Origin: Somniosus microcephalus
Taxonomy: Eukaryota
Reading direction: 5' to 3'
Length of the DNA stretch: 64,000 nucleotides
Assembly: GCA_052327205.1 (NCBI GenBank)
Contig: CM126224.1
Span: 33,604,001 to 33,668,000 of the forward strand
The notes beneath the pieces were generated by a model. It was not told the DNA's origin and did not search any database. It saw only the letters and a list, made by a program, of their open reading frames with translations. Below, piece by piece: positions 1-64,000 of this stretch. Both the position numbers and the translations under genes were made by a program. Position 1 is the stretch's first letter, and each line of letters opens with the position of its first letter.

Positions 1-1819
1 AGAGAGAAATGTTCAAAAATTGAACACATCAACAAGGTTAATGAAAATGCAACGGTCACCAGGCCCAGATGGTATGCGAGCGAGCAAACCAGAGGAGGCT
101 GGTGAGGAGATAAAGGAGGCGCAAAGCATAATTTTCCCCCAAAATGAGAACTGTGCCAAGGACTGGAGTATGACAAATATTACACCCCTATTCCAGAATA
201 GGGAAAAGCTGTGGCAGGAAATTATAGGCCAGTTGGTTTCGGATAAAGTATTTAAAGTAATACAGGATAAAATTTGTTAACACAGAGGCATGGCCTAATC
301 AGATAGTCGGCATGCATTTGGAAAGAGGTCATTCTTGACTAATTTAATTACATTTTCTGAGGAAATCAGAGAGTATAAAGAGAATGCGATGAATGTTGTA
401 CATATGGATGTTCAGGAAGCATTTGATAAATTATGAAAATTAAAGCCAATGGTATCAAAAGTATAGCTGCTTGAAGAAGGAGATGGTTAGGGGGCACAGG
501 TAAATGGCTATTTTTTGGATTGGTTGGTTATGGTGGTGATGTGTCCCAAGGACCTGTGCTGGAACCTCTTGTTTCCCATTTATATAAATGGTTTGGACAC
601 GAGTACTAGAGGAATGATATTGAAGTTTGTTGATGATTGCAAATATGAAAGGGTGTGGAAAGCCTCGAGGAAGAATGGAATATGTTACAGGAGGGTTCTG
701 ACAGGTTAGTGGGGTTGGCCGATAGGTGATAGATGCAGTTAAAGTGCAGAGACATGTGAACTACTACATATTAGGAATGAGGATACTGAAATTAAGTACA
801 TTTTAATGGGGAAGATTCTTAAGAGCGGAGGAACATTTTATTGAGCCTTCATAATTATAACCGCTCATTTCTGGTATCATTCTACAATGTCAGTAGAGAG
901 ATCTAACGGTGCAGCTACGTAGATATTAAAATACGGGGAGTGGGGGCGGTGGTGGGCGGGGGTCAGAGTCGAAAAAGTTATAAGAAACAAAGGTGGAGTT
1001 GTGGGGTTTATTCACAGAGATAGCATTGAATATAAAATCGAGAATGCGATGTTGCATTTGTACACGATATTGGTTCGTCTCCAGTTGGATTATTGCATGC
1101 TGTCAGGTCACCCCATTGTACAGCTACAGAAAAGGTACCATGAAGATTCAATTGAATAATACCAGGGGTGACAGGTTAGAGCTATGAAGAAAGGCTCCAA
1201 AGCAAAGCTTTTTTCACTACAACAGTGAAGGTTGTGGGAGAACCCAATAGATATTTTCAAAATTATGAAAGGTCTTAGATGTTAAGAGTGAAAGATCGTT
1301 TCCATTGATTGACAGAGAAGGGAGCAGAAACTCAGCATTATCACTAAGAAAGAAAGAACTTGCATTTAGATAGATTTTTGGACTCTAGGGGAATCAAGGG
1401 ATTTGGAGATCAGGCAGAAAAGTGGAGTTGAGGTCGAAGATCAACCATGATCTTATTGAATGTCAGAGCAGGCTCGAAGGGCCATATGGCCTACTCCTGC
1501 TCCTAATTCTTATGTTCTTATAGCGCCTTTCACGACCTTAGGACGTCTAAAATTGCTTAATGAGAGAAGGAGGGCTTCAGAAGAATATATTTAATCACAC
1601 AGAGGGTAATTAGAACATGGAATGTTTTACCATAAGTGGTTACTAAGACAGAGACCAGCACTATTTAAAAGGGATTGGATAAAAATATTGGAGTATGGAA
1701 GAGTATAAAAGGATGGGGTGGGGGGGGAAGGACAGGGAGGTGGGATTGAACAGGTAGCTTCAGTTAAGCAGCTTGCTCCACACGCTAGTTGGTCTCCATC
1801 CGTGCTGTAATTTCTATGA
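1..1819 (+). mobile_element. Old degraded CR1 LINE, ORF2 (RT) to 3' tail
   Basis: PGPDG motif near 56-72 and KFVDD (KFADD-like) near 622-636, with frameshifted downstream RT motifs. Tail ends tgctgtaatttctatga at ~1803-1819. Many stops. Confidence 0.85.
1349..1558 (-). mobile_element. DeuSINE/L2-type 3' tail fragment, itself interrupted by a + strand CR1 3' tail (~1369-1519)
   Basis: aagaacttgcattta|tagcgcctttcacgaccttaggacgtc is the same tail as at ~2861. It is split by gatagatttttgg...ggcctactcctgctcctaattcttatgttct. Confidence 0.75.
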
Positions 1820-2856
1820 CCACTGCAGAAGGAAAACAATCTTGTACCTTTGAAATCTTTTCTATTTATTATATTCTGCTATAATTAAGCATCTTCTAGA
1901 AGTTTCAGTTGAAGGCTTGTGTCACTACTTGCCAATTTAAGCTACTGCTGAGCAAAGCACTTCCTACAGCGAGGACAGAATGTGGTGTCCTTCCTCCTAA
2001 AAGCCAGACAGTTACAAAGTTAGTTCCTGGGCCGATACAGTGGTGTCATTGGTGGATAAGTTGGGCATTATGGAAAATAATTGAAAACATGTAAATTTAG
2101 GAAAATTCTGTGCAGCTTCGCTTGCTGTAAACAGTCATTTGTTGTTTAAGTTCAACAGATTAGGAATAATGTCACTTATTTCATCAGACTTTCCTGTCAC
2201 GTGGTCAAAGCACAATTTTTTTTTTGCCTTTGCCACAGACGGTGATTGTTCACTGGGCCCTTCTGTGAATTGTATGTTGTAGCTGGATCTTTGAAAGGAC
2301 CAGCTTTGTGTTCTTGAATGAACTGTATGTCATCCTTCAGAGGAATAGAAGCAGTGAACACTGTACTTGTTGTAACATTTACAGGATGTGCCCTGGTCTG
2401 CAGCCATATTAAAGCAGCGACCAGAAGTGACTTGAACACTCTGCAGCATATGCCGAAGGCAGCTCAAATCCAACATACAACTGAAGGACAATTTGCTTTT
2501 AAATCTTTTTTTTCCCTCGGCAGCAGCGGTTGTCATTCAGGAGAATGTGACACAATGAAGCGTGTGACGTTTGGAGCAATTTAAAACATTTAATGCAAGC
2601 AGTAGCATTTCTACATCTTGTACACTTCCACCTTCTTACGGTGCCCACTCTGCAGTGGATTTAAGGGCTTCATATGAAGGGAGCTTCAATCAGAAGCATT
2701 GTCCAGCTGCACCTATTCTTCTGTTAGTATTCCAAAAAGTCAATGCTGCATGCTTATTTCCAATTAATAAAACAAGTTACGCCCATTTTAAACCCCCTAG
2801 CTCAAGAGATTCAGAACAGCAAGAGGAGTTAGTTGGGTACTTGCAGTTTGGTACAA

Positions 2857-3178
2857 GAACAAACTTGCATTTCTATAGCACCTTTCATGACCTCAGGACA
2901 TCCCAAAGCGCTTTACAGCCAACGAATTACTTCTGAAGTGTAGTCACTGTTGTAATGTAGGAAACGTGGTAGCCAATTGGTGCACAGCAAGCTCCCACAA
3001 ACCACAATGTGATAATGACCAGATCATCTGCTTTTTAGTGAGGTTGGTTGAGGGATAACTATTGGCCAGGACACCGGGGAGAAATCTCCTGTTCTTCTTC
3101 AAAATAGTGGTCGTGGGATCTTTTGCACCCGTCCGAGGGGGCAGACGGGGCCTCGGTTTATCGTCTCATCTGAAAGAC
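2857..3178 (-). mobile_element. DeuSINE (SacSINE1/AmnSINE1-like Deu domain) with L2-like tail
   Basis: Reverse complement contains gatgagacgataaaccgaggccccgtctgccc...aaaagatccc...ccccggtgtcctggccaata, the Deu core as I recall it. Copies recur at ~19280, 62536 and 63152. Confidence 0.8.
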
Positions 3179-3430
3179 CTAAAGATAAATTCACACCCGA
3201 TTTATCAGCAACAGTTTCAGTTGTTCGATTTTCATTCTGCAGATTGTTTTGAGCACTGGGTGTTCTTTATATTCAGAGACAGACAGCTGTGAGTCAATTG
3301 TACACGACCTGAAAATCTGCTCAACGCATCTGTGGGGCCAATGTCATTCACCAGTCTTTGGTAAAGCTTTTTAAGTTAGGCGAGAGACAAAAGCTAGTCG
3401 ATTTAAAATGCTGTTCGTCTGTAATTGTTT

Positions 3431-3531
3431 CCAGTTCTCTAGAAAGATCAACGCTTGAAATGTTAACTCATCTTTTCTCTCCACAGATGCTGAGTGATCT
3501 GCTGAGGGTTTCCAGCATTTTCTGTTTTCAG
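3431..3531 (+). mobile_element. Penelope-like pLTR fragment with degenerate hammerhead motif
   Basis: ccagttctctagaaagatcaacgcttgaaatgttaact...ccacagatgctg...tttccagcattttctgtttt, the same unit as at 54889 and 47233. Confidence 0.7.
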
Positions 3532-3860
3532 TTCTTTGTCATTAGATTACAATGTGGCAATGCACCCAATTACAGCATATCCACAACACAGGGCAGGATG
3601 GTAGCACAAATAGTTAAAGGAAAAAAAAACTGGTGCATTTCAGTTTAGAGCCATCCCTCAGATGAGGCAGAGATTCCCAATGGTATTTGCACCATTTTGC
3701 AGGTTAGATTTTTTTTTGTTCCCTGCCTGCAGAGGAAATGGTGGTTCAAATTTCTCCCACTGTCTAAGGCCATTTCCTTCCCATTGTAATTTTAGCACAA
3801 ACATGCACTGAAAATATATTTGACGCAATGTTTGAATTTTTATTCAAGAAGACATCCTGT

Positions 3861-4828
3861 GACAAGGGAACTAGATGTAATATCTCCAAATTTGCAGATG
3901 ACACAAAGCCGGGTGGGCGTGTGTGCTGTGAGGAGGATGCCGAGAAACTCCAGGATGATTTGGACAGGTTGGGTGATTGGGCAGAAGCATGGCAGATGCA
4001 ATATAACGTGGATAAATGTGAGGTTATCCACTTTGGTGGCAAAAACAGGAAGGCAGATTATTATCTGAATGGCAATAGATTGGGAGAAGGGGAAGTGCAA
4101 CGAGACCTGGGTGTCCTTGTGCACCAGCCGCTGAAGGTAAGCATGCAGGTGCAGCAGGCAGTTAAGAAGGCAAATGGTATGTTGGTCTTCGTAGCGAGAG
4201 GGTTTGAGTACAGGAACAAGGATGTCTTGCTGCAGTTGTACAGGGCCTTGGTGAGACCACATCTTGAGTATTGTGTGCAGTTTTGGTCGCCTTATCTGAG
4301 GAAGGATGTTCTTGCCATGGAAGGAGTTCTGTGAAGATTCACCAGGTTGATACCTGGGATGGCAGGAATGACGTATGAGGCGAGATTGGGTCGATTGGGC
4401 TTATACTCGCTGGAGTTTAGAAGAATGAGAGGGGATCTCATTGATACTTATAAAATTCTGACAGGACTGGACAGACTAGATGCAGGAAGGATGTTCCCGA
4501 TAGTCGGGGAGTCCAGAACCAGGGGTCACAGTCTAAGGATAAGGGGTAAGCCATTTAGGACAGAAATGAGGAGGAATTTCTTCACCCAGAGAGTGGTGAA
4601 CCTGTGGAATTCTCTACCACTGAAGGCAATAGAGGCCAATTCATTAAATATATTCAAGAAGGAGTTAGATATATTTCTTAAGGCTAAAGGGATCAAAGGG
4701 TATGGAGAGAAGGCAGGAACAGGGTACTGAATTTGGATGATCAGCCATGATCGCATTGGATGGCAGAGCAGGCTCGAGGGGCCGAATGGCCTACTCCTGC
4801 TCCTATCTTCTATGTTTCTATGTTTTAT
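3861..4828 (+). mobile_element. Young 5'-truncated CR1 (HER1-like) LINE
   Basis: KFADDTK...WQMQYNVDKC...RDLGV...VRPHLEYCVQFWSP. A single TGA at 4332-4334 splits ORFs 3828 and 4347. 3' tail with ttctatgt repeats. Confidence 0.95.
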
Positions 4829-4893
4829 GCTTCGGGGATTGAGCAAACATCAAAATGTCCAGAACTGCAGGTAACACAGACACAAAGTAAAAC

Positions 4894-5034
4894 AAAAGCA
4901 AAATGCAAAATACTGCGGATGCTGGAAATCTGAACTAAAAACAGAAATTGCTGGGAACCGCTCAGCAGGTCAGGCAGCTTCTGTGGAGAGAAAAACAGAG
5001 CTAATGTTTCAGGTCGATGACCTTTCGTCCGAAC
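4894..5034 (-). mobile_element. Penelope-like pLTR insertion with mutated hammerhead core
   Basis: Minus strand reads gtt-CGGACGA-a-aggtc-atc-gacct-GAAA-catt-agct. Probable TSD acaaagtaaaac (4882-4893) / acaaaataaaac (5033-5044). Confidence 0.8.
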
Positions 5035-5294
5035 AAAATAAAACTTTGCCCTATAACATTAATCAGGTCAATTCAAAAGAATAGAAATTGAAGTAAATGA
5101 ACTAAAAGGAGAAGGATGGCTTAAGAAATTATAGCAGGAGATCCCCAGCCTATGCTGAGATAGCTGAAGGGGGTGGGGGTAAGAGAGGAGAGGGTTAGAA
5201 CTGGCAGGGATAAATTGAGCGAGTGGTCGACTGCTGAATTTACAACTTGAAGTTGCTATCCAGCGACCCATTGCTGCAAGTGTGCATGTGAGGA

Positions 5295-5737
5295 TAGGAT
5301 TGGGCTTGGCTAGGTTTATATTCACTAGAGTTTAGAAGAATGAGAGGGGATCTCATTGAAACTTATAAAATTCTAACAGGACTAGACAGACTAGATGCAG
5401 GAAGGCTGTTCCCGATGGCGGGGTAGTCCAGAACCAGGGGTCACAGTCTAAGGATAAGGGGTAAGCCATTTAGGACTGAGATGAGGAGGAATTTCTTCAC
5501 CCAGAGAGTGGTGAACCTGTGGAATTCTCTACCACAGAAGGCAGCTGAGGCCAATTCATTAAATATATTCAAGAAGGAGTTGGATATATTTCTTAAGGCT
5601 AAAGGGATCAAGGAATATGGAGAGAAAGCAGGGACAGGGCACTGAATTTGGATGATCAGCCATGATCTCATTAAATGGTGGAGCAGGCTCGAGGGGCCGA
5701 ATGGCCTACTCCTGCTCCTATCTTCTATGTTTCTATG
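5295..5737 (+). mobile_element. Young CR1 3' fragment, same subfamily as 3861
   Basis: Near-identical to ~4400-4820 (gagtttagaagaatgagagggg...ctatcttctatgtttctatg). Confidence 0.95.
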
Positions 5738-7261
5738 GCTGTGTCGCTGAATAGTCCACTACGCTTGCATGGTGAAAATTGCTGTCTTGCACGACGTCCT
5801 AGGGGCTGCCCTACTGTGTGGTACCGCAACAGGAGTCAGCACCTGGAGAAAGAAAACTGGGGGGGGGGGTGGAGAAGAGAAGGAGTAAAGAACCAGAATA
5901 ATATATAACCCCATGGTGTACTGGTTCGACACCATTCACTACTAAAACTGTTCTTTTTTAAAACAAAAATTGGATAAAGAGCTGCAGTAGATCGGAGGGG
6001 GTTAATCTGTAGGCACAGAAATGCAATCTGCCCACCCATTGCTATTCCAACTAGTTGAACCACTCCCACCACAGTACTGGAATTTGTTGTTTTATTATTA
6101 AGGCGACACAAGTCCTATTGAGATCATTTTCTGACACACAAGAAAAACAAGTTTGGATCTACTCTTCTGCAGACACATATACCATCGACTCTTGCACTCT
6201 CTCTGTTTGTCACCCATTCAGTTCTTCCTCTGCGTATTCAATTAATCACCAAACACTCAATTTTCAAGGTCATGAAAGCAGCCCTCAAAGTGTCTGTAGA
6301 GCCCACAACTCCCCAACAGGCTTTCTAGATTGAATCTCTCCGATTGCTGGTACTGGGTAAAATGATATTACATTCACCTTGTGGTAAAAGAGCGTTCATT
6401 TGGATTATAGGAGGTTAGTTAATAAGAATCAAGTTGTATCATTTTATCCTGAGATATTATTTCCCTCACCACAAGTGAAGGGCCACTCTTGAAGCAGCGA
6501 GGCTCAGACGGACTGGGCTTTGCACGTTCTCCCAGCCGCTTTTAAAAAACCACATCACTTTTAAAACGCGAAATTTTCATGTCATCTCCTATCAACAAGC
6601 TGTCATCTGCTACGAGCTTATTCTGCTCGCTGCGTTTCATTAACGCCGGCAGACTGTATACATCAGTCAATCAAAGTGCACGCTCCACTTTTAATTCTTT
6701 CGTGTACCCAGCAGTCAGGAACCACAGTTGTCTTTTTATCTTTTTTGTCGCAATGAATTATAGATACAAATCCTTGCAGCATGAATAAGCAAAGATCGTG
6801 CACAAAGCGACAGGCTCTGGTACAGTAGTCGATGATGAATGACATATTTCAAGGAACATGTGTAACAAGACAAATATTCTGTAATGGCAGCAATTAAAAA
6901 GTAATACTTAAATAAAAATCTGAAGAAAATGTGAAGGAGACAATTAACAATAACACTGACTTCATTAAACATCTATGTCATATGTAATATCCGAATGTTC
7001 AACTTACTGCATTAACCAAGAGAGGTTTCAGTTGTCCTGCCCTGCTTATCCATCCTCTTTATTAAGAGAGGGAGAAGCATCTTGTAATTGTGTATCTTCC
7101 AATGAAAATTTAGCAGTTTTTGATTCGTGTCTGTGCATATTTAATTGCATCATCACTGTAGAAATTATTCTTTAGATGGAGGTTGGTTTACCTGAAAATA
7201 TAGGTACCCAAATAGAAATATTAGTGACAGTACATTATGTGACACTCCCATTGACCCACTA

Positions 7262-7879
7262 GCCCCAATATTTACCAGGATAAGGGGAGGGGGGAGGTGG
7301 GGATAGCAGCTGGGAATGCGGGAAACCCAGAGGTCCTGACAAATTTAACAACAGGATCTCATTTAAGTTTTTTGTCTCCGTTTCCCAGCCAGCCAGATTG
7401 AAAAGATAGGCTGGCGGACGTGCAGGAAGGCTTGCGACACCAGGCCGCAGCTGGGGAGCAGAGAGGAGGGAGGGAGAAGATCACGGGCTGGGGAGGACAT
7501 GGGGGGGGTGGCGGGGCATCGGATCGCAGGGAGGGCTCGGCAGATCACGCGGAGGAAGCAGGTTTGATTGAGGGGCCAGGGGGGGAAACACTCCTGCTCC
7601 TCTGGGCGCACAAGCAGTGCTGGAGAGACACTTACCAGCTGGATCCGGCCCTTCTCGCCTCCCCTTCAGTTGGGCTCCTGAAACCGTTAAAAGTAAAGCT
7701 GTGGTTAAATTTGAGGTACGCTGCCTCATTATAATATTTGAATAGAGCGCGGGTTAGTTGCCCACTCCCCAAACCCCCTCCGCTAAAACCGCTTGGAGGC
7801 GGGTTGGACTCGGGTTTCAGATTTTAACATTTTTAACCTCCCCCACCCCTCCCCAATCCTGGGAGGTAAACCCCCCCCC
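7262..7879. mobile_element. GC-rich non-autonomous DNA transposon, probably PIF/Harbinger-like, degraded
   Basis: Sharp GC-rich block with termini ccaatatttacc...ggtaaacccc resembling the other TIR elements in the window. TSD not readable. Confidence 0.5.
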
Positions 7880-8559
7880 ACCGACTCTGTGCTAACTGCA
7901 GCTCCTGTTGGTGAACTTGCAGTTACTTTGCTTAAAAAGTTGAGAAGCAGCTGATGATAAATTGCTGTTTGTGGGCTACAATCCTTTCACAGGATTCCTT
8001 CACATATGTAACAGCAGAGATTCTTTTCAAACATTAAACGTGGAATGTTGGAATTGTGCTATACTCCACAGCTGTAGTTTTTAAACACTTCTGTCTGGAG
8101 GATCCCTCCAAATGCACACTCCAGGAGACACCTTGCAGATTTTGACAGCCTCCCAGGGGCTCCCTGCCCTAATGTCTGAAAGAGACAGCACTGTTTAATT
8201 TGGGTAGCTGACCATCAGGGCCAAAAACTTTTCCCCCCCCTCACTTTGTACACACCAACAGAAATATCTGCGAGCGAGTCAAGAATACCATGAAGATATG
8301 GAACACACAATTCTATAAACACTCTGCTCCTGGCATATGGAACGCCCGGGCCCCAGACGGAAAGAAATCTGCTGTGTTTGCAGCTGCCCAACTATCCCCT
8401 CACAGACCCCGTTTGAAAACCTGTGCCTCACACAATAATTACAACTGCTAAAGATAGATGAAAATACAGATGATGAAAACTCATGACCCAGGACCACTTT
8501 CTGCATCATATGACAATGCATGTCAATGAATGACGAAGCTAGAAACAGTGGAAGTCCAA

Positions 8560-9233
8560 ACAGACTTGGGGGGTCCATGTGCATAGATCATGGGCAGGTA
8601 CAGAAAATAATCAATAAGGCTAATGGAATGCTGGCCTTTAGATCTAGAGGACTAGAATACAAGGGGGTAGAAGTTATGCTGCAGCTATACAAAGCCCTGG
8701 TTAGACCACACCCGGAGTACTGTGAGCAGTTCTGGACACCATACCTTAAAGGATATATTGGCCTTGGAGGGAGTGCAGTGCAAGTTTACCAGAATGATAC
8801 CTGGACTCCAGGGTGAAATTATGTGGAGAGATTACACAAACTCAGGTTGTATTCCCTGGATTTTAGAAGGTTAAGGGGTGATTTGATAGAAATTTTCAAG
8901 ATATTAAGGGGAACTGATAGAGAGAAACCATTTCCGCTGGTTGGGTAGTCATGGACTTGGGGGCATAGTCTAAAAATTAGAGCCAGGTCTTTCAGGAGTG
9001 AAGTTAGGAACTACTTCTACATGCAAGGGATGGTAGAAGTTTGGAACTCTTCTGCAAATGGCAATTGATGCTAGGTCAATTTTAAATATGAGATTGATAG
9101 ATTTTTGTTAACCAAAGGTATTAAGGAATATGGGGCAGAGGCGGGTATATGAAGTTAGGTAACAGATCAGCCATGATCTCATTGAATGGCGGAACAGGCT
9201 CGAGGGGCTAATCGGCCTACTCCTGTTCCTATG
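8560..9233 (+). mobile_element. CR1 3' fragment (different subfamily)
   Basis: KANGMLAF...LYKALVRPH.EYC.QFW, with the typical gatcagccatgatctcattgaatggcgg...ggcctactcctg tail. Confidence 0.9.
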
Positions 9234-10896
9234 CAAATCGACTATCGCGTGTTAGCCCATAAAAAATGCTTCGAATTTTCATTTCTTGTTTTTCCGTACA
9301 GTGTTCAGTATGCAAAGTGAGGGCTGTATCGATTGCACCTAAGGTCATGCATGTGGTTAAGGGTCACTGGGCCAGTTTTGCTCTCAGTGGGATCCACTGA
9401 GCTTTAGGCTGGCGGCGAGTCCACCTACCCATTTTTAATGGGGTTTTCTTTTGTCGCCCTTCTCTTGGAGTGATGCTTGAAGTACCTTGCCACAGTCCTG
9501 GCCTGCTATGGACAAGACGCAAACTGTGTTGAAGGAGTTTGTTCTTAAAATCCATGAGATAGTATTTCATCATGAACATTAAAATAATGAAAAAGTGTGT
9601 TCTGACAGCTGACTTTGACAGTGTATCCATAACAGTTCTTTTGAGCTATTGCGACAGTAATTCAATATTGCCAGCCTTTGCCAGATTTAATGGAACATGC
9701 TTTTCCTTGCTTGTTTGTTTACCACCAGGTTAAGGCACGTCTGACAGTTACCACCCAGAAGAAAATGGAGCTCATTCTGGTCCTCATGTTCTAGCAGAAG
9801 CTTCATAAATCGTGGCAGTGGATTCACATTTGGGATGAGAGAATGTGGGGCAAACGCCCTCCATTGCCTCTCGCTCATGCAATACCTGACCTGGGAATAC
9901 TTCATGCATTGGCTGGATGCAAAAAAAAAGGAAAGAGTGTTCACCCTACCTTTGTAAACAGGTGGACTGCAAACCTCACAAACCACCGATATTGAAGGAA
10001 GTGTCAAGTCTCAAGATGTCTATTAAAACATCTTGCAGAGTATTTATAGTACCTGCAACTCTTTTAGTGCTAATAATGGCTTATACTGGAATTACTGTGG
10101 GGCACAGAGTATTTGCCAGTGGAGGGAAACCTGTTTAGGATGAAGCACTACATCAGGAGTTCATTATATCAGAAAGTGGCTTGTTGAGCATTAGTGACTG
10201 GCTCTTTCGGTGAAACAGTGAAAACACCTGCTTGGTATCAGGTCAGGTGCAGGGTTACACCACCATTGAAATCCATGAAAGGCTTGTGACTGTCACTTTC
10301 AGCTGCAGCTAGTCTTGAGCTTACTGCACTGTCTCCTTCGTCAGACTATGAGCCGAACCTGAAACTGACTGCGTGCTTCAAGGCAAAGTGATTTCAGTGC
10401 TGATTATTTCTTGTGTCCAAGGTGGAATGAACACTTTAAAAATGAAATATATTCGATCAGTGGAAGTAGGGAAAGTAGGGAAAAACACTTTTAAGAATGG
10501 AAATATCTGTGCATCTGTGCGGCATAGTCTGCTGCTTTTTATGAGCTTAACAAATAGTGCTCAGAATGTCATAATAATGGGCAGCAACCTCATCATAATA
10601 GCAGTGATATTTCATTTAGTTTCATGGCAAGTGATCGGGACATTGGAATTTCTCAGTAGAAAGTGGGTTTATCGGAATGCACTAGGAGTGGGATTCAATA
10701 TTTTACTATTACGGCGTGGGTGTGTACGTGTATTTCACATGCATGATGTTACTGTGAAAATTAGCCACCCAGCAAGGCATTTATCTTGTCCTTATCAAAC
10801 CTCTTCTCTTCATATAGGCCACCATCTCTTCCTTTTCAGATCCTAGAAAGATCTTTCTGCAAGCCTGTAACTCACTCTCTCTCGATCCTGCATACG

Positions 10897-11085
10897 GTTT
10901 CATAGAAATACAACGTGGAAACAGGCCATTCAGCCCAACCAGTCCACGTTAGTCTCCACGTGAGCAGATTGTCCCAATCACATTTACCACCTTGTTCTCA
11001 TAACCTTTCAACTCCTTTCCCTTCACTCACCTATCCAATCCAATCCTGAATGTTGATACTGTTTCAAACACTTGAGTGTGGCCTC
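10897..11085 (-). mobile_element. Old CR1 3' tail
   Basis: catagaaatacaacgtggaaacaggccattcagcccaac, the reverse complement of the CR1 tail stem-loop region. Confidence 0.65.
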
Positions 11086-11339
11086 ACGCATTTATGGCAG
11101 AGGCTATTTTCTTTTCTCCTGTCAATTTACTCTTTTCTTCTCCTGCAGGTAATGGTTCCTTGCCGATTACAGCTCTATAGCAGCAGTCACTCTTGGGTAC
11201 TTCACAGTACTGGCCATTATTTATACGTAAACCTGAACAGCGAGAGTCAGTGCAGACCTCAGACCAATCATGTGTCACACACACACGAGACACAGACACA
11301 CATTCACACCACTGTCCTGACTGAGGTCATCTAATGTCG

Positions 11340-11723
11340 CACAGATCAGGGATCAAAATTGGGCCTCAGTAACAGCATCAAGCACACCCGGTTCAGGCAA
11401 AGTACTGGAGTCTGCCACAACTATGTGCCTCAGCTATACCCTCAGAAAAGCACTACCCAAAGCACCAGTGTGATATGCATCAACCATTCCCCACACCAGC
11501 CATTCCATGGCCTCCGATTAATTGCCAATTAGTGCAAATTAGGAACAGGTTTATGATCTAGGCCCAAGCTCACTGGGAGCTGGAGCGAGACTCCAAAATT
11601 ATTTCACACAGGAACCTTGTAGACAGTGAAAGACTTTTTATTCCAATCAATCTGGGCTGGATTTGAACCCAGATTTCAGAGGTGAAAGGTCGGTGTCTAA
11701 TTCACTGCACCACCAGCTCCCCC
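11340..11723 (-). mobile_element. LF-SINE-like element
   Basis: Minus strand reads ggggagctggtggtgcagtgaatt...cctttcacctctgaaatctgggttcaaatccagcccag...tgtgaaat...gtctcgctccagctcccagtg...ttgcactaattggca...gctgaggcacat, collinear with the LF-SINE consensus as I recall it. Has a tRNA B-box. Confidence 0.65.
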
Positions 11724-12785
11724 GAGACTTGTTTTGAATCCCTCATAACACGGTTCTATTCCTATGTCAAAAATCTGGACTGATGCTGATTACGGTGGCA
11801 CCGCACCTCATTTATATTACATGTCCACGTGTACGATAAAGCATAAGCCCAGCCTCAGTGACCCAAAATGTGAAGTTTAATCAAATAGCCCACCCAAAAA
11901 TTCTGCTCTTGGTCCTAAACGCAAATCACACATCAAGCCTCATGGAAGTAATTTTATATATTTCCCCATCTATTAGTTCACACTAATGTTAATTGATAAT
12001 TACAGTAGTAATTTAAGTTGCTCCTATACTGGTAACGTGATATACTGAATATGCATTAACAGACCTGAACAAGGAAGGCGTAAAAATAGACAGACATTTG
12101 ACCGGAGGGCTGAAAATCAATAACTTGTTTATTTAATTTGGGAAAAAGCCATCAGCTAGTAGCAGCTCAATGGAACTTTAATAATTACAATTTAGTGTAA
12201 TTAGTGCAATGAGAAAATCAATGTAAACACAAGACAAATCCCTTCAAGGTTCCTCTGTGAAGAACAGTGCCTCTTTCACTTACACTGCATTCTGATGCTT
12301 GAAGCAGCATTTAGGTTTGGCATAATCTGGCTGCTTTTTAATTGTCGGTATTGTTTAATTTATCTGACTGTTTATCTGAACTGCAGTCAAATTCATTGCT
12401 CAATTGAGCCTCTTCCTGCTGCTTATCTGCCCACATTGTTGGTTGTCCCTGGAGTGGTTGAGATAAATCTTAGTGTGTTGGATTTTATTCACAACAAAAT
12501 AGAAAGATCTCGTACTCCCTAATCTCAGTAAAGCAAGGGCTAATTCAAAATGTATGAGACTGAGCTATTGAACTGTCCATGGAGATGACCCATGCACCTC
12601 TTTGGACATATAGAAATTCACAGATGTTTTAGGATTTGTATAAAACCACTTATAGGAAAAATAATTAAAATCCATTATTTCTGGAAAGATATCGCCCCAT
12701 CTGCCAGGATCTTCAAAATGGTGTTGCTGGAAAAATAAAAAAAAGTTTAAATTGCCAGCTGCATCCACTGTAATCCAAACATTAT

Positions 12786-13496
12786 GGGGGAAAAATTGGG
12801 TTGGTTTGCGCCTCCCGTTAGCGCCCCCGGGAGCGCTAACAGGGCGCAAAGCACCTAGCGCCCGGGCGTGGTGCCGCTAACACCTCCTGTGAAATTCAGT
12901 GGGAGGTTAGCGGCGGTGGTAACGGCCCATGGCGCTGCACCTCTGGCGATGACGTCTTCACCGTGCGCATTGCCGGTCGCTAACTTTGGCTGCACCCCCT
13001 GACTTATCACCGGACGATAAATCAGACAGGGTCAAGGTGGCGTTTTTGCAGCCACGGCGGCGGTATTTAAAGGGGCAGGTGTTGGGCGACCATTTTTTTT
13101 CTGGCCGCCTGCCAGCACCAGCCCACTTCCCCTCTTTTATTCGGGGTGCCGGCCGCGATCGCTCAGCCTGGCACTCCGAGTGCTGGGCTGCTTTCCCGGC
13201 ACCTCGCTCCCCGGTAGTCCAGCAGGGCCCCGGTGCGCGCAGCATTAGGCCCCTCCCCTTTAATCAGGGGAGGGAGGCCTGCAATACCACGGCACCACTT
13301 GCCGATGCGCGTGGCGCTGTTGCACGTAGCGCCACAATATTCACTGGTAGCGCCCCAGGAAGGAGGGGGAGTGCTTCCAGTAGCGCCCTGCCTCCTGCTT
13401 GGGGCACTACCACTGAATTTATGGCACACGGGCGCTAACTTTTTTGGGGCGCTAAAAGTTAGTGCCCCAAAGAGGGCGCCACCAAATTTTTACCCC
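12786..13496. mobile_element. Harbinger-like MITE with TIRs and 3-bp TSD
   Basis: gggggaaaaattgg...ccaaatttttacccc, flanked by tat on both sides. Internal repeated gttagcgc/gcgctaac motifs. Related copy in opposite orientation at 50991. Confidence 0.8.
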
Positions 13497-13519
13497 TATA
13501 GCTTTCCAGACCGAGAGGT

Positions 13520-14710
13520 GATGGGAGAATGGAGATGACTTTTAATATAGAGAAAGCATCTACAGTATATACCGTGCAGAGTTGTGTGCTCGAAACGGCT
13601 GAAGGTGAGGAGGAACTGGGGATTATAGTGCACGTATTATTCAAGGTCCATCACCAGTGCCCTGAGGCTATAGCAAAAGCAAATAGGGAATTAAGATGTG
13701 TTGCCAAGACAATTAAATACAAAACAAGAAATGTTATCCTTTATCTGTATAAGGCCTTGGTCAGGCCACATCTAGCATGCTGTGTCCCGTTTCAGTCCGC
13801 TCACATCGTACGGTATATAGAACCCTCGAAAAAAGGTTCAATGTAGAGACAGTAGATTGATACCTACTTTAAGGGCCCTCCAGTAGCAGGATAGGCTAAG
13901 AGAGATGGGGCTTTTTACTTTAAAAAAGCAAATACTTATGGAGGACGATAGCAAAATACTGCGGATGCTGGAAATCCGAAATAACAACAGAAAATGCTGG
14001 AAAAACTCAGCAGGCCAGGCAACATCCGTGGAGAGAAATTAGAGTCGACGTTTCGGGTCTAACCCTTTTTCAAAACTGGAAAGGAAATGAAAAAAGACTT
14101 ATGGAGATTTGATTGAGGTCTAGACAATAATAAAAGGATAAGAGTTAGTCCACATGGAAAGGCTATTCACGCTAGAAAGGTGAGGGAGAACCAGGAGACG
14201 CAAGGATAAGACACATAAGCAAAGAACTATGTCCGATGTTAGGAGGTACTTGTTTTCACAGAGAGTTGTCAACCTGTGGAAAAAGTTGCCAGCAAGTGTA
14301 GTGAGAGTAGATTTTCTGCAAGCATTGAAAAGGGAGCTGGACGAGTTTCTGAGGGTGGCGGACATATCTACATAGAGGGCAGGTGGGTCATCGGGCGGAG
14401 ACCATGGCCTCCTGGAGCTTGCTTGATTAGAAATTATTTTCCCCCAAGAGCTCTTTTTCCTAAATTGGTCAAGGGTTTTTTCCCTTTATTTTGCCTCTTC
14501 CGGGAGATTGTGTGGTGCTGTGTTTGTCTGTGTGTGTATTGGGAGGGTGGGGAAGCGGGGTGCAATGAGGTGATGGTGGGCAGAAGTTACACCATGCCAG
14601 GACGTTCCCATGTCCCACCAATTCATAACGGTAGCACCAGGCACAGCACAAAATAGAATAGGTTCAAGTGGAGCCAGAACGACGGGGACTCTACTTCAGA
14701 ATGTTTCCTT
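13520..14710 (+). mobile_element. Old CR1 3' part with long 3' UTR, interrupted by a Penelope-like insertion
   Basis: LGI.VH...KANR.L...LYKALVRPHL, then FSQRVVNLW.KLP after the insertion. Confidence 0.8.
13944..14096 (-). mobile_element. Penelope-like pLTR insertion
   Basis: TSD acttatggag at 13934-13943 and 14097-14106. Minus strand has gggttagacccGAAAcgtc-gact with a mutated CUGANGA box. Confidence 0.85.
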
Positions 14711-15803
14711 CTTCCCTGGCCTCTCATTGCTTGTTTAGACTGCACGGTTGAGGTAGGAAATTCAACATGCGAAGAATCACAGGCGCAAGCACAGACCCTG
14801 CTCTTCTCCAGAGCATCAAAACACGATTAGTGTTGTTGGCATCTATTTGTCAGAAACTTTATTTGATGTAAAGAGAGCTAAATGCATTTTTGAGCTCAAT
14901 TCAGAAAAATGTTGCACGATGGAAATTAACCTCGCTGTAAAATTATTCGTGACATGTAGGAGTTCTGTGGTCCAGATGTGATGATGCTGTCAGCACCATG
15001 GATAACAAACAAACACCGTGCCAAAGGTTAAGCTGGACTTATTTATGATATTTACATATTTTTGGCCTCGATTTACTATCGAGCTGGTCTTTAGCCAATT
15101 CAAAAGGTGACTTTTTTTTGAGACACGGTTCTCAACTCCAAAGTGAACAGTGGAGATCTGGGAAGCAAGTTAATTTTGCCAGCAAAACAGTATAAAATAG
15201 GCAATAGATTATCCTAAACAGTTATAAAGTGAAAAAAGTCAGAATATAAAAAAAATAGGGAAGACAAGATCAAGAGGACAGAGTGGGAACATTCGTTTTT
15301 AATTGTTTAAAGTAGTATTTTATGGTTTATTTTAGTACTGTATTCAAGTGATAAAGTGGGTATCAGATTAGTTTTTAGATTATAATGTTTATTTCACGGT
15401 CATAATGAGTAAGCTGTTGGCTCAGGGAGACTGGAATTCCATTGAGTTGCTAGCAGGCTAACTCTAAAAGATTATGCAGAATACTTCTGAAATCAGAAAT
15501 TCAGACATATTGCACTGATCTTAATTAACTGGAAAATTTGAAGTCCCTCATATTTCAACACCAGTAAATTTGCAGATAAAGTACAAAAGGATTACTGCAT
15601 AGTTCAATACTCACTTGTACTCTGAAAATACAAAATAAAATCGCAGAAAACACATGGCAACCAGAATTGCAGCATCAAACATGTTTACTCTTTCACAGAG
15701 TAAAGGTTAAATTTAAAGAAGTGAAATGTATTGTAAGCATTTTTGAGTCAACCTGGATTGCGAATGAAAGTATTTCAAATGTAAATCTTTTGGAATCACA
15801 TTA

Positions 15804-16135
15804 CAGGAAACTTTGGTTTATCCGGAGGTTGTATGGCCGGAAACTTTGCTCTAACGGCAGAAATCAGCAGCCGTTTTAGTTAGTTTTTTTTTCTTCTCCT
15901 AGCATTCTGCTAACAGGCAGGCTCTGGAAAGCGTCTTTGGAGCTTCGCAACAGCTTCAGAGACGCTTCAAGGTACGGGCCGAGTGTTTACGAGCTGTTGC
16001 TGAGCAACAGTGTTTGTTGTCAAATACGGAGATTTTCATCTCCGTATGCTTCAACGTTGACTTTGCATGTCCGGCACTTTTGATAGATCGGCAACACGCT
16101 GGTCCCGTCGGTGCCGGATATCAGAACTTTTCCTG
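15804..16135. mobile_element. pogo/Tigger-like (Tc1-mariner superfamily) MITE, copy 1
   Basis: TA|caggaaactttggtttatccgg...ccggatatcagaacttttcctg|TA. Homologous to 26034, 34834 and 46373. Confidence 0.9.
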
Positions 16136-16351
16136 TATTTAATTTACCTTGCCTTTAAAAATATTCCATGAACATATAATACCTGAGTTGGAGTGCTGCA
16201 GTACAGAATGTGTACACGCAGACAAAGGGTATATACCTAGAGGAAGGCACATACATTCACACAGCTAAATACACAAACAATGCTGGATTCATACCAGCCA
16301 TCAGAGAAATCCAGGAACAACCAGATACCCAGACACAACCAGACAGTACTC

Positions 16352-17013
16352 TTTTTGTTTATTCATTCATGGGATGTGGGCACCGCTGGCAAGGCCAACA
16401 TTTATTGCCCATCCCTAATTGCCCTTGAGAAGGCGGTGGTGAGCCACCTTCTTGAACCGCTGCAGTCTGTGTGGTGAAGGTACTCCCACAGTGCTGTTAG
16501 GTAGGGACTGCCAGGATTTTGACCCAGCGATGATGAAGGAACGGCAATATACTTCCAAGTCAGGATGGTGTGTGACTTGGAGGGGGGACTTGGAGGTGGT
16601 AGTGTTCCCATGCACCTACTACCCTTGTCCTTCCAGGTGGTAGAGGTCACGGGTTTGGGAGGTGCTGTCAAAGAAGCCTTAACGAGTTTCTGCAGTGCAT
16701 CTTGTAGATGGCACACACTGCAGCCACGGTACGCCGGTGGTGGAGGGAGTGAATGTTTAAGGTGGTGGATGGGATGCCAATCAAGCAGGCTGCTTTGTCC
16801 TGGATGGTGTCGAGCTTCTTGAGTGTTGTTGAGCTGCACTCATCCAGGCAAGTGGAGAGTATTCCATCACACTCCTGACTTGTGCCTTGTAGATGGTGGA
16901 AAGGCTTTGGGGAGTCAGGTGGTGAGACACTTGCTGCAGAATACCTAGCCTCTGACCTGCTCTTGTAGCCACAGTATTTATGTGGCTGGTCCAGTTAAGT
17001 TTCTAGTCAATGG
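16352..17013 (-). mobile_element. CR1-group LINE 3' fragment, second family (gggcaattagggatgggcaataaat tail)
   Basis: Minus-strand frame AGQRLGIL...YKAQVRSVMEYSPLAW, then WQSLP. Inverted homologue at 30412. Confidence 0.85.
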
Positions 17014-18350
17014 TTTAAATCAGATGCCTTAAATCTTGTACTATTTAAAGTCATTATTAAACCATACCAAATACATTTAACATATAAAGATTTTTTCAAC
17101 ACTTTAGATCATGTTAATCTAATAACTATACTCCTCACTTTTAAATGCAGCAAAATTGGGCCAGGATAATTTATTTAGAAGGTATTTTCCTTGAGGAGAT
17201 AGTTACTGTCAAAAGGCCTGCGGTGTTATTCCAGATGTCTTAATTTACAATTTTCATTCACATCAGCCCCCATTGAAATGTCTAGGTTGCTAATCAAAGA
17301 TCAAAGCACAACAACTTGTAAGGACTGGAGAATATCAGACCTGTAGCATATTATTCAGGAAGAAATCCCGAATGAAAAGTTGTACATAAGAACATGTTTT
17401 ATCCATTCTGCATCTCCTCCAGTCCTCTATAATTTCAAACAAAAACAGAATTGTACACAGTAGCAGTTCATAGTGCCACTCTTGCATACACAACAACCTT
17501 AGAATATAAAAATAATTTATAGTTTCCTTGTTCATAAACAAGTCACCTACATTACAGAAAAAGAGAATTCTCAACTACACGGCCCTTGTAGAACTTGATT
17601 CCTGTGTGGTTGCTAGTATTATGGAAAGGCACTCGAGGATGCAAGAAACTGTCAAAGATGCCTGATTCAGCAGACATCTAAATAAATGGCAGTCTGAAAA
17701 AGAGAAAACAATGACAAAAAAAGAAAGTTTTTTGCCTTTTTCTTACCTTATACAAAACTGTGTGTTGGGTCTGTGGATAATGACCAAAGGAGCAGACTTT
17801 GATTTTGTGTATCCCCATTTGCCGAGTGTATTTTCCACCTTTTACTAATGCAGATAAACTGCAAAGAGATATTGCACTAAGAGCAGGTACAGGTTTGAGT
17901 TCTATGAAGAGTAGGTTAAAAAATAATTCTGAAATCTTTACCACAGTCCAATCACTGAACTAGTCAGTGTAAACCAAAAACTGAAAAGATTCAACTAAAG
18001 TATATAAAATTGAATTAGATTTCCAAAATGCGTGGCTTCTACCTTGCTCTTGTAGCCAGGTTGATGATATGGTCCAATTAAGTTACACAAAGTACACTTG
18101 GAGTTTATTTACAGGACATATGAATATTCAATTCATTGGAGTATTTAACTGTATAATCAACAATTTTGTCATTTCACACATATTTAATGTCAAGGGTGAA
18201 GTTTGAGTTTTGTTTAACATGGTCTTGTCTAGCAGCAGTGGCTGTCGTCTCCTCACAATGGTGGACAGATGGGGTAATGGACCAGGTGTCTGTATTGGTA
18301 CATTTGTTTGATGGTCTGTTTAATGGCAATACCAATAGGGCATAATTGAA

Positions 18351-18444
18351 ATAACAACAGAAAATGCTGGAAATACTCAGCAAGCCAGGCAGCATCCGTG
18401 GAGAGAGAAACAGAGTTTCAGGTCTGGGACCCTTCATCAGAACT
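18351..18444 (-). mobile_element. Penelope-like pLTR insertion with hammerhead core and stem III deletion
   Basis: TSD cataattgaa at 18341-18350 and 18445-18454. Minus strand reads agtt-CTGATGA-a-gggtc-cca-gacct-GAAA-c, lacking gttaac. Confidence 0.85.
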
Positions 18445-19277
18445 CATAATTGAAGTAATTTCACAAGAAAGTGAGATGAAAGTAACTGTACTTATGTTCC
18501 TGAAGTGAAAATACTAATGCAGTCTTCAAAGGGTTAAATCCCTTATGCACAGTGAGCGCAACAATGAATACATTTCAGTAGAATTAGTTATATACGCAGA
18601 TCCTCAGAATAATGCTGAAATGAGAGAATAGCGCCTGAACGTGACATTTAATCTAGGGAAGGAGTCATGCACAGCGATACCTGACTATGAAAATCTTCTG
18701 CTTGAATAACAACTGCAAACACGTAGCTCATACTGCACCAGATTAGTGGGGAGCCCGTTTCCATGGAAATAAATTTGTTTTGTTGCAAATGTTTCCAAGA
18801 TTAGACATAATGCTCTTTTTATTAAAGGGGCACAGTCACCCTTGGAAAGGGATTTTATTAACTGTTTTTGTTTAGCAACATGCAATACTCATTACCTGAT
18901 ATGTTCTGCAATTATATAGCAACCACGGTAGAATTTTTTTTTTAAATACGAAAAAATGATGACAGCCCCACAAATAGTGCATTGCAAGAAGTGAATTATA
19001 CAAGTTCATTCTGCACTGCATTTGCTACAGTGTGAAATTTACCCAGTGGCCAACATGGTAGATTTAAGAGAGAATAGCAGAAGTACACTGCTTCTGCCTG
19101 CTCGAAAACAGAAGACAACAATGCCTCTTTAATCACTTTGGAAAGAAGCCACCGAATAACTGTCACCCACACCATCGCCTACAAAATCCTTCTTGACAAC
19201 TTAGTCATAACGAATGTATTTAGCTTTGATTAAAATGAACAGAAATTTGTTTTTTGGTGGGGGCAATACTGAAACAG

Positions 19278-20200
19278 AATGAAAGAACTTGCACTTATCA
19301 TGTTCTCAGGATGTCTCAAAGTGCTTCTCAGCCGATGAATGACCCCCGTACAGAATTGCAGCAGTTATTTTGTGCGCAGCAAGGCCTTACGGACAGGATG
19401 AGAGAAATGACCAGTTAATCTGGTAGTATTGGTCAAGGGATTAACGTTGGCCAGGACACCATGAGATTGTCCTGCTCTTCTCTGAATAATGCAATGGGAT
19501 CTTTTCCATTCACCTGAGCAGTTAGATGGGGTCCTGGTTCATGTCTCATTCAGAAGACGGCACCTCCACCAGTGCAGCGCACTCTCAATGCTGTACCCAA
19601 GTGTCAGACTAGGTTATATGCGGAAATTCTAGGCCTTTAATACATGACCATGGAAAGCCCTGTGACATGGTGTACCGTGACTTCCAAAAGGCGATTGATA
19701 AAGTGCCACCTGAAAAGCGATTAGTTAATCTCAAAGCTGTGGAGATTCAGAGTAAACCTTGGGAACAGGTAAGAAATTGGCTGAAGGGAACAAAACAGTG
19801 AGTCATTGTTAGAAGATTTATGTCATAGTGGAAGAAGTACTGAGTGGGATGCCTCTGGGCTTTACATTGGGATCAGTACTGTTTACAATTTACATACATG
19901 ATCTCAGTTCAGAAACGTAATGCAATGTGGTCAAATTTGCAGATGACAACAAACTAGGAGCGTAAATGAAATTGGAAGAGGCAGGTCTGAAATTAGATAA
20001 TTGAGTTGGAGAAACTTGGGCTTTTTAGTCTTGAAAGGAGGTGACCGAGAGGTGATCTTGGAGGTATACAATTTGTTAAGGGAATGGAAAAAGTCAACCT
20101 TGAATATTCTGGTTAGATGAAAGGTCATCCTCATCTCTAATTATTTTGTGACAGTTTGTCTGAGTGGAGAGAGTGCTACCACTGAGCTATGCGGATGCTC
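19278..20200 (-). mobile_element. Old DeuSINE split by CR1 fragments (body ~19278-19635, tRNA-like head ~20155-20200)
   Basis: ttggccaggacacc...gggatctttt...gtctcattcagaagacggcacctcc matches 2857-3178. Head gagagtgctaccactgagctatg (A-box on minus) lies beyond the CR1 piece. Confidence 0.65.
19655..20125 (+). mobile_element. Old CR1 RT fragments with internal deletion
   Basis: gacttccaaaaggcgattgataaagtgcca (DFQKA.DKVP) and aaatttgcagatgac (KFADD), then LEKLGLFSLERR. Confidence 0.8.
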
Positions 20201-20312
20201 AATTTACTGGTAATGGAAGAAAATAAACATTCAAAATCCTTAGTCAAAAATGGAACTCATCTTTTGAAACATTATCAGTAATTTTGTTCTGACTGATAAA
20301 AGGCAAATCACT

Positions 20313-21242
20313 CATAAAAACATAGAAGATAGGAGCAGGAGTAGGCCATTCGGCCCCTCGAGCCTGCTCCGCCATTCAATGAGATCATGGCTGATCATCC
20401 AAATTCAGTACCCGGTCCCTGCTTTCTCCCCATACCCCTTGATCCCTTTAGCCTTAAGAAATATATCCAACTCCTTCTTGAATATATTTAATGAATTGGC
20501 CTCTACTGCCTTCTTTGGCAGAGAATTCCACAGGTTCACCACTCTCTGGGTGAAGAAATTCCTCCTCATCTCTGTCCTAAATGGCTTACCCCTTATCCTT
20601 AGACTGTGACCCCTGGTTCTGGACTCCCCGACCATCGGGAACATCCTTCCAGCATCTAGTCTGTCTAGTCCTGTTAGAATTTTATAAGTTTCGATGATAT
20701 CCCCTCTCGTTCTTCTGAACTCCAGCGAGTACAAGCCCAATCGACCCAATCTCTCCTCATACGTCATTCCTGCAATCCCAGGTATCAGCCTGGTGAATCT
20801 TTGCTGAACTCCTTCCATGGCAAGAACATCCTTCCTCAGATAAGGCGACCAAAACTGCACACAATACTCAAGATGTGGCCTCACCAAGGCCCTGTACATC
20901 TGCAGCAAGACATCCTTGTTCCTGTACTCAAACCCTCTCGCTACGAAGGCCAACATACCATTTGCCTTCTTAACCACCTGCTGCACCTGCATGCTTACTT
21001 TCAGCGACTGGTGCACAAGGACGCCCAGGTCTCGTTGCACTTCCTCTTCTCTCAATCTATTGCCATTTAGATAATAATCTGCCTTCCTGTTTTTGACACC
21101 AAGTGGATAACCTCGCATTTATCCATGTTATAGTGCATCTGCCATGCTTCTGCCCAATCACCCAACCTATCCAAATCATACTGGAGTTTCTCGGCATCCT
21201 CCTTACAGCACACACGCCCACCCAGCTTTGTGTCGTCTGCAA
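20313..21242 (-). mobile_element. Young 5'-truncated CR1 (HER1-like) LINE
   Basis: ORF 20405-21118 is the RT C-terminus, near-identical to 3861-4828 in reverse. Truncated at FADDTK. Confidence 0.95.
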
Positions 21243-21374
21243 AGAGGGCAAATTCTTCGTGTAATTTTAAAGAAGGAAAAGACACAGAAGCGGACATTGT
21301 TGTACTTGATTGAAAAGCCAAGGCTTCATTTGTCCATCTTTGCAAAGCAACCCTGCAGTTTTCTTACAGAAAAA

Positions 21375-21625
21375 TAAAAACAGGAGACCACCATTCGGCC
21401 CATTGATCCTGCTCTGCCATTTCCATTCGCCATGGCAACTCTTAGTTTTTTTTAAATTTCTATTCCTTGTCTTTTCTCCATGTCCCTATATATCCTTACT
21501 TCCCAAGTAAGGATCCATCTCCCTGTCAAACACTTTAAATGATTTTGTATCTATGGGCTTCTGGAGGAGTGTGCTGTAGATTCTCATAAGCTTCAGTGTG
21601 AAGGATGCTCTTCACTCGAATTCTA
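21375..21625 (-). mobile_element. Old CR1 3' tail
   Basis: ccattcggcccattgatcctgctctgccatt, a diverged reverse tail. Confidence 0.6.
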
Positions 21626-21764
21626 AAATTATGATTACTTCCTCTGGATTCCCTACTAATCTTTGTATTTTCTTACACCAGCATCTTCCCTTAAGTTTTC
21701 CATTGTACAACTATTGATATCCTCAATACTTCTGATAAATCCGAATCAAATTCAGTAAGCTGCT

Positions 21765-22131
21765 GAAACATATAAGATCCTGAGGGGTCTGGACAGGGTG
21801 GATGTGGAGAGGATGTTTCCTCTTGTGGCAGAATCTAGAACTAGGGGTCACTGTTTAAAAATAAGGGGTCGCCCATTTAAGACAGAGATGAAGAGAATTT
21901 TTTTCTCACAGAGGGTCGTGAGTCTTTGGAACTCTCTTCCTCAGAGGGCGGTGGAAGCAGAGTCTTTGAATATTTTTAAGGCAGAGGTAGATAGATTCTT
22001 GGTAAGCAAGGGGGTGAAAAGTTATCGGGGATAGGCGGGAATGTGGAGTAATCAGATCAGCCATGATCTTATTGAATAGCGGAGCAGGCTCGAAGGGCCG
22101 AGTGGCCTACTCCTGCTCCTAATTCATATGT
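21765..22131 (+). mobile_element. CR1 3' fragment
   Basis: ETYKILRGLDRVDVERMFPL...FFSQRVVSLWNSLP plus tail. Confidence 0.92.
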
Positions 22132-24177
22132 TAAAATTAAATGACAGCACAAGGACTTGATTTGTAATGTAGGTGGATCCAAGAGTCACCAAATCAGTCT
22201 TATCCAATACAGGGGAAGAAAACACTGGTCAAAATGAAGCTAAACATTGTTGTAGCCCCACTTCTGACTTCTTAATTGCTGGTACTGATTGGATGACAAG
22301 ATTAAATGCAGTAAAATATTCAGAATTAAAGAAAAATGATATTCTATGCCAATTCAATCTGCCAATGTTTGAGGAAGACGACCAGGAATTTGTTCAGGTA
22401 ATTAGGATGCTGGGCAACGTGTGTTTGGAAGCCATTATATCTTGATGTTGTTAAGAGGTTATGCCACATTTCAGGGAAGCAAAGAAAAAAAACAGATAAA
22501 GACATTTTATTTTCTGTTGTCAGAGATGAGAATTTAGTTTCAGTTGACATTGGAGGATCACAAGCCAAATGTTAAATGTTATGCAACTCCAAATGGAAAA
22601 TCTCCTTAGCATAGATGTTAGAAGATTAGCTGAGTGATTTACCGACATGAAAGAGCATCAGCAATAACCATAGCCACCCATCTCCCACTAGATTACTAAA
22701 GGTCCACTGGGAAAACCATGAGTCGTTACCGCACTAGTTTATTAAACATTAAATGAACAGATAACCAGCACCTAATGCCTCCCAGTCTTAAAAAAGTACA
22801 CCATAATCACAAGGCTGTGAAGCAGGGGTTGAATACTTACTCTACTGTACTGCAGTTTTAGCTCTAGATCGAATAGATTTACCACACTTGTGAATAAAAA
22901 TTGTTGGTGTAGAGGTTCTCAGTGCTATCATGGTATCTAATCCATGACCCATCTACTTGGCTCTTACATCAGAACAAAATGAAAGTGAACAACATTTGGA
23001 ATGGACTTTTGGATCAAACAGTAGAGGCAAAAATCTTGGTCCTAAAAGACACAGACAATGGGTTTGGTGTGGGAGCTGCATGCTTGACCCAAGTTGGCCT
23101 ATACAGTGTTCTTCGTCTGTATTGAGGTCTTATGATCAACTCACAGGAAATTGGTTTATAAATTGTCTCAATGCAAATTGCCTTGAATAAAGTGATGCAT
23201 TTCCTTGTTAATTTATTGTCCCACCTCTCTCTAATGATGGTTTGGGATAGCAAATACTGTAGAACATTGTAGAGATTGAATTTGGTTATGATTTTGTGAT
23301 CTGAACCAATTAGATTCCTCGTATATTCTTTATGGTTCTTTTACCAGCAGATGTTATACAACTGAGATTTAAAAGTCCTGTCAAGTATAGGAAAAAAACA
23401 TTGGTTGGGCTTCTGCCATTTAAAAATTTAAGATAAAAGGCATGTTGTAAATTTTGGGATCCAGACAGCTACAGCATGTCTGTGCACATGTTCAAACATG
23501 AATAGGTCACATCTTACAGTAACCTGTGGATGTCAAAACAATTTTTTAGAAACCCAGAATAAAAGTTGTAAAACATTGTACTAACATCTCCTTATTAATA
23601 CCATGTCAAGATAATTACTAGCTTAAAAACCACCCTGTTAGCCAAGAGCATGCGGATTGAATGGACTCAGATTGGATCACAGAGTTTTGGCTGCAAATGG
23701 TGATGATTTGTTACTTTCAGCAAACATTTTATTTGGAATTTGTAACAAATGGACATTGTTTACATTGAAAAACATATGAAAAGCACAAATCACATTGTGA
23801 GCAAAACTGCATTCACTTTTAATTGGTGCTTTCACAGTTACAGGAACTCATCTTTTTAAAAGACCACTGGACATTTGGACTTGTAACAAAATTTCAAAAG
23901 AAAACATAAACTTAGTCAAGTGTCACTTGGCGTCATTTTTAAAGGGGCATTATGGTCCTTTCAGGGCCTTTTGGGCAGGCTCAACCACTGCACCAGCAAC
24001 TTACATTAAAGGAAATAAGACAGGAAATTATAGACCTGTTAGTCTCCCTTCAACCGTTAGTGAACTGCTAGTATCTGTCATGCAGGATGAAATTACTAAG
24101 CTCTCTGAGAAACACGAGTTGATCAGAGGCAGCTCGCACGGATTTCTAAAAGGCAGGCCCTGATTGATCAACCTTAC

Positions 24178-25345
24178 AGAATGTAGAACATAAGAACATA
24201 AGAACATAAGAAATAGGAGCAGGAGTAGGCCAATCGGCCCCTCGAGCCTGCTCCGCCATTCAATAAGATCATGGCTGATCTGATCCTAACCGCCAATCTA
24301 CTATCACAGAACCATCTCCTGAATCTAACAGAATTAGACACACGAAATAGGAGCAGGATCAGGCTACACGGCCCCTGGGCCTGCTCCGCTACCCACAGGG
24401 CCATGACCGAGCTGAACCTAGACTCATGTCCAAATTCCTGCCCGCTCCCCGTAACCCTTAATTCCCTTTACTTCTAGGAAACTGTCTATTTCTGTTTTAA
24501 ATTTATGCAATGATGTAGCTTCTACAGCTTTTTGGGGCAGCATATTCCATGGACCTCCCACCCTCTGAGTGAAGTAGTTCCTCCTCTTCTCAGTTTTGAA
24601 AGAGCAGCCCCTTATTCTAAGACTATGCCCCCTAGTTCTAGTTTCACCCATCATCGGGAACATCTTCCCTGCATCCACCCGATCCAACCCCTTCACAATC
24701 TTATATGTTTTAATAAGATCGCCTCTCATTCTTCTGAACTCCAATGAGTAGAGTCCCAATCTACTCAACCTCTCCTCATATGTCCATCCCCTCATCCCCG
24801 GGATTAACCGAGTGAACCTTCTTTGTACTGACTCGAGAGCAAGTATGTCCTTTCTTAAGTATGGACACCAAAACTGTATGCAGTATTCCAGGTGCGGTCT
24901 CACCAATACCTTGCACAACTGAAGCAATACCTCCCTATTTTTATATTCTATCCCCCTAGCAATGAAAGCCAACATTCCATTGGCCTTCTTAATCACTTGC
25001 TGCACCTGCATACTAACCTTTTGAGTTTCGTGCACCAGGACCCCCAGATCCCTTTGTACTTCAGTACTTTCCAGTTTCTTGCCATTAAGATAATAACTTG
25101 CTCTACGATTTTTCCTGCCAAAGTGCATAACCTCACACTTTCCAGTATTGTATTCCATCTGCCAAATCTCTGCCCACTTACTTAGCCTGTCTATGTCCCC
25201 TTGAAGGTTTTTTATGTCCTCCTCACTCACTACTTTCCCCCCCATCTTAGTATCATCTGCAAACTTTGACATGTTACACTCGGTCCCCTCCTCCAAATCG
25301 TTAATATAGATTGTAAAGAGTTGGGGACCCAGCACTGACCCCTGC
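24178..25345 (-). mobile_element. Young CR1 LINE with ~300 open RT codons and a duplicated 3' tail motif
   Basis: QGSVLGPQLFTIYINDL...KFADDTK...to the stop at 24424 with no interruption. Ends in agaacata repeats. Confidence 0.95.
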
Positions 25346-26033
25346 ATAAAGGGAATGCAGTGAATATGGTTTGTATTGATTTTCAAAAAGCATTTGATAG
25401 GATTCCACATTTAGAGACGAACTGCAAAAATGATTTTCTGTAGAATCAAAGGGAAAGAGTGGGAACAATATCAAAATTAGTTGATACCAAATTGAAAGGT
25501 ATGGCATGTTGTGACAAAGACTGAGAGATGACACGTGTACATAGATATGCCATCAGGTTGGGCAAACAGGTGGCAGATACAGTTCATTGCAGAAAAATGT
25601 CCCCATTTTGGGGGAAAAAAGGGAAAGGAAATACGCACGGTCAGATTTTAAACAGGGTGAAGGAGCAGAGGGGTAAACAAGTAAAGGTAAATGTGACATT
25701 CAAACAGAATGTTATAAAAAAACAAATGCTTAGTTTTTAATTGAGAAGCATAGAATACAAGAGCAAGATAGTAATGCTGAATTTGTACACAAGCTTAGTT
25801 AGGCACAAGTGGAGAGTTGTGTGCAATTTTGGATACCTCAATACAGGATGGATATAAAAGCAATGGAAAAGGTGCAGTTAAGATTTACTAGGGTGTTCAC
25901 GGGAACAAAAGTGTAGTTATGGAGAGACTTGCACCATTAGGGCATTTTCATTGGAGCTGAGGCAGAGCGAGATCATCAAGCTTATGATAAAGTAAACAGC
26001 AATAGATTATTTCTGCTGGTCAGTGAGGTGGTA

Positions 26034-26352
26034 CAGGAAACTTTGTGATATCCGGCACCGACGGGACCGAGCTGTTGCCGTCCCATCAAAACTGCCGGAC
26101 AAACTAGCGCTAATGTTGAAACATACGGAGTTCAGCAACAAACCCTGTTGCTTAGCAACAGCTTCTAAACAGTCGGCCGTACCTTGCAAGCGTCTCTGTA
26201 GCTTAGCAACAGCTTCAGCGAGACCTTGCAGAGCCTGACTGGTGGAAAAAAAAGCAATGAATAGAAAAAAAACCTAACGAAACGGCTCCTGATTTTTGCC
26301 GGTGGATCGAGCATTCCGGACAGTTAACCTCCGGATAAACCAAAGTTTCCCG
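26034..26352. mobile_element. pogo/Tigger-like MITE, copy 2 (opposite orientation to copy 1)
   Basis: TA|caggaaactttgtgatatccgg...ccggataaaccaaagtttcccg|TA. Removing it restores the CR1 sequence ggtaacaaga. Confidence 0.9.
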
Positions 26353-27432
26353 TAACAAGATGCCACAAGTTTAAGAATGATTGCAGAAATAATTAAAGGT
26401 AAAATTATACTGTAGTTAGAATGCGGTAGCCGCTTGCACAAAAAGCTGAAGTCGAATGATAAACTTTTAAAAGGGAATTAGTTACTTGATTTTTTTCATC
26501 TTGTAGTTAAGGGAACTTCCATTTTCAGCACAGTTTATAGAAGAAATTCTGGGACTAGGTCCTGCTTTGTTAGTTTCAAACATCTACTGAACTGGATATT
26601 CCTTTATAATGACCTGCTAAAACATGAACTACAGTATTTCAAATCAGTAAACATCACAGGTTATATTTTACAATGATTGCCTGGCTGCAGCTTTAACCGG
26701 TCTTAAAGGACCGGTCATCAAGAGTCATCTGGTATCATATAAAAAACAGAATAACCAAATTCCTGGCGTGTTTAATTAAAAATTTGCAACGCGGTCATAT
26801 AATGCAACTATAACACCCTTAGGTACCAAAATGTAGTACATGTATTAATAATGTATTGTGCCCTTGTTGAAAGACAGTGTAACATGCTGAGAATTCCTTT
26901 GATAGAAAACATATATGTGCACAACATATTCACCACTGCTGTTCTGCACTGGGAGCTAGCTGCAAGCTGCTGGTCTCCTGTCTCTCACTGTTGTCATAGT
27001 GATGTCTGAAGTCAGCAGCTAGTGAATACATTAAATCCTGGCCTCTTATAAAATGTTAAGAGCATATTTATCAGGCTGGCATATCGTTACAGGTCAGTGA
27101 GCTTCAATGGACAGTGTTGAAGAATATGCTCAATGATTATCAACTAGACAAAGAATTAATATCAGTCATTAAGAAAAAAAAATACAGCTTTAGCTCTTTG
27201 CATACCCAAGCAGGCTACAAAACAGCAACAGTGCAAAGAAACCGATGTCTCTAAAGGTGATGTTGACCTCTTGTAACTTTGGATTAACTATAAAGCCATC
27301 AGTTCAATTGTTTTTCCTCCCTTCCCCTCTTCAGGGACAGAATTTTTGACCCTGTTTAAATTACAGAACTGCTTCTACTTAAAGTGATGCTACAATGTGC
27401 TGAGGCTGTTAGCATGCTGCAGTCCTTCCATT

Positions 27433-28298
27433 AACATAGAAACATAGAAGATAGGAGCAGGAATAGGCCATTCGGCCCCTCGAGCCTGCTCCGCCATTCA
27501 ATGCGATCATGGCTGATCATCGAAATTCAGTACCTGGTCCCTGCTTTCTCCCCATGCCCCTTGATCCCTTTAGCCTTAAGAAATATATCCAACTCCTTCT
27601 TGAATATATTTAATGAATTGGCCTCTACTGCCTTCTGTGGTAGAGAATTCCACAGGTTCACCACTCTGGGTGAAGAAATTCCAAATCATTTCTGTCCTAA
27701 ATGGCCTACCCCTTATCCTTAGACTGTGACCCCTGGTTCTGGACTCCCCGACCATCGGGAACATCCTTCCTGCATCTAGTCTGTCCAGTCCTGTCAGAAT
27801 TTTATAAGTTTCAATGAGATCCCCTCTCATTCTTCTAAACTCCAGCGAGTACAAGCCCAATCGACCCAATCTCTCCTCATACGTCATTCCTGCCATCCCA
27901 GGTATCAGCCTGGTGAATCTTCGCTGAACTCCTTCCATGGCAAGAACATCCTTCCTCAGATAAGGCGACCAAAACTGCACACAATACTCAAGGTGTGGTC
28001 TCACCAAGGCCCTGTACAACTGCAGTAAGACATCCTTGTTCCTGTACTCAAACCCTCTCGCTACGAAGGCCAACATACCATTTGCCTTCTTCACCGCCTG
28101 CTGCACCTGTATGCTTACCTTCAGCGACTGGTGCACAAGGACACCCAGGTCTCGTTGCATTTCCCCTTCTCCCAATCTATTGCCATTTAGATAATAATCT
28201 GCCTTCCTGTTTTTGCCACCAATGTGGATAACCTCACATTTATCCACGTTATATTGCATCTGCCATGCTTCTGCCCAATCATCCAACCGGTCCAAATC
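27433..28298 (-). mobile_element. Young 5'-truncated CR1 (HER1-like) LINE
   Basis: DLDRLDDWAEAWQMQYN...; same subfamily as 3861 and 20313. Small frameshifting deletion near 27660. Confidence 0.95.
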
Positions 28299-28961
28299 AA
28301 AACAGAGCAGCGCAGATTTTAGAGCAGGAGCTGTAAAATAAAAATACAATTTTAATTTTCTGACTGCAATTTTTAATATTGTACAGCTGCACATGAACTC
28401 CCGTAACTGTGTGAAATAGTGGTAATTATTATTTTTGCGGTGGCTTTAATAAACCTTGGTGTTTCAAGTTTGTATCTTAACCTTTTATTGAACCGTGATG
28501 ACTAATGCTTTAATACTGATTTTGAAATGTTGGGATTCGTTAGATCCAAGAAAAGCAATGGAATCATTCCATAACCACAAACTATTTGTGCTCCAATCTT
28601 CCTATCAAAGTTCTCAAGAGACTGATTCAACTATGAAGTTTTTAAGCTGGTTTTGTATGAAAATAACACAGCATCTGCATTTTTCTGCATTAGCGGGGAA
28701 AGAGAACTGAAAGGAACTTCACTCTCAATGGGTTGGTATGGGAGATTGACCAAGATCGTCAGCCTCACTTCGCTCAGTACCTAATGGGAATATTTCAGGT
28801 CAACTGAATAGAACTGAAAACAGAAATATTTCATAAAACCCCAAAGTTGTATATTCCTGTTAATTATTGACTCGAGAGATTTCATGGAGTGAATTTTACT
28901 GAGCAAACTTCCAGGTGGTTTTGCTGTGAATTTTGTGCATGAACAGGGACTGCTAGATATT

Positions 28962-29694
28962 GGCCCTGAAATTGCAGTGTCTGCGACAGCGAACTCTCAA
29001 AGTGCGCTGTCATATTTCTTTTGAAATGCCCCGCAATTTCCGGATTTCCGTATGCACTTGCACATGTCAAGGTACGTCTTGGCATATCATCCGAACTGCC
29101 TGAAAACTGAGTATTGCTGGCGCAGAGTTGGGCTAGTTACCAAACAACTGCCCAGCAATTGAGGACACAACTCTTACGGCTGGTAAAAGCAGGTGCAGGG
29201 CCTGCTTGCATCAGCGTAAGGGTATATATAAGGCTTCAATTAAACATTTAAAAAGCCAAAATTATGCACATACACTTTATTAAATTAGTTTATGCAAATA
29301 TTAGCTTGGATTGCAGTCTTAATGATGTGTGAAATTAACAAAAAAATGTAATTTTTATTGAGTCTGGTTAAATGAAGAAACTTATTGAAATGAAAATTCT
29401 GTTAATTGTATAATTTTTACATTTCGGGATTCCGTTGCATATTATTAGGGGATTCCCTTCGTAAATGATTGCAATGGAACTCTTCTTTGTCATTGGAGGA
29501 CTGGGCCCATGTGATTCCAGGGATGCTTCCGAATGGGCTGTGTCCCTGGGATCCATGGGCCATTTCGCTGCCCTCTGCCTTGAGGCCGGAGACCGCAACT
29601 CTTTGCAGCCTGGGCACCAGGAGGTAATTTCATAAATGTTTTGCGGGTCGGAGGTGTACTCCAGAGATACGCCTCTGACTGCAATTTCTAGGCC
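28962..29694. mobile_element. Harbinger-like non-autonomous DNA transposon
   Basis: TIRs ggccctgaaattgcagt / actgcaatttctaggcc, flanked by att and aat. Confidence 0.75.
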
Positions 29695-29810
29695 AATATG
29701 TTCTATTAAGTATCAACCTGCTTAAAGCTCTGTGTGGTTTAGTGGGAAAATGCACAATATGTTGTGGTACAAATCCATACAAAACCAGAAGCTTCCCACT
29801 CCCAACTATT

Positions 29811-30125
29811 GGGCACGGTGGCATAGTGGTTAGCACTGTTGTCTCACAGCGCCAGAGACCCGGGTTCGAATCTGGCTTCGGGCGACTGTCTGTGTGGAGT
29901 TTGCACATTCTCCCCGTGTTTGCGTGGGTTTTCTCCGGGTACTCCGGTTTCCTCCCACAGTCCAAAGATGTGCGGGTTAGGTTGATTGGCTATGATAAAT
30001 TGACCCTTAGTGTTAGGGGGATTAAATACGTGGGGTTACGGGGATTGGGTGGGATATGTGTCGGTGCAGGCTCGATGGGCCGAATGCCCTCTATCTGCAC
30101 TGTGGGGTTTCTGTGATTCTGTGAT
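29811..30125 (+). mobile_element. HE1-type V-SINE
   Basis: tRNA head (tggcatagtgg A-box, ggttcgaatc B-box), V domain tgtgtggagtttgcacattctccccgtg...ccggtttcctccca, and CR1-derived tail gatgggccgaatg...gattctgtga. Confidence 0.92.
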
Positions 30126-30129
30126 ATTG

Positions 30130-30400
30130 GTTTGTTTAGAGTTAGTTGTCCTCAGCTAGGCAGCAGTTGGGGACATTTAGTATGCCTGGGTTAGGAAAGA
30201 AAAGAAGATGGCAGCTATGGTTTCCACTCCCACTGGCTGTTGAGTGACCCCTGTTGAAAAGTGTGTACAATGGGTAAGTATCTGACTAGGCTGTAATTAC
30301 CCTCCATGGTTAAACACACTGGCAACACTGTCCAAATAGACAAAGAATGGCAATTAAGGTTAGCAGTCAAATGGCTGCCAGTGCCCATGGAACTTTAGCC
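30130..30400 (+). mobile_element. Old SINE-like repeat, same family as 56940
   Basis: gagttagttgtcctcagctagg...gtgacccctgttgaaa is collinear with gagttagctgatctg...ctgctgctgga at ~57019-57150. Confidence 0.5.
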
Positions 30401-30411
30401 ACATAAATTCT

Positions 30412-31015
30412 GTGTCAACAAGAGCAGATCAGAGGCTAGGTATTCTGCGGCGAGTGTCTCACCTCCTGACTCCCCAAAGCCTTTCCACCATCTACAAGGC
30501 ACAAGTAAGGAGTGTGATGGAATACTCTCCACTTGCATGGATGAGTGCAGCTCCAACAACATTCAAGAAGCTCGACACCATCCAGGACAAAGCAGCCTGC
30601 TTGATTGGCACCCCATCCACCACCTTAAACATTCACTCCCCCCACCACCGGCGCACCGTGGCTGCAGTGTGTACCATCTACAAGATGCACTGCAGCAACT
30701 CACCAAGGTTTCTTCGGCAGCACCTCCTAAACACGCGACCTCTTCCGCCTAGAAGGAGAAGGGCAGCAGGTGCATGGGAACACCACCACCTCCAAGTCAC
30801 ACACCATCCTGATTTAGAAGTATATCGCTGATCCTTCAACGTCGCTGGGTCAAAATCCTGGAACTCCCTCCCTAACAGCACTGTGGGAGTACCTTCACCG
30901 CATGGACTGCAGCGGTTCAAGAAGGCGGCTCACCACCACCTTCTCAATGGCAACTAGGGATGGGCAATAAATGCTGGCCTTGCCAGCGATGCCCAGATCC
31001 CATAAACGAATAAAC
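30412..31015 (+). mobile_element. CR1-group LINE 3' fragment, second family
   Basis: QRLGILRRVSHLL...YKAQVRSVMEYSPLAW and tail gggatgggcaataaatgctggcc. Confidence 0.88.
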
Positions 31016-32169
31016 AAAAAAAATATTTTGGGGAGAATACTGGGGAGAGTGGCAAGAACCTCAACAAAAACAGCCTGTAAACTCACGTGATTCTCAGCTC
31101 GTAGATTTTTTTTCTTCTTAATGAAATATAACTCGGGGACAAATGAAGCTTCGTATAAGCCTGCCTGCAGCTCCCAAAGGACCATTTTCCTTATGGAGCC
31201 ATTTAAGCAGTAGCATATTTTAAACGAATCAAAATGAAGTACAGTAATTTGTTTTTTTTTGTGGAAAGTTCATTGATCTGGGTTGTGGAAATTGTGCTCC
31301 CTGTTTAAAGGGACCCTGCTTCCAGTCACTGAATTACGAGGACCAATAGGCAGCAAGGAGAGAAATGAAGATGAAAAGGTTCTTTAAATATAAAGACCTG
31401 GCCTAGTAATTGTGATGCAATCGAGAAAGACATAACTGCTCAGGACGCTGTAGTTTTGTGCTGCAGCACATGTCACCCATAAAGAACAGTATTTTGTATT
31501 AGAAGTATTGTTAATGCCATCTGATGTGACAGTGATAATGCACCTCAACACACATTGTCGATCCAGAAAATATCACAATGACGAATGATCGAAGCAATGA
31601 TATGAATCTACTGTAGCTGTGACAAAAAGTAAACCATTTCTGAGCATAGGTGTTAAATAAGAAATCAGATGGCAATAAACAGCCTCTAATTTACTAAAAA
31701 TGTCATATTGTGGCAGCAGCTAATCATAAAATAAAATACAAGTTTCTTTGATTCTAATGCACAATAAGCAGGCCAGCAGAGCTCACAGGGTTTTAAGGGC
31801 CCTGTGTCAATCTCTGGTGGTTATTCGGATTGTTTGTGGGATCACTGGAATTGCAATTAGCAAGACCAGAATAGAATCATTCTTGTTGTTTTTCTGTGTA
31901 TTTTCCAAAGCACCTATATCATGGTTCTTGAAGTGAAGTCTGGCCAGAGCACTCAGCTTAACATCTGCAGCCCTCTATTCTAATGTTCTGGCTATGGTTC
32001 TATTGCTTCTCTATGTTGTTTCAACATTTCAGACAAACCAGCCTGAGTTCATAATTTTGAATGGATTTTGAGATGCACATCAAACATGGGGGAAATTCAT
32101 TAACTGCGTGGGTGCTATTAATTAGGGTCCATTGTAAATGCCAAAAGTGAGCGGGTTTGGTTAAGTCAA

Positions 32170-33480
32170 GAGAATCATAGAATCTTACAACACAGACGGT
32201 GGCCATGACTGCCCCCTCCTCTACTGTGACATTATCTTCATCATCTTCTTTTGTGAAGGCAGATGTAAATTACTCATTCAGTACCTCAGTCATGTCCTCT
32301 GCCTCCACAAGAAGATTCCCTTTTTTTGTCCCTATTCGGCACCACCATTCCTTTAACTATCCTTTTAATTTTTATATGTTTTTAAAGGATTTTTGGGTTC
32401 CCTTTTATGTTACCTGATAATCTCTGCTCATAATCTCTTTCTTTGCCTTTCTTGTATCCTTTTTCAATTTCCCCTCCCGCACTCTGTATTTCGCCTGGTT
32501 TTTGATTGTATTCCGTACCTGACATTTGTCATAAATCTCCTTTTTCTGTTTTATTTTAACCTCTATTTCCTTTGTCATCCAGGGAGTTCTGGCTTTGGCT
32601 GCCACATCTTTCCTCCTCATGGGAATATACTTGGTTTGTACCTGAACTATCTCCACCTTGAAGGCCTGCCATTGCTCATTTACTGTTTTCTCAGCCAATC
32701 TTTATTTCCAGTCCACCTGCTAGATCCCTTCTCAAAATCACTGAAATTGGCTCTCTTCCAGTTGGGTATTTTCACCGTTGATTTTTCCTTGTCCCTTTCC
32801 ATAACTACTTTAACCTATCTTCCTGTTTCTGTACCCACTAGCACTTGGCACTAGGAGTAATCCAGAGATTCCCATGGTTGAGGTCCTGTTCTTTAATCTT
32901 TTTCCTAGCTCCTGAAACTCTGTCTGTAGGACCTCAGCCCTTTTCCTACCTAGGTCATTGGTTCAAATATTGACCACGGCTTCTGGCTGTTCCCCTTCCC
33001 CTTGCAGAACACCCTGCACACGTTCAGTGATGTCCTTTACCCTAGCACAAGGGAGGCAACATTCTGGCCTCACATCTGCGGTTTCAGATACGACTGACTA
33101 TTCCCCTGACCAATGTTCCCGTTAAGCGTGGCTGCGCAGCTGCCTGGAGGTCTCACGCAGGCCCATCACCGGCTTTTCAATGGTACATTTTGTGTATGCG
33201 CGAACTTTTGAATGGGCCGTACAGTCCATTAAAGGGACCATGCACCCCCAAAAAATTAGGGGGATCATTGCCCCTGACTATCAAATCCCCTTATAACAAC
33301 TGCAGTGCTACACTTTTTTCGCGCCCCCCCCCGTGTAGCCAAGTTTCCCAGAATGCCGTGGATTTGTTTCTGACTGCATTTCTCCGAGGTGCCATCATCC
33401 TCACTGCTATTCAACACTGAATAACGGTTTGAGTGTGCCACACTCCCAGGGGTTTCCTGTACTGCCTGCCTTTTCCTCTT
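32170..33480 (-). mobile_element. Internally deleted CR1: ORF1 esterase region fused to ORF2 linker and 3' tail
   Basis: Minus strand has NRYSVL and GD.IVRG (SGNH-like block, split by the hAT MITE), then WQAFK...YIP...PWMTKEI and AEVLNE. Ends in a gattctatgattct tail at ~32170-32205. Confidence 0.75.
33111..33270. mobile_element. hAT-like MITE, 160 bp
   Basis: Perfect 8-bp TSD cccctgac (33103-33110, 33271-33278). TIRs caatgttcccgttaa / ttagggggatcattg. Confidence 0.9.
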
Positions 33481-33540
33481 TGGGGAAAATAACGGAACCC
33501 TTTTGAAGAAGCATAAAAAAATAACCACCGTCACGCTTAA

Positions 33541-34157
33541 GGGTGTATTGTAACTCCTGGGTGGGAAGTCAGGGAGGGTCGATAACCCCACCCACCACCA
33601 CCCCCGGGAGTCTCCATGGGAGGCCTCAGCCGGTTTTGATATCCTGCCAGTCAGCTGTCTTCCTGAAATGGGTGGAAAGAGGCAGCTAGCCCGCTGGCAC
33701 CAAGGTAAATTGCCAAGGGGAGGGGAGTTCCGGACTATTTCCTGGATGGGAAGGGGGAAGCAGAGGCCCAGAATTTCAGTGCGGGACCTCGGAGCAACAC
33801 TCCCGCTGGCTCCACTAGGCAAAGTTTTTGAATTACCTTAGGAGATAATTCTTCTCCTCCTCTTCCCGCCAAATTTCATTGAATGAAGGGCTTGTGGCGG
33901 GCACCTGGTTTAGTAGGCCAGAAAAATGCCAGCAGAGTCCTGTGAACGTCATTGGACCCTGATTAGCATATATTAATGAGGCCCCTGCCTAAGTTAGGCG
34001 AGCACCCCAGCCACCTAAAAAAAGGACCCGGTTAAGATGGCCGTGACCGGGAATCATGTGAGAAGAGGGCAGCAAGTCTTTGCACAGCGCTTTTACCTGT
34101 GCACCCACCCTGTTCCCACCAGGTGGCGGGGGGGGGGGGGCACATTAAAATTTCCCC
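33541..34157. mobile_element. GC-rich Harbinger-like element, degraded
   Basis: gggtgtattgtaac...ttaaaatttcccc imperfect TIRs around a GC-rich block. Confidence 0.5.
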
Positions 34158-34833
34158 TTTTGTGCTTGGCAATTCTGTGGGGGGAAGCCACTTCATAAAT
34201 TGTCAAATTTTGCATACCCAGCTCATAATTTTCCATCCATGACCTTTCCATTAACAGAATCATAGAAGCAGAATATTTACGCCTGTGCAGGGAACATTTG
34301 AGCAAAATGTCAAAAGGAGGGAATTAAGTTTCAGTGGGTTATCGCCACCATTCAAACCCTGTGATTATATTACAGCCTTAAAGTCATTCCCCGGTGTCAG
34401 ATTTTGTGTACGGCATACACTGTTTCAGGATATGGAGAGGAGGGTCGAAGGCTGTTCTGGTTTCAATCCGTTCTTTTCTATGCAGCAGCCCTTAATGGGG
34501 CCATGGAATGTCAATATGCCCCACATGCTTAATTGGTGGCAGTGATGACCACATGAGGGGATTAATGATTCGATTTTAATGCATTTTGAAAAAAAAACTC
34601 AAGATTTTGTGGAGACAATTATTAATGCTTTATGTTGGGACTACTTGCACTGTGAGCTATGGCATATTTTTCTTTGTACAGATAACAAAACGGAATATAT
34701 GAACAAAAGGGGTGAATTCGCAGGGAAATGTCCAGACGCCCATGTGCATTAATTGAGTTGATTTGGAAATATAATGTTTACTAAGAGTTCAACAATTTCA
34801 GACTATAAATTGGCCCCTGTATTTCTTTATATA

Positions 34834-35156
34834 CAGGAAACTTTGTGATATCCGGCACCGACGGGACCGGCGTGTTGCCGATCTATCAAAACTGCCGGAC
34901 ATACAAAGTTAATGTTGAAGCATATGGAGGTTTTCATCTCCGTATCTGACAACAAACACTGTTGCTTAGCAACAGCTTCTAAAGAGTCGGCAGCAGCTGC
35001 AAGCATCTCTAGCTGTAGCTGTTGCTATAGCTACAGACCCTGACTGGGGAAAAAAAAGAACGAGAACTAAAAAAACTTATAGAAAACGGCTCCTGATTTT
35101 TGCCGTTAGATCGAGTATTCCGGACATACAACCTCCGGATAAACCAAAGTTTCCTG
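34834..35156. mobile_element. pogo/Tigger-like MITE, copy 3
   Basis: TA|caggaaactttgtgatatccgg...ccggataaaccaaagtttcctg|TA. Confidence 0.92.
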
Positions 35157-35420
35157 TATTTTTTTCTCGTTTCCTCACATGGTAGCTGTTAATGTTGCTG
35201 CCATCATAATCCACACATCATCTAGAGCCATCTTTTATATCTTAACTTGTCCCATTACCTCTCCTTTTGCCTTGCACTATCATCCCTTTTGTCAATCGCT
35301 TCTGCCTTCCATCCTATCACACACCTTCCCTTTGTTCTTTCCTCCCCTCCTCCATGCCCCTGCTTAAAAATCTCTCCTCCCTAACCTTTTCCCGTTCTGA
35401 CGAAGGGTTCGACCTGAAAC

Positions 35421-36238
35421 AAGGGGCTTGATTTTAGTCACCGAGACGAGTTGGGGGCGGAACTGCTGCCTTCCGGGTTCTAGTCCTGCCCCCAGCGACG
35501 TCCGACACTATTATCCCCTGATTGGCCTTGTTAAGACCGCACTGCGGGCTTGCTGGCCAATTAAGGGAAAGCCGGTGTCAGATGACGTCAGTTGATGACG
35601 CTTCATCTGCCAGTTTTCTTAAAGGCACATGAACCATAAATTTTTGACAGATGATTTGACAGCGTTTGACAGCATTGAGCTGCTGTCAAACACTGACAAT
35701 CACTGTACAAAGGTGAGCCCTTGCACCCAGGCTCTCAAATGACTCTCTCCTTAGGATGAAACAGATGGCAGCTGCAGGTGAGGGTACAGAAGCGATCTGT
35801 CACTTCTCCCATTGAGGTGAGACCACACAAACACTTCAAAGCTAGTCACCTACAGAAAAATCTAAACATATTAAAAATGACTTTCCCAACATTTCCTTAC
35901 CTCTGATACTCACCAGTGTCCCATTGCATTCTTCACACCACTTCTGCAGCTGCCATCTGTACACCAACAGTACAACAGACCCACAGCACGCCTTACTTAC
36001 CCTGGCGGGGTTCCCTGATGTCGGGAAGCCTGCAGCAGAAGCCTAAAAATTGGAAAATGCCTCTTAACTGCCCGTTAACAGGCAGTTAAGTGGCTATAAT
36101 CCTCTTCCCACCGCTAGGAGTTGGGTCCCTGTGCAAATCGATGACCCGACTCCCGGGAAGATTGGTTGAAGGCGGGTTCGGGACCCGCTCCCATTCCTTT
36201 TGACTTCCCGCCTCCTCAGGGCTGGTAAAATCCAGCTC
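35421..36238. mobile_element. Harbinger-like non-autonomous element
   Basis: TIRs gggcttgatttta / taaaatccagctc. Highly similar second copy at ~52120-52905. gcacccaggctctcaaatgactctctc (APRLSNDSL) resembles the start of the Harbinger Myb/SANT-like ORF. Confidence 0.8.
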
Positions 36239-37084
36239 GTTGACTCTGTTTCTCTCTCCTCAATGCTGCCTGACCTGCTGAGTGTTTCCAGCATTTTCCG
36301 TTGTTATTTCAGATTTCCAGCATCCGCAGTATTTTGCTATTGTTTAAGATCCCAGATTTAGGTACTGGTTCAAACTTGCACATTTATCCCTCTATTTCTC
36401 ACATTCATGGATCCTATTCCATCTGAGCATGTGGCTGGACTCAGTGAACCATGACCCTCCTCTCTAATGATGCTCAAAGTTTAATGAAGGAGTGGTGAGA
36501 GATGTTTTTCCTCTTCCCCTACGTAGGTGTCCCATATCCACAGCTCCTCCACCCATCATAGGAAAACATAAAACTGGCAACTCCAATCCCCAGGCAGTGA
36601 AAAGTGCTTAAAACTAAAGATCTTCTAGACGTTTTTACACTCCAACATCACAGCTAAACTGCCCAACTTATCTTGTTCCACAATAGCAAAGATCCACATT
36701 TTCATGGGTGTTATAAATTGCCAGCAGATTCATGGGCTCTGCTTCTGCTGCATAACTGGTCGGAAATATAAAAGGGGAGTGTGGTGCCAAAAGGCCGATT
36801 AATTGACACTGGCACTACATTGTAAAAAACGCTTAAATGACAATCCTGCTGGATAATTCGGTTTCATACAAATGGGATCACTGTTTCTTTCAACCTTCTA
36901 TTCAACACATTCCCATAGAATTATTCAGCAGCACGATCAATCTAGCAAAAAGAAATCTCTCACTTTTCAGCCTTTTATTTTTCTCCATAAATATCCATTT
37001 TCTCAAGATTCTAATTATTAAAGTAATTTCCTTCAGATGTGTAAGGAAAATAAAATCTCCTTTTATTAGACAGCATTTTTTAAG

Positions 37085-38320
37085 GGTGTGCTGGGGCACC
37101 GTGGATACAAAATTGGCTAAGGGACAGAAAGCAGAGAGTAGTGGTGAATGTTTATACAGACTGGAGGGAACTGTACAGTGGTGTCCTCTAGGAGTCAGTA
37201 TTAGGACCACTGCTCTTTTTGATATATATTAATGACCTGGAGTTGGGTATACAGGGCATAATTTCAAAGTTTGCAGATGACACGAAACTTGGAAATGTAG
37301 TAAACAGTGAGGAGGATAATGAAAGAGGTCAGGAGGACCTAAGACAGACTGGTGAAATGGGCAGAAACATGACTGATGAAATTTACTGCAAAGAAGTGCG
37401 AAGTGATGCATTTCGGTAGGAAGAATGGTATCAGGGATGTGGGACTTCAGTTATGCAGAGACCAGAGAAGCTGGGATTGTTCTCCTTGGAGCAGAGAAGG
37501 TTAAGTGGAGATTTAATAGAGGTGTTCAAAATCATGAAGGGTTTTGATAGAGTAAAGAAGGAGAAACTGTTTCTAGTGATAAGAGGGTTGGTAACCAGAA
37601 AACACAGATTTAAGATAATTGGCAAAAGGACCAGAGGCGAGATGAGAGAATTTGTTGTACGTAGGGAGTTATGATCTGGAATGCATTGCCTGAAAGGGCG
37701 GTGGAAGCAGGTTCAGTAGTAACTTTCAAAAGGGAATTAAATAAATACAGTAAACTCTTTCGTATCTAGCACCGACGGGACCGGGATGGTGCCGGTTGAT
37801 TAAAATTCCGGATAATGGAGAGGTAGATCTAGCGAGGCTATTTTTAACAAACGGTGTTCGAAGAGACTTCCGACAGCGGCAAGATGCCGAGTAGTGGCGG
37901 TTTGGAGAACTACTCCCCACTGACTAACTCGGCCACTGCGGGAGACTCGGACTTGGCAACATTTCCAGTTATTGAGGTGTTCGGATCGGAAGAGACTTCT
38001 GACAGCGCCAAGAAGCCGAATAGTGGCAGTTTGGAGAACTACCCCCACTGACTAACTCGGCCATCGCGGGAGACTCGGACTCTGCAACATTTCTGGTTAT
38101 TGAAGTATTGTTTTCGGAGTATCAATTTTGCCGGTTATTAGAGAATTTCAGATAAGTAGGTGCTGTTTAAATGAGAGTTTACTGTAGTTGAAGGGGAACA
38201 ATTTGCAGGGCTCTGGGGAAAGAGCAGGGGGAGTGGGACGAATTGGATAGCTCTTTCAAAGAGCTCTTTCACAGGGATGATGGGCCGAACGGCCTCCTGT
38301 GCTGTATTATTCGATGATTT
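37085..38320 (+). mobile_element. CR1 RT/3' fragment with internal deletion and MITE insertion
   Basis: IYINDL...SKFADDTKLG, then LGLFSLEQRRL. Tail continues after 38186. Confidence 0.88.
37748..38184. mobile_element. pogo/Tigger-like MITE, related family with internal ~125 bp tandem duplication
   Basis: TA|cagtaaactct...gagagtttactg|TA. Shares gcaccgacgggacc with the other MITEs. The equivalent empty CR1 site ataaatacttgaagggg is visible at ~49152. Confidence 0.88.
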
Positions 38321-39737
38321 AAATGCAAGTTGTTTTGTTAGTTCGTTTTTGTTAGTTCGTTCATTTGTAACTGAATGTAAACCACAGAAAAATCACCACA
38401 AGCCTCAATGTGCTCAAGAAATGATCAGCAAGGCCAGAAGCAAGGATTTATTTTGAGAAATGAATGTGCATCCATTTTAGGAATAAAGACTCATATCCCC
38501 CCCCCCCACCCCCTTCCCCATTATTTACTTTATTTATTGTAAGCATCAATCACAATTTGCAGCCAAGGCACTTTGGCTCTACCTAGTCATTTGTATATTG
38601 AATAAAGCAGCAAAAATCAAGTAAAACGACAGACAGACCCAAAGCACAAACAGATTTCAAGCTGGAACTAATTTAAAACATGGGTAAATATCTCTAGGCA
38701 AAAAGTACTCACTGCAAGGTGGAAATAGGACTTAAAAGGCAAAAACAGGAAACTTCTTTGGAGTATCAGAGAACAAAGACTGAATTTTGGTCCCGGAATT
38801 TCCAAATTAGGCGTAATTTTCCTTTGTCTGCAATTTTACTGCGGGCTTGTTTAACTCATCGACTTTATGGTTGGAATAGGAAAAGTTAAACTGAATAATG
38901 CCCTGGAGTGACTTGGTGAAAAACCAGGAGTGAATGCTTTGAAGTGCTTTTATTGGCTTGTAGTAGACTCATGTTGTGTTTTCAATTATTCCAAGCACTC
39001 CCTGCAGCAAGGCTGAGTATTAGGTTGTGCAGTCCAGTTCTGTGAATCATTTTGCTGGTAGGTCCAGTGAATATTTCATTTGATTCATTGAATTGTTGGC
39101 TTTTAAACAGAATAAGTTGTCAACTGCACATTGGTGGTGCCTATGGTAATTGTTTCATTTATTCATCATGATAATCTTGAACAATCTCACAGGTGCAAAG
39201 CACTTCTTAAAACTACTGTACTCCAAACGCTGTCCTGGTGAGGTGAAGCTGACTTCTAGTTTACAGTATGGCAGACTCATATGGCACTTACCATTTTAAC
39301 ATCTGTTATTTCACTTTGGGTTGTAATGTGGGATTTCAGCTAGCCATAAGTTGTTGTTGACTATGATAAAAATGCAGTACAGCTTTTTAAAGAGCTATAT
39401 ACAAACTACTCACTTTAAAGAACATTGGAACTGATCAGAGGCTACAGATTTTGTAACATGTGGGCGTTCAATATAATGGTGTTAACTACAAACTGCAGGT
39501 ACAAATAGCAAGGCAACTTTATTATGTGACCATGGATATAACCCAAGGGTTGTTATTCCAGTCCAGGACTAATGACACTCCAGAGAATGGTACAGTTTCA
39601 AGCTCTGTGCCATTAACACAAAACTTAATACCAATGCACTCTCACTAGGCCGTAAGTTATTGCCAATAGACAATTGAACCGACAAACTAATTCAATCCTG
39701 GAAATAAGTAAACATTTACAAGACTGGAAAGAAACCA

Positions 39738-39760
39738 TTTCCAGCATTTTCTGTTTTTAT
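39738..39760 (+). mobile_element. 23-bp Penelope-like pLTR micro-insertion
   Basis: tttccagcattttctgtttttat between perfect 13-bp direct repeats tggaaagaaacca (39725-39737, 39761-39773). Confidence 0.75.
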
Positions 39761-39986
39761 TGGAAAGAAACCACATTGGTCTTTGGAGAAATTCAATACC
39801 AAGATTATTAATAATGCTGTGGCATCAAGACTATTAGCCATAGCAGGTTGATACACATTTTCCTAAGAACAGCTCAAGCGTTATCCTTCTTTGTTGCCTC
39901 ATGTAAGCTGAAGTTATCAAATATTAAAAAGGCACGCAAATTGGAGTACCAGCCTTCGAAGATCAGCCATGATCTAATTGAATGGT

Positions 39987-40173
39987 CATGGTGTGGAGAT
40001 GCCGGTGTTGGACTGGGGTGGACAAATGTAAGAAGTCATACAACACCAGGTTATAGTCCAACAGCTTTATTTGAAATCACAAGCTTTCGGAGCGCTGCTC
40101 CTTCATCAGGTGAAGTCACTTGTGATTTCAAATAAAGCTGCTGGACTATAACCTGGTGTTGTATGACTTCTTA
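39987..40173 (-). mobile_element. Second Penelope-like family, inverted pLTR insertion
   Basis: 12-bp TSD taattgaatggt (39975-39986, 40174-40185). 55-bp inverted arms at 40029-40083 and 40119-40173 with one mismatch. Confidence 0.85.
40077..40113 (-). ncRNA. Minimal type I hammerhead ribozyme motif (Penelope-type)
   Basis: Minus strand reads UCAC-CUGAUGA-A-GGAGC-agc-GCUCC-GAAA-GCUU-GUGA: full core, 5-bp stem II, palindromic AAGCUU stem III, 4-bp stem I. Confidence 0.8.
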
Positions 40174-40894
40174 TAATTGAATGGTGGAGCAGACTCGAGG
40201 GGCCATATGGCCTACTCCTGCTCCTATTTCTTATGTTATGTTCTTTTGAAAAAGTTGTGTGCAGTTTTTGAACATTTTACTAAGCTTGGCATTCCAATTG
40301 ATGATACAGTAATACCCCAGTTGACAAATTGCTGTGATTATAGACACTTGGCACAAGCTGAGCTTTCACTAAACCTTAGCTGATGTTCTAAAATGCGATT
40401 TTTCTGAAATTTTTCGGCATCTCTGGAGCAATAATTGAATATTCACAGAAGCATAAAGCCATATTTAGTAGATCAAAAGCTTTTTGAATAGAGTTCTAAA
40501 TTCTGGTGTTCTATTATTCATTGCTGCTTTCCTGTTAGTTACAATTTTGCTAAACCTATTAAATTGTATTTATTTTATGTACAGTTTATTGAGTACCACT
40601 GTAGTGTGAAATTAGACCAAAACAGATCCAAATTCTACTGACCAGAGGGCTCAATGCCAATGAGCTTTGTTGGCAGTGAGTGCAGGGGTGAAACAGACAA
40701 GAAAGAGAAGGTAAAGTCATCATATTCCTGGTCGACTCATTGATTTTTACCAGCAAATACAGACAAGCCGACAGTAGATCCAAAATGCTGACTTGACTGT
40801 GTAAAATGCTGATGATTGGTATTTATGACAATATGCAGAGTTTGAATACGTCCAGCTACTCATTGTTAGTTTTAGGATTCAGACTTGTATGACA

Positions 40895-41185
40895 TGGTTC
40901 CAGTAGCATAGCAACATTAGTCCCGGACCAGCAATCCAGAGGCCACGAGTTCAAATTCAATAAATCTGGTAAATTGGTGGGCTAGCACCACTAAAAAAAA
41001 AGTGACCAGATTATTGTAAAGATCCATTAGGTTCACTAATGTACTTTAGAGAAGGGAACTCGCTACCCCTATCTCGTCCGGCCTACATATGACGCAAAGC
41101 CCTCTGAAGTGGCCTCGCAAGCCATTCAGTTGTACTAAGGATGCAGCCTTGCCGGGGTCTTCCACATCCAGAGAACAAAAAAACC
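40895..41185 (+). mobile_element. tRNA-derived SINE with the tail of the second CR1-group family
   Basis: ggaccagcaatccagaggccacgagttcaaat (B-box-like)...ggttcactaatgtactttagagaagg...gccttgcc...ccacatcc. Confidence 0.6.
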
Positions 41186-41866
41186 CTCAAAAATTGGAGG
41201 TATTTAATAAGCAAAATTTCTGCCCCCATCTAATGTTTATAGGATTTTATATCTAGTACTGGTACATTGGTACTATTTCTAAGTCATGTCCTCCTCCGCA
41301 GTACCACTGCTGCCCTTCTGCTTCTGCACAGACATCCTTCAGCTGGGATAGGATGATTTGAGCTACGCAAAGTTTCTCAGTCAACAGAAGGGGTATTTTT
41401 CAAGATGCGAGAGGTTCTCCCAGCTATGTTTTCTCTCAATTTCTCCCGAGATGGGGCAAGGGCCAACAGGGATCATCCCAACCAGTGACTTGAACCAAGA
41501 CCTAGTGAACATGCCGATTCATAAGGAAACCTGTATAAATGGACGTTCCCAAAAAACCTGCAAAAAAATGGACACTTAGAGACACCCAAATAACTTACAC
41601 GGCAAGATATACAAGAGGCACTCTGAAGCTACAGACACTTGCAAAGTACGAGCTACAGACAGCTGTCAATGCACCAAGGCCCAGTACAACTTAAAACACA
41701 GGACACAGGCCGTTGCAAAGCTGCTATATCTGGAACTTTCATCAAGTCGGGATCACTGGCGTTTCCCTTACAGCTCGCTTCCTTTCTGCCCCAAATTCCC
41801 GTGAGGTCAGTGCATGCTGGTTAGCGTGAGGCAGCAGTGAATTTTGTGAAAGAGCTTTTGTGGGAT

Positions 41867-41997
41867 GGGGAGTTCTTTACCCAGCATCCATTGCGGCAGA
41901 GAAACCGCACTCTCTCTGGGATTGAATGTTTGCATGGCTCTACTCACGGGATTCAGCGGTTTCTCTGCCATTACGGATGCTGGGTAATGAACTCCCC
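41867..41997. mobile_element. 131-bp hairpin MITE with ~42-bp TIRs
   Basis: AT|ggggagttctttacccagcatcc...ggcagagaaaccgc / gcggtttctctgcc...ggatgctgggtaatgaactcccc|AT. Confidence 0.75.
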
Positions 41998-44256
41998 ATT
42001 CTACTGACAATTTTACAGTGCATACAACGACCATTTTTAAAATAAAGGACGCCTGCAAAAAGAGGTCAACTGGTTTCACTGTATAGGGTACATACAGTTA
42101 CTAGTATATTGTGTAGCCACTGGTTTTTCCACCACCTTTAAATGCAGTTTAGATTGGCCCAAAGAAGCTCCATGATGTGTATCCTAGGGTGAGAAACATG
42201 TACTGATCTCTCAATACAACGTGTGTGTGACCGTATCAGGGACATTTACTGTGATTTCCGTTGATCAGTAATTCCTGTTAGAGTGTGCATCGGTTCAGTG
42301 AAAGTTCTTACACAGTAGTGTATTTTCCTCGATCATTGCGCAGCATCTAGCCCTCGACACCTAAATAAAAAATTAACAAAGACCCTTCAAGATGTCTCTG
42401 GAATATGGACATAATTCCTCACTTTGAAATCATAAAACAAAAAGACACAAATTTCATCGCAGTCTGCAAATAAAGAACACCGAAGGGGTGCAGTTCAATA
42501 AATGCTTAAAGGTGGTTTGTAAAATTTAAAAAAATCAAATTAAAAAAGTGAACTTCAAGCAAACCTTCACTGAGGAAAGTACTGAAACAAGAATGAATAG
42601 GAAGGTATACATTTACTATGATTATGCATCCGGATAGGGATGGAATGGAGCTGAACACCACATTAAGCAGAGTTTGCTGCGCTTATGTATTCATCGGAGC
42701 CTCTGATTGCCTTTAGATTAAGCTGTGTACCTGTACTTCTTTATAAAATTATTTCCATTGTTGGCTGTGATGCCCCTCACTGCTCAGCAGCAGATCTCCT
42801 GCAGAATAATGGAAGGTTCTTGGTGAAAATCACACACGTAATTGGTCAGTAATGAAAGAGAAGGCCTGCACTTTAGACTTTAACCATGTTAATGATTTAC
42901 CGCGTAGCAAAAGATCACTGGTGTGGCTCACCTCCTCCAAATAGACAGATCCTCGTGTTCATTGTCATCAATAATCATAAGTTGGATCTATAAATAGACC
43001 CGAAACCTGTTAAGATTAGTCACTCCGGAATGTTAACTTGGAGGTGTGCAGAGGTCGCATAACCTACATGTAACGTTCTCAGGAATATTCCAGGGTTATG
43101 CAATTTTGTGGACACCAGTTACAACCTCAGTATAGATATCACGACAATTGAAAACGTTTTACACACTCTCAGCTGCAGTGTACATTTAGGCTTTTCTATA
43201 ATCAAATTAAAGATTTTAAAAAAATCAATACTGTTGGAGAGGCAATGGATACCCAGAATCAGAGAGCAGCACCCACTGCAACCATCTACAGATACTTGCT
43301 TTTCTTCATTTACCAACTAAAGGTTTTAACCTAACAATGAGATTACTTTTACCCAATCTGTTCGATTTACTGGATAGTAGAGAATTAAAGGAAAATATTG
43401 AGCTTTGCTAATGATGCCATCTAGATTTTAAAAAGTGATATTTATTGAATGGCTGTGTCCTGTAATAAATCAGCTACACTATTCACTTCATCAAGGTTTT
43501 ATTTTTCTCTATTCGTGGCTTCAGTGGGAACCTTAGCCAGTCACCTATAGCACTGACTCAAAGTAATGATCGCGATGACAGTACTAAGTGAATTCTGTCA
43601 CTGTTTTTCCATTTACAGAATTTCTACGTATTTTGGGAAGACATTAGTCTTGAAAATCTTTTTGATGGAGTTAAACCAGAACGGATTCATTTCAAAATTT
43701 AAATTTAAAATTTTATCACTGTGCCTTTAAGATTATGGGAGAAACATCTCTTAAATCATTTGGATAATTGATCAGCCCTTTAGAGTAGAGTATATCTCCT
43801 TACTTTCAACGCAACCACATATTCAGAGGATAGAACATGTGAAAAACATGTGAAAGTATAGAATCCAAATATTAGGGAACTCCTCCTAAATTGTGTGCTC
43901 CAACCCACTTTTTAAAATTCAGTTCAATTAATAAGTGACCAGAGCCCTCAAAAGAGTTAAGTCGCTCAGCTATTGTACATATAGAAATGATAGACGATTG
44001 GACATAGCTGTACATAATTGGGTAGTAAATCGCTGTTTGTAGCAAATCTTGGGCTCTACGTACACAGCATACCAATGCTGAAAGGAGTGTTTAATATGAA
44101 TTTAAATTACATTTCCGTAAAACCCACAAAACTAATAGCAATAGATTTAAAATGTCATAACTAGTTATGTGGAATCTAGTGTTATGCATTTTCCTTCTAT
44201 ATGGTCATTTCCCCATGACTGGCCTGTTCTCACGATTGTGCTTTCTTTTTCCACAG

Positions 44257-44396
44257 CACTGGAAAATGCCATTGCAAAGAAGGGGTATCTGGCCTGAAAT
44301 GTAACCAGTGTCAGACCTTACATTACAAGTTCAACAAAGCTGGGTGTAAACCCTGTCATTGTAACAACCTCTCCAAGACATGTGATCACATAACTG
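44257..44396 (+). CDS. MEGF9: Internal coding exon of multiple EGF-like domains protein 9 (laminin-type EGF repeats)
   Basis: Acceptor ctttctttttccacag, donor g|gtaagc, 140 bp, phase 2 to phase 1. Translates TGKCHCKEGVSGLKCNQCQTLHYKFNKAGCKPCHCNNLSKTCDHITG, aligning without gaps to recalled human MEGF9 [47 protein letters not shown]. The exon call is firm; the symbol rests on memory, and other LE-domain genes are not formally excluded. Confidence 0.88.
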
Positions 44397-45169
44397 GTAA
44401 GCACTCTGGAATTCTCAATAAGTAAGGGCATGCTGATGGTTAATAGATGAGTGATGAGATTTTGCGCACTCAACATTAATCTGTCATCCACCTATCTATA
44501 TTTATTGCTTCTAACCATTTAATGAACAGTTTTGTTAGCTGCTGCATCTGTTGTGATATTATTGGTACAAGAGAAATCAGCTAGCAGAGTAAACTGAAAT
44601 ATTGTTGTGAAGTGTTCAGGAGTTACTTTGCTTCAATCTAACTATTTTAGGAGGTGTGGCACACAGTGTTATCACCAAGCTTATTAAGCATTTTTGTACC
44701 ATTATGCGATGAGAAAAATCACTCTTGTGCAATACAATTAAGTGACGTGCATTACTCTTGATTCACCACCTCGAATTGCTTCCCTTACGACATTGCACCC
44801 AATAGCGGACCTGCAACCACCAGTAAAGTTATACAACTTAAAATACTCTTTACAGACACAACCCAATTGAGAGGGAGAAAAAAAATCTATTATACTGCTA
44901 GGTTTCCCCCACCCCCCAAACAGATCACAGCGTAAAAATTTGACAGACATGTCATTCAACTTGATTGAAATTTCAATAATAGAACTAGTGTGTGCAAAGC
45001 TGAAGAGTCCTTCTGTCAGAATCATACCAAGTACCAGAGAGCTAAGGGAACTCGCCTTCATAAGATATTGAGGAACTAGCTCATTTTTTGAAGAGTAGTG
45101 ACTGGCTAATAAGGCTTTGTGAGGCCTTTTCTGTTATTTCAATGACAGTTTGTCTTTATATAGGATATA

Positions 45170-45330
45170 TTCGGATGGGTGATAAAGGCTTGGTCAAAGA
45201 CATAGGTTTTAAGAAGAGTATTAAAAGGAAGAGCGCGCTCTAGAGGGGTTTAGGGTGGAAATTCCAGATTTTAGGGCCTAGACAGCTGAAGGCACGGCTG
45301 CCATTGGTGAGGCAGATGGAGTGGGGGAAT
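45170..45330 (-). mobile_element. L2 LINE 3' fragment
   Basis: gggtggaaattccagattttagggcctagacagctgaaggcacggctgcca, homologous to ~55500-55550. Confidence 0.75.
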
Positions 45331-46372
45331 CATACTCATCAGTATGATTCTGATCTTTCCCCTTATAACAGAATGACCAATGTCTCTGGTTGCCACATTT
45401 CTTCAATTGCCTAGGAGCACAGGAAGCTCTAGACCACAGACTTCTCTTTGGCACCATTCTAACACTGCATGATTGTGTGGCCAAAGAGTGGTCCAGTCAG
45501 TTTACTCTATTAAGTAAAGCATTCACCTACCAGGCATGTTGTCTCACAACTCAACCAAAAGCTAGTCTAACTCTCTCAATGAGAGAAGGCGGCGAGTTTA
45601 ACTATCACACCCAGTCAGGTTTTGGGATTTCAAGCTGTGCTGCCGTCTTGGTGTAAGTTATGCTAAAAATGCTATGATAAAAATTAAATGAAGCTCTCAA
45701 GGGGTTACATTCACACAACAGCAGAGCTGACAAATGTAGATCAGGATTCAGACGAAGCATCTGAATCAGAGTGCTTTAGACAGCAGAAGTTAGCCGAGAC
45801 ATTCCATTGATCATCCACACCTACTATTGTTGGGATGGCCCTATTCTAATGAGCTCAGCAGAAAGGTCTGGTTAGAATACCCTTTTGCAAGATAACCAGT
45901 TTTATGAACAGGCCTATTGCTGAATCACTCATTGGGGAAGAAGTTGGTAGGACAACCCCAACACCACCCGCTCCCCCCCCCCCCCCCACCTCCCAACACT
46001 ACCCGTGGTGAAGAGCAACAAAATCAAGAAAAAAAGCAATGTTTAACGTCAGCCGAGTTAGGATGGTCCCCAGAGAGAAAAGCCGAGGCAGTTTATTATT
46101 AGACTGGTGCTGGCCAAGACCATGGAAGCCGTGGTCTGTTTCAAAGCAAGACTGACCCAGGGCAAAATAACAAGGTTTCTTATTTTTCTTATTCAGAAGG
46201 AGAGGTTTGGAGTTAAGTGAAATAAATAAGTCTATCAGTCTATATGTTCACTTCCTGCCTGTAACAAAGCTGCTCAATTCATATCTAGCCTTGACTTTAA
46301 AGGATTGGACAAGTGCACATGAAGGTACATGCAAAAGACATAATATCCAGTTCGGATCACAAGAGAGTACTA

Positions 46373-46704
46373 CAGGAAATTTTGGTTTATCCGGAGGTTG
46401 TATGTCCGGAATACTCGATCTAACGGCAAAAATCAGGAGCCGTTTTCTATAAGTTTTTTTAGTTCTCGTTCTTTTTTTTCCCCAGTCAGGCACTGCAAGG
46501 TCTGTAGCTATAGCAACAGCTTCAGCTAGAGACGCTTGCAGCTGCAGCCGACTCTTTAGAAGCTGTTGCTAAGCAACAGTGTTTGTTGTCAGATACGGAG
46601 ATGAAAACCTCCGTATGCTTCAACATTAACTTTGTACGTCCGGCAGTTTTGATAGATCGGCAACACGCCGGTCCCGTCGGTGCCGGATATCACAAAGTTT
46701 CCTG
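46373..46704. mobile_element. pogo/Tigger-like MITE, copy 4 (inverted, near-identical to copy 3)
   Basis: TA|caggaaattttggtttatccgg...ccggatatcacaaagtttcctg|TA. Confidence 0.92.
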
Positions 46705-47158
46705 TATTGTTATGGCCATGGGTTACTCCAACGGATGACCAGTACAGGCACAGCTTCAAGTTATGGGAGTGACCAGACCACTGCACCCGAGGGGATATCT
46801 ACAGCCAGCCCAACATTTGTAGCAAGGTCCATGATCAATGTTATTAGTAGGTTGGGAGTCTATTGCTGTTATTTGAAGAGTTACTGGACCAACTATACTA
46901 AAAGGTGTCTTATTATTTTTTTAAAACTGTTTATATTCCATGTTTTACTTCAGTCTACCAGAGTTCCACTCTGGAATATAAAGTGCAGTAAAATTGACTC
47001 CAGTATCCACATCTCCAGCCTTGGGGATTCGCCTCAGTTTGCAGAGTAAATTCAGACTAATCACAGCGCAAAAGCAGCAGTGTCTGCACAGATCAAAAGG
47101 TAGAAGCTGAGATACATCACTTCTGTGCTCTTAAGTCACCAGGCCCCCACATTCTACT

Positions 47159-47350
47159 AAATAAAAACAGAAAATGCTGGAAATACGCAGGTCAGGCAGC
47201 ATCTGTGGAGAGAGAAACAGTTAACGTTTCAGGTCGATCTGAAACATTAACTCTGTTTCTCCCTCTACAGATGCTGCCTGACCTGCTGAGTATTTCCAGC
47301 ATTTTCTGTTTTTAGTTCAGATTTCCAGCCTCCGCAGCATTTTGCTTTTG
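47159..47350. mobile_element. Head-to-head (palindromic) Penelope-like pLTR insertion
   Basis: 14-bp TSD ccccacattctact (47145-47158, 47351-47364). Arms fold back about tttcaggtcgatctgaaa. Confidence 0.9.
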
Positions 47351-47889
47351 CCCCACATTCTACTGTTGTGCAAATACTCAGACATCAATCCCAAAGAGGC
47401 ATCTTGTTAACTCTCTAGTATAGCAGTGTAGCTTCATCGCGCCCTTGGCAGCTGATGCCGAGGGTGTTGGCTTTCCTTATTCTCTTATCCCCGTCTACCT
47501 TATTGTTAAACGCAGGCACGTCATTGTAGCATTCCCGACAGTTATTTTGTGTTGCTCACTTTGTGCAGTGTGTGAAGGATGCAGATCTACATTTAAAATT
47601 AAAATCAGACCAATAGGTGTGATACCTTAATGGCGATGAAGGAGTTTCTTTCTGGTATGCTGCACTCATACTTCTGCGATAACACTAAACTTGTTTGGGT
47701 CACGTACAATGGTGGCTTTCCAGGCTGCACAATCGGTGAACTTTAACTCCGAGCTAAGGGTACCCATGGTGTAGCACCAATTCTCAACGCAAGCCGAGAC
47801 TGCAAAATCACGTGCAGAATTGAGAACACTTGTGTGGAGAGTTTGAAAGAATTTAGTCCACTTGTGATCGTCAGTGTCCCAAGCTTCAT

Positions 47890-47970
47890 TAAAAAAAAAA
47901 AAAATTGTTCCTGGGATGTGGGCGCCGCTGGCAAGACCAGCATTTATTGCCCATCCCTAAATGCCCTTCA
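47890..47970 (-). mobile_element. Short tail of the second CR1-group family
   Basis: gggatgtgggcgccgctggcaagaccagcatttattgcccatccctaa. Confidence 0.8.
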
Positions 47971-49004
47971 CCCGGATTGAGTTCGAGGACCTGCGAAGGT
48001 AAAAGCCAGTCCTAAATTTTATACCAAACAGGAGTTCCACCAACTCGGAAGTACTTAGCAAGAATGGTGGTTATTCAGCTATTTAGACGTTGGCCTTTGG
48101 GGATCATTGCATTTGGAGAAGATTAAAGCCAACACCTGATCATGGTAACTACAGAAGGTGTGGGTGTGAGCATTTTGTAGGACATTTTATATTAGTCACC
48201 TTTTAAGTTGGATTCTGGGAGTCCAGTGTCTGTGAGCTGGCTCTTGGCGTTTATGCTGTTAAATCCAGTTTCCGTAGACCTGGAGTAGTTTTCCCTGCAT
48301 CTATAAGTCTTTTGTTGGTCGCAGCAAACTGGATTTAGCATCTAAATTAGTAGCTTAATTATGGAATTTGACTCGAGAAAAATATAAAAACAGCTTTAGG
48401 CTGCCAAGGAAAAGCAGTTGTGTTTGGAAGTTGGACACGGATGCATCACTGAATTAGCAGGGAATTGGACATATGTTCACAATTAGATGCACTACACACC
48501 CTCTACAGATTAGTTCAACCACTCAGACCATCAGAGACCCTTTCTGCCCAACACTGGGCCAACAGCAGAAACAAGATCTATCCATCCTCACAAACTCCAG
48601 TGACTGGATATATACTGACACTCATACTGCTGCCAGAGAACATACATAAGAATCGAACGCCAGTGATCAGATGCCAAAAACTGAAAAAAATATTTTTTTC
48701 CTTCTTTTACAAAAAAAAGACATTTAAAAAGATAACTTCCTTGTTTGTTGTGGCTGGGTCGTAGCCATCTGGTGAAGTATCGGATGCAAAATCTTTTGGA
48801 GATCAATCCTTTTGGAAGTTGCTGACATTTTGTTCACGCACACATTCATTTTTTTTAAGTTACATGGTGCATTCAGACTCAAAGTGGGCCAACTCGGCCC
48901 ACAAGCATCCACAAAAAACAAAACACTAATTAGCACCATTTATTTCAGTTTTGGTTCACAAGCTGGTGGACAGTCGGCACTAGTAATTTGATCCTTTCAT
49001 AATC

Positions 49005-49283
49005 GGAAACATGATTTTAAGGTAATTGGCAAAAGAACCAGAGGCGAGATGAGGAGAAATTTTTTAATGCAGCGATTTGTGGTGATCGAGAATACACTGG
49101 CTGAAAGGGTGGTGGAAGCAGATTCAGTAATAACTTGCAAAGGGGAATTGGATAAATACTTGAAGGGGAAACAATTGCAGGGCTATGGGGAAAGGGCAAG
49201 GGAATGGGACTAATTGGATAGCTCTTTCAAAGAGCCGGCACAAAGCACAATGGGCCTCCTTCTGTGCTGTATAATTCTATAAT
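49005..49283 (+). mobile_element. CR1 3' fragment
   Basis: aaggtaattggcaaaagaaccagagg...gctctttcaaagagccggcac...gggcctccttctgtgctgta. Confidence 0.85.
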
Positions 49284-50086
49284 ATCTAATTGTAAGGCAA
49301 GATAGTTTAAAATGCAGAACTGGTGCTCCATGTTATTTAATATGAATGATTAATGTCATTGCCCAGATGCACATTTGGAACAGTCAGAAAATAGGAGTTC
49401 AGAATAACATGTACAAAACAAATTCAAATCAAGATGGTTATGGAGGATGCCAGCTTAATTCTGGCTTTGGACCAAAGTGTTTTGTGAAGCTGTTTTAAAT
49501 ATAAAATTTCAGTTGTATCTGAACAGATAGATCTGGGATAAGCAGCTATTTTATAATTAACTGTCTGTCCAATTCTTTTTTTAAATCCCTGTTATTCAAC
49601 ATTATATACTACCTTCACTTTAATGCTGTCAGTTACTATAACAAGCACCTTGTAAAAAGCTGCTCGACTCCCAAGAACAGCTAAAGTCAAGCAAAGTTCA
49701 CTGTACTGGCAACAGCTCTGCTGGAGTTTAAAAAAGAAACGCTTACCAAATGGCTCAGACATTGGAATTTCAGTGAAGTCCTGTTTTGACCGAGATAAAT
49801 ACAGAGCACACAATTGGAAGTCATTGTAATGCATACTTTTAGAATGACTCTGGTGATAGAGATGCTCGATCAACAGTGCAAACAAAGAACGGGTAACAGC
49901 CGGAGTACATGCAGAGGAGGGAGAGACACATAAACAAAGCATGATGGCTTGAATTTGTCGCCTGTCCTCAGTTTTAAGGAGGACAATTTTTAAAATAAGT
50001 GGCTCAGCAATTCAAAAGGGCATTAGAAATTTATAAAAGGCACAGGAAACGAATTCACTACTGTATCATATTTCAGAAGAAACAAT

Positions 50087-50801
50087 GGCTCGTAATTTGC
50101 GGTCAGCGGCGAAGCTAAAACAATCGCCGCTGGCCCCAAAGAAAGCTGCCCACAGCGATCTCGATCTTTGTGGCAAGAGGTTGGCCTTTTTCGACATTCA
50201 GTTGATTACAGTGCTGTGAATAGGGGATTCCTATGGCGATGCTGCAGTGATGTCAACAAGCTGTTGAAGCAGCCAATCACATTGCAAAATTCTCACAGGC
50301 AGGAAATGAGAAGCTGCTTTTATCCGGACTTTATAAAAATGTTAGGGAGCGAAATAATGATTGCGACTTTCACACGAGGATAAGGTAGAAGCTGAAATAG
50401 CAGAACAAACTTAAAACATTTAAAAAAAAATTCTAATTATCATAACGGAGAATTTGACATTCCACAAATATAAAAATTGTTTTTCAGGACCAGAACGTTT
50501 GTTTACCAGTCAATACACTGTTAAAACCCCAGTTCCTCCTATTCCAACAGGCTTGACATTTAATGGGGTATTTAACACTGGAAAAAGCCCAAGTTTTCAT
50601 CAGTTTCACTGACTTCACACAGAATGCCGGTTATGGGGGGGGGGGGGGGGGGGGGGAAAGAGGCGGTGATTCCACTGCGCAGCCCGTGTGGGAGCAGTGA
50701 ATGACTGACCGCTACTTCAGGATTTCCGCGTTTAGATGTGTATGTGCTAAATCCTGAAGTTGTGGTCAGTTTCAGAGGTTACCCACCACAAATACTGAGC
50801 C
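50087..50801. mobile_element. Harbinger-like non-autonomous DNA transposon
   Basis: TIRs ggctcgtaatttgcggt / accacaaatactgagcc, flanked by aat and att. Shares a ggatttccg subterminal motif with 28962. Confidence 0.7.
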
Positions 50802-50990
50802 ATTAGGCTTTAGTTCCTTAGAATATAAAGACAATAAATACTAACTACTTTTGCTTCTCAAATATTTCCCATGAACAGTCGATGTAATTCCTATAGTGTT
50901 TTGAAGAGACGACAAAGTTAGTCGGTGCATTAATTTTTTAATTTAATATTGTGCGATCTGAATCTGCGCACCAGTGACTGTAAACCCTTG

Positions 50991-51670
50991 GGGGGGGGGG
51001 GGGGGATTAGTTAGCGACCATTTTGGGTCGCTAACATTGCCTGGGCACTAAATTTAGCGGTCAGCGCGGAGCGCTAAATTCAGTTTTAGCGCCCCCAAGA
51101 GGGAGGTGGAGCACTAAATCAAGTGCTCCACTTCCTTCTTGGAGCACTAACCCCGAATATCGGGGCAGAGACTTCAGCAGCGCTGCACACTGGGCCGTGC
51201 AGCGGTGCCACGTTCAAAGGCTCCTTCCCTCCCTTAAAAGGGAAGGGCCATTGTTGTAGGCTCTGCAAAAGAACAATTACCTACATGGACCACCAAAGCT
51301 GCCACGATCCAGCACGATCAGCCCGGCACACAAGCAGAAGAAGTGACCAACAGCAAAGGCAGTTTTACTTACCTCGGCCACCTCGCCTTTAATCATCTCC
51401 CCCGAAGTGGTTGGCCGCCCAATGCGCACCTTCTGCAGCGGTCGGTGTTTTCGACCAGCGCTGCTGCAGGAGGCGAAAGTCAATTTTGGGTCCGGGGCGC
51501 TACCAGGGCGATGAGTGGCCTGATGACGTCACAATCTCCAGCTGCAACGATAGTGGGTAGCGCCGCCACAAACCGCCAGGTGAATGTCGCCATCAGCGCC
51601 AACATCGCCACGTCTGGGCAGCAAGTCGTTAGCGCCCCCCAGAGGCGCTAAGGTACCCAATTTCTAACCC
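50991..51670. mobile_element. Harbinger-like MITE related to 12786 (opposite orientation)
   Basis: Flanked by ttg on both sides, ends cccaatttctaaccc, shares agcgctaa motifs and cccttaaaagggaagggcc. Confidence 0.72.
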
Positions 51671-52119
51671 TTGGAGTCTGCATTTAGTAATTACAATTGT
51701 AATCTCTAAGGTTCCCAGTTAGATTCTCCCATATCACTAACTAGCCAATGTATACCTCATCTTCGATTGGGAACCAAGAAAGGATCCAAGGTGTCCAAAC
51801 AGGTTAGCCTGTTACTTTATTATACTAAAGACTGGTGCAATTTTGAAGGTTCTCACTAAATGTTGCTATCAGATTTAGTAAATACTTCAACTTATTCTCC
51901 TCAAATTAAATATTAGAGTCCTGGAAATTAGACACGAGAACCTGAATGGACTTGGATTCAGAATCCTGAATCTAACACTCATGAGGTTGAAGTATAAATA
52001 TTGCTCAAGCCATATCTTTCCAAACAATTGTGGGAAGCGCCATTGGTTAGTAAGAGCATGTCTGGGTTTTTATGCTCCATATTTTCTCGCTTTTAGCATC
52101 ACCGACCACTCCCGTGGCA

Positions 52120-52905
52120 GATCCCGGCTGGGATCTTACCTGACGAGGTGTTTTGTGGGCGGGACAACTGCCTTTCGGGTTCTAGTCCTGCCCCCAGCGA
52201 CGTCCGACGCACAGAAGCTATTTTGCCGGCGGGCTTGCCGGCCAATTAAGAGAAAATTGGTGTCAGATGACACGTCATCTGCCGGTTTTCTTTTTGACAG
52301 ATGATTTTTTCAGTGTATAACAGCATTGAGGTGCTGCAAACACTGAATCACTGTACAAAAGGTGAGCCCTTGCACCCAGGCTCTCCAGTGGCTCTCTCCT
52401 TAGGCTAAAACAGATGGCAGCTGCAGGTGAGTTTACAGAAGCGATCTGTCACTGGTGAGAGAGGTTCTCCCAATGAGGTGGGACTACACAAACACTTCAA
52501 AGCTCGTCACGTACAGAAAATTCTAAACACATTAAAAATGACTTTCCCAACATTTTCTTACCTCTGCAACTCACCAGTGTCCCATTGGATCCTTCACATC
52601 ACTTCTGCAGCCGTCATCTATACACAAACATTACAGTAGACCCACAGCACGCCACACTTACCCTGGCGGGGTTTCCTGACGTCGGGAAGCCCGCAGTAGA
52701 AGTGTCAAAATTGGAAAAAGCCAGTTAACAAGCAGTTAAGTGGCTTTAATCCTCTACCCGCCGCTAGGAGTCGGGTCCCTGCGCAAATCGGGGACCTGAC
52801 TCCCGGGAAGATTGTTTGGAGGTGGGTTCGGGACCCCCTGCCAATCTTTTTGATTTTGCCAGCAGTCCCGCCTCCAAACCCAACCGTCGGCAAAATTGTC
52901 CCCCC
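52120..52905. mobile_element. Second copy of the 35421 Harbinger-like element
   Basis: Long collinear similarity (cgggttctagtcctgcccccagcgacgtccgac...gactcccgggaagatt). Right end ggcaaaattgtcccc; left end uncertain. Confidence 0.8.
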
Positions 52906-53209
52906 CTTGTGTCTCCTACAATTCAGAGTGTACCTATCTCTGCCTAATATCTGGGTAGTAAGACCCAGGGATTGTAACTGTACCCCAGCTACCGGCCTCC
53001 ATCATATACTGCTACATGATTCTGCTCTCTGAATATTCATTCTGTTAGACTATACTCAGATGGTCTATTCAAATAAAACAGGTAAATGAACTGTATACAG
53101 TATAAAACAGTGCATCATACACTTCACTTTTCGCTATATAAATATGATCCATAAAACTTCTCCGCTAACAGAAAAGCAGCCCATCAACTTTGAAATTGAC
53201 TGATTTCAC

Positions 53210-53450
53210 AGAATCATAGAATGATACCGCACAGAAGGAGGCCATTCAGGCCATCGTGCCTGTGCTGACTCTTTGGAAGAGCTATCCACAACCCTGCAAG
53301 TTTTTCCCCCTTCAGGTATTTATCCAATTCCCTTTTGAAAGATAATATTGAACCTGCTTCCACCACCTTGTCAGACAGCGAATTCCAGATCATAACAAAA
53401 ATCGCTTGGTTAAAAAAAAAATTCTCCTCATCTCGCCTCTGGTTCTGGCA
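53210..53450 (-). mobile_element. CR1 3' fragment
   Basis: agaatcatagaatgataccgcacagaaggaggccattc..., and WNSL...FKRELDKYL on the minus strand. Confidence 0.85.
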
Positions 53451-54884
53451 TAAGGTCAAAGATTCAACATCCTTTGAAGATATACTGAAACAAAAACCTA
53501 CAAGTCCTTTAGCGATATTAAATGTTAAGCCTATACTTGACAATGGCATACGACACTTGTCATTCAATACGAAATCTGGGGTCCTAAGCACAATTAGCAC
53601 CCAAGGGTTCCTGTTGTGTTTTCCCTAACAATTCGCACCTTGTGAAGCTTACCATAGCCAAGCGATCTGGTCTCTGATTTCAGGGTTTTCCCTTTGAGAA
53701 ATACCCTGTTTGATTCAGGGTTTTTAACCCGTTATATGCTGTTTCGGGCAAGAAAGAAGAAGAAGAATTCCACACAGACAAAAATATATGTCAGTAACAG
53801 AACCTGCGCTTCGAAGTTGTGCCTTGCAAGTTTAGGTGGCTGAATCCCATCAAACATATTTGCTGAGTTGCAGCATTCCTCAGCAGGGCAAGACATATAC
53901 ATTTTCACTTTGGGAGAAAGCAAAACAGACACTAGATCCCTTTCAACCCGAAGTGAACCCTCCACTGCAAGCACCGTTAATATTGCGTGTTAAATGTCCG
54001 ATCCAGGTAGAATTTTGTTTTTATTTCATTGGCTAAGGAAGATGTTGGTTGTGATGATTTTCCATTTACTCAATGACAAGATAGACTCGTTTCAGCTTGT
54101 ATTGGTCAAACAAGCTCCAAGAAAGCAGCTAGGATTGGTTTATTGACATGGTATTTTATGTACAAGGGCCAATTTATATTAAAATTTAAGCGAAATGCTA
54201 AAACCATAGGATATAAGAGTTCATGCTTGGCTGATTCTCTTAGCAAAGGAATAGTAAATTCCTAGGTAACATGCGATTTTTGCAAGGGACTGCAATCATG
54301 GTGTTCCTCACACCTCCCGCATTATATTTTGTAAATGCTTTTCTTTTAAAGTAGTGAGGTGTTGATTTGCTAGGCTGCAGAATCAAGATTGATTTAGAAA
54401 GAGTTTTAAAATTAGGGATGCTGACAAGTCTAAATTTTAAATCGACAATATTAATTAAAATCTTCACCAGAAGTTCAGCACTATAAGGGGAAAAGTGGAT
54501 TTACTGTCTGATTCTAGACTGGATCTTAGAACTGGTAGAAGCCCAAAAGGAAGCAATCTCTCCATTCTCAAACTTAAAGAGTTGTGTGCATTAAAGACCC
54601 TAATCAGAGAAGTGAAAACAGTTTTAAAGAGAATAAACTGTTCCCTGCACTCTACCCCTTAGTCGCAATATTTCCTCATTAGTGGTTTGGTAAGAATTTT
54701 TTTTCTGGTCCGTTCGGTCATCATGATTTATGCCGCCCTTTACTATAGCACCAATCCTCATAGGGGCATAGGGAGAAGCGAGTCTATGAACCAATTTCAA
54801 GAGCCTTATTCTCACCATCAAATGGCTTCATGGCCTTCTTCAGCCCTCCTCTCCATGCTTGTCCGCTTCCCTCCTTTGAACCCT

Positions 54885-54995
54885 TTTTCCAGTTCTGACG
54901 AAAGACCATCGACCTGAAACGTTAACTTGGTTTCTCTCTTCACAGATGCTGCCCAAGGTGCTGAGTATTTCCAGCATTTTATGTTTTTATTTCAC
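54885..54995 (+). mobile_element. Penelope-like pLTR with hammerhead core (54889-54930) and weakened stem II
   Basis: ccagtt-CTGACGA-a-agacc-atc-gacct-GAAA-cgtt-aacttgg, then cacagatgctg...tttccagcatttt. Confidence 0.8.
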
Positions 54996-55280
54996 TTTGC
55001 TCTTTTGTTGGTTCCTCTCTCAGCCACCATGCCCCTAGTTTCTGGCACTCTTCCAAAATCCCTTTGCCTCACATCATCTCTCTCCGCTTTCAAAAGCTTG
55101 CACTGAAGTCTAATCTCTTACTCATCTGTTGGGCTCACCCGTTAATTGCATTCAATCTTTTCTCCTCCCATTTAGCGTCAGTTTCTTAAATTGCTCTGGG
55201 ACATTTTCTGGTGTGAGGATCTTTGTATAAAGGGAAATTGTTATATCTTAATACTCAATCACTTCATCTGATGTTTAGAT

Positions 55281-55735
55281 CAACAACAAAAACAACTTGT
55301 ATTTATATAGCACCTTTAATGTAGTAAAACGTCCCAAGGTGCTTCACAGGAGTACTAGAAGACAAAAACAAATGACACCGAGCCACATAAGGGGAAATTA
55401 GGGCAAATGACCAAAAGCTTGGGCAAAGAGGTAGGTTTTAAGGCGCGTCGTAAAGGAGGAAAGAGAGGTAGAGGGGCGGACAGGTTTGGCGGGGGGGGCG
55501 GTGGGAATGCCAGAGCTTAGGGACGAGACAACAGAAGGCACGGCCACCAACGGTTGGGTGATTATCAGGAATGCTCAAGAGGGCTGAATTAGAGGAGCGC
55601 AGATATCTCTCTGGGGGCGGGTGGGCGGCTTTGCAGAGCTGGAGGAGATTAAAGAGGTAGGAAGCGGCGAGGCCATGGAGGGATTTGAAAACAAGGATGA
55701 AAATTTTGAAATCGCAGCGTTGCTCAGAGAGACTA
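55281..55735 (-). mobile_element. L2 LINE 3' end
   Basis: FKIFILVFKSLHGLAASYL...LRSS...GGRAF...PKLW. Tail ggtgctatataaatacaagttgtt is shared with the DeuSINE tails. Confidence 0.88.
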
Positions 55736-56939
55736 TCATAATAACAAATAATCCAATTTTTGTTCGGCATGAATTTTTTGTTGAAACTACAGCAGGAGTA
55801 GCATTCTTTTCAAATGTTTTCTATATTTTGCAAGGCTGAGTTGAAGTATTTTGAAATACTTCAATTGTAGTCTTTTGTTTTAATTGTACATTAAAACAAT
55901 AGTCACCCCTATTTTTCTTAGCTTTTTTTAAAATTACAATATGAAAGATTTAGAAATTGTCAGTAAAAATTCCCAATGTTTTTCTCATTTAAGTGTTTCT
56001 TGACAACATTTCAGTACAGGGAACATTCCAATTGTTCAGGATTGCTCCTCAAGTCCATTGATAAGTACAGGAGACAATAACAGGCAAGGGCAATGCATTA
56101 GTTCTTCTCAAGAGTTGTGGCAATCTTGCAGAACAGCAAGGGGTCATAATTAATCTGGAGCACACACAGTTATCTAAGGTTTGTCTATGAATGTTAGAAA
56201 GAGGAGCAGATGTGGTGGGACCCCTCGGCTTTCCTTTGGGTTTTGATTACTGCCACTCACCGAAATTGCCCGAATTTTCAACCACGTGACTGAAGTCAGC
56301 ACTCAAGTAATTATATAAATGTATGAACTCCGTACAGTACAAAGAAACAGCATAGTTGCAAAGAATTTCCTGTGGAGCTTCAAACAATGCATGTCTTGAC
56401 TAATTGCGGCTCAGTGTGCTACGCCACACAGTGGTAGGCATTGCTTTGAGGCTGTGATTACCCAAATGCCGGAGGGAGGAAAGATTTCCTTTATGCACTA
56501 TTTTTAAAATTGTAAATCCATTTATCGAGAATGGGTTGGCACATAGTCCCCTCTCCACCACCACCCGCCCCGCCCCTCCCAAAGTGAGTTCCTCCACAAA
56601 ATCTTTCCCTTTGACCAATCTTTCGGTCACCCCTCTCAATCATTCCTTTGCGTTATTTTTCATAAGCTTTTCTGGGAAGTGCCTTGAGATTTCTTTTACA
56701 TTAAAAGGCACTAAATGAATGGAAGTTGTTGTTGAGTTCATTACCTCAGCCTGTCTTGTCAGAGGGAAGCGCCGAGCAGAAGTAAAACACTTTGCCCAAG
56801 GGAGCGTAAAAATCACAACGCCTGTCAACTTGGCCACCTCTCATGCAGCTCCTAATAATCAGTGCTGGGCCGCATTGTTAGTGACCAGAGAACAGATCTA
56901 TCTGCCTTGTTGGCTAGGTAAAAATGGGAGTTAAGCGCC

Positions 56940-57355
56940 TTCGATGGCTCAGTAATTAATTGAGTGCGTCGCTTAAGCTATACAGTACAAGTCGTAAATT
57001 TAAAGCCCAATTTGTGTAGAGTTAGCTGATCTGAAACTGGGTGGCAATAAAGTTAAAACTGGCTTCAGCATCCTAGATTGGGGAAGGGGGGGTGGGTGGT
57101 GGGAAATCAGCCAAGATTCCCACTCTTATTACAATCTAGAAACTGCTGCTGGAGGTGTTGCATTGGCATCAAATGAGGGCAGAATGAGGTGCAACTCTGC
57201 TGTGTCCCTCGGTCACATAGCCTGCCAATGTTCACTGTTAAAGCTCAAACAGGAACAATAGCTATTTGGACAAAGTACCAGAGAGCAACTGGCACGCCAA
57301 AAAAAAAAAAAACTGTACCCCAGAAAGTGGCTAGTGCCTTCAGGAGAGGAGAAAA
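56940..57355 (+). mobile_element. Old SINE-like repeat with A-box-like head
   Basis: gatggctcagt head; body homologous to 30130-30400. Confidence 0.55.
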
Positions 57356-58472
57356 TTATTTAAAAAAAAAAAAAAAGAGTAGAAAGGAATACCAACACAG
57401 CTTTACCCCATCGTACACATCACTTCAAAACAGACACTAGATTCAGATTCTGCTGCATTCAATATCTATTTGACATGCTGCACAGTAAAATAATTATTCA
57501 AATTATACCGAGAGATGGTAATACACAGACAGGAATGGGCAACCTTTGCTCCTTAAGGACTAGTAAATTGGGTGGGGAAATTTGATTTAACAGTTCCAAC
57601 CTCTGCTCTCATCATTGCAAATCTCATTTATCTACAAAGATCTAGTTACTGTTAATGATTCACTGACTTCTTGAAGTAGTCCTTAAGTACCGATTACATG
57701 AAACAGCATTTTCTGAACATCATTAACAGATATTCCCTGAAGTGTAAATGAAAACAGGAGTTCTGTACACGACCCAAAAATGCTATAAGTGAACCCCAAG
57801 TTTGTGACAATAAGAGACTCGTGTAGTCATGTCACACATATGTTATTGTACTTGACTAAAATGAGGAAAATATTCTGACTACAAATATTGCACTTGTTAA
57901 TTAAAACATCTCATGAAGATAGAAGTTAAAATTATGTCCATGAGTAATACATTGGTCAGCTCATAGGTTGGAAATTGAAAATTACAAGTCTTAAGTTGCC
58001 ATCGAAGCATCAGTTTATTTCACAATTTTTACGAGTCGAATGAAAAGAGAGGACAAGGTTTTTTGAAATGCATTTTGAAAAACATACCAGAAAAAGAAAT
58101 GGAAAGCAAAAGCTAAATTTGACAATTAATTAAGACTTACTTAAAGCTAGGGAACAAATGACCAGATTAATATTAAAACTTCTTCCAAAGACTATAAATG
58201 AGGTGCTAAAATTATGATTACTTCATTGACAAAAACATTTCATACAATCCAATATGATTTGAAAATCAATGATTTTTGAGAAGTGACAGAACTTGCTTAA
58301 ATCACAACATCTCTGGTTAGGTTCAGTTTCTCAGCAATAGCTTGAACCCTGGAAGGCCTGCGTAGCTCCAGGGTTTTATTCAGCATTTACCCCATTTGCC
58401 TTTTGTTCATTGGAAGTTACCAATTAATCATCCTGTTTGAAGTTTTAGGTAAAAAGTTACAATATCTAGCTC

Positions 58473-58965
58473 AATAGCAAAATACTGCAGATGCTGGAAA
58501 TCAGCAGGCCAGGCAGCATCCGTGGAGAGAGAAAGAGAGTTAACGTTTCAGGTCGAAGACCTTTCATCATAACGGGAAAAAAAGCAGGAAAAGGAACAGA
58601 TTTTAAAGCAAGTTCAGGGGCTGGGAAATGGGGGAGGGGATAAAAGAACAAAAGGGAAGGTCTGTGATAGGATGGAAGGCAGGAGAAGTAAAGAGGCATT
58701 AAGAGATATTCAAGGCAAGAGGAGATGGTAATGGGACAGGTTAAGAAACAAAGGATGGCTCTAGATGGAGTGTGAATTGTGCAAACACGAGAAGGGAAAC
58801 TGAAAGCAATGAAGATGAACAAGGTTGAAGAGACAAACGGAAATCCCGTTGGAGAGAAGAGCAGAACTTCTTCAAGGTGAGCATTCCTAGAAGAGAGGTG
58901 GCAGTGAACCAAACACTAATACAATAACAAAATACCGCAGCTGCTGGAAATCTGAAACAACAACT
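58473..58965 (-). mobile_element. Penelope-like element 3' region with partial tandem pLTR
   Basis: Minus strand reads gtt-ATGATGA-a-aggtc-ttc-gacct-GAAA-cgtt-aact (C3 mutated). UTR is homologous to 35200-35400. A second pLTR piece lies at ~58920-58965. Confidence 0.8.
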
Positions 58966-61900
58966 ACGTGCGCTGGGGGATTGCTAGTGTTTGAAATGGT
59001 CATATGCAGATTCAGAATTAGATTACCCAAAACACATGGCTGGGCCAGGGCAGTCATGCAAGAAGTGAGTGGGATCAGGTGTTGGTTAAATACCACTCAG
59101 AAAGCAAGTCAAAATTGATTGGTTCTTTTTCTGGTCACTGGGCATTGATAAAAGCAACTGTACATAAAAAGAAATGTACAACACGCAACCAAACAAGAAA
59201 GAGATAGAAAACACCCAACCAATACTGGGATTAAAATCCAGGCATTTAGCTGATATTTTCACAATCTCAGCAAGAGCGAGAAATTATAAATCAATTAATC
59301 TTTTCACTACCATTACCCTTTGGACCACGAGTTTAATTAAAATGAAAGCAATTAAACTAATAGCCGAGGAATCAACAATCCAGATACAAAAGAAGTTTTT
59401 TTTAGTTATTTCTTGCAACAGCGGAACTATCTCAAGAAAGAAGCTAGCTGAAAATTGTATTTACATTAAGATTTTGAATTTTTTTTTTTTTTTTAAATAA
59501 AAGGAACTTTCATTTCATAGTATTTTAACAGCTGTTTTTCCACACTACCACGTTGTTACCTTATTAGATTCTCCTAGAAGTTATTATGAAGATACAGAAG
59601 TGTATTCTCTTGGGAAGAAATCATTTAAGGGAGCTAAACGAGCAGCCTGTCTTAAACAGCATGGCTGGCCATAAAATTACTGATAGCAAGGTCCCAGCAC
59701 CAATCTGCCAATTAAAAATATCCTTGCTGGAGACAGGATTTTGAACCAGTCTGTAACCAGAGACGGATTGTGTGTTACAATCACAAACAAGAAAATGCAG
59801 CCCTTTGTGCTGTGTAACAAATACTGAGTTCATTCCGGACAAACATACACTACTCCTTTAAATAGGAAATTTTTTTGACTCTCTTTAACTCATGTAAAAT
59901 GTTGGTTCCCTCAGGGCTGTTTGGCTGACAGACAATTGCCTCCATTAGTCTAGAGCATGCTGCATGCTTTTTCAAACATTCCTTCATCAGTTTAATAAGT
60001 TTAATTACCTCACATTCCTTCATTCTGTAAAAGCACCCAAAGTAAAAGAATAGACTCTCTGCACAGAAAGATAAAAATCATTTAGATGCCCGCTCCACGG
60101 CATAAATTTCCAAAACACCCCCCCAATAAAAATTGAACAAAATGTTTTGCATGCTTTTATCCTTTAATGCACAGGCAAACCTTTATCGTGTTGTATTAAT
60201 TTATGGATAATACAGTTTATGATGCATTTAAATGGCAAATTAATTGCAGCCACTTATAAAGAAATAATTCAGGGAAAAAATTGTATTTTGAGTTTAAATC
60301 CAGCAATGATAAAAGTTCCTTATGTGATAATGTAAGTTAACACTTAGCTTTGTTTGTTAGAGATTTGTGTTTGGCGGCAGCTGTCCTGTGGGTCCAGATC
60401 GACAGCACCCCTGAAACCCTGCCGTGTTCATTTTTGCTGCGCTGATAGTGCAGAATATTGATGTGGGATGATCCCAGAGAGCTGGACATGAGCCCATCCC
60501 TATTATTTCAGCACAAAGCTGGGCGCTGAATTAAAATAAATTCTTATTTCAACACTCTGTTCCCTCCTAGGGGGACAGTCTAGTTCTGCTTTGCGTGAAC
60601 TTGTGTTAATTTGCCGCGATATCTTTATTTAGTTTTGGGCCGTGTGGCCTTTTTTAGCTTTGATCAATTCTCTTCAGTGCCAATTTAAAAATAATTAAAA
60701 CAGCCAATTATACATTCTTCCACATTCCCGCAATCCATGTGCTCAGCAATAAGAGGAAAGCAAAGCCACGACAGTTCAATTCATGGCCACAAGTTAAAGG
60801 TTTCAATTGTGGTTTAGATGCCCTGGTGCACAACTGAAGATACAGTCGAGCCCCTAATACCACACTGAATTTGTATGACCTTAGTTTTTAGGGTTGTGTC
60901 TGCCTTGATTAAACGACTCAAACAGGAGATGTGACTTCTGAGCAAATGTAATTTGAACTGTTCTTGAACTGCTCCTGTTACTTCCACATCTTGACATGTT
61001 TCTGGCAGGATTGGTCTGTTTAAGTTCAGACATTCGATTACACTGTTCAGTTGGATGAACTACTGTGCTTATTCAAAAGGTCAACAGCACTGGCTAGTGT
61101 CGCAATCTCTGCATTGCCCACTCAAGGATACATGGAAATGTTACTTAGAGCTTATACCCTCTAATATACCATAACATTAATAACTATCAAATCTCATTCT
61201 TGCACTGTTTGCTTGAATTAGCATACGAATAGCATAAGGGAAATGATTGTCAGTATAGGGGTCCAAACTTGAGCAAGTCCCAATGATACCCTTGTAGGGT
61301 ATGGATTCCTCTGTTGGCATCCAGGACCATTCTAATATTGATTAGTCTGAGGAGCATCTCATTAAATGTATATGTTCTGAGGAGGGTGGAATAAGCCCAA
61401 ACATAGGGTTTCCTAAGTCTCATTACTATCCAAAGACCTGCTCCCATGTAGACCATTGGACATGTTGAGAGAGTGCCCATCGTGGCTGGGATAGGCACAC
61501 GTGAGGTTGCTGCTGTTCATTACAGCAATACTAAATCTGGCTCATCCAGTGACAGAAGATCTGTCAGAAAGTGGGCAGGACCAGCAAGCCACCATAGCAT
61601 CCAAAACCAGTTGTACGGCCATGTCATCATTCAACACAAGGAGAAACAAACCCATTTCATTCCCAAGATGCTCCCACTAACAGCCAGCTAGGTTCCCATT
61701 GGGGAAGCACCTAGACGAAACTTGAAGAAAGGTTCTAAAGACACACTTAATATACTGCCATCAAGGAAAGCGCCAGAGTAAAATATGTAAGGCACATATA
61801 ATAATCACTTAAAGAACAATAAATTAATTTTGTTTTATTTCAACCTTGTCCAGACAATTGACTTCTTATGGCATAGAGTAAGATAACAGAAGATCAAAGG

Positions 61901-62269
61901 AATGGAGTTGAAGGACTGCGGAGTACAATGTTGTTGAAGGTGCATTGGGATACTGCATAATGGACATGACTGTTACTTGTCAGGCACTTTAGTTAATCTC
62001 TGCTGCATATCAGTCTTAGAGGCTACAAAGTTGTACTGCAATGTTCACTAGGTCAGTCAATGTCTTGATCTAGCCTCATCTATGAATGGACCTCCTCCGG
62101 AGCATGAGGTAGAGAGTGATAATCATGGGACTCCTAGTGGGGCTGTCCTGCAAGACATGCCCTGATTTGTCCAGGCATAGGAAGCACTGCTTCAAGAGGC
62201 AAACAGCTAGTTCTGTTTTTTTCTGGGAGGTGCTTGGTCAAATATTTATCCATTTTTCCCCTTAAAGCA

Positions 62270-62535
62270 TGCAATGGTCCTTGACTCAACTACTGCCTGT
62301 GGCCCAGCATTCAATGCTCCCCCAGCTCTCTGTATATAGAAATTTCTCATAAACCCTCTCTTCAAGTCATTAAATTGACGACCCTCAACACTGACTCTAC
62401 AACCAGAAGAAATAGTTTACCTATTTACCCTATCAAAACCCTTCATAATTTACAAAAACTTCTTAAATTTCCTCACCCGTTTTAACTCTAGTGGAAGTAG
62501 TCCCAATATCCCAAATCTCTCCTCATAACTACAGG
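62270..62535 (-). mobile_element. Old CR1 3' fragment
   Basis: ctatttaccctatcaaaacccttcataattt...tctctcctcataact, the reverse of SYEERF..LGL and IMKGFDRV. Confidence 0.7.
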
Positions 62536-62784
62536 GAAGAGCAGGGCAGTTATCCCCGGTGTCCTGGCCAATATTTATCCCTCAATCAACATCACTAAAA
62601 CAGATTATCTGGTCATTATCACACTGCTGTTTGTGGGAGCTTGCTGTGCGCAAATTAGTTGTTGCATTTCCTACATTACAACAGTGACTACACTTCAAAA
62701 AAAAAGTACTTCATTTGCTGTAAAGCGCTTTGGGACATCCGGTGGTCATGAAAGGTGCTATATAAATGCAAATCTTTTTTTTTC
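62536..62784 (+). mobile_element. 5'-truncated DeuSINE
   Basis: ccccggtgtcctggccaatatttatccctcaa...aagcgctttgggacatcc...ggtgctatataaatgcaa. Confidence 0.85.
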
Positions 62785-62794
62785 AACCACACCC

Positions 62795-63151
62795 TTCAAC
62801 AGGTGTGTAGAGGAACAGAGGGACCTTGGAGTGCATGTCCACAGATCCCTGAAGGTAGCAGGCCAAGTAGATAAGGTGGTTAAGAAGGCATACGGAATGC
62901 TTGCCTTTATTAGCCGTTGCATAAAATACAAGAGCAGGGGGGTTATGCTTCAACTGTATAAAACACTAATTAGACCTCAGCTGGAGTACTGCGTGCAGTT
63001 CTGGTCACCACATTACAGGAAAGAGGTGATTGCACGAGAGAAGGTACAGAGGAGATTTACAAGGATGTTGCCGGGTGTAGAGAATATTAGCTATGAGGAA
63101 AGACTGGATAGGCTGGGTCTGTTCTCCTTGGAACAGAGGAGGCTGAGGGAG
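62795..63151 (+). mobile_element. CR1 RT fragment, cut off at its 3' side
   Basis: EQRDLGVHVHRSLK...RPQLEYCVQFWSP...LGLFSLEQRRLR. Confidence 0.9.
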
Positions 63152-63314
63152 GCTCCCACAAACAGCAGAGTGATAATGACCAGATAATCTGTTTTAGTGA
63201 TGTTGATTGAGGGATAAATATTGGCCAGGACACCGGGGATAACTGCCCTGCTCTTCCCTGTAGTTATGAGGAGAGATTTGGGATATTGGGACTACTGTAC
63301 TTCCACTAGAGTTA
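63152..63314 (-). repeat. Inverted duplicate of 62483-62640
   Basis: Reverse complement is identical to 62483-62640 except for one substitution and a 5-bp insertion. Confidence 0.92.
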
Positions 63315-63316
63315 CC

Positions 63317-64000
63317 GATTGCGGTAATTACAGAGGAGTTTCCCTGCTGTCTGCCACAGGGAAAGTCATCACAAGAATCCTCCTCAATCGCCTTCTCTCA
63401 GTGGCCAAAGAGCTCCTCCCAGAGTCGCAATGCGGATTCCGCCCACTAAGGGGCACAATGGACATGATCTTCACCGCACGTCAATTACAAGAGAAATGCA
63501 GGGAACAGCACCAACCGCTGTACATGGCCTTCTTTGATCTCACAAAGGCCTTCTACACTGTCAACCGTGAGGGATTATGGAGTGTCCTCCTCAAATTCGG
63601 CTGCCCTCAAAAGTTTGTCACCATCCTCTGCCTGCTTCACGATGACATGCAAGCTGTGATCCTGACCAATGGTTCCACCACAGACCCAATTCATGTACGA
63701 ACCGGGGTCAAACAAGGCTGTGTCATCGCACCAACGCTCTTCTCGATCTTCCTTGCTGCAATGCTCCATCTCACCCTCAGTAAGCTCCCCACTGGAGTGG
63801 AGCTAATTTACAGAACAAATGGTAAACTGTTCAACCTCCGTTGCCTCCAGTCCAGATCCAAGGTCGTCCCATCCTCTGTCGTCAAATTACAGTATGCAGA
63901 CGACGCTTGCGTCTGCGCTCACTTGGAGGTCGAGCTCCAAACCATCGTCAACACCTTCACCGAAGCGTACGAGAGCATGGGCCTTACACTAAACATCCGT
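63317..64000 (+). mobile_element. 5'-truncated RTE-clade LINE, open RT frame running off the window
   Basis: Hand translation from 63317 gives DCGNYRGVSLLS...PESQCGFRP.RGT.DMIF...FDLTKAF...GVKQGCVIAPTLF...GKLFNLR...QYADD...GLTLNIR, 228 codons with no stop. It is absent from the ORF track because no stop is reached. Confidence 0.9.

Follow-up and report, generated by a model that had tools for sequence, protein, structure and literature searches.

Hammerhead-related pieces in the window

The window, a 64,000-nt stretch of Somniosus microcephalus contig CM126224.1 (positions 33,604,001 to 33,668,000), contained nine related pieces. All nine had been listed in the original prediction, and their relatedness was borne out by comparison with two genomic parents, L115 and L002, to which they showed 75–93% identity (100% for the 25-bp piece). 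These pieces are pLTR-plus-tail (3′) ends of an abundant Penelope-like element (PLE), apparently of Neptune type, and not a separate mini-element; the PLE carrying these pLTRs is an ordinary element, very common in the genome. The features are listed in Table 1, where signed positions are counted from C3 of the ribozyme core and sites 1 and 2 are the 3′ end sites described below. Taken as a whole, the original observation was partly confirmed and its interpretation partly supported.

Table 1. Features of the window (window numbering).
Coordinates	Strand	Feature	Details
3426..3535	+	Decayed stub	CUCUAGA in place of an intact core; ends 3′ at site 1; 3426–3438/3523–3535 form a 13-bp direct repeat with 1 mismatch that reaches over the 5′ edge of the element itself
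4894..5035	−	Stub, about stem I start to site 2	Core CGGACGA; 12-bp TSD, 1 mismatch, 4882–4893/5033–5044, score 9
13944..14092	−	Stub, −19 to site 2	Variant but complete hammerhead, with core UUGAAAA (U3-A8), the C3 position at 14073 and a GUC triplet; TSD 13930–13943/14093–14106, 10 bp exact, or 14 with 1 mismatch
18351..18444	−	Stub, A(−4), the first stem I base, to site 1	Deletion took stem III and cut site; TSD 10 bp exact, 18341–18350/18445–18454
35155..35420	+	5′ half of longer 5′-truncated pLTR copy (about −243)	Ends in GAAAC
35421..36237	.	~820-bp element with terminal inverted repeats	Interrupts the ribozyme at its scissile triplet; presumably Harbinger-like
36238..36343	+	3′ half of split copy	Tail up to site 2, preceded by the 3′ strand of stem I
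39737..39761	+	25-bp tail fragment without ribozyme	Ends at site 1; 13-bp exact TSD 39725–39737/39761–39773
39986..40175	−	Second-family hammerhead copy	Bounds approximate, from interrupted CR1-type tail; intact core (C3 at 40109), stem I UCAC/GUGA, palindrome AGCU, fold-back; ribozyme arm begins at A(−7) (40116), with G directly before
47159..47351	.	Head-to-head inverted mini-insertion	Arms joined in stem II loop; minus arm 47159–47238 ends at site 1, plus arm 47234–47351 at site 2; 14-bp exact TSD
54884..54994	+	Stub, about −12 to site 1	Broken stem II; the core, with C3 at 54895, is intact
58473..58965	−	Internally deleted PLE	5′ tail and ORF start (58965–58782; 92% identity to L115:3422–3604) joined to pLTR, a hammerhead carrying C3>A, and a tail reaching site 2

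Target-site duplications (TSDs) of 10–14 bp had been claimed for five pieces, and five indeed scored at least 10 (those at 3431, 13944, 18351, 39738 and 47159), a score reached by 1 out of 300 random control intervals (at least 9: 6 out of 300). No TSD was found for the split copy 35395/36239, nor for the pieces at 54884 and 58473. The proposed position of the 5′ end near stem I was upheld at 4894 (about −4 to −1), 18351 (−4) and 13944 (−19 from C3), but was blurred at 3431 because the TSD overlaps the element edge. As for the common agtt-CUGANGA-GAAA motif plus tail, the relatedness stood, but no window copy carried a clean canonical hammerhead: the only complete hammerhead of this family was the variant at 13944, the 39738 piece and both 47159 arms lacked CUGANGA, and the 35395 copy was split at the cut site. 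A second hammerhead family, overlooked originally, was also represented in the window (39986..40175).

Parent element and coding content of the tail

A search covering 35,484 RT candidates, 150 of which were scored, recovered full-length parents with the same pLTR and the PLE architecture (RT, CxxC linker, GIY-YIG), in agreement with the Penelope origin that had been claimed. L115 contained one open frame of 983 aa, running through ribozyme and tail, with RVT_1 (E = 8e-6) and GIY-YIG (E = 5e-4) matches that were both slightly below the Pfam curated cut-offs. L115 has the one-ORF layout of EN+ PLEs, in which the RT is followed by a C-terminal GIY-YIG. The insertion hallmarks of this group, namely pLTRs, partial tandems, an inverted truncated partner and a one-sided tail, were also present. 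The Neptune-type label is suggested by the linker motif, a C-x4-C-x2-C ahead of GIY-YIG in L115; a CxxC linker is also found in Nematis, and is hence common to both clades (Craig et al. 2021).

In full-length copies, the tail continued in frame into the RT ORF and corresponds to the front of the parent's ORF. The description of the unit as non-coding was consequently not borne out, since the tail includes the ORF start, which is also carried at 58782–58965 in the window. A start codon located inside CUGAUGA was considered and rejected, as neither subfamily B nor C preserves it; an ATG located at about +49 was retained.

The hammerhead ribozyme

The Rfam scan of the window returned no hammerhead match on the pieces, only 10 weak unrelated matches. 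At the family level, a minimal type I hammerhead was recognized from a conserved core, stems I and II, a palindromic stem III and covariation. Among 18 family variants, 98.8% of cells were paired, and stem I, stem II and the 3-8 pair all showed two-sided changes; none of 500 shuffles scored as high and slid controls were lower, the score being inflated by the relatedness of the sequences. The monomer fold was no more stable than shuffles (z-scores from −0.7 to +1.3, which is uninformative at such a small ribozyme size), and the minimum-energy monomer and dimer folds were mostly not hammerheads, the predicted dimers differing from the hammerhead dimer.

The motif resembles the PLE pLTR hammerheads described by Cervera and De la Pena (2014, PMC4209133) in its CUGANGA/GAAA core, the extra base before stem II, the short stem I, the palindromic stem III (ACGU), the U3-A8 variant and the dispersal of single motifs from truncated PLEs. 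It differs from that account in that C3-G8, U3.G8 and U3-A8 were all found within one family, and in the endpoint statistics given here.

3′ ends and inverted pairs

Two fixed 3′ end sites, at +97 (site 1) and +130 (site 2) from C3, were located inside the ORF start, and 120 out of 127 copies ended on them (57 + 63). In inverted insertions, site 1 was paired with site 2 in 30 out of the 31 classifiable cases (p = 1.5e-8), with four more unclassified. The two fixed sites resemble the two internal RT starts reported for PAc, a Poseidon element of Anolis (Frangieh et al. 2024, PMC11167929).

5′ ends of the copies

Endpoints were scored in a pattern set (137 copies, reduced to 127 after eight duplicated rows were collapsed and two copies split by inverted-repeat elements were dropped), taken from contig C1 only and biased towards young copies, and in a random set, from which 18 out of 76 matches were dropped because they were old or tiny, belonged to another family or covered the 3′ half of a split copy. 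About one in five copies was unit-sized, with 39 out of 185 5′ ends (21%) lying within −8..+9; this corresponds to a rate of 1.74 versus 0.18 per 100 nt upstream, with a sharp upstream cliff (ratio 9.7, p = 7e-21; bin picked after both samples were seen). With a bin fixed earlier (−20..+15) and tested on the later pattern set, the rate ratio was 5.6 (p = 5e-11). The 5′ ends were therefore not uniform relative to the ribozyme, as had been proposed.

Ends at +10..+25 were also raised, a weaker post-hoc bump was seen at −83..−125 (16 ends, ratio 3.3), and 92 out of 185 copies reached more than 40 nt upstream. Moreover, 5′ junctions often shared 1–3 nt with the TSD, which blurs the true end. No excess was found at the cut site (+28/+29), where 3 out of 127 ends fell at +25..+33, none of them in non-inverted copies. 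An apparent class of ends at +25..+29 was rejected, as it was caused by inverted-repeat elements inserted at that point. Because the ends lie at the front of the ribozyme and not at the cut, the unit does not appear to be bounded by cleavage, and we infer that cleavage does not set the insert ends.

A TATA-like box was present 30 nt before A(−4) in 23 out of 28 copies of subfamily A, 7 out of 9 of C and none of 28 of B. The strength of the 5′ peak followed the same pattern (21, 15 and 2.7 for A, C and B, respectively), a correlation confounded by the fact that subfamily B also differs in the ribozyme core. In the second family, TATATA(A/T)G was located 30 nt before A(−7); among the 100 matches listed, 26 out of 32 visible ends were at −8..+5 and none at −9..−13 (hand count). 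A G preceded A(−7) in 77 of the 100 listed out of 314 matches (20 out of 33 when non-inverted), for an expected 31%. The extra G was observed in 16 out of 45 copies of the family of the nine pieces, which was not significant (p = 0.28). By analogy with L1, where an extra 5′ G is a mark of cap copying (PMC11702581), the G of the second family would be what a capped RNA leaves behind.

Origin of the ribozyme-length copies

We consider it probable that the ribozyme-length pieces arose as run-off cDNAs, with priming close to the front of a PLE transcript, a TATA-driven start and the use of two priming sites. The TATA-like box would start transcription about 30 nt downstream, at about A(−4), the first stem I base, so that the PLE RNA would carry ribozyme plus tail at both ends. 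Either of the two sites could serve as the start of target-primed RT. Ordinary 5′-truncated copies would result when the start lies in the 3′ repeat or a jump has taken place, whereas a cDNA begun in the 5′ repeat and joined without a jump would run off at the capped 5′ end and give a 100–135-bp stub. Head-to-head pairs would arise when both nicked target strands prime, one per site.

Several observations run counter to this run-off origin. Among the matches listed that read into the ORF, 58 out of 100 continued more than 40 nt upstream and 6 stopped at −10..+5 (hand count), which would call for efficient jumping or upstream starts. The lack of significance of the extra G in the family of the nine pieces, the junction microhomology and the bump at −83..−125 are further counter-points. 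In D. virilis, Penelope transcription is reported to start 46 nt ahead of an intron of 75 nt (PMC2377424). This intron ends at helix I (PMC4209133), which places the start about 120 nt upstream and counts against run-off.

The pile-up may instead be a structural stop, with RT primed in the 3′ repeat falling off after a folded or protein-bound ribozyme, or on the U-rich tract upstream of it, and microhomology trimming the end. The strong peak in the C3-G8 subfamilies A and C and the weak one in B (33 out of 37 cores U3) are consistent with such a stop, as are the junction microhomology and the raised ends at +10..+25. We nevertheless consider it unlikely: an RT stop would be expected at stem entry and not past the exit, B retains the pyrimidine tract with little peak, the monomer fold was no more stable than shuffles, and the 77% G of the second family is left unexplained.

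A 3′ splice site at the edge (pyrimidine tract and YAG at −5..−3), with stubs derived from spliced RNA, is very doubtful. The YAG was retained in all 58 scored long copies, and the Penelope intron ends at helix I (PMC4209133); however, no common upstream exon was seen by eye at −4/−2 among the 200 matches listed, a transposon passenger aside, and the second family lacks AG at this position but has the same cliff. A sequence shared upstream by 27 of the 100 listed −4 ends was rejected as a spliced exon, since it belongs to one transposon-borne stub.

If the run-off origin is extended to the whole cycle, Penelope replication could be a LINE/retrovirus hybrid, with a start at the first ribozyme base, target-primed RT beginning about 100–135 nt from the cap, a strong-stop cDNA, a normal jump to the 3′ repeat and a dimeric enzyme priming both nicked strands, one per start site; the stubs would then be failed jumps recorded in tens of thousands of copies. 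We regard this as a tentative and rather speculative model. A literature search, with most subscription papers lying outside it, found no reports of PLE run-off, strong-stop or cap-G.

Relationship to known elements

In PAc, as here, the ribozyme is at the ORF start and two internal RT starts bound the tail; the uncleaved RNA is reported as the main template, with no reads at the cut site, and PAc differs from the present element in clade features (CxxC linker). The account of PAc, aside from the map of genomic ends in supplementary Fig. S2, which may overlap with part of the 5′-end pattern, is not known to describe run-off stubs, the stem I start, the extra G or site 1/site 2 pairing (PMC11167929). 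EN+ PLEs of the Neptune/Nematis type share with our element 5′ truncation, partial tandems, an inverted 5′-truncated partner, a 30–40-bp tail at one end, a pLTR plus tail spanning the first codons, and TATA and Inr-like pLTR motifs (Craig et al. 2021; Arkhipova et al. 2013, PMC3846280). These accounts explain the tail by endonuclease resolution and the inversions by self-priming, whereas our counts fit priming at both nicks, one per site.

These findings bear on PLE transposition, the one-end tail and the role of the hammerhead, and the copies argue against cleavage defining the inserted unit. The copy ends lead to three sharp predictions: that a capped start lies at the first stem I base, that run-off yields products 100 and 135 nt long, and that a double-primed target uses site 1 once and site 2 once. 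Each could be addressed in the existing in vitro PAc system.

Non-LTR retrozymes likewise combine a type I hammerhead, PLE ancestry and short non-autonomous DNA, but exist as 150–450-bp tandem repeats, from which cutting between successive ribozymes yields circles (Cervera and de la Pena 2020, PMC7229834; Li et al. 2026 bioRxiv), whereas the stubs were solo or inverted, with one ribozyme at the front, and ended at RT start sites. The original prediction of a non-coding, ribozyme-bounded unit, transcribed and mobilised on its own like a SINE or retrozyme, agrees with the share of unit-sized copies (21% overall, and 6 out of 16 among TSD-defined copies of the pattern set) and with the derivation of Xenopus retrozymes from pLTRs (bioRxiv 10.64898/2026.07.22.740005), but is highly improbable given the inclusion of the ORF start, the absence of non-inverted ends at the cut site, the upstream TATA-like box missing from stubs, and the lack of a lineage of short copies, which occurred in every subfamily without forming a clade. 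The 36 short copies in 115 rows required 29 label changes, versus a shuffled mean of 30, in a tree of only 96 columns in which starred branches force at least 14 changes. The Rfam scan gave no tRNA-, 7SL- or 5S-type RNA on the pieces, and among 87 + 137 copies no head-to-tail unit arrays were found, only solo or head-to-head arrangements. The sole amplified stub (27 of the 100 listed) was a DNA transposon passenger; its copies share one 12-bp TSD and go back to a single insertion. The single array seen was a 420-bp truncated copy forming part of a host tandem repeat.

Window pieces and their parent element

All nine related pieces of the original prediction were recovered by self-comparison and profile search, the 25-bp piece at 39738 through BLAST only, with 11 matches in the window in total. 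Target-site duplications (TSDs) at five of them outscored almost every one of 300 random intervals; the TSD of a sixth piece was borderline. The hammerhead pattern proved real at the family level, although the core was broken or absent in 8 of the 9 window pieces.

Upstream of relatives of the 54885 piece, we found RT and GIY-YIG coding sequence. An RT query of the genome returned 35,484 candidates, 150 of which were scored. We retrieved 20 loci with long ORFs. Among these, L112 and L115 carried the ribozyme at both ends, with a 5' tail continuing in frame into the ORF, and represent the anticipated GIY-YIG+RT parent with the same pLTR. The CxxC linker of this Penelope-like element (PLE) suggests a Neptune/Nematis type. 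Because the full-length copy L115 combines an A-type 5' ribozyme (L115:3334) with a B-type 3' ribozyme (L115:6494), a template switch is likely.

In this 6.4 Gb genome, whose repeats are shark-like, 120 randomly chosen segments of 10 kb (1.2 Mb) contained 76 matches, or ~400,000 genome-wide if scaled; three exact 28-mers alone occurred 6,715, 33,276 and 14,673 times. The window pieces are ordinary PLE ends, an already known kind; what makes them useful is the endpoint pattern of the copies, which renders the PLE mechanism testable. Short copies occurred across all subfamilies and were therefore made repeatedly from the autonomous element. In view of this, and of the lack of any 5'-end excess at the cut site (+28/+29), the original suggestion of a unit mobilised like a SINE or retrozyme was rejected.

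Features located in the window and at other genomic loci
Feature	Location	Strand	Remarks
Second hammerhead family	39986-40175	-	Intact core, canonical TATA box; C3 at 40109
Inverted-repeat elements, various, 780-870 bp	35421-36237; L043, L080, L144, L176, L213, L302 (L108 likely)		3-bp TSDs; inserted exactly at the ribozyme's GTT triplet
LINE 3' ends, presumably CR1-type	3866-4822, 20313-21243, 24347-25287, 27433-28299		70-95% mutual likeness; several genomic PLE stubs lie within such repeats
Long hairpin	13335-13421		Probably a small palindromic transposon; miRNA-family scores weak, far under gathering thresholds

5' ends of copies

Positions were numbered relative to C3 of CUGANGA, with stem I starting at -4. 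The 5' ends ranged from +65 to past -1400, a spread resembling ordinary truncation. Of 185 pooled copies, 92 extended upstream beyond -40. The ends were nonetheless non-uniform, with 1.74 per 100 nt at -8..+9 (39 ends) versus 0.18 at -9..-400. Both the random and the pattern sample showed this excess on their own, and it persisted when only non-inverted copies were counted (ratio 8.4). Hand counts among 100 matches listed from each genome-wide pattern list gave ~700 ends at -4 (scaled to 1,504 matches), ~650 at -2 (scaled to 1,010 matches) and ~350 at -6 (scaled to 1,096 matches). A weaker cluster at -83..-125 in the pooled copies (16 ends, ratio 3.3, post hoc) is possibly a second start site.

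In subfamilies A and C, a TTAATA/TTAAAA box was located 30 nt upstream of A(-4) (30/37, versus 0/28 in B), which itself sits within CCAGTT, a motif that we take to be initiator-like. Subfamily B, without the box, showed the weakest -8..+9 peak. In this family as a whole, an extra G was present in 16/45 copies, which was not significant.

The second hammerhead family, which is younger (18,706 genome-wide 27-mer matches), served as an independent test. It exhibited a textbook TATA 30 nt upstream of A(-7) and a cliff of 5' ends at -8. By hand count among the matches listed, G directly preceded A(-7) in 77/100 copies, in 67/90 after removal of ambiguous fold-backs, and in 20/33 non-inverted copies; this strong signal likely falls at the start site. 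In L1, an additional 5' G reflects the cap (PMC11702581).

Two observations count against a hard RNA end at the ribozyme front: 58 of 100 ORF-read-through copies, among the matches listed, run on upstream, and Penelope of D. virilis starts ~120 nt upstream of helix I (PMC2377424 with PMC4209133), near the -83..-125 cluster. Either a second, upstream start or efficient jumping from one terminal repeat to the other would reconcile these observations with such an end; the mixed A- and B-type ends of L115 indicate that switches do happen.

3' ends and head-to-head insertions

The 137 pattern-anchored copies were reduced to 127 by merging 8 duplicates and excluding 2 split copies; 3' ends then fell near +97 in 57/127 and near +130 in 63/127. 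These two ends are the known optional tail of PLEs, and fit the pair of internal sites at which RT of PAc starts (PMC11167929). One end of each kind was found in 30 of 31 classifiable head-to-head insertions, and likewise at window 47159. Since the arms of L204 and of L309 carry different subfamily markers, while those of L263 have a private change in common, we infer that at least some insertions draw on two RNA templates.

Ribozyme variation and associated insertions

Across 18 variants, two-sided changes preserved both stems (I and II) as well as the 3-8 pair, which occurred as C3-G8, U3.G8 and U3-A8. In the young subfamily with the most copies, 33/37 cores had U3. Nothing in the copy ends requires cleavage by the predicted ribozyme. 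The inverted-repeat insertions at the GTT triplet are likely a coincidence of sequence, because their flanks fit these elements' general target preference (16 sites). L042, L049 and L103 carry yet another hammerhead-like motif, the third and a divergent one (CUGAYG..GGGUCAUCCAGAC), downstream of a sequence common to them; it was excluded from counts. Finally, a single 100-bp stub with a 12-bp TSD, inside a DNA transposon, was amplified along with it (L321-L328; ~400 copies by scaling).

Follow-up and report, generated by a model that had tools for sequence, protein, structure and literature searches.

Insertions of EN+ Penelope-like elements (PLEs) with inverted pLTRs are described, in the sections of the literature drawn on here, as 5'-truncated inverted copies with a target-site duplication (TSD) and a tail of ~30-40 bp that is found at one end only and extends as far as the point where the ORF begins (PMC3846280, PMC8557442, PMC2377424; for the one-sided tail, PMC8557442 and PMC11167929). 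The pLTR contains a hammerhead motif as well as a TATA box combined with an Inr-like TCACT (PMC3846280). This promoter type is not universal, since the internal promoter of D. virilis Penelope is described as TATA-less (PMC2377424). The hammerheads of metazoan PLEs are minimal type I motifs with an unpaired base between A9 and G10.1, a G10.1-C11.1 pair, a palindromic 15.2-16.2 segment and a 4-bp stem I; pairs of motifs located 100-700 bp from each other on opposite strands have also been noted (PMC4209133), and the hammerheads are reported to be weak even as dimers (PMC4209133; reviewed in PMC6765202). For PAc, a Poseidon element of Anolis, the protein, a predicted dimer, nicks and extends both target strands, two adjacent internal starts of reverse transcription (RT) define the tail, and the template is mainly unprocessed RNA (PMC11167929). 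Twin priming of L1 offers a parallel outside the PLEs: a second RT event on the other target end generates an inversion with an intact TSD, and the cap is the source ascribed to an extra G seen at full-length 5' junctions (PMC11702581). Finally, non-LTR retrozymes are non-coding, hammerhead-bearing tandem direct repeats derived from the PLE pLTR (bioRxiv 10.64898/2026.07.22.740005). How the inverted ends of Penelope insertions are formed and what the hammerhead contributes are treated as open questions in the parts of PMC8557442 and PMC11167929 consulted.

The insertion analyzed here lies in a 64,000-nt stretch of the Somniosus microcephalus genome, hereafter the window. It measures 187 bp (39987-40173) and is bordered on both sides by exact copies of TAATTGAATGGT. 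Its features are compiled in the table below; the sense strand of the element is the minus strand of the window, and positions are numbered from the predicted scissile bond, +1 being G 40080 and -1 being U17 40081.

Table. Coordinates of the PLE insertion, its hammerhead and its target site (window positions).
Feature	Position	Strand	Remark
Host repeat, LINE 3' UTR tail, interrupted by the insert	39951..40240 (left edge approximate)	+	empty-site copies; L121
Left target-site duplication, 12 bp	39975..39986	+	
One-sided 42-nt Penelope 'tail'	39987..40028	-	sense +53..+94, up to ATG 39989-39987
Long arm, predicted 5' UTR copy	39987..40116	-	-36 (predicted start site) to +94; comparison with L121
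Long-arm portion pairing with the short arm	40029..40083	+	54/55 matching
Minimal type I hammerhead	40077..40113	-	predicted scissile bond 40081/40080
Hammerhead stem I	40113-40110 / 40080-40077	-	
Hammerhead CUGAUGA	40109-40103	-	
Hammerhead extra A	40102	-	
Hammerhead stem II	40101-40089	-	
Hammerhead GAAA	40088-40085	-	
Hammerhead G-C	40084-40083	-	
Hammerhead U16.1	40082	-	
Hammerhead U17	40081	-	
Junction 'CA' between the arms	40117..40118	+	
Short inverted arm	40119..40173	+	sense -3..+52, without catalytic core, without tail
Right target-site duplication, 12 bp	40174..40185	+	

The TSD is real because the empty-site sequence is found uninterrupted at other genomic loci, being unbroken in 42 alignments. 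In the long copy L121 a LINE RT frame has its stop immediately before this sequence, which also recurs in the window. Contigs from 4 sequencing runs at the locus contain both the family and the empty-site join. The long arm matches L121 at 98% over s93..-36, and the hairpin fold has z = -15.8, none of 200 shuffles being equally stable. The TSD-flanked 187-bp insert with 54/55 matching arms reported by the first-pass annotation thus holds in its coordinates, 12-bp TSD and empty sites. Like the EN+ PLE insertions described, the window copy combines a 5'-truncated inverted copy, a tail at one end only, a TSD and a hammerhead, and it differs from these descriptions in that both arms are predicted 5' UTR only, without ORF, and in that an extra cap-like base occurs at a predicted start site. 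Elsewhere in the window, a ~128-bp unit is present in two tandem copies that are 84-90% alike (37860-38118), and an inverted repeat (41860-42004), whose 49-nt arms are 86% complementary and separated by 47 nt, is unrelated to the Penelope stub and is perhaps the remnant of a small DNA transposon.

A complete minimal Penelope-type hammerhead had been claimed for the minus strand of the insertion, and every core element was indeed found there. Its order is stem I UCAC, CUGAUGA, the extra A, stem II GGAGC/GCUCC, GAAA, GCUU and stem I GUGA, so that the required CUGANGA, GAAA and UH are present together with stems I and II. The palindromic 15.2-16.2 segment (AAGCUU), the 4-bp stem I, the G10.1-C11.1 pair and the unpaired A between 9 and 10.1 (40102), an extra base known for PLE hammerheads, are shared with the metazoan motifs, whereas stem II has 5 bp as opposed to 7-8 bp in Schistosoma and the cleavage site is embedded in a 55-bp stem (PMC4209133, as far as its account extends). 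Among 62 long first arms, the sole strongly dimorphic site is N7, the free position of the core (45 C, 17 T). An Rfam scan of the window, hammerhead included, gave no hits at the gathering score. Further hammerhead-like cores (CUGAYGA...GAAAC) with different flanks occur in the window at 35397 (+), 54895 (+) and 18440 (-), and these probably come from other Penelope-like families.

The ribozyme is only in part contained in the hairpin loop: C16.2, U16.1 and U17, together with the 3' strand of stem I, belong to the arm (40083-40077). In the full insert, the active fold, with stems I and II formed and an open core, is predicted to cost 12.6 kcal/mol (P ~1e-9), as against 2.0 kcal/mol (P 0.04) for an RNA starting at -36. 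The window copy has no TATA box and would therefore be transcribed by read-through only. The prediction for such a minus-strand RNA is that its cleavage site is sequestered in the 55-bp stem, the upstream arm pairing over it, and the hammerhead of this copy is therefore likely inactive. Co-folding of two ribozyme copies gave a minimum-energy structure without the stem III dimer, a weak test given the very short helix.

The insert is a stub of a very abundant Penelope-like retrotransposon encoding an RT domain and a putative GIY-YIG domain. A 35-nt piece of the tail has 4,845 exact matches in the genome and the core pattern has 10,329. The long copy L121:376-2520, 2.1 kb in length, carries an uninterrupted frame of 527 aa for RT and the putative endonuclease; its inverted arm measures 107 nt and its TSD ~12 bp. 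Its frame matches RVT_1 (E 2.2e-11), and its last 131 aa match GIY-YIG PF01541 at E 0.0012 and 19.5 bits, which is under the curated cutoff of 22.6, with the motif visible by eye. The frames of L121, L122 and L123 share a C-X4-C-X2-C linker; a zinc-finger-like CX2-5CxxC linker between RT and EN is described as a trait of the Neptune clade (PMC8557442), and the motif points to a Neptune rather than a Poseidon parent. The ATG at the end of the tail (39989-39987) opens a 30-codon frame in L076, after which L076 switches sequence. This ATG likely starts the ORF of the element, so the insert would consist of two 5' UTR copies. In PAc the ORF is described as starting at stem II, as opposed to 92 nt downstream of the cut for the likely ATG of the present element (PMC11167929). 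Both the architecture and the ribozyme class are already published, and the locus is one of thousands of stubs. Two other identities were considered and rejected. A MITE-like unit copied whole does not agree with an exact internal junction shared by 2 of 77 copies and with junctions that differ among the 30 best matches. A non-LTR retrozyme, which like the window copy is non-coding, hammerhead-bearing and derived from the PLE pLTR, requires tandem direct hammerhead units, whereas the window copy consists of one unit, arranged head to head, that has only one core and an internal junction that is not conserved (bioRxiv 10.64898/2026.07.22.740005).

We then compared arm ends across the family, tallying them by hand from the matches listed. 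The DNA-similarity search favors short junctions, and the copies that it returned (L001-L030) were therefore excluded from the end counts. A tail-anchored sample was taken instead from the first 100 matches listed, all on contig C1 and representing 99 loci; one member of each of four pairs with near-identical flanks (L045/L046, L113/L116, L114/L117 and L115/L118, segmental duplicates on C1) was dropped, leaving 95 copies for which 600-1,500 nt were fetched. An inverted segment is present in at least 51 of these 95, a lower bound because 14 copies are still within the element where the fetched DNA stops. TSDs of at least 8 bp flank 30 of 38 inserts examined. The 51 inverted segments start anywhere from +30 to -1868, with 19 at -24..-46, 4 at +4..-2 and none at -3. 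In 23 of the 51 the inverted arm outreaches the first arm on the upstream side by more than 10 nt; in 12 it extends less far, and in 16 the two ends lie within 10 nt of each other. Being so often the longer one, the inverted arm was not simply copied from the first arm as it stands. The distal end of the tail-less arm is nearly fixed, at ~+52..+62 where seen, and the tailed end lies at ~+93. Over 48 nt, the arms differ by 0.63 mismatches within one insert vs 2.24 between inserts (24 inserts), and both arms thus derive from the same template lineage.

Two genome-wide patterns sampled the ends close to the ribozyme. The short-junction pattern yielded 77 copies, with starts at +2 (1), +1 (13), -1 (5), -2 (7), -3 (14), -4 (3), -5 (2), -6 (14), -7 (1), -8 (12), -9 (2), -10 (2) and -11 (1); at the peaks at +1, -6 and -8 a microhomology of 3-4 nt is on offer. 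The second pattern, for arms ending at +4 to -8, had 425 matches, and of 100 listed, 4 insertions or ambiguous cases were set aside. The remaining 96 arms end at +4 (12), +3 (6), +2 (7), +1 (14), -1 (8), -2 (8), -3 (3), -4 (12), -5 (9), -6 (9), -7 (3) and -8 (5), a distribution for which uniformity is not rejected (p 0.12) and in which -3 is among the rarest ends. The first-pass annotation had asked whether inverted arms of other genomic copies start at the same nucleotide, and had named scattered starts as an outcome against its reading. Starts are scattered, and the exact junction occurs in 2 of the 77 short-junction copies. The only other such copy, L002 (C38:49185394-49185580), differs in its TSD and in several bases.

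A different position stands out upstream of the ribozyme. The long arm of the window copy has its end precisely at -36 (40116), with C as the next base, and across the genome a departure from the consensus after -36 is seen in 602 arms. Long copies have TATATAA from -66 and CCACTTC with its A at -36 (L121). The distance between this TATA box and an Inr A at -36 is what we take to be the usual TATA-to-Inr spacing. Among 100 of the -36 arms listed, the next base is C in 76, A in 17 and T in 7. At -35, where ends are also common (402 after a filter, mostly with microhomology), C follows 25 of 100 listed ends (Fisher p 5e-13 vs -36), and at -37 the C:T ratio is 44:36 after 20 substitutions had been removed by eye from 100 listed ends (Fisher p 1e-7). 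When 30 of the -36 arms were fetched, 4 of the 5 A cases turned out to be substitutions in long arms, and the sequence after the 23 C's varied; a CACC fold-back accounts for 4 of these 23. At 7 loci each of the two arms stops at -36 and shows an extra C/G, the ends being 1-4 nt apart (for example C1:216161974, L152/L153); one of the seven, C15:17962041, is also readable as a short duplication. A 3' splice site as the cause of the pile-up was rejected, as no AG precedes -36 and the following bases vary. We estimate ~460 arms ending at -36 with C, or 4.4% of core copies (denominator 10,329); the first 100 core copies listed contain 2, below this genome-wide estimate. From these sequence comparisons we infer that -36 is the start site of the element RNA. 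The excess of C after it suggests a copied cap, and the junction C at 40117 is likely a copy of the cap G.

A smaller excess is found at the predicted cut itself. Counted exactly under an identical filter, +1 has 65 matches, of which 2 are insertions, leaving 63, compared with 28 at -1. Ends at +1 thus make up 63 of 423 in +4..-8, 1.9-fold over other positions (p 6e-6), or 53 of 413 (1.6-fold, p 0.001) once 10 joins through CAC/TTCACC microhomology are left out; they represent <1% of arms. The base after them is T in 47 of 63, or in 37 of 53 without the microhomology joins, vs 18 of 72 at those other positions that allow a T (p 7e-7); part of these T's can be explained by microhomology of another kind. 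In two inserts, C3:267304418-267304467 and C22:64660197-64660247, both arms stop precisely at +1, T is the next base in each, and 4-5 nt separate them; these are better candidates for cleavage fossils than the window copy. The enrichment means that some templates may be cleaved RNA, and the family may carry a small cleavage footprint, at <1% of arms. The idea of a copied cleaved end survives in part at the family level, as a modest enrichment mostly with T, and is not supported for the window copy. Two opposite-strand pairs 500-650 bp apart, C12:192461722/192462371 and C26:22727018/22727530, show the same departure after +1, which suggests that the change was already in the template.

Based on the above data, we propose that the window copy arose from two cDNAs of uncleaved element RNA, each primed on a different target strand, that were then joined head to head, a reading to which we assign a probability of roughly 0.6 and for which we infer the start site, cap copying, two-strand priming and ribozyme inactivity. 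The element protein would cut both target strands, and the 5' end of the RNA would be copied twice. The first cDNA would begin at the distal internal start (+94, with the tail), read through the intact hammerhead and run off the capped 5' end at -36, adding a C opposite the cap. The second would begin at the proximal start (~+52, no tail) and stop at -3, one of many scattered stops. End joining with 0-2 extra bases would then complete the insertion. The nearly fixed distal end of the tail-less arm is what a second RT start predicts. Such a pathway resembles that of PAc, in which two internal RT starts produce the tail, both strands are extended and the template is uncleaved (PMC11167929, in the parts drawn on here). 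It is also related to L1 twin priming, although L1 is described as using poly(A) priming followed by scattered internal sites, and hence gives pieces without overlap, whereas fixed starts with overlap would give a hairpin in the present family (PMC11702581).

Other histories of the junction have to be weighed against this one. The first-pass annotation took the short arm as a copy of the 5' end of the self-cleaved RNA, at which the cDNA would have run off, and as starting essentially at the cleavage triplet. The arm does start within 3 nt of the predicted cut, and +1 is the most frequent end family-wide within +4..-8. Nevertheless, the arm begins at -3, three bases upstream of the scissile bond, whereas a cleavage product would begin with GUGA at +1. 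The CTT upstream of the cut would be present by chance in 1 case in 64, and the T seen after +1 ends is missing. Ends in the 96-arm sample are scattered, with 12 each at +4 and -4 vs 14 at +1 and only 3 at -3, none of the 51 unbiased inverted segments starts at -3, and the template of the partner arm was uncut at the site. For PAc, moreover, the part of the report consulted describes cleavage as unnecessary in vitro and no reads ending at the site (PMC11167929). With its 3 nt beyond the predicted cut, the short arm is likely not a trace of cutting, and its origin by run-off from a cleaved RNA is improbable. Self-priming, already proposed for PLEs in the portion of PMC3846280 consulted, would instead have a single cDNA reach the 5' end, fold back (e.g. 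through GTGA-AG-TCAC) and be copied, the middle of the palindrome being skipped or deleted across the folded core. The junction GTGAAGTCAC is a mini-hairpin, the join of TCAC to TTGTG is also seen in L002 and L163, and the arms within one insert are concordant; with a later central deletion, asymmetric arms could be produced as well. We consider this route unlikely, though less so than run-off: fold-back covers only the few C-ends noted above, the inverted arm frequently exceeds the first by far, the 7 loci show two independent arm ends at -36, and the distal end of the tail-less arm is fixed.

A third history was also raised in the first-pass annotation, namely that a full second ribozyme was lost from this copy by microhomology deletion. 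Here the second arm would also have come from the start site (ACTT, -36..-33), and a loss of 32 nt between CTT repeats would have removed the whole core. The junction does read C-ACTT-GTG, and 14 of the 77 short-junction copies start at -3. The corresponding 32-nt CTT-to-CTT pattern, however, has a single match genome-wide, which is not in a long arm and gives no support for a recurrent deletion; in addition, A precedes only some of the -3 starts, and a C-to-C join involving the cap base would suit 5 of the 14. This deletion is highly improbable, and joining of two cDNAs from uncleaved RNA remains our preferred reading of the window copy.

In the literature searched, with subscription papers and supplements outside its scope, we found neither a cap-base signature nor a +1 excess for Penelope elements. 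The locus itself carries little weight, and the family census is the useful result, with ~4% of arms at the predicted capped start followed by C and <1% at the predicted cut. Tentatively, and with more doubt than confidence, the stub junctions could be taken to record the ends of the RNA in vivo, mainly a capped end at the TATA/Inr start, 36 nt above the cut, and less often an end located precisely at the cut, with T as the next base. If true, the window copy would represent the cap end, and the C3:267304418 and C22:64660197 inserts would represent the cut end in both arms. The stubs would then provide genomic evidence that, in the germ line, the hammerhead cuts part of the template RNA and that uncut RNA is the source of most insertions.
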